A DNA stretch of 25,983 bases from the IMG/VR virus record IMGVR_UViG_3300037044_000261, positions 1 to 25,983 of that record. One strand, given 5' to 3'. Under the pieces are notes generated by a model. It was given only the letters and a program-made list of their open reading frames with translations. It searched no databases and was not told the DNA's origin. Made by a program: the position numbers and the translations under genes. Numbering within the stretch: the first letter of the stretch is position 1; every line of letters starts with the position of its first letter. The DNA is from a virus (Duplodnaviria; Caudoviricetes). Of the stretch, positions 1 to 25,983 are shown piece after piece.

Positions 1-1992
1 TCACGCAATATTGGCTGATCGCTCCATCGCATGACCGTCGCAGGCGCCTTGCGGCCCCATCACATCTCGCATGGCCCGCGCGACGCGCCTGAAGACCTCG
101 GGCCAGTCGCCGCGCTTTTTCTGGCGAAAAAGACGCATCGTCGGATACCAGGGCGAATCATCGCGCTCGAGAAGCCAGCGCCAGTCTGGAACCTCCTTCA
201 AAAGAACCCAGACCGGCCGGCCAAGAGCTCCGGCGAGATGGGCGATGGACGTGTCGCAGGTGATGATTAGGTCGAGGTTTTGCATTGCCGCAGCTGCGTC
301 GATCAAGCGGTCCGGCCCGGCGTCGAAATCGGCGCCGAGACATTCTAACCACAGGGAGGGCCCAACTGCGGCGGCGGACTCCTCACTGATCAAATCATCA
401 TCCATTTTTTGCAAGCTGATGAGCCGTACGCCGGCGATGTCGGAGAGGGAAGCGAAACAGGAGAGCGGGATCGATCGCGCGGAGTCCGCTTTGATGTTTG
501 AAGACCCGCGCCAACATATGCCGATTTTGAAGCCTTGCGGTCCAATATGCGCCGCCCATTTTTGCGCCAGTGTGTCCTCTGCGCGTAGATATGACGCCCG
601 CGCCGGGATTGTTGCAAGCCGCGTTTCGAACGCTCGCGGCAGGCTACAGAGGGCGATCTGGTAGTCGAATTCCTTGGGATTAAAATCCTTGATGAGCGAA
701 ATCGGATTCGTCAGCCCACGGAATAATCGATGCAATCCTACGCGACAAAAAAAACCGACTCTCGCCCCTTGTTGGGCCAGGACGAAAAGATAGCGCGCAA
801 ATTGAATCGCGTCGCCAAGGCCTTGTTCATCGAAAACGATAATGCTTCGTCCGGCCAGCGCTTCTCCGCGCCATTCCGGGATGGGAAGCTTGATCGCATG
901 CTTTGGCGTCTGACCAAAAATCCATCGATGCTCATAGAGCTCCCAGCCGAAAGAGAATTCGCCGCATAGGAGAAGCAGCGCGGCCTTGTTGTTTTGTACA
1001 TGAGAGGAGGTTGGATCTCCGTTCAAAGCCAAATCGAAGCTGGCCAGAGCTTCATCGAAGCGCCCTTGTTCTTTCAGCGCCACCGCTCGGCCGCACAGCG
1101 CATCGAGGTAACCGGGCCGAAGCTCCAGGGCTCTCTCATAAGAGGCGAGCCCCGCCTCGAGCAGCTCCAGCTTGAGAAGGAGATTTCCTTGATTCGACCA
1201 AGCCTGAGGGAACAAAGGCTTTAGTCGCAGGGCCGCGTCAAAGTCCGTCCTAGCTTCCTCTAAACGCCCAGCCGCATGCAGGGCGGCGCCCCGATTGTTT
1301 AGCAGATCGGCATGATTTGGTTCGTAACCCAGCGCGGCGTCATAGGAAGCGACCGCTTCCTCGACTCGGTCAAGGCTCTGCAGCAAATTGCCCCGTTCGA
1401 TTAAGGCCTCGACAAAAGCTGGCCGCAATCGCAGAGCTTCGTCGAAGAATTCGAGCGCCGCCTGCGAGCGCCCAAGATCGCACAGAATTGATCCGCCCGC
1501 GCGCAAAGCCTCCGGATAGGCGGGGTCGAGCGTCAAGGCCATGTCGTAAGATGCAATGGCTTCGTCGAGCCTTCCAGCCTCGCGCAGCAGATTGCCGCGA
1601 TTGTAGAAAAGCGTCGGATCGGTGAAGCCAAGGCGCAAGGCGCCTTCATAAGCGAGGAGCGCCTCCGCAGCTCGTCCCAGTTCTTGCAAGGCGACGCCTC
1701 GATTTGACCAGGTCTCCGGATAAGCGACTTCAAGTCGCAGCGCTTGATCAAACCAAGCGAGGGCCCTCAGATTTTCCCTCGCGCTGAGATAGATCAATCC
1801 GATGAGATTTGACCGAATATGGCTCGTTTCACGTGCGGCGTCCAACCGGTGGAGGCAGGCGAGTGCGTCATCCGCGGCGCCGATGTTAAGCAAACCGATG
1901 GCGCGATGAACGGCTGTGTCTACGTTTGGATTCAATGAGAGCGGCCTTCTTTCTCCAACCAAGTCCAATGCAATGCTATCTGAGTGCGACAA
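1..1992 (-). CDS. TPR-repeat protein with C-terminal GT-B (GT9-like) glycosyltransferase domain, FlmG-like architecture
   Basis: 663 aa ORF. Tandem TPRs (e.g. WSNRGVALQELGRAAEALLAYEGAL) are followed by EQGLGDAIQFARY and DLIITCDTSIAHLAGALGRPVWVLL...DWRW...SPWYPTMRLFRQ, typical of TPR-glycosyltransferases. The TTG start is uncertain. Confidence 0.85.
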   Translation of the reverse strand: MSHSDSIALDLVGERRPLSLNPNVDTAVHRAIGLLNIGAADDALACLHRLDAARETSHIRSNLIGLIYLSARENLRALAWFDQALRLEVAYPETWSNRGVALQELGRAAEALLAYEGALRLGFTDPTLFYNRGNLLREAGRLDEAIASYDMALTLDPAYPEALRAGGSILCDLGRSQAALEFFDEALRLRPAFVEALIERGNLLQSLDRVEEAVASYDAALGYEPNHADLLNNRGAALHAAGRLEEARTDFDAALRLKPLFPQAWSNQGNLLLKLELLEAGLASYERALELRPGYLDALCGRAVALKEQGRFDEALASFDLALNGDPTSSHVQNNKAALLLLCGEFSFGWELYEHRWIFGQTPKHAIKLPIPEWRGEALAGRSIIVFDEQGLGDAIQFARYLFVLAQQGARVGFFCRVGLHRLFRGLTNPISLIKDFNPKEFDYQIALCSLPRAFETRLATIPARASYLRAEDTLAQKWAAHIGPQGFKIGICWRGSSNIKADSARSIPLSCFASLSDIAGVRLISLQKMDDDLISEESAAAVGPSLWLECLGADFDAGPDRLIDAAAAMQNLDLIITCDTSIAHLAGALGRPVWVLLKEVPDWRWLLERDDSPWYPTMRLFRQKKRGDWPEVFRRVARAMRDVMGPQGACDGHAMERSANIA

Positions 1993-2152
1993 ACTTGTCC
2001 GAACCTGTCGTCCGAACCTCTGCGACCGGTCCCGCCGCTTGCATTTTCATGCAAGCAGCCGCGAACTTAATGTAGGCGCTGCGGCACAGGAATGGACGAT
2101 TGCCAACAGGTCCGCCGGAGATTGCGTAAGGACGCGCGAATTGCGGCCGCGT

Positions 2153-2214
2153 CGACGCATTGACTTGCGACGGATTGTAAGCGCTATATGCGCGCATGCC
2201 GCGGCCGAATTGTG
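2153..2214 (+). repeat. Direct repeat copy 1 (62 bp) containing TTGACT-N19-TATATG
   Basis: Matches 2404-2465 at 54/62 positions by manual alignment; all 8 differences are transitions. Confidence 0.9.
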
Positions 2215-2403
2215 CGCCCGCGGATCACCAATCTCTACATCTTGAATCGCCGTTATTCGTAGCGCGGCGATCTGCATCACAAACCGAGCCCATCCGAAAT
2301 TCATTTCAAAGCAACAAGTCATGAGCAGGCCGTCTGATGGTCTAGGCGCGGTCGCTATCGTATTGCTCTTGATCGTGTACGAATGCGCAACTAAGCCTGA
2401 TCC

Positions 2404-2465
2404 CGATGCGTTGACCTGCAACGGATTGTGAGCGCTATATACGCGCATGCCGCGGCCGAACTGCG
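2404..2465 (+). repeat. Direct repeat copy 2 (62 bp) containing TTGACC-N19-TATATA
   Basis: Second copy, offset 251 bp from copy 1. Confidence 0.9.
2411..2441 (+). promoter_or_regulatory. Candidate sigma70-type promoter for the terminase operon (twin copy at 2160-2190)
   Basis: TTGAC and CTATAT boxes resemble the alphaproteobacterial RpoD consensus, but the hexamer spacing is 19 bp rather than 17. Confidence 0.4.
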
Positions 2466-2663
2466 TCGTTTCTTCCGCTTACTTTTGCCCATCACATTGT
2501 AGGCAATGGCGACCGCGCATTTGTCTCGCATAAGCAGTCCCTCGGCCTTCGGGGCGGAGGACTCGAATACATTGGCTCCCGTGCAATTGACTGTCGAAAA
2601 CGGTCTCCGTTCGAGTCATGCGCCTTCGTTCGCCGTCGTTACATCCATTAGACAGGACCGTGC

Positions 2664-3971
2664 ATGGTGTCTTTCAGCGCAGGTCAGGATGCGGCCCGCC
2701 GCCTCTTGGAAGGCTTACAGCGTTACACCTGTCTTGCCGGAGGCACGCGCTCGGGAAAGACTTTCCTCATCGTTCGGGCTATGATTATGCGCGCTCTTCA
2801 ATCCGAGGGCTCGCGCCACGCGATTTTACGTTTCCACGCGAATGCGGCGAGGGCCTCCATCGCGCTTGATACGCTGCCGCAAGTGATGAATCGTTGTTTT
2901 CCGGACACGCCTTTGAAGGAGCGTCGTCAGGATGGATTCTTTGAACTGTCAAATGGTTCGCGTATTTGGATCGGCGGTCTCGACGACAAAGATAGAGTCG
3001 AGAAAATCCTCGGGCTCGAATATTCGACCGTCTTTCTGAACGAGGCCTCGCAGATTCCCTATTCCTCCGCGCTGATCGCCTTTACCCGCTTGGCGCAAGT
3101 TGCGCCGAAGCTTCGTCAGCGCGCCTTCGTCGATCTTAACCCGATCGGCAAAACGCATTGGACAAATCTACTTTTTGGCGACAAGCGCGATCCTATTTCG
3201 CTTCAGCCGCTGAAGGATCCGCAGAGCTATCAACGGGCCTTTCTAAATCCGCCGGACAATGCCGCCAATCTTTCGCCGGAATTCCTTGGAAGCCTTGCTA
3301 ATCTACCCGAAAGGCAACGGAAGCGCTTCTACGAAGGCCTCTACGTCGATGAGGTCGACGGCGCGCTTTGGACCTATCAATTGATCGAGGCCAACCGTTG
3401 CGCGCTCGAAGATATTCCAGAACAAAAACGCGCCGCTGTCGTCGTCGCCGTTGATCCCTCGGGCGCAGCCGGCCGTGATGATCTTAGCGCCGACGAAATC
3501 GGAATAGTCGTCGCCGCTAAGGGTTTTGACGGAGACGCCTATATTCTTGCTGATCGCTCCTGTCGCGAGGCGCCTGCGGTTTGGGGCCGTCGCGCCGTAG
3601 TAGCCTTTCACGAATATCGCGCGGATTGCATTGTCGCCGAGAGCAATTTCGGCGGCGAGATGGTTCGCGCGACGATCAAGGTCGCCGATCAAAACGTCCC
3701 AGTTCGCCTGGTTACGGCCAGTCGCGGCAAGGCGGTGCGGGCCGAGCCCATTTCGGTGCGTTACGCGCAAGGCCAGGTGCACCACGCTGGTCGCTTTGGC
3801 AAGCTCGAGGATCAACTCTGCGGCTTTTCCGGCGCAGGATACGGCGGGAGCGGCAGCCCCGATCACGCCGACGCCGCTATCTGGGCTTTGACCCATTTGT
3901 TCGGCGATGGCGACAGCGCGGGCATCATTGAATTTTATCGACGCGAGGCCGAAGGGCGCGGCGGCGCGTGA
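2664..3971 (+). CDS. terL: Terminase large subunit
   Basis: Walker A AGGTRSGKT, Walker B-like VFLNEA, coupling motif LNP, nuclease motifs VAVDPS and DHADAAIWAL; directly upstream of the portal. Confidence 0.93.
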   Translation: MVSFSAGQDAARRLLEGLQRYTCLAGGTRSGKTFLIVRAMIMRALQSEGSRHAILRFHANAARASIALDTLPQVMNRCFPDTPLKERRQDGFFELSNGSRIWIGGLDDKDRVEKILGLEYSTVFLNEASQIPYSSALIAFTRLAQVAPKLRQRAFVDLNPIGKTHWTNLLFGDKRDPISLQPLKDPQSYQRAFLNPPDNAANLSPEFLGSLANLPERQRKRFYEGLYVDEVDGALWTYQLIEANRCALEDIPEQKRAAVVVAVDPSGAAGRDDLSADEIGIVVAAKGFDGDAYILADRSCREAPAVWGRRAVVAFHEYRADCIVAESNFGGEMVRATIKVADQNVPVRLVTASRGKAVRAEPISVRYAQGQVHHAGRFGKLEDQLCGFSGAGYGGSGSPDHADAAIWALTHLFGDGDSAGIIEFYRREAEGRGGA

Positions 3972-4025
3972 CGCGGGCGTCGATCGCGGCGTCCTCACCA
4001 ATCCAATTTTGACGAAGGACATAAA

Positions 4026-5408
4026 ATGGCCGATCGCAGCGCGGGGCAAAGATGCTGGTCGCTCAGTCCCTACGAGGTTAACGTTAGCTTCGAGCGCGCC
4101 GCTAAGACGAAAGACGCCGGCGATTGGTTCGGTCCCTCAACGCCTATTGCGTCGCTCGCGTCGCCGGAGGTCGCGGGACGGCAGTGGGACTATCCGGCGG
4201 GCTTCAATCTTTTGACCTCAGCGCGAAGTTCTGAGCCGATCACCTTTGCGACCTTGCGTGGATTGGCGGACGGCTACGACCTCTTGCGTCTCGTTATCGA
4301 GACGCGGAAAGATCAAGCCATGCGTCAATCCTGGAGCATCGCTGCGCGCGACCGGATGGCGAACGCCGCAAAAAGCGCCGATCGGATAGCCGCGGCGAAG
4401 CACTTCTTTGCGCGGCCGGACGGAAACCATGTTTTCGCAGACTGGCTGCGGCTGTTGCTCGAAGAGGTTTTTGTAACCGACGCCGCGGCGCTTTACATGA
4501 GCCGCGATAGAGGCGGTCGCCTCAAAGCGCTCTTGCCTATCGATGGAGCGACGATCAAGCCGGTGATCGACGCCTGGGGCCGCACGCCGCAGCCCTACAT
4601 GGAAAATGATAAACTGGTCTATCCCATCGCTTATCAGCAGGTGCTGAAAGGCTATCCGGCGATCGACTATTCGGTGCGCGATCTGATCTATCGGCCGCGC
4701 AATCTTCGAGTCAATCGGATCTATGGCTACAGCCCGGTTGAGCAGATCGTGACGACGGTCAATATCGCCTTGCGCCGACAGATGTTTCTTCTGGACTATT
4801 TCACCGAGGGCAATATTCCCGACAGCCTAATCGGCGTGCCGGAAAACTGGACGCCGGATCAGATAGCCTCCTATCAGAAATATTGGGACGTCTATTTCGA
4901 TGGCGACGTCGGGCGCCGCAGGCGGGCGAAGTTCGTTCCGGGGGGAGTCGCAAAGACCTTTATTCAGACAAAGGAGCCGGAACTCAAGAGTCCCTTCGAC
5001 GAATGGTTGGCCCGAATCGTGTGCTTTGCCTTTTCGATTTCACCGCAGTCGCTGATGCAGACGATGAATCGCGCCACCGCCGAGACCCAAAAGGACATCG
5101 CGGAAGAAGAAGGCCTGTCGCCGATCTTGGCTTGGGCGAAGGGCTTGATCGATGAGATTCTGGCGAGAGAATTCGATTCGGCCGATTTGGAGTTCATTTG
5201 GACGCCAGGGCACGAGACCGATCCTCTGACGCAGGAGACGATCCTCTCCAACTATGCGTCGAAAGGCATATTGACGATCAACGAGGCCCGCGCGGCGCTT
5301 GGCCGCGCCCCCTTGTCGGAAGAAGCGGCGAATAGGCCCATGGCTCTGACGGCGGGCGGATATGTGGCCTTGCCGGCTGGCGGCGGTGCGAATCCTAACG
5401 ATTGGTGA
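4026..5408 (+). CDS. Phage portal protein
   Basis: 460 aa. YGYSPVEQI, PIDGATIKP and C-terminal GILTINEARAALG portal motifs; RBS AAGGA upstream; position after terL. Confidence 0.9.
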   Translation: MADRSAGQRCWSLSPYEVNVSFERAAKTKDAGDWFGPSTPIASLASPEVAGRQWDYPAGFNLLTSARSSEPITFATLRGLADGYDLLRLVIETRKDQAMRQSWSIAARDRMANAAKSADRIAAAKHFFARPDGNHVFADWLRLLLEEVFVTDAAALYMSRDRGGRLKALLPIDGATIKPVIDAWGRTPQPYMENDKLVYPIAYQQVLKGYPAIDYSVRDLIYRPRNLRVNRIYGYSPVEQIVTTVNIALRRQMFLLDYFTEGNIPDSLIGVPENWTPDQIASYQKYWDVYFDGDVGRRRRAKFVPGGVAKTFIQTKEPELKSPFDEWLARIVCFAFSISPQSLMQTMNRATAETQKDIAEEEGLSPILAWAKGLIDEILAREFDSADLEFIWTPGHETDPLTQETILSNYASKGILTINEARAALGRAPLSEEAANRPMALTAGGYVALPAGGGANPNDW

Positions 5409-5634
5409 ACTGGCCTGCCGAGTGATGGCTGCGCTGCTTTTGCGGCGCCTACAATTGTAGTTTGATTTGTTCTTTTTGCTGCTTTTCAACACGGTCGAAC
5501 GTTGGTCACGAGAGCTCTGCTCGATGATTTGCGGGTCATGCCGTAGCCGTACGACCGCGCCGGTCCAAAGGACCTGAAGACAAGTTCATCGTCAGTCTCT
5601 TTTCCGATCTTTTCTTGAATAGCAAGGAGCCTTC

Positions 5635-6717
5635 ATGTCCGCGCTGCGTATGTTCATTCCGATCACCAAGGTCGATGCGGCGCACCGCCTCGTCTATGGC
5701 CTCGCAACAGCAGAGACAGAAGACCGCGCGGGCGAAATTTGCGATTATGCCTCGACCAAGCCGCGCTACGAGAAGTGGTCGAAAGAAATGGCGCGATCGA
5801 CCCGCGGAAAGTCTCTCGGCAATCTGCGCGCAATGCATGGGCCGATCGCCGCCGGGAAGGTGACGGCAATCGATTTTAACGACGGGGCGAAGCAGATCGA
5901 GATCTGCGCCAAAGTCGTCGACGATGCGGAATGGCGGAAAGTCGCCGAAGGCGTCTACACCGGCTTTTCGCAGGGGGGGTCCTATGCGAGACGATGGACG
6001 GACGCCGATGGGCGAATTCGCTACACGGCCGAGCCTAACGAGATATCGCTGGTCGACTTGCCGTGCCTCCCGCAAGCTCGGTTTGAAATGATCAAGGCTG
6101 ATGGAACGAGTGAGTTGCGATGCTTCGATGCCGGGCGCGAAAAGGCCGCAAGAGTTTCGAGACTTATAGCGGACGCATCGCAGGAGGCGTCGACGCTCGT
6201 GGAGGAAGTCACGGAAGAGAACGAGGACCTGCCGAGCAAATTGCGCGCTCTGATCGCTCGGGCCTCGGCGATTCTTCAGGCCCTTGTTTCATCGGAGTGC
6301 GCCGAGGATGCCGATCGGCCGCCGATGACGGAAATAGACGCAACGAAAAAGGCTTCCCGCGCCGGCCCACGGATCGCCAAAGTGACCCCCAGCAAAGGCG
6401 AGCCAGACCGAGGGCGAATTCAGCAATTGCATGACGCCATGGTGGAGCTTGGGGCTGCGTGCGGCGTCCAGAAAATTGGCGTTTTCGGGTTGGAAAAGCG
6501 CTTCGATGATCTGAGCGCGACGCTCGCCGATGTGTTGCAACGGGTAAAGCGGATCGAGGAGCAGCCGCTTCCTTTGCCGTTGGCGGGACAAACGCGCGCG
6601 GTGGGAAAATTTGAGGACGCGGGGGAGGCTGCCGAGCAGCTTCTGTTGGATCCGGAAACGCTTTCGGTTCTGGCCATTAAATTGGCCCAGCGCAAAGGAC
6701 GCGCGCCGACGCGTTAG
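5635..6717 (+). CDS. Prohead protease with C-terminal scaffold-like region
   Basis: N-terminal RLVYGLAT..DRAGE..LRAMH..GVYTGFSQGG..EISLVDLP protease pattern, then a charged helical region; RBS AAGGAG at 5624. Confidence 0.8.
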   Translation: MSALRMFIPITKVDAAHRLVYGLATAETEDRAGEICDYASTKPRYEKWSKEMARSTRGKSLGNLRAMHGPIAAGKVTAIDFNDGAKQIEICAKVVDDAEWRKVAEGVYTGFSQGGSYARRWTDADGRIRYTAEPNEISLVDLPCLPQARFEMIKADGTSELRCFDAGREKAARVSRLIADASQEASTLVEEVTEENEDLPSKLRALIARASAILQALVSSECAEDADRPPMTEIDATKKASRAGPRIAKVTPSKGEPDRGRIQQLHDAMVELGAACGVQKIGVFGLEKRFDDLSATLADVLQRVKRIEEQPLPLPLAGQTRAVGKFEDAGEAAEQLLLDPETLSVLAIKLAQRKGRAPTR

Positions 6718-6901
6718 AGCCGTCTTCGGTTGGGCGCGCGGTCAGGGAACACCGATAAGTCGCCATGATCGTGATTGCGCGCGTCCGAACCATCGGCCAC
6801 AAGCCCGCAGCTCGTCGAAGCGAACAAAAAATGGCGGCTTCCGTCACCGTGGGCGGGCGCCCGACCACTATAATCCGATCCCTGCTGCTAGGAGTACGCA
6901 A

Positions 6902-8419
6902 ATGAATATGCAGACCGGCGTTCAGGACGTTCTGGACCGGCTTAAGACCGCGCAGCAGAGACCGCTTGGCGATCCTCGCTTCAAGAGCCTCATTGGGCTT
7001 GAGAAAAGCACGTTTTCGCAAAGCGCAAATTCGGCATCCGGACTTACGTTCTACGATCTCGAACTCGGCGCGAAATTCCTTTATCCGGTTCTGACGCCTT
7101 TGCGCAATATGATCCCGCGCGTTTCAGGAAAAGGAGGCATTCAGGCGGCATGGCGGGCGATCACAGCGATCAATACCACGGGCCTTCGGTTTGGGGTATC
7201 CTCCGCGAACCGGGGCGGCGTTCTCGCGGTCGCAACGCAGGATTATACAGCAACCTACAAAGGTATCGGCGTCGAAACCAACGTCGACTTCGAAGCGCAA
7301 TATGCCGGCCAGGAATTCGATGACGTTCGCGCGATCGGCGCCAAGACCGGCCTTGAAGCGCTGATGCTCGGCGAGGAAGCGATGATCCTCGGGGGCTGCG
7401 GCTCTGTTCCGCTCGGCGCTACGCCGACGCCTTCGCTGGCGGCCTCGACGATAGGAGGCGCCCTTGCCGCCCAGACGTGGTCGGTTATTTGCGCGGCGAT
7501 GACTCTCGACGGCCTCATGAATGGCACAATTGCTGGCGGGGTCCAGGGACAGATCAGCCGCACCAATGCGGACGGATCCTCCGATACGTTTGGCGGCGGC
7601 GTAGCGAAAAAAAGCGCCAACGCGACGGTTGCGACAACCGGCGCCGCTGGATCAATCACGGCGACTGTCACGGCGGTTCCCGGCGCGCTCGGTTACGCCT
7701 GGTTCTGGGGGGCGGCCGGCGCCGAAACGCTTGGCGCGATCACGACCATCAACTCCGTTGTCGTCAAAGCGGCCGCGGCTGGCGTGCAAACTGCGGCCGC
7801 GCTCGGCGTCAATGACAATTCCGGCAATGCGCTCGCCTTTGATGGTCTGATCTATCAAGCTGTCAAGGCAGGGTCCGGCGCCTATGCCTATACGATGCCC
7901 TCAGGGGATGCCGGAATAGGCACTCCGCTGACATCGGATGGCGCAGGCGGAATCCTCGAAATCGACGGCGCTTTGAAATATATGTGGGACAATTATCGAT
8001 TGTCGCCGGATACTATGTGGGTAAGCTCTCAGGAAGCGCTGAATATTTCCAAAAAGATTTTGTCTGGATCGCAGGCGGCGGCGCAGCGCTTTGTTTTCGA
8101 GACGGCTCAGGATCTCGTCGGCGGCGGGATCATGGTGCGCACCTACTTGAACCGATTCTCAATGCAAGGCGGCAGCGTGATCGACATCAAGGTGCATCCG
8201 AACATGCCGGCGGGCACCATCCTCATGACGACAAGAGCGTTGCCTTATCCGCTTGCGGGAGTCGGAAACGTCATGCAGATCCGGACGCGGCAGGATTACT
8301 ATCAAATTGAATGGCCGCTTCGCACTCGAAAATATGAATACGGCGTTTATGCCGACGAAGTGCTGCAGAATTTTTTCCCGCCGTCGATGGCGTTGATTAT
8401 GAATATCGGCAACGGCTGA
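6902..8419 (+). CDS. Major capsid protein (505 aa) with internal Ala/Gly/Thr-rich insertion
   Basis: ATG at 6902 follows GGAG (6891) and is in frame with the 6611 ORF. FYDLE..LYPVLTPLRNMIPRV, FDGL, IKVHPNMP and YGVYADEVL motifs; position between protease and adaptor. Confidence 0.82.
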   Translation: MNMQTGVQDVLDRLKTAQQRPLGDPRFKSLIGLEKSTFSQSANSASGLTFYDLELGAKFLYPVLTPLRNMIPRVSGKGGIQAAWRAITAINTTGLRFGVSSANRGGVLAVATQDYTATYKGIGVETNVDFEAQYAGQEFDDVRAIGAKTGLEALMLGEEAMILGGCGSVPLGATPTPSLAASTIGGALAAQTWSVICAAMTLDGLMNGTIAGGVQGQISRTNADGSSDTFGGGVAKKSANATVATTGAAGSITATVTAVPGALGYAWFWGAAGAETLGAITTINSVVVKAAAAGVQTAAALGVNDNSGNALAFDGLIYQAVKAGSGAYAYTMPSGDAGIGTPLTSDGAGGILEIDGALKYMWDNYRLSPDTMWVSSQEALNISKKILSGSQAAAQRFVFETAQDLVGGGIMVRTYLNRFSMQGGSVIDIKVHPNMPAGTILMTTRALPYPLAGVGNVMQIRTRQDYYQIEWPLRTRKYEYGVYADEVLQNFFPPSMALIMNIGNG

Positions 8420-8542
8420 CCAATTTTGTGAAGGGGGAATTCTCGAGGCGGCCATGGGCGCGCGCATGACGCGCCTTGTCCTAAAGCAATTGTTACAGAT
8501 GTTTCGCGCTCTGGATGGGCGCCGAACGAGGGTGATCAGCAC

Positions 8543-9001
8543 ATGAAACTGCGCGCTCCTGAAGGGTGCGGTGGCCTATCGCACCAGGGCCAAATCTTGG
8601 AACTCGCCGGCGACGGTTCGCTGGAGGTAGACGAGGAGGCAGGGGCGGTCCTCGCCGCCCATGGCTTTAAGCCTTGGGGGAGCAAAAATGACCCTGGCGC
8701 CGCAACAACGATAAGCGGCGCGCCTAGCGCGCCGCCGCAGATCGTTACATTGAAGTCGCTGCTGGCAATCATCGCGGAAAATGCAGGCGCCGACGCTGCG
8801 GTCGCCGGGTCGCCTCCTTCCGTGCAGGGAGGCCAGCTGATTTCGGCTGCTAGCGAACCGATGGATGGCGAGGTCGAAGCCATATCTACGCTCAATCGAC
8901 AAGGGCTTTTTGCCTTTCTGAGATCAAGAGGCGCGTCCGTCTCTTTGCCGGTAACCAACGAGGAATTGCGCGCGGCGGCCCGACGCGCGATTGCTCCTTG
9001 A
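8543..9001 (+). CDS. Small capsid-associated protein with possible C-terminal helix-extension-helix (SAP/HeH-like) motif
   Basis: 152 aa between capsid and adaptor; C-terminus ISTLNRQGLFAFLRSRG..VTNEELRAAA; RBS GAGG upstream. Confidence 0.55.
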   Translation: MKLRAPEGCGGLSHQGQILELAGDGSLEVDEEAGAVLAAHGFKPWGSKNDPGAATTISGAPSAPPQIVTLKSLLAIIAENAGADAAVAGSPPSVQGGQLISAASEPMDGEVEAISTLNRQGLFAFLRSRGASVSLPVTNEELRAAARRAIAP

Positions 9002-9104
9002 ACTTACGCCGGGTGGCCGCGGCCCGTTTCCGCGGCGGCTATTTGCCCTGCGAACGCGGCGGCGACGGTAAATATTCCTCGCATGACGACAAGGAAGCGA
9101 CGCC

Positions 9105-9929
9105 ATGGCATCCGCCTTCGATCTCGCCAGCCTGGCGGACGTCAAGATTTGGCTTGGCATTTCGGGCGGCGATGATGATGTTCTTCTCGCCCGATTGATC
9201 GCGCAGACAAGCCGGGCGATCCTCGGCATCCTTGATCGTCCCGCCATTCTGCCGTCGATCTACAGAGAAATATACGATGACGGCGATGACGCTTCGATTT
9301 TGCTCCGGCAATGGCCGGTCAATGCGATTCTGTCATGCGACGTGAACGGCGAGTCTCTTCCGCCATCAGCGCCGCTTGCTGACGGCACAAGTCAGGCCGG
9401 TTTTATTTTCGATCCGCCCGACGCCGCGCCGCCCGGTCGAATGCAGAAAATATCGTTGCGCCGGAAAGGCTTCGCATGTGGTCGTCAGAATGTAGCGATT
9501 TCCTATTCCGCTGGCTATCAGGTCACGGCGGAGAACGCGCTTGTGCCGCCGAGCCCGCCATACACGGTATCGGCGCGGGCGCCCTATGGCGATTGGGCGG
9601 GCGATGGCGGCGTGGCCTATGTAGACGGTGCACCTCTTGGATGTGCTGCGGCCAGTCCAGAGCCTGGTCGCTATGCGATATCCAATGGCGTCTACACATT
9701 TGCCGCGGCAGACGCCGGCGCCCTCGTGCATTTGACTTATGGCTACGTTCCCGCGGATCTCGCCGCCTGCTGCATGGATTGGGCTGCTGAGCGATACGCC
9801 TATCGCTCGCGGATCGGCCAGCAATCGAAGTCCCTCGGTGGTCAGGAGACGATGGCGTTTCTTGTCAAGGACGTTCCTGATTTCGTGATCAGACTCTTGC
9901 AACCTTATCGCCGGGTAGTAACGCCATGA
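9105..9929 (+). CDS. Head-tail adaptor (HK97 gp6/SPP1 gp15-like) with inserted beta domain
   Basis: N-terminal LASLADVKIWLGI..DDVLLARLI and C-terminal VPADLAAC..LLQPYRR adaptor patterns. Confidence 0.82.
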   Translation: MASAFDLASLADVKIWLGISGGDDDVLLARLIAQTSRAILGILDRPAILPSIYREIYDDGDDASILLRQWPVNAILSCDVNGESLPPSAPLADGTSQAGFIFDPPDAAPPGRMQKISLRRKGFACGRQNVAISYSAGYQVTAENALVPPSPPYTVSARAPYGDWAGDGGVAYVDGAPLGCAAASPEPGRYAISNGVYTFAAADAGALVHLTYGYVPADLAACCMDWAAERYAYRSRIGQQSKSLGGQETMAFLVKDVPDFVIRLLQPYRRVVTP

Positions 9930-10372
9930 TCGACGTCGAGCTCAATGTGGCGGTGGTCAAGGTTGAGTTATGGCGCAGAGCGGACGAACTTCGGGACGCG
10001 CTTGAGGCGCGGATCAGGGATAAACTGACGGGTCAAGTCCTGCAAACCAGGTCAGGCGCACTCACGGGCTCCATAACCTCAGCTATCGCCGACGAAGGAG
10101 CGGCGGTATCGACGGTCGTCTCCAGCGTTGGCGCGCCATATGCGGCCATCTTGGAGTTCGGCGGTAAGACGGCGGCGCATAACATCATCGCGGTGAAGGC
10201 GAAGTCCTTGGCGATTGGAGCAGGCGGCGGCCAGGCTTTTGCCCGAAGCGTGCGTCATCCAGGCTCGACATTTCCCGCGCGTTCGTATCTTGGCGCCGCC
10301 CTCTCCGAAATGCGGGAGGAGATCGGGTCCGGCCTCAAGCAAGCGGTGCTCGCCTCATTGGGGCAATTGTAG
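9926..10372 (+). CDS. Neck/tail completion protein, HK97 gp10-like
   Basis: RSGALTGSI, PYAAILEFGG and PARSYL motifs; ATGA overlap with the adaptor. Confidence 0.75.
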   Translation: MIDVELNVAVVKVELWRRADELRDALEARIRDKLTGQVLQTRSGALTGSITSAIADEGAAVSTVVSSVGAPYAAILEFGGKTAAHNIIAVKAKSLAIGAGGGQAFARSVRHPGSTFPARSYLGAALSEMREEIGSGLKQAVLASLGQL

Positions 10373-10451
10373 CGCAGATGGAGAATTGGCTCCGCGCGGG
10401 CGTCGGACAAAAAAATCGTCCAATCGAGCATGTTCCGCAAAGAGGTTCGAT

Positions 10452-10898
10452 ATGTCAACGACGCAGCGCGAGGTTGCGATAGAGGCGCTGAGGCGTCTCC
10501 TTGCAGACGCCTATCCTTGGAGGCTCGGTCCATCGCGACGCCTCAAGCTCTGGAGCGATGTGCCGGCGGCGAATCGGCCTGCCTGCTTTATCTACGAAGG
10601 CGGTCAGGAAACGTACTCCTGGAGCGAAACGGCTTTACCCAAGCGGGTTATCGAAGTGAAAATTTTCGTCTACCTCAACGCCAAGGATCCGGGCGCCGTC
10701 GGCGCGACGCTCGTCAATAAAGTCATGGACGCCATCGATGACGCCTTCAGGCTCATCGGCGGCGATATTATTTCCGGCCGAAATACTCTCAACGGCGCCG
10801 CCTATCACTGCCGCATCGACGGAAAGACGTTGAAAGATCCGGGCGATCTTGATGGCGATGCGCTTTTGATAGCGCCTGTGAAAATCGTCCTGCCATAG
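10452..10898 (+). CDS. Putative tail terminator protein
   Basis: ATG 10452 after GAGG, in frame with the 10215 ORF; 148 aa; sits just before the tail tube. Confidence 0.65.
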   Translation: MSTTQREVAIEALRRLLADAYPWRLGPSRRLKLWSDVPAANRPACFIYEGGQETYSWSETALPKRVIEVKIFVYLNAKDPGAVGATLVNKVMDAIDDAFRLIGGDIISGRNTLNGAAYHCRIDGKTLKDPGDLDGDALLIAPVKIVLP

Positions 10899-11057
10899 AG
10901 AGGCGAGGCGCGGAGGCGGCTCTCGTGCTGCGTCCCCAGGCGCCTCGTTCGCACCGGACTGCGTTGGCCGGCGTCGCAATTTGCGCGCGCGATCCATCGC
11001 TTTACCCGATGAAGCGCCGGAAGCAGCGCTCAGGATAAGTCGAAGAAGGAAGCCTTC

Positions 11058-11795
11058 ATGTATAGTTTCGGCTCGGGCGTATTGCTTGGCTCTCGCACGG
11101 ATATCGTCAATTCGACGCCGGTCAATTTCGGTCTGGTGCAGGAGGTCACTATCGAAGAAACCGCAACCATCAAGGAGCTGACAGGGCAGTTTCAGAGGCC
11201 GGTGGCGATCGCCCGCGGAACGATCAAGACGACCGGAAAGGCGAAAGTCGCGCGGATCTCGGGGTTGGCCTTCGCCAATCTCTTCTACGGCGTTACGCCC
11301 TCCGCGGGACAACTCGCGACTTCCTTCGCCGAGGCGGGTGCAATCGCCGCTACGGCGCCCTTTACAATCGGGATGGCCAATGCAGCGACATTTGTCGACG
11401 ACGAGGGGGTGCTTTTTGCGGCCACCGGGTTGCCTCTGACAAAGGTCGCATCGGCGCCGGGCGCAGGGCAATATTCGGTCGTCGCGGGCCTCTACACATT
11501 CAATTCCGCGGACGCCGGAAAGGCGGTGCTGACGAGCTACACCTATACGACGAACGGCGGGGGCCAGAAGTTTACGGTCGCCAATCAGCTTCTGGGGACG
11601 ACGCCGACCTTTCAGGCGATTTTCTACACGACGTTTCAAGGGCAGGCCATTTCGTTGAAGCTCAATAATTGCACGTCGAGCAAGCTGAGCTTTCACACCA
11701 AGCTCGAAGATTTCGTAATGCCGGAGTTTGAATTCCACTGTTTTGCCGACGCGGCCGGAAATGTGATGACTTGGTCTTATGGGGAGGCGTCCTGA
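11058..11795 (+). CDS. Tail tube (major tail) protein with inserted 72 aa domain
   Basis: 245 aa, beta-strand-like composition, RBS AAGGA; precedes the chaperone pair and tape measure. Confidence 0.78.
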   Translation: MYSFGSGVLLGSRTDIVNSTPVNFGLVQEVTIEETATIKELTGQFQRPVAIARGTIKTTGKAKVARISGLAFANLFYGVTPSAGQLATSFAEAGAIAATAPFTIGMANAATFVDDEGVLFAATGLPLTKVASAPGAGQYSVVAGLYTFNSADAGKAVLTSYTYTTNGGGQKFTVANQLLGTTPTFQAIFYTTFQGQAISLKLNNCTSSKLSFHTKLEDFVMPEFEFHCFADAAGNVMTWSYGEAS

Positions 11796-11796
11796 G

Positions 11797-12105
11797 ATGC
11801 GGCCGCTCAGCGAGACGATCCGGCTTGGCGCCCGTGAATGGTCCTTGCGGCCCTTGACCCTGCGCCAAGTGCAGGAGATCGAACCCATCCTCATGGCGGG
11901 CGCGCTTGAAGCGAGCGGCAATGTGGCGGCGGCGATGGCCATCGTCGCAATCGCGCTTCGGCGAGACCACGCCGAGGCGGCGGACCAACTCGCCGAGGTC
12001 GAGGCGACGGCGCCCGAGATCGGCGCGGCGATGGCGGCGGTCCTGCGGCTTGGCGGCTTTCTCAATGCGTCGATGGGAGGCGACGGCAGCCTGGGGGAAG
12101 CCTGA
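11797..12105 (+). CDS. Tail assembly chaperone (gpG-like)
   Basis: 102 aa, LRPLTL motif; ends L-G-E-A on a GGGGGAA slippery site. Confidence 0.78.
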   Translation: MRPLSETIRLGAREWSLRPLTLRQVQEIEPILMAGALEASGNVAAAMAIVAIALRRDHAEAADQLAEVEATAPEIGAAMAAVLRLGGFLNASMGGDGSLGEA

Positions 12106-12133
12106 GCGGGCGCTCGGATGGCAAGACGCCCGC
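12093..12133 (+). promoter_or_regulatory. -1 programmed ribosomal frameshift signal (G GGG GAA plus downstream hairpin)
   Basis: Heptamer 12093-12099, 6 nt spacer, stem GCGGGCG (12106-12112)/CGCCCGC (12127-12133). The -1 frame is open from the site to 12404. Confidence 0.78.
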
Positions 12134-12404
12134 CCGCATCGATTTCGATCTGGTTTATTCAAGGCTTATGACCGCGTGCGGCTATACACCCGCGGAAATT
12201 GACGAAATGACGCTGCACGACGTGCTTGGGCTCTTGACCTATTGGCGGGATCACCCCCCGGCGCACGAGATTTTGAAATGCGTCTATCGAATCGAGCACA
12301 AGTCGGAGACGGCAAGTCGCAGGAACGATCGCGATCCGAGCGGAATCGGGGGGCTCGTAGCTCGCTTTCCAGACGGCTTTGTGCGCTCGGCGGGGGAGGA
12401 ATGA
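12096..12404 (+). CDS. Tail assembly chaperone gpT-like segment (C-terminal part of the gpGT fusion)
   Basis: The -1 frame reads GSLSGRSDGKTPARIDFDLVYSRLMTACGYTPAEIDEMTL..., so the gpT-like motif begins upstream of the ATG at 12168. Confidence 0.72.
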   Translation, partial: GSLSGRSDGKTPARIDFDLVYSRLMTACGYTPAEIDEMTLHDVLGLLTYWRDHPPAHEILKCVYRIEHKSETASRRNDRDPSGIGGLVARFPDGFVRSAGEE

Positions 12405-12458
12405 GGCCGCCCTCGTCAGTTGCGCCGTCGACGCTGCGCGCAGAAAGGACAAACGGAT

Positions 12459-13724
12459 ATGGCAGATAATGTCACCATCAAATTCGCCGCCGATATCTCC
12501 GATCTGCAAAGAGGTATGCAGCAGGCCGCAGGTTCCGTGGAGTCGGCCGTGGGGGCGTTGCGCAATGGCGCCGGACAAATTAACGCGTCCTTCGTCTCTC
12601 TATCCAAGGCCTATGCGAGCAGCGCAGCGCAGAGAATTGCGGCGCAACAGGCGGCGGGGGAGGCGGAGCTTGCGATTGCTCGGCAGCAGGAGCAGGGACG
12701 ATACGCCATTGCGTTGAATGGGGTGAAGCGGCAAAGCGCCAGCGTCAAGGAATCGGCGCAGCTTGCGCAGATTTCGCGGCAAGAAGAGCTGTCGAGCCTG
12801 CTCGCCCTGGAGCAACAACGCGAAGACATCGAGCGCCAGCATCTCATTGCGGTTCAAAAGAGCTATCAGGAGGGCACAGCGGCTTATGCGAGCGCTCTAC
12901 GTCGCCAAGAGGAGTTGACCAGTCAATCGGCGTTGCGGCGCCAGGAAATCGAGCAAGGGGTCACCCGGCAAATCTATTCTGATTACAAGCGAAGTTTCGA
13001 GCAGATCGGATCAAGCGTCTCGGGTTCGATCATGGGCATGGTTCAGGGGAGTCAGACTCTCGGACAGGCGGCTCAGAAAGTAGCCTCGTCGGTGGTTCAG
13101 TCGTTTGTTCAAGCCAGGGTCCGAATGGCGGCCGATTGGATTGCCGGAGTTGCGGCGCAGACGAGCGCGACGACCGCCGGCGAGGCGATGAAGACGGCGG
13201 CCGTAGCGTCGGGAACTGCGGCCCGCGCCGGACTCGCTGCGACGGCTTCAGCGGGATCGAACGCCGCGACGATCGCATCCGTGATTAAAAGCATTTCGGC
13301 ATCGGCCGGCGAGACATTCGCGGGCATCTTCGGGTTTCTGTCGCCCGTCATGGGTCCCGCGGCGGCCGGTCCGGCCGCGGCCGGCCAAGCGACCGTGCTA
13401 GGCGTGGCGTCAGGCCTTGCATCTTTCGCGGTCGGAGCCTGGAGTCTGCCGAGCGATATGGTCGCGCAAGTCCACCAAGGCGAAATGATCGTTCCGGCCG
13501 GGCCAGCCGAAGCATTCCGCAGCGCCCTTTCCGGGGGCGCCGACGCCAGCGCCGGCGGGACTGTGCATGTCAATCATGCCGTGAATTTCAATGTTCAAGC
13601 GATCGACTCCGCGGGCGTCAAGCAGTTCCTCAAGAATAATGGCAAGCAAATCCTGCGCGCGATCAACGACGGCGTCCGTTCGGGGGCCCATTTGGGGCTG
13701 AGCAAGCTGAACGGCGTAGTCTGA
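12459..13724 (+). CDS. Short tail tape measure protein (421 aa)
   Basis: ATG 12459 after AAGGA; Ala/Gln-rich helical body; C-terminal FAVG..VHQGEMIVP..NFNVQAID motifs. Confidence 0.82.
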   Translation: MADNVTIKFAADISDLQRGMQQAAGSVESAVGALRNGAGQINASFVSLSKAYASSAAQRIAAQQAAGEAELAIARQQEQGRYAIALNGVKRQSASVKESAQLAQISRQEELSSLLALEQQREDIERQHLIAVQKSYQEGTAAYASALRRQEELTSQSALRRQEIEQGVTRQIYSDYKRSFEQIGSSVSGSIMGMVQGSQTLGQAAQKVASSVVQSFVQARVRMAADWIAGVAAQTSATTAGEAMKTAAVASGTAARAGLAATASAGSNAATIASVIKSISASAGETFAGIFGFLSPVMGPAAAGPAAAGQATVLGVASGLASFAVGAWSLPSDMVAQVHQGEMIVPAGPAEAFRSALSGGADASAGGTVHVNHAVNFNVQAIDSAGVKQFLKNNGKQILRAINDGVRSGAHLGLSKLNGVV

Positions 13725-13727
13725 GGC

Positions 13728-15989
13728 ATGGGATTTGTTCTTGGAGTCAATCTTCTTCCCTCGACGGGAGAATGGACTTATGACGTCGCGCTCTATCGCG
13801 GCAAGAGATTGGAAGAGACAGATTTCGAGCCGCTCAATGCTTACTTTGCGCCTGGGGGAACGAAGGCCGATCTTGATTATTCGATCGACCAGTTGCAGAC
13901 CGAGTTTCCCGAGTGCAAGACGATCGCGCTGGTCATTTCGTGGTTCGGCAGTTCGATCGACGCCGCGAACTGCAAGATCTATCCATCGACAACCTATATT
14001 GGCGGGGCCTTCGAAAGATATGCCGATGGCGCTTGGACTTCCGATGCTTGGCGGTGTTCGGGGCTCACGCAGGCCTCGTTCGGCGTCATCCCTATCACAT
14101 CGGATGGACCTTCCTTTTCCTATGGCGGGACGCCGTCCGACCAATCGATCGTGCGGTGCATCCGAACTCTGAAGGCGCGCGGTCTGCGCGTTGTTTTCTA
14201 TCCTTTCATCCTGATGGATGCGCCGGAGTTTCCTTGGCGCGGGCGCATCGCCTTCTCGCCCGATATCTCGGCCGCGGCCGCGGCAGCCGCCGACGCATTC
14301 CTGGGGTCAGCCGTCATCGGGCAGTTCACCCGCGACCCAACAAACCTAACGGTCGCCTATTCAGGCCCGCCAACCGACTACACATTTCGTCGCATGATCC
14401 TGCACTACGCCAATCTCTGCGTCATTGCGGGCGGCGTCGATCTCTTTCTCCTGGGTTCGGAGCTTCGCGGCCTCGAGACGATCAGAGGACCAGGCTGGAC
14501 GAAACAAGGGTCCATTGGCGCCGATGGCAGGGTCACATGGGACTATCCCTTCATCGACGGACTAATCCGATTGGCCGACGACGTGCGCGCCATATTCGAC
14601 GCCGAGGCGCTCACGAAAGATATTGAGGAGATGCGCAATCTAATCAGTTATGCGGCGGATTGGTCGGTGTGGATGGGCTATCAGCATCCAGACTCGAATG
14701 GACAATGGCCTCATCTCGATCAGCTCTATGCCCATGCAAATATAGATCTCGTGTGTTTCGACAATTATCTGCCTCTTTCCGATTGGACCACCGGCGATGA
14801 GGGCTTCGACATCGTCAATTGGCGCGAGCCCGCGCCGGCTTCATGGCCTCCATCGCGAGACGACATGAATGGTCTTGGGCTGACCGGCTCGCCGACGATT
14901 TACAGCAAGCCCTATCTTAAGGCCAATATTGAAGGGGGCGAAAAATATCATTGGTTCTATTATGATAGCGATAATCTCGGACGCGGCCTCGATCCGAGTG
15001 GTTCAGATACGCAGACATCGCGGCCGAAGGGAGACCGGCTTTTCCAGTCGCGCAATCCGTATTTCGCCAACCAACAGCTGCTCGCCAACAAGCAAATTCG
15101 TTGGTGGTGGAATAATGAGCACAAAGCTATCTACGACGATGGTCTGGGAGACGGATTCGCGTCGCATGGACCATTTACGCGCTGGCGTCCGCAATCAAAA
15201 TCAATCACCTTCACCGAATACGGCTTTCCAACCTGCGATCGAGCGACAAATCAGCCGAACGCTTTCTTCGACGTGAAATCCGTGGAGAGCGCGACGCCGT
15301 TCTGGTCGATTTGGGACCCTGCAGACGGGGCTCGCTTTCGACCCCGCGCCGATGAAAGACTGACTTTTCTCGCCTTGCAGGCGGTCTATGAATATTGGGT
15401 CGAGGACGGCAAGAACGAAACCTCTCTCACCGGCGTCAAAATGATCGAGCCAACGTTCATGTCGGTTTGGAATTGGGACGCTCGGCCGTTTCCGGTCTTT
15501 CCTTTGCGCGGCGACGTCTGGGGCGATGCAGGGAACTGGCGATCTGGCAATTGGCTCTCCGGCAAGGCCGCCTATGTCGATACGTGCTTACTTGAAGAGC
15601 CCCCAGCGCCAGCCGCGCGGCCGACGTTTCCGACGCTGCAAGGCCGATCCTCGCGCACATGCTTTCGGCCCACCTTCGCTACCGCTGACGCCGAGCATGT
15701 ATCGGGCCGCGAAAGCCGGTCTTCCCGGATGTCTCGCGCTCTATGGGAAATTGAGATCAGCTTCGACGTTCTCCTGGCTGACGGACTCAATGCCGACCTG
15801 CAAATGCTTGCCGGCTTCTATGCGCAGATGCATGGCCAAGATCTGTCGTTCACTTTTCCAATACCACCTGAACTTGGGCTTGGAGCGTACCTCTTATGCC
15901 GATTTGCCGATGATCAGGAAGATCTGGAGGAGTTTATGAAGCGGCTCTTCACGTTGCGTACCCTGAAACTGAGAACGGTGAAGGAATGA
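13728..15989 (+). CDS. GTA TIM-barrel (glycoside hydrolase-like) domain fused to a C-terminal DUF2460/distal-tail-like domain
   Basis: YGGTPSD, FYPFILMD, PWRGRI, GVDLFLLGSELRGL, ISYAADWS, DNYLPLSDW, FTEYGFP..TNQPN and WNWDARPFP motifs; the last ~122 aa resemble the next gene. Confidence 0.85.
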   Translation: MGFVLGVNLLPSTGEWTYDVALYRGKRLEETDFEPLNAYFAPGGTKADLDYSIDQLQTEFPECKTIALVISWFGSSIDAANCKIYPSTTYIGGAFERYADGAWTSDAWRCSGLTQASFGVIPITSDGPSFSYGGTPSDQSIVRCIRTLKARGLRVVFYPFILMDAPEFPWRGRIAFSPDISAAAAAAADAFLGSAVIGQFTRDPTNLTVAYSGPPTDYTFRRMILHYANLCVIAGGVDLFLLGSELRGLETIRGPGWTKQGSIGADGRVTWDYPFIDGLIRLADDVRAIFDAEALTKDIEEMRNLISYAADWSVWMGYQHPDSNGQWPHLDQLYAHANIDLVCFDNYLPLSDWTTGDEGFDIVNWREPAPASWPPSRDDMNGLGLTGSPTIYSKPYLKANIEGGEKYHWFYYDSDNLGRGLDPSGSDTQTSRPKGDRLFQSRNPYFANQQLLANKQIRWWWNNEHKAIYDDGLGDGFASHGPFTRWRPQSKSITFTEYGFPTCDRATNQPNAFFDVKSVESATPFWSIWDPADGARFRPRADERLTFLALQAVYEYWVEDGKNETSLTGVKMIEPTFMSVWNWDARPFPVFPLRGDVWGDAGNWRSGNWLSGKAAYVDTCLLEEPPAPAARPTFPTLQGRSSRTCFRPTFATADAEHVSGRESRSSRMSRALWEIEISFDVLLADGLNADLQMLAGFYAQMHGQDLSFTFPIPPELGLGAYLLCRFADDQEDLEEFMKRLFTLRTLKLRTVKE

Positions 15990-16594
15990 GCACGCCTTCG
16001 TTTCCGGTGCTTCCTGGGCAAGGTTGGTCCGTCCATAAGCGTCCGATTTTCGCAACGCGCGTCGCAAGCCACGCGTCCGGCCGAGAAGCGCGCATGCCCT
16101 TTTACGCCTATCCGCTTTATGAATTCGAGTTGACCTTCGACGCGCTCGCTTCGAATTCAAGCCATCCGGCTCTTGGCGTAGAGAGCCTCCAGTCTCTTAT
16201 GGGACTCTATCTTCAATGCGCTGGTCAATATCGCGCATTTCTCTATACCGACCCAAGCGATAGCGTCGCCGTTATGCAGCAAATAGCGGTCGGCGATAAC
16301 ACAACCAGGGAATTCACCTTTGTCCGCACGCTCGGCGGCTTTACAGAGCCTGTCGGATCCGTATTGTCCGTCGATAACGTCTATCTGAACGGCGTCATTG
16401 CGACAACAGGTTGGGCATTTACGGCGCCGAATATTCTGAGCTTTGTAATGCCGCCGCAGAACGACATCGCCATCTCCGCCGATTTCTCATTCGCCTATCT
16501 CTGTCGTTTCATAGACGATCAGAATGATTTCGAAAACTTTTTGTCAGGCCTTTGGCGAATCCAATCAATGAAGTTTAGATCGGTGAGATCATGA
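15986..16594 (+). CDS. DUF2460 family distal tail protein (RcGTA g12-like)
   Basis: P.FAT....ASGREAR, FLYTDP, GDNTTREF and CRF.DD motifs; ATGA overlap. Confidence 0.82.
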   Translation: MSTPSFPVLPGQGWSVHKRPIFATRVASHASGREARMPFYAYPLYEFELTFDALASNSSHPALGVESLQSLMGLYLQCAGQYRAFLYTDPSDSVAVMQQIAVGDNTTREFTFVRTLGGFTEPVGSVLSVDNVYLNGVIATTGWAFTAPNILSFVMPPQNDIAISADFSFAYLCRFIDDQNDFENFLSGLWRIQSMKFRSVRS

Positions 16595-17457
16595 GGCGCG
16601 CTTCGTCGTCCCTGATCGCTTATCTCGACTCTCTGCGGACACGAAAGGACGCTTGCGTCCTGACCGCCGATTGCTACACAATTTCGTTGCGTAGCGGGAT
16701 GGTCCTCACCTACACGAATGCTGACGTGTCAATTTCGTTCAATGGTTATGTTTACTCGGCGAACTCCGTTCTGATCGATGGCCTCAAGTACAGATGCGAG
16801 GTCGGACTCAATGTCGATCAGCAGCAACTCACGCTTGCTGCTCGTACAACGGACTTCCTTGGGGGCGTTCCCTTTCTTCACGCCCTTCGCAATGGGGTTC
16901 TGGACGGCGCCGAGATACAGCGCGAACGGGCCTTTCTTTCGTCGTGGACAGCAGCCCCGATCGGCAGCGTAATCTTGTTCAAAGGACGCGTTGGCGCAAT
17001 CGACCATGTCGGCCGCACCACAGCTCAAATCACAGTCAATTCGGATTTGATCCTTCTTGATGTCGACATGCCGCGTAACGTCTATTCTCCGAATTGTCAG
17101 CATGTACTTTTCGATTCAGGCTGCGGCCTTGTAAAAAGCGCCTTCAAAGCATTCGGGACCGTCTCCGCGGGATCGACCAATGCGATCATCAATTGGCAAA
17201 GCGCATCGCCTGTCTACGAGCAGGGAACGCTTACGTTTACTTCTGGCAGAAATCTGGGTGCGACTGCAAATATCAAAGCCGCCACCGTTAGCTACCTGGC
17301 GCTGGGCTGTCCCCTGTTGAACGCCCCCGCAGAAGGCGATGCCTTCACTGTCTTTCAAGGATGCGATCACACCAAGGCCACATGCCAATCAAAGTTCTCA
17401 AACCTCGCTAATTTCCGAGGCTTTCCTTTTGTTCCACCACCGACTTACGCTGTTTAA
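16591..17457 (+). CDS. DUF2163/BR0599 family baseplate hub protein (RcGTA g13-like)
   Basis: C-x4-D-x2-C and GCDHT.ATC..KF.NL.NFRGFPFVP motifs. Confidence 0.88.
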   Translation: MRRASSSLIAYLDSLRTRKDACVLTADCYTISLRSGMVLTYTNADVSISFNGYVYSANSVLIDGLKYRCEVGLNVDQQQLTLAARTTDFLGGVPFLHALRNGVLDGAEIQRERAFLSSWTAAPIGSVILFKGRVGAIDHVGRTTAQITVNSDLILLDVDMPRNVYSPNCQHVLFDSGCGLVKSAFKAFGTVSAGSTNAIINWQSASPVYEQGTLTFTSGRNLGATANIKAATVSYLALGCPLLNAPAEGDAFTVFQGCDHTKATCQSKFSNLANFRGFPFVPPPTYAV

Positions 17458-17459
17458 CT

Positions 17460-17918
17460 ATGTGCACGGAAACTGACCGACGAGCGCTAATTGTTTCCGA
17501 GGCTCGCAAGTGGATTGGCACTCCATATCACTCCTGCGCAGACGTGCGGGGTGCCGGCGTTGACTGTGGAATGATCCTGGTCCGCATCTTTGTCGATCTC
17601 GGGCTCTGCGAACCATTTGACCCGCGCCCCTATGCTGAAGATTGGCATTTGCACCGCAGCGAGGAAAAATATCTCGGATTCGTCGAGGCGCGATTCAAGC
17701 AGATCGCTAGCCCTCTTCCTGGAGATATAGTCGTTTTCCGTTTTGGCCGTTGCTACAGCCACGGCGCTTTGGTCACAAAAAGCGATCCGCTGACCATCGT
17801 CCATGCATTTCAGCCGGCCGGAGTGGTGTTCGAAGAGGAGCTTGTCAGAAACATTCAACTTGCCGATCCAGTACGGCGTCGCCGCTATTACAGTCTTTGG
17901 GCTAGGGAGCTAGGATGA
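17460..17918 (+). CDS. NlpC/P60 tail-associated peptidase (RcGTA g14-like)
   Basis: ARKWIGTPYH, GVDC (catalytic Cys), PGDIVVF, SHG and IVHA motifs. Confidence 0.9.
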   Translation: MCTETDRRALIVSEARKWIGTPYHSCADVRGAGVDCGMILVRIFVDLGLCEPFDPRPYAEDWHLHRSEEKYLGFVEARFKQIASPLPGDIVVFRFGRCYSHGALVTKSDPLTIVHAFQPAGVVFEEELVRNIQLADPVRRRRYYSLWARELG

Positions 17919-20050
17919 GTTTTCTTCGCGCAAAGGGGACGTCGCGGGCATCCGTTCCAATGTATACCGGATTGCAAATACAGACGTCCAGCGCTGCCGT
18001 TCCAATTTCGATTGTTTACGGCGCGAACAAAGTGTCTTTCAATCTCATATGGACTGGCGGCTTCGCCGCCCAACCGCAATATGCGAAGAGCGGAGGGAAG
18101 GGAGGCGGCAACAAGACCCTGAATGGTTACGATTATCATGCCGCCTTCATTATGGGGCTATGCGAGGGACCAATCTTGGGCCTCGGGCGAGTATGGAATG
18201 GGCAATCCATTGGCGCCCTCGGGGACCTTGGGCTATCTTTGTTTAGCGGGACGACGCCTCAGAGCGCATGGGGCGCGTTGAGGCCAAACTTCGAAGACGA
18301 AGCGCTGCCGTACGGCGGGCTGGCCTATGTTGCGGCGTCTTGGTTCGATCTGGGATCAAGTGCTAACCTGCCAGCCCTTAATTTTGAAGTGCAAGGCGTT
18401 CTGTCGACCTCGGCGGTCGTTAACGAGTGTGACGCCGATCCAGCACTTATAATCCAAGATTTCTTGACAAATTCGCAGTACGGCGCGGGATTTCCGGCCT
18501 CCAGCATAGACGCGATGACACTCTTGGGTTCATCCGGAAGTTCGTCCTATCAGACCTATTGCCAAGCGTCAGGGCTCGCCATCTCGCCCGCAATTGTTAA
18601 TCAAGAGACCGCCAACAGCATTCTGGCGCGCTGGCTGCAAATTACCAACACCGTGGCCGTATGGTCGGGTGGTCAACTTAAATTTATTCCATACGGAGAT
18701 ATGTCAATTACGGGGCGGCGTCTCGGAGGCGCATCAATCACCTTCAACCCAAACCTAAACGTGATCTACCACTTGACTGACGACGATTTTGTTCTCGATG
18801 GCGACGAAGACCCAGTACAGGTAACGCGCGCCGATCCATATCTCGCGCACAATTGGCAGGCGATCGATATATCTCAAAGGTCGAACCACTACAACTCGAC
18901 CACGATTGAGGCATGGGACCAGAATGCGATCGAGCTTTATGGACTACGGAGAGCGCCAACTATTACGGCGCGCGAGATTTGCGATCCTAATGTTGCGCAA
19001 GTATCCGCTCAGTTGATTCTTCAGCGCGGGCTCCATGTTCGAAATACCTATATGTTCAAGCTTTCATTTGAATATTGTCTGCTTGAGCCTATGGATCTGG
19101 TGACCTTGACGGATGGTGGATTAGGGCTCGACAAAACGCCAGTTAGAATTGTTTCGATCGAGGAGGATGACGCGGGCATCCTAAGCATTACGGCAGAGGA
19201 ATTTCTTGGAGGCGTTGCGACGGCGGTCGCCTATCCCGTTCAAATTGGTTCTAGCACGCCAATCAATCGTAATATCTCGCCTACGCCGGTTAACGAGCCG
19301 ATAATTTTTGAACCCGGACCTGCCCTGACAAATGGTGTCCCGCAGGTTTGGATTGGGTTGTCCGGCGGTGCGGCTGGGGTCTCGGACCCGAATTGGGGTG
19401 GTGCATCTGTCAATGTCTCCTTCGATGACGTGTCATATGCTCGAATCAGTCAGGTAAGCGGCCCGGCGCGTCAAGGAGTTCTAACCGATCCGCTGCCCAG
19501 CGCGCTAAGCGGCGTAGTTGATCTAGCCAATATGCTTGCGGTCGATCTAACTATGAGCGCGGGAACGCTCGCGCCTGCGACGAATGTGGATGCTCAAAGC
19601 GGGGTTACCCTTGTTCTCGTTGATGACGAGCTTCTCGCCTACGGGGCGGCAACGTTGACAGGCGTAAGTTCTTATTCGCTGACGTCTCTTGAACGCGGGC
19701 TCCATGGAACATCGTCCGCTGCGCATTCAGTCGGCGCCCGCTTCTTGCGGCTAGACGACGCAATTTTCCGATATACGTTTCCGACAGCCTATGTTGGAAG
19801 AACCGTCTATTTTAAATTTCAAAGCTTCAACATATTTGGTGAGTCAACGCAAGATATGTCCGCTTGCGCGGCCTTTTCTTATACTCTTATAGGATCCGGC
19901 GCGCTTGGCTCTGTTGCGGGCGCCCTGTCGGTAGGCTCTGATCTTGATTTCGGGCTCACGTCCGCTGGAAGCAACGGTCAGGCGGATGACTTTGGGCTTG
20001 TGTCGGACGCATATACAACCGCAATTGACCTCGGATTGGCATCAGCATGA
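17915..20050 (+). CDS. Tail tip / host-specificity protein (Phage-tail_3/megatron-like, lacking the TIM barrel)
   Basis: PISIVYG, GLCEGPI, YGGLAYV, LPALNFEV and LEPMDLVTL motifs; follows NlpC/P60 with ATGA overlap. Confidence 0.83.
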   Translation: MSFLRAKGTSRASVPMYTGLQIQTSSAAVPISIVYGANKVSFNLIWTGGFAAQPQYAKSGGKGGGNKTLNGYDYHAAFIMGLCEGPILGLGRVWNGQSIGALGDLGLSLFSGTTPQSAWGALRPNFEDEALPYGGLAYVAASWFDLGSSANLPALNFEVQGVLSTSAVVNECDADPALIIQDFLTNSQYGAGFPASSIDAMTLLGSSGSSSYQTYCQASGLAISPAIVNQETANSILARWLQITNTVAVWSGGQLKFIPYGDMSITGRRLGGASITFNPNLNVIYHLTDDDFVLDGDEDPVQVTRADPYLAHNWQAIDISQRSNHYNSTTIEAWDQNAIELYGLRRAPTITAREICDPNVAQVSAQLILQRGLHVRNTYMFKLSFEYCLLEPMDLVTLTDGGLGLDKTPVRIVSIEEDDAGILSITAEEFLGGVATAVAYPVQIGSSTPINRNISPTPVNEPIIFEPGPALTNGVPQVWIGLSGGAAGVSDPNWGGASVNVSFDDVSYARISQVSGPARQGVLTDPLPSALSGVVDLANMLAVDLTMSAGTLAPATNVDAQSGVTLVLVDDELLAYGAATLTGVSSYSLTSLERGLHGTSSAAHSVGARFLRLDDAIFRYTFPTAYVGRTVYFKFQSFNIFGESTQDMSACAAFSYTLIGSGALGSVAGALSVGSDLDFGLTSAGSNGQADDFGLVSDAYTTAIDLGLASA

Positions 20051-20598
20051 GCATTCAAATCAAGCGTCGCCGTGAAGCTGAAAGCTTTCTTTCAAATTAT
20101 GCGGGCGCCGCCGGGGAGCTCCTGATCGACGTCACCAATAATAGAGTTCAAGTGCATGACGGCGTGACGCCAGGCGGCTTTCCAGCAGCTAAGCTGAGTG
20201 AGATCGTCGCCCTAGGGCCTCTTTCGACGATTGCGCTTGGCGCGCATGGGTCAAATATCAAATTTGGAGTCATTGAAGAGCTGCTGGCGCTATCCGGGAC
20301 CTCGACTAGCTCGACCATCCAAATTCCGAATCGAGCGATTGTGTTTGCCGTGTCGTCACGAACAGTCACAGCTGTTGTCGGCGCCCCATCTTATGGCGTC
20401 GGACCTTTTGGCGGCAATGCGACGCAGTTTGGCGGCGTCCTTGGCGTCGCCGTAGGGTCGAATAACTCGGGCGTAATCGGTCCAACTGCATTTTATTCGG
20501 ACACCAAAGTCGCGATTACAGCGACAAGCGGATCGTTTACGGGCGGTGAAGTCCGCGTCTCGATTCAATACATGCTTTGCGGCGTTCCGACGTCATAA
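20047..20598 (+). CDS. Short tail-fibre/receptor-binding protein: Mtd_N-like N-terminus plus C-terminus resembling DUF2793-family fibre tips
   Basis: N-terminal IQIKRR..GAAGELLID..VHDGVTPGG; C-terminal IPNRAIVFAVS.RT..FGG.LGVA.GS.N.GVIGPTAFY..SFTGG. Recognised from memory of these families. Confidence 0.62.
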   Translation: MSIQIKRRREAESFLSNYAGAAGELLIDVTNNRVQVHDGVTPGGFPAAKLSEIVALGPLSTIALGAHGSNIKFGVIEELLALSGTSTSSTIQIPNRAIVFAVSSRTVTAVVGAPSYGVGPFGGNATQFGGVLGVAVGSNNSGVIGPTAFYSDTKVAITATSGSFTGGEVRVSIQYMLCGVPTS

Positions 20599-20661
20599 TA
20601 GGACATATACAGGGTTTGTTGTTGAGTGGCTCATTTCGCCGGTCTATTGGAGCATTATCAA

Positions 20662-22410
20662 ATGAAGACGCAACTTATGCTTCCTCCCGAGGATGGCGGC
20701 CGAAACAGCGTCGTCGTTAACGGGCGCAACTATTCCAGCAAACCAGGCGTCTCAATTCATGTGCCAGGCTTTGACGCCGTAGCCCTGGAAGCAAATGGGT
20801 GGACGATCCTTACTGCTGGCGACGTAATAGGTGGGCGGGCGGACACCTGGGCGGCCCGCATGCGCTGCTGGGCCAGTTCGGCGCAAGGCAACAATCCCCA
20901 TGAACGGCCTTTATTGCGGGGCGCTCAAGCGTGGCGTCCGGCGCCGAACTGGGTTGCGACGGCGGTCTATTTGGTTGGCAATGCCGTCAATGCGAATTCC
21001 CAGCTTTGGGTGTGTATTGGGGCGGGAACCAGCGGATCGAATGCGCCGACAGGCTCGACGCTCGGAGCAATCATCCTAGATGGGACCGTTCGGTGGCTCT
21101 GGCAGCCCTATTTTGAAGGAACCTACGTCAGCAACGCTGGAAGCTTATTTCGGGTGATGACTGGCGGGTTGCCGGCCATCTCTGGAACAGGCCCTACAGG
21201 CGGTCCTGGACCAATCATTGATGGTACGACGACATTGAGCTATATGGGCCCGCAGGAATGCCCAATTGTCTCATATGGATTTGTTCACAATCCTGCTTTG
21301 TCAAGACAGCACACGCCGACACCGGTCGACAGTAATTCGCTGGTCAGATGGCGCGGGGGAATTCCAGTTACTCGGATCCTGAACGATATTCCACAGCCAC
21401 CGACGGTATGGACCTATTCGACTGATCCAAGCCCTTCTTCCGGCGGCATTATCTCCAATCCAGCGAATGGAATACAGAGGGATGCCGGTTGGTGCGGCTT
21501 TGAAGTGCGCCATGACGGTATCGTTTGTGAGATTTCGCTTCTGAACAATCAGACGGCGTTAAGCATTATTATAGATGGCCAATTCATTGCGGGCGTGACT
21601 TGGACTCCGACCGGGGCAGGCTCGCAACAGATTACGATTGACTTCAGTAACCTCGCGAGAAAATCCAGGGTCATCTGTGTCGAGGGGACGGCAGTCGGGC
21701 TCGTCAATCTTGCAACGGAGCCGACGGGGTCATTTCAAAGGCCAAACCGCGTTGATGATTCCTTTATGGTTGCGGGCATTTGCGACAGTCATGGATACGG
21801 CACGGGGGCCATGCTCCCTAGGTCGGCCAATTTTTTTCATACTCTCGCGACGTTGATGGGCTGGCCTGATGATTACTGCGATGCGCTCGCAGGAACCGGA
21901 TATATAGCAACAAACGGCGGTCTTTTCTCAAACTTCCAGGGCCGAGCGATTTCCCAGCTTCAACGAATCGTCGCGTACGGGAAGACAATTCAGGCAATCG
22001 TCATTGACGGTAGCCAAAACGACAGTGGCCAGCAGAACGCGGCTGTAACATATGCAGCGCTCGGGCTTTATCAATCTTTGCGAACGGCCGGCTTCAATCA
22101 GCCGATTTTTGTCATTGGAACGCCCTCAAATGGAGGGCCGTCTGCGACGCACATTGCCAATGATAACGCGGTCAAATCAGCGGTCACGATCAGGGTCGCG
22201 GAGGGTGACAACCTTATTTGGTATGTCGACATCAGTACGATGGCTCAGCCAGTCCTTTTCGGCACTGGCCGCGTTGGCGCAACTAATGGATCCGGGAATA
22301 CTGATTTCTACATCGGCGCAGATGGAACCCATATGTCTAACGCCGGCGCTCTTTATGTTGCGGTGTACATAAGGGACAAGATCAATGCGATCCTCTCTGG
22401 ACAGGCCTAG
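20662..22410 (+). CDS. SGNH/GDSL esterase with N-terminal attachment-like segment and two CBM-like repeats
   Basis: ATG 20662 after GGAG. SGNH blocks ICDSHG, AGTGY, DGSQND and DGTH; repeats Y..G..V....L[WF]...G..PTG...I.DGT. Confidence 0.78.
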   Translation: MKTQLMLPPEDGGRNSVVVNGRNYSSKPGVSIHVPGFDAVALEANGWTILTAGDVIGGRADTWAARMRCWASSAQGNNPHERPLLRGAQAWRPAPNWVATAVYLVGNAVNANSQLWVCIGAGTSGSNAPTGSTLGAIILDGTVRWLWQPYFEGTYVSNAGSLFRVMTGGLPAISGTGPTGGPGPIIDGTTTLSYMGPQECPIVSYGFVHNPALSRQHTPTPVDSNSLVRWRGGIPVTRILNDIPQPPTVWTYSTDPSPSSGGIISNPANGIQRDAGWCGFEVRHDGIVCEISLLNNQTALSIIIDGQFIAGVTWTPTGAGSQQITIDFSNLARKSRVICVEGTAVGLVNLATEPTGSFQRPNRVDDSFMVAGICDSHGYGTGAMLPRSANFFHTLATLMGWPDDYCDALAGTGYIATNGGLFSNFQGRAISQLQRIVAYGKTIQAIVIDGSQNDSGQQNAAVTYAALGLYQSLRTAGFNQPIFVIGTPSNGGPSATHIANDNAVKSAVTIRVAEGDNLIWYVDISTMAQPVLFGTGRVGATNGSGNTDFYIGADGTHMSNAGALYVAVYIRDKINAILSGQA

Positions 22411-22437
22411 TTTCGTAAAAGATGAAGTCGACGTCGC

Positions 22438-22460
22438 AGCCGCCGTCGGGCGGCTTTTTT
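22438..22460 (+). terminator. Rho-independent terminator
   Basis: AGCCGCC-GTCG-GGCGGCT followed by TTTTT, about 30 nt after the esterase stop. Confidence 0.85.
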
Positions 22461-22479
22461 GTTGCAGATTAGACCTTTG

Positions 22480-22872
22480 ATGCTCAGATTATTGTTCCGG
22501 CTAATTGTAATTGTCGCCTGGTGCGGTCTCGTTGTCGTGGTACGGGCCGAAGTTCTTTTATCTTGTCAAGGCGGTGTCTACCGCGCCTCCTATTATGGCT
22601 ATAAGGGCGGCCATGTCATTGCCTCTGGCGAGCAATTTCGGCGCGAAGGGCTGACGGCGGCGCATCGTCGAATGCCATACGGTGGGCGCCTGATGGTCGA
22701 GTTCATTGGCCGACGGGTGATGGTGCGCATCAACGATCGCGGACCAGCAATGTGGACGGGTCGCTGTCTCGATTTATCGAAAGGCGCGGGACGCGTCTTG
22801 GGGACGATCAAGGCGGGCGTCGTCGCTGTGCGAATCAAGCGGCTGAACCAGCCTCTTTCTTATCTCACATAG
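22480..22872 (+). CDS. RlpA-like (double-psi beta-barrel) lytic transglycosylase with hydrophobic N-terminus
   Basis: ASYYG, ASGE.F, LTAAHR, VRINDRGP and LDLS..A motifs. Start uncertain: ATG 22480 chosen because TTG 22459 overlaps the terminator. Confidence 0.85.
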   Translation: MLRLLFRLIVIVAWCGLVVVVRAEVLLSCQGGVYRASYYGYKGGHVIASGEQFRREGLTAAHRRMPYGGRLMVEFIGRRVMVRINDRGPAMWTGRCLDLSKGAGRVLGTIKAGVVAVRIKRLNQPLSYLT

Positions 22873-22882
22873 GGCGACAAAA

Positions 22883-23827
22883 ATGCGCGCGGATTTGCTC
22901 CATATTGTCACTGCCATCGCCAATCCTCATCGATGGGAGAGTCGCATACGGCTCGCGAGGGATGCAATTAGCCATTGGGTCGCGGATGGCGCGTGTGTTA
23001 CCGTTGTGGAATGCGCATATGGCGATCGCCCGCATGAATTGGCCGATATAGCCAAGATTAATCATGTCGCGGTGCGGGCGCGAACTCTGGTCTGGAACAA
23101 GGAATGCCTCCTGAATATAGGGATTTCGCGCCTTCCGCGAGAGGCGCAATATATTGCGACGCTCGACGCAGACGTCCGCTTCCGTCGGCCTAAGTGGCCG
23201 ACGGAGACGATACACGCCTTGCAGCTCTATCCGGTGGTTCAGCCATGGACAGATGCATACGATCTTGGGCCAAATGACGAGCACATCGCTCATCACAGGT
23301 CTTTCGCAAGGCAGTTCTTTCACGGCTTCCCTGTTGCGCCAATCGGGACGAATTGTTGGAAGGCGGCCGGGGGGCCTTACGATTATCCACATAGCGGTTA
23401 TGCCTGGGCGTGGACGCGCCAAGCTCTTGATCAGCTTGGCGGGTTGATTGAGATCGGAGGCATGGGATCGGGCGACCATCATATGGCGCTTGGACTTGCC
23501 GGCCAGGCTGATGCGTCGATTCCGTTGGGTGCGCATCCGTCCTACATCAGGGCAGTCAAGCAGTGGGAAGCGCGCGCTCTGACGCACATCAATCGGAAGA
23601 TTGGGTTTGTGAGGGGGACAATCGAGCACGCCTTTCACGGTCGAAAGGCGGACCGGAAATATGTGCCTCGTTGGGATATGTTCCTGAAATTTGGGTTCGA
23701 TCCAAGCGCGGATCTAAAGCGCAACACCTTTGGCGTGTTGGAGTTCGCAGGCAACAAGCCGACGCTCGAGCGGGCGTTTGATCGATACATGCGCGAACGC
23801 GAGGAAGACGTCAACACTCTCAGCTGA
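22883..23827 (+). CDS. Hypothetical protein, putative GT-A fold glycosyltransferase
   Basis: 314 aa. KECLLNIG, DxD motif TLDADV, G.AWAWTR..L..LGGL and GSGD motifs resemble GT2/GT7-like C-terminal patterns. Confidence 0.55.
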   Translation: MRADLLHIVTAIANPHRWESRIRLARDAISHWVADGACVTVVECAYGDRPHELADIAKINHVAVRARTLVWNKECLLNIGISRLPREAQYIATLDADVRFRRPKWPTETIHALQLYPVVQPWTDAYDLGPNDEHIAHHRSFARQFFHGFPVAPIGTNCWKAAGGPYDYPHSGYAWAWTRQALDQLGGLIEIGGMGSGDHHMALGLAGQADASIPLGAHPSYIRAVKQWEARALTHINRKIGFVRGTIEHAFHGRKADRKYVPRWDMFLKFGFDPSADLKRNTFGVLEFAGNKPTLERAFDRYMREREEDVNTLS

Positions 23828-23855
23828 GAAAGCAGGCCCAACGATATTCGGTACT

Positions 23856-23877
23856 GCCGCCTTCGGGCGGCGTTTTT
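23856..23877 (+). terminator. Rho-independent terminator with cUUCGg tetraloop
   Basis: GCCGCC-TTCG-GGCGGC-G-TTTTT, ending 18 nt before the endolysin start. Confidence 0.82.
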
Positions 23878-23895
23878 GTTGCGTGAGGATCCATC

Positions 23896-24621
23896 ATGGC
23901 GGCTGAAAATTATAAAGCGTGCTTGTCATTCGTGCTGCGTTTCGAAGGAGGCAGGAGCGACGATCCGAAAGATCCCGGGGGTCGAACGCTGAACGGCGTG
24001 ACGCAGACGCGGTACGATCAGTATAGGGAGGAAAAGCGGCTCGGTCGGCGCGATGTCTATCTGATGACGACAGATGAGCGGGACGAAATTTACCGCTCCG
24101 GCTATTGGGTGCCGATCAGGGGCGATCGGCTGCGTTCTGGCGAAGATCTCGTTGTCTTTGACTACGGCGTGAATTCCGGCCCAAGACGAGCGCTTTCGGC
24201 TTTGAGGCGTGCCGGGATTGGCGACGCATCTGCTGAGACAGTGGTTCACAGGCTTTGTGCGGAGCGCCTCTCTTTCTTGCATGGGCTCCGGACCTGGTCG
24301 CATTTTGGCTCGGGTTGGGGCCGCCGAGTCGCGGCGTGTGAGGCGCTCGCAGTTATGATGCTGCATGGCGTCGACAGCGAGAAGATTCTTGGGGACAAGG
24401 CGAAGCAGGCGAGCGCGGCGGGGAGAAAACACATGGCGAAGGGCGCCATTGGAGGCGCTGCTGCGTCGCAGGGTGATCTCATCCATCACGCCAGCGGAGG
24501 GCATATGGCGCTGACCATCGCCATTGGGGTCATTATCGCGATCGGGATTGGTATCGTCGCCTGGCAGGCGTGGCGACAATCTCAGCGAGCAGCGGCGTTC
24601 AAGGAAGCGGCACAGCGTTGA
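23896..24621 (+). CDS. GH108 family N-acetylmuramidase (endolysin) with C-terminal transmembrane helix
   Basis: EGG..D.KDPGG.T..GVTQ, VFDYGVNSG and FG.GW.RR motifs; tail MALTIAIGVIIAIGIGIVAW; RBS GAGGA. Confidence 0.88.
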   Translation: MAAENYKACLSFVLRFEGGRSDDPKDPGGRTLNGVTQTRYDQYREEKRLGRRDVYLMTTDERDEIYRSGYWVPIRGDRLRSGEDLVVFDYGVNSGPRRALSALRRAGIGDASAETVVHRLCAERLSFLHGLRTWSHFGSGWGRRVAACEALAVMMLHGVDSEKILGDKAKQASAAGRKHMAKGAIGGAAASQGDLIHHASGGHMALTIAIGVIIAIGIGIVAWQAWRQSQRAAAFKEAAQR

Positions 24622-24869
24622 CGGCGTCGATCTGATCTCGCGTGGGTCGCTTCGTTGAATGAAGGCGATAACGGCTTGCTCGGATGCGCTCCGTCGAATT
24701 TGGCGCTGGGTATGTCGGGGTCGTCGTTGGAAGCGCGTAGCGTCCTTCAGGTAGTTGGGGGGATTTGTAAATCATATGTCGCAACCGTAGCCGCTCCCGT
24801 TTTCGCGCGGAGCCCTTGGGCGAAATTCTCTATGCCGGCGTTGGCGTCGGCTCTTTGTGGAGACGCATC

Positions 24870-25235
24870 ATGATTTGGATTGCAGGAGGCGCGATTATCT
24901 TTGTTCTGCTGCTGCGGTTTTGGGTCCGGCCGAGAATTGCGGAATTTCGCAAATCGATCGGCCTCGACGCTAAAATTGCAGAGGCGGAGACGTTCTGGGC
25001 GTGGGTCAGGCTAAAGACTGAGGGTTTGAAGACCATTTTTGTCGGGGTCGGCGGCATGATCGCTGCTGCTATTCCCGAGCTGGCCAAGGAGTTCGCTGGC
25101 ATAGATCTTTCGCCCATCATCGGGTCTGACTGGGGCGGAAAGGTTGCAGTGGTAGTGGCGTTAGCGACGACTGTCTCCCATGTGATCGGCATTATGTCGG
25201 CGGCCAAAGCAGATCCCGTAAAGGAGGAGGCATGA
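24870..25235 (+). CDS. Small membrane protein, putative holin/lysis accessory
   Basis: ATG 24870 after GGAG; 121 aa with three hydrophobic segments; follows the endolysin. Confidence 0.6.
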   Translation: MIWIAGGAIIFVLLLRFWVRPRIAEFRKSIGLDAKIAEAETFWAWVRLKTEGLKTIFVGVGGMIAAAIPELAKEFAGIDLSPIIGSDWGGKVAVVVALATTVSHVIGIMSAAKADPVKEEA

Positions 25236-25681
25236 TGCTTGCGCTCATTGTTCCGATCCTAAACGCTCTGCTGGGTTCGCTCATAACCCCCTTCGTCACC
25301 GCATGGGTCGCGTATAAAAAAGATAAGCTGATGATCGAGCAAGCGGGGTACGCGGCGGGAGCCGCCGCGGACGTCGCCATCATGCAAACGGCGCTTACTA
25401 TGGAAGCGCAGAACAATGCGCTGAAGGTGCAAGTGCACGGCCATTTCATCAATCGCACCATCATGTGGGTTGCGGGATTCCCGGCGGCGCTTCATTTCGG
25501 TCTCGTGTTTGTTGACACGATCATTGCGGCAAAGCTCTTCTGCGGCTCGGCCATTCTCGGCGTACCGAAGCTTCCGGCGCCATATGACACTTACGAGTGG
25601 GCGATCGTCACCAGCTTTTTCCTTGTTCAAGGCGTGCACCTAGGAACAAGCAATGTATCGGCATGGCTCGGCCGGAAATAG
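25232..25681 (+). CDS. Membrane protein, putative holin (3TM-holin-like)
   Basis: 149 aa; hydrophobic N-terminus, helical linker, two more hydrophobic segments, LP.PY motif; strong RBS AAGGAGGAGG and ATGA overlap. Confidence 0.6.
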   Translation: MMLALIVPILNALLGSLITPFVTAWVAYKKDKLMIEQAGYAAGAAADVAIMQTALTMEAQNNALKVQVHGHFINRTIMWVAGFPAALHFGLVFVDTIIAAKLFCGSAILGVPKLPAPYDTYEWAIVTSFFLVQGVHLGTSNVSAWLGRK

Positions 25682-25860
25682 GGGCCGGCTTATGTCGGAA
25701 GGCTTTTCCGAGTTTCGCCGGAGATCTTCGGCGGTTCAATGCGCCTTGCTTGGCCGAGGCTCCGCCTCAACGATTTGAAGGAACAGCCATCTACAATTGC
25801 GGAGTTCTATCCATTAGCGGGTCAATTTCCGACTTCGGTTGGAGGGTTGTTTCGGTTGTT

Positions 25861-25983
25861 TAGAGCAGAATCCGATCAAGCTGTATCATATCCGCAGGCA
25901 GCGAAGTAGTTTTCGCATTCGGCGGGCTTGAAGATGTCGGCACAGGCTTGGAGCGCGCTCATCAAGCCGGCGACAGTGCGCTC
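25861..25983 (-). mobile_element. IS630 family insertion sequence, downstream end (partial)
   Basis: TAGAGCAGAATCCGATCA abuts the transposase stop; the terminal TA fits the IS630 TA target duplication. Confidence 0.78.
25876..25983 (-). CDS. IS630 family transposase, C-terminal 35 aa (5' part outside window)
   Basis: Manual translation ERTVAGLMSALQACADIFKPAECENYFAACGYDTA* matches the IS630 C-terminal pattern F.P.EC.NYF..CGY. Too short for the supplied ORF track. Confidence 0.85.
   Translation of the reverse strand, partial: ERTVAGLMSALQACADIFKPAECENYFAACGYDTA

Follow-up and report, generated by a model that had tools for sequence, protein, structure and literature searches.

Does a phage-like head, tail and lysis operon that carries no replication gene still belong to a virus, or does it build a gene transfer agent (GTA), and which ancestor did it come from? 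GTAs are defined as caudoviricete-derived, fully endogenized and mostly vertically inherited particles with a head too small for their own genome, in which mostly random host DNA is packaged and delivered to other cells (PMC9662315). The locus described here lies in the IMG/VR record IMGVR_UViG_3300037044_000261, whose whole stretch of 25,983 nucleotides is called the window below. An earlier note had read it as an agent that was either domesticated independently or chimeric, with a foreign head on a tail tip of the Rhodobacter type (RcGTA).

Layout of the locus

From terL at 2664 to 25681 stand 24 ORFs of one orientation (plus strand, as all features below unless stated otherwise). This operon of about 23 kb, already recognised in the earlier note, contains terminase, portal, protease, HK97-fold capsid, tail, tip and endolysin genes. 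It is intact, with every core gene full length. Integrase, repressor and replication families are missing from the window according to Pfam, PHROGs and NCBIfam, and so are tRNAs, in agreement with the first reading. The features of an active temperate prophage (integrase, att site, replication module) were found neither in the window nor near five relatives.

The divergent gene beside the operon (1..1992, minus strand) had been taken correctly for a host-type gene. It encodes a TPR-repeat protein with a glycosyltransferase-9-like C-terminus (Pfam TPR and PF01075) and is a neighbour outside the element; a gene of this type beside terL is absent from 80 genome loci of relatives. The abrupt start at terL had to be given up, since two 60 nt direct repeats stand upstream of it. 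On the right the window continues into a multicopy IS-like repeat (25861..25983, minus strand) with a read depth of 361–374 versus 19. Its translation reads like the C-terminus of an IS-type transposase, presumably of the IS630 type. The element itself has the depth of a single copy in two public sequencing runs (right half of the window). Richness in alanine and glycine, once offered as a GTA sign, proved weak and mainly host background: the element reaches 22.4% compared with 18.6% in Polewnik orthologues and 21.4% in flanking host proteins.

Phage ancestry of the head, tail and tip genes

For comparison ten canonical GTA clusters were searched with tblastn (E<=1e-3). TerL (435 aa, 2664..3971; PF03237, PF17289, phrog_979) consists of two halves. 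Its nuclease half is related to the TerL of RcGTA type and of Brevundimonas phage Polewnik and shares 39–43% identity with canonical GTA TerL in nine of the ten clusters, whereas its ATPase half is of another type; the claim of a terminase unlike RcGTA applies to the latter half only. Pro282 and Cys292 of TerL are the signature of GTA terminases (PMC7947584). At these positions the window has Ser and Ile where seven canonical TerL carry Pro and Cys (numbering inferred, RcGTA TerL itself being unaligned), and both signature residues are present in G110, G226, G296 and G077. No small terminase was found upstream of terL by ORF listing and DNA conservation.

The portal (460 aa, 4026..5408; PF04860, phrog_2662) is 49% identical to that of Polewnik but does not have the MuF-like extension of the latter. 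The prohead protease with its scaffold-like tail (5635..6717; phrog_9427) comprises 360 aa versus 593 aa in Polewnik. The major capsid protein (505 aa, 6902..8419; phrog_13692 and structure model) is modelled (pLDDT 89) with an HK97 fold and a beta-rich insertion at about residues 172–310. In fold searches the SPO1 capsid scored best (Z 19.8) and the RcGTA capsid reached Z 15.9 at 10% identity; only such searches were informative, and PDB sequence searches with the capsid and its alignment gave nothing useful. TIGR01554 did not match the capsid. Its identity to the Polewnik/Strzyga capsid is 60%. A variable protein of 152 aa without family match follows (8543..9001; 27–52% identity among relatives), then the head-tail adaptor (274 aa, 9105..9929; PF05135, phrog_442) and the neck or tail completion protein (9926..10372; PF05069, phrog_26). 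The likely tail terminator (10452..10898; by position and phrog_8150) is 41% identical to its Polewnik orthologue, and the likely tail tube (245 aa, 11058..11795; by position and phage orthology, phrog_8234) 37%. Two small ORFs in the position of tail-assembly chaperones (11779..12404) are kept in relatives and match no family in Pfam, PHROGs or NCBIfam. The tape measure protein (12459..13724; phrog_2854) has 421 aa versus 966 aa in Polewnik. The proteins of 505, 274 and 245 aa, which had been singled out as foreign to RcGTA, are all present. Portal, protease, capsid, neck, terminator, tube and tape measure have no tblastn match in any of the ten canonical clusters.

The tip starts with a stand-alone GTA_TIM barrel fused to a DUF2460 piece (753 aa, 13728..15989; PF13547, PF09343). 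It matches the RcGTA megatron 6tba with E 2.4e-70 and the canonical clusters at 29–33%, and no TIM match exists in Polewnik or Strzyga; judged by these matches, it appears to be the part of the element nearest to RcGTA and missing from its lytic-type phage relatives. Then come the distal tail protein Dit (15986..16594; Pfam match to DUF2460), the baseplate hub (16591..17457; PF09931, PF09356, TIGR02218 above cut-off), an NlpC/P60 cell wall peptidase (17460..17918; TIGR02219 below cut-off, phrog_329) and a megatron-like protein without TIM barrel (711 aa, 17915..20050; PF13550, PF23666) that is 43% identical to Polewnik across residues 8–662. RcGTA has a single megatron of about 1300 aa that holds the TIM barrel and follows NlpC/P60. 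Here, in contrast, the barrel is a separate gene before Dit, and the two products of 753 and 711 aa reach only 429 and 145 bits with NF048004 (cut-off 800), so the tip does not fit the RcGTA pattern as had been thought. Dit, hub and NlpC/P60 do stand in RcGTA order, but this order is not diagnostic because Polewnik shows it as well. Identity to Polewnik is 40% for the hub, 41% for NlpC/P60 and 43% for the megatron, versus 26–32, 30–38 and 27–35% (short pieces) to canonical clusters, and the tree places the tip proteins among phages. On these identities and this tree the idea that a foreign head sits on an RcGTA tip was rejected. Head and tip share one phage ancestry, and head, tube and tip are all nearer to Polewnik than to the ten clusters.

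From portal to megatron the Brevundimonas phages vB_BpoS-Polewnik and Strzyga (62 kb) are collinear with the element and carry orthologues of its genes (35–61% identity). They differ by helicase and nucleotide-metabolism genes besides the longer tape measure and protease, the MuF-like portal tail and the missing TIM barrel. RcGTA and CcGTA (Rhodogtaviriformidae) resemble the element in being morphogenesis-only clusters with vertical inheritance, purifying selection and a short tape measure, and in having the Dit–hub–NlpC/P60–megatron families, the GTA_TIM barrel and the TerL nuclease family. Yet the element's portal, protease, capsid and tube have no detectable sequence similarity to theirs, its megatron is split with TIM before Dit, and its TerL lacks the Pro/Cys signature.

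Behind the tip a fibre-type protein with Mtd N-terminal domain (20047..20598; PF18454) and a likely tailspike-type protein (594 aa, 20626..22410) are encoded. The latter has no direct family match; its SGNH/GDSL-like C-terminus is deduced from resemblance to relatives with GDSL matches, and its region is variable among relatives. An intrinsic-terminator-like hairpin is predicted within the operon (22438..22465). An RlpA-like lytic transglycosylase with N-terminal hydrophobic segment is encoded at 22459..22872 (PF03330, TIGR00413). A GT2-like glycosyltransferase (314 aa, 22883..23827) from a mostly viral cluster (ESM Atlas score 0.99, a lead only) occurs also in the elements of G120, G232 and G001. 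A second predicted hairpin (23855..23882) directly precedes the endolysin and has a counterpart at the matching place in three of seven relatives searched; the terminator count across 2600–14500 is at chance level (15 vs 14.1). The GH108 endolysin (23896..24621; PF05838, phrog_315) has a C-terminal hydrophobic segment. Two small membrane proteins (24816..25681; phrog_12264, function unknown) with two hydrophobic segments each come last, as claimed for the holins, but are holin-like by position and hydrophobicity only, with no holin family match in Pfam, PHROGs or NCBIfam. Own fibre and lysis genes are present, but the endolysin is not distinctive, as a GH108 match stands beside six of the ten canonical clusters too.

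Chromosomal relatives and their hosts

Relatives are single-locus chromosomal elements of Methylocella/Methylocapsa-type soil bacteria and kin. A capsid relative occupies a single locus in 30 of the 46 genomes from the genus, with the other 16 lacking it, and in 49 of 301 from the family; in an order-wide sample the capsid profile hit one genome of 301, G001 itself. IMG/VR contains 362 matching stretches. The window capsid is 88% identical to that of G001 and groups with Methylocella-type chromosomal copies. Host genes stand on both sides of the relatives' loci. The egtB..hisD/recJ site is common to G005, G088, G193, G325 and, with deletion, G120. Presence is patchy, however, and insertion sites differ between subclades, which in part is what the earlier note had named as evidence against its reading. 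The nearest tyrosine recombinase lies 24–300 kb away in five of five genomes (serine recombinases were outside this genome-wide search).

Comparison with the host tree revealed co-diversification with the Beijerinckiaceae hosts: 33 of 47 splits are shared by element tree and rpoB in 50 genomes (shuffles: mean 0.24, maximum 3). Within the genus the two trees agree in only 9 of 17 splits, and overall 5 of the 37 splits with good support are in conflict. Selection is purifying, with median dN/dS of 0.11–0.25 for the genes between terL and nlpC, among them those for head and packaging. Across hosts with nearly saturated synonymous sites there are 599 intact versus 23 split gene calls; 15 of 60 loci contain one or more split genes, and G120 and G276 have deleted, broken copies. 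In chromosomal copies (n=32) the scaffold measures 290–443 aa and the tape measure about 420 aa versus 572–760 and 870–1165 aa in phage or prophage copies.

The module, TIM included, is found as well in Methylobacterium prophages that possess replication genes; these are nested inside the chromosomal clade. Those of G334, G340 and G341 have capsids 71–72% and tubes 70–72% identical and share the TIM::DUF2460 gene and the order, but possess scaffolds of 576–584 aa and tape measures of 1058–1158 aa and, in G334, a NusG-type antiterminator.

Genomes that hold both an element relative and a canonical megatron are extremely rare: 44 of 45 carriers with TIM have the short TIM type alone, and 182 of 252 non-carriers score as canonical megatron. 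DUF6456, which we take to be linked to GafA and which stands here for the GafA/GafYZ-type activator of RcGTA, was found in none of three carriers, in both canonical genomes and in the Caulobacter control. The element likely stands in for the usual GTA, which Methylocella-type hosts appear to lack. Independent domestication, as one half of the earlier proposal had it, is well supported by the single locus, the host co-phylogeny, the purifying selection, the lack of a nearby integrase, the shortened scaffold and tape measure and this near exclusion.

Regulation, proposed particle function and meaning

The two repeats before terL (2153..2212 and 2404..2463) are 88% identical with a spacing of 251 and look like promoters (TTGAC...TATAT with conserved spacer and downstream bases). 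Relatives have one to four copies before terL and none on the opposite strand, and genome-wide the repeat is confined to this place; a scan for E. coli-type promoters found none and missed the repeats. They are predicted to be late promoter and antiterminator loading site. Relatives, but not the window, encode a cleavable CI-type repressor (71–97% identical; cleavage site and catalytic Ser/Lys motifs in nine of nine aligned) and a DUF6362 protein that may be Q/AlpA-like. The DUF6362 model aligns with Q21 (Z 6.8, rmsd 4.9, 115 aligned) and AlpA (Z 6.0, rmsd 7.8, 97 aligned); both alignments span the greater part of the model, with middling scores that sigma-factor domain 4 equals. Phage_antitermQ occurs in 11% of members of its ESM neighbour, and a PDB sequence search with the alignment gave nothing useful. 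The cassette lies apart from the operon in G002, G004, G330 and G311 and is kept in 41 of 46 genus genomes, including capsid-less ones, and may therefore have another purpose.

Antiterminators control CcGTA and BaGTA (PMC11150451; 10.1101/2024.11.20.624540). CcGTA shares control by repressor plus antiterminator, but the Rhodogtaviriformidae use DUF6456 instead of DUF6362 as activator, and RogA lacks the catalytic residues that the relatives' repressor keeps (PMC9632790). BaGTA of Bartonella is, by its published description, likewise a separately domesticated alphaproteobacterial GTA with its capsid operon under the Q21-like antiterminator BrrG (10.1101/2024.11.20.624540); no run-off replication module was found in the element.

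We lean slightly towards an operon of phage head, tail and lysis genes without replication functions, one that was likely tamed in its entirety from a Polewnik-like phage, separately from RcGTA, and likely builds small GTA-like particles that package host DNA. The predicted proteins are caudoviricete-derived by family matches and HK97 fold. Full endogenization, in GTAs often over several loci, is seen in relatives with their host flanks and separate regulator cassette, and inheritance is mostly vertical by the rpoB splits. Scaffold and tape measure have about half the phage length; the head may be small. RecA-triggered self-cleavage of the repressor would release expression of GcrA-like and DUF6362 genes; if DUF6362 binds between promoter hexamers like Q, it would be recruited at the tandem promoters and carry transcription past the internal terminators into the lysis genes. 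TerL, with neither adjacent small terminase nor amplification of its own locus, would then fill the small head with chromosomal DNA, and after lysis the particles would inject it into kin. In the host of the window the cassette would have to act from another locus, as it lies apart in several relatives. More tentatively we propose that a further independent GTA lineage replaced RcGTA across the Beijerinckiaceae methanotroph clade and kin, with a DNA-damage CI/Q switch, no small terminase, sometimes a toxin load, and a module still traded with living Methylobacterium prophages. A search of mostly openly readable papers found no description of the element as a separate lineage. Against the GTA reading count the capsid-less genomes, deleted copies, split genes and variable site, the Methylobacterium prophages with the same module and the rpoB conflicts, the TerL without signature or small terminase, the regulator kept without capsid, the middling DUF6362 scores and the toxin-immunity cassettes of some relatives.

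It is unlikely that the domesticated headed particle is mainly a weapon, carrying polymorphic nuclease-type toxins into related bacteria or killing them by injection, while variable fibres select the target and immunity arrays shield the producer. Such a role is suggested by ORFs in 19 of 80 genome loci that contain a W/F-D-x-x-x-H/Q-P-R motif but differ in their C-termini and are in some cases fused to the portal, and by tandem toxin-like and DUF2019 arrays after the portal or capsid gene in G005, G289, G316 and G337. The arrays sit where MuF toxins are encoded (PMC5576092), and the portal of Polewnik has its MuF-like tail; these toxin-immunity cassettes in a portal-proximal slot point to another use than GTA. 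Yet no MuF domain matched in the relatives' toxin-like and DUF2019 ORFs, and the window has neither MuF domain nor toxin, the 227 bp gap after its portal being free of toxin-like ORFs as are 61 of 80 loci within the stretch examined. Fibre and endolysin genes differ between close relatives, which recalls tailocins with their variable fibres and own lysis genes, but the element keeps terL, portal, protease and capsid intact under purifying selection. The repressor–activator pair resembles pyocin and Alp lysis control, in which a cleavable CI-type repressor acts with an AlpA-like activator. TerL dN/dS of 0.11 in toxin-less lineages and the exclusion with canonical GTA, which fits a shared role, speak against a weapon.

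Slow decay of an old grounded prophage, with selection on regulator cassette or lysis and the structural genes as passengers without useful particle, is quite improbable: capsid loss, internal deletions at the ancestral site, split genes, host-gene insertions within the operon, the missing small terminase and a regulator that outlasts operon loss fit it, but the ratio of intact to split calls, the low dN/dS, a tape measure length near constant across clades and the conserved promoter repeats do not. There is very little chance that the window holds just the late genes of a prophage, active or dependent on a helper, whose early genes lie beyond the record. The record is filed as virus, and Methylobacterium prophages with primase/helicase, DnaB and replication initiator carry the module (capsid 70–75% identical; TerL too in G334), but the window groups with chromosomal copies, its scaffold and tape measure are short, the immediate upstream neighbour is a host-type gene, and the depth in two runs is that of a single copy.

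Only a few GTA lineages are known to have arisen independently, and since RcGTA's ancestor is remote, the transition from phage to GTA is difficult to follow. In this case one module exists side by side in lytic-type phages, in replicating prophages and in a shrunken chromosomal form, at 60–75% capsid identity, so the changes that accompany domestication (replication lost, scaffold and tail cut to half, terminase exchanged, repressor fixed) become readable and testable, and cultured hosts exist. Such loci filed as viruses in IMG/VR may inflate virus counts of soil and peat. The near exclusion with RcGTA suggests that one job was filled twice, which bears on the question why GTAs are kept.

Gene content and origin of the module

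From terL (2664) to 25681 the window carries 24 genes in one orientation, with a divergent TPR/glycosyltransferase gene beside them. Pfam, PHROGs and NCBIfam recognise families of terminase, portal, protease, adaptor, neck, tape measure, GTA_TIM barrel (TIM), distal tail protein (Dit) and hub, as well as NlpC/P60, megatron (tail-tip protein), Mtd-type fibre, RlpA and GH108 endolysin. In this stand-alone virus record without flanks the same databases match no integrase, repressor or replication family and no tRNA was found, just as the earlier note had stated; a small terminase was not found either. The 505 aa protein is modelled with an HK97-type capsid fold (pLDDT 89) that aligns with SPO1 (Z 19.8, rmsd 8.4, 298 aligned) and with the RcGTA capsid (Z 15.9, identity 10%). 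The tip differs from that of RcGTA in that TIM stands as its own gene 5' of Dit, outside the megatron.

Adaptor (9105-9929) and tube (11058-11795) share an inserted domain of 60-70 aa by cross matches, as they do in the Brevundimonas phage Polewnik. A GT2-like gene (22883-23827) lies among the lysis genes, as it also does in the related genomes G001 (opposite strand), G120 and G232. Positions 25861-25983 are an IS-like, multicopy end (about 19 copies by depth), found where relatives have, after the holin-like pair, a conserved 94 aa membrane/coiled-coil gene that the window is without.

The window proteins were compared with ten same-family clusters of canonical (RcGTA-type) gene transfer agents (GTAs) and with the two Brevundimonas phages Polewnik and Strzyga. 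None of the ten clusters matches the portal, protease, capsid, neck, terminator, tube or tape measure, and the adaptor matches weakly in two; Polewnik possesses orthologues in the same order (identity of portal 49, capsid 61 and tube 37%). Hub, NlpC and megatron are 40, 41 and 43% (over 655 residues) identical to Polewnik but 26-32, 30-38 and 27-35% (on short pieces) to canonical clusters, and in a hub+NlpC tree the element (the operon type of window and relatives) groups with phages, away from canonical clusters. Because head and tip alike are closer to the phage, the whole module is, judging from sequence, derived from a Polewnik-like phage family. Of the proposed non-RcGTA head on an RcGTA-type tip only the first half can therefore be retained.

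Two contacts with RcGTA were found, namely TIM (29-33% identity to canonical, no match in Polewnik or Strzyga) and the nuclease half of TerL (39-43% to canonical, 35% to Polewnik). The Pro/Cys signature of GTA terminases, as described in the available text of PMC7947584, is absent from the window TerL and present in that of G110, G226, G296 and G077 from another subclade, yet within a Polewnik-type module.

Protease-scaffold (290-443 aa) and tape measure (about 420 aa) are short in 32 chromosomal copies, a set that omits G108, G311, G300 and one copy with uncertain start, and the phage-type copies have 572-760 and 870-1165 aa, respectively. The suggested bias to cheap amino acids is slight: on aligned columns the element contains 4.77 carbons per residue against 4.89 in Polewnik, but the host flank is near with 4.83.

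Chromosomal sites, inheritance and distribution

The element lies between egtB and hisD/recJ in G005, G088, G193 and G325; G001 has the right flank and the regulator in common with this group, and G120 has kept both flanks around an internal deletion. Other subclades have other fixed neighbours (meaB; aspS in G337 and G338), and in G002 and G289 the element is found at other places. Locus conservation thus holds within groups but not among subclades. No integrase or phage replication gene occurs among the 91 scanned of about 233 non-element ORFs in six 60 kb regions, and the nearest tyrosine recombinase is 24-300 kb off in 5/5 genomes. In two public runs, from which the window may derive, the element belongs to a contig of 31.5 kb whose left end extends about 5.6 kb beyond the window and whose right end is a repeat with about 19 copies as judged by depth; the element is not amplified because its depth of 19 matches that of further contigs attached to this repeat (18-22).

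A ten-gene element tree was compared with the rpoB tree for the 50 of 60 genomes with enough genes. They have 33 of 47 splits in common (300 shuffles: mean 0.24, max 3; patristic rho 0.51), but 5 of 37 well-supported splits conflict and within the genus only 9 of 17 match rpoB. Median Nei-Gojobori dN/dS, on unsaturated pairs with dS near saturation, is 0.11 for terL (60/171 pairs), 0.12 for portal (84/171), 0.13 for capsid (105/231), 0.11 for tube (59/210) and 0.24 for both tape measure and hub; the value for rpoB is 0.06. The gene calls in 60 loci comprise 599 intact and 23 split ones, the latter spread over 15 loci, with assembly errors being indistinguishable from real breaks.

The capsid gene was detected in 30 of 46 genomes of the Methylocella/Methylocapsa-type genus of G001 (always in a single place, split six times), in 49/301 genomes of the family, in 21/81 of one Xanthobacteraceae genus and in 1/301 of an order-wide sample. 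The genus tallies take in five unpublished genomes (G307, G317-G320), without which capsid is found in 26/41, DUF6362 in 36/41 and TIM in 30/41. Its lack in 16 of the 46 genomes, together with the broken remnants in G120 and G276, counts against a domesticated GTA.

A TIM match is present in 45 of the 49 family carriers of the capsid gene; in 44 of these the score is of the short type (E weaker than 1e-110), and in G161 it is of the canonical type. Canonical scores (E<=1e-112) were obtained for 182 of the 252 non-carriers, and the 150 matches listed include frames near 1300 aa. Here the E-value is a proxy for type, and related genomes do not count as separate events. A frame of this length is absent from all 34 genus genomes with TIM. 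DUF6456, which we take to be part of GafA, occurs in 0/3 carriers and 2/2 canonical genomes.

Putative regulation

In many relatives an S24 repressor, divergent from a GcrA-like gene and the candidate Q/AlpA-like regulator DUF6362, precedes terL. Across the genus its copies share 71-97% identity, and the motifs of cleavage site, Ser and Lys are preserved in 9/9 aligned copies, whereas RogA is without these residues according to the available part of PMC9632790. A cassette of a 107 aa unknown protein, S24 repressor, GcrA-like protein and DUF6362 is intact in the DNA stretches L169 (17988-20000) and L321-L332, with no structural gene within the stretches covered. DUF6362 is present in 41 of the 46 genus genomes, even with the capsid absent or far off. 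The four-gene cassette may have a host role.

In the DUF6362 model (pLDDT 77) there is a helix-turn-helix resembling that of sigma-4; plausible matches to this predicted fold that cover most of the chain are Q21 and AlpA, with middling Z, and Phage_antitermQ is found in 11% of the members of one ESM neighbour cluster. Two 60 nt repeats 5' of terL in the window show the layout TTGAC, 20 bases, TATAT with conserved spacer, and 58 matches occur in 28 upstream regions with 0 on the opposite strand. The degenerate pattern forms a single cluster per genome, only 5' of terL, in G001, G088 and G193, occurs once in G324 and is missing in G120 and in the reversed control. Upstream of the lysis genes lie two hairpins that resemble terminators (23 sites found vs 12.5 expected). 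Antiterminators are used by CcGTA (PMC11150451, available text) and BaGTA (10.1101/2024.11.20.624540, available text).

Prophage copies, cargo and probable role

Methylobacterium copies (G334, G340, G341) lie next to genes for primase/helicase, DnaB or a replication initiator and fall inside the chromosomal clade, and therefore the module still lives in prophages. These copies may have escaped from the tamed form, or taming may have occurred repeatedly. RcGTA-like genes in real prophages are shown in PMC11409702 (accessible text). In L353-L358 (G340, G341) host signalling genes (PAS/GAF, GGDEF, HD, chemoreceptor) are inserted in the prophage tail region.

The definition of a GTA follows PMC9662315 (available part). 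A functional, separately domesticated phage-derived particle, be it GTA or toxin-delivering weapon, is likely, and among single readings a GTA role is favoured, with slightly better than even confidence. A single locus per genome, co-phylogeny with rpoB and low dN/dS speak for the separate domestication put forward in the earlier note, and its alternative of a chimera has to be abandoned as head and tip are both phage-side. Delivery of toxins by a headed particle would fit the 19 of 80 genome loci that contain toxin-like ORFs, often with DUF2019 arrays alongside, in the MuF toxin slot (PMC5576092, available text), but the window has no such ORF.

Tandem duplications in L345 (6531-11600; G337), G665 and G637 comprise the last 30 capsid codons and a toxin-like/DUF2019 pair, and in G665 the capsid end is present in up to six additional copies. 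Portals of 548-1123 aa at L029:2019, L031:5836 and L060:2916 are fused to a conserved motif with variable C-terminal tips.

The homologues listed for Methylocella silvestris BL2 by Shakya et al. (PMC5721377: g2, g3, g4, g15, g12, g13, g14) follow the gene order of the window, and the available text does not treat them as a separate lineage. Our literature search revealed no description of the element, which is likewise not described in the accessible parts of PMC12142844 and 10.1101/2022.05.20.492862. Known here from its genes, the element resembles RcGTA in layout and predicted control, yet membership tests place it outside RcGTA.
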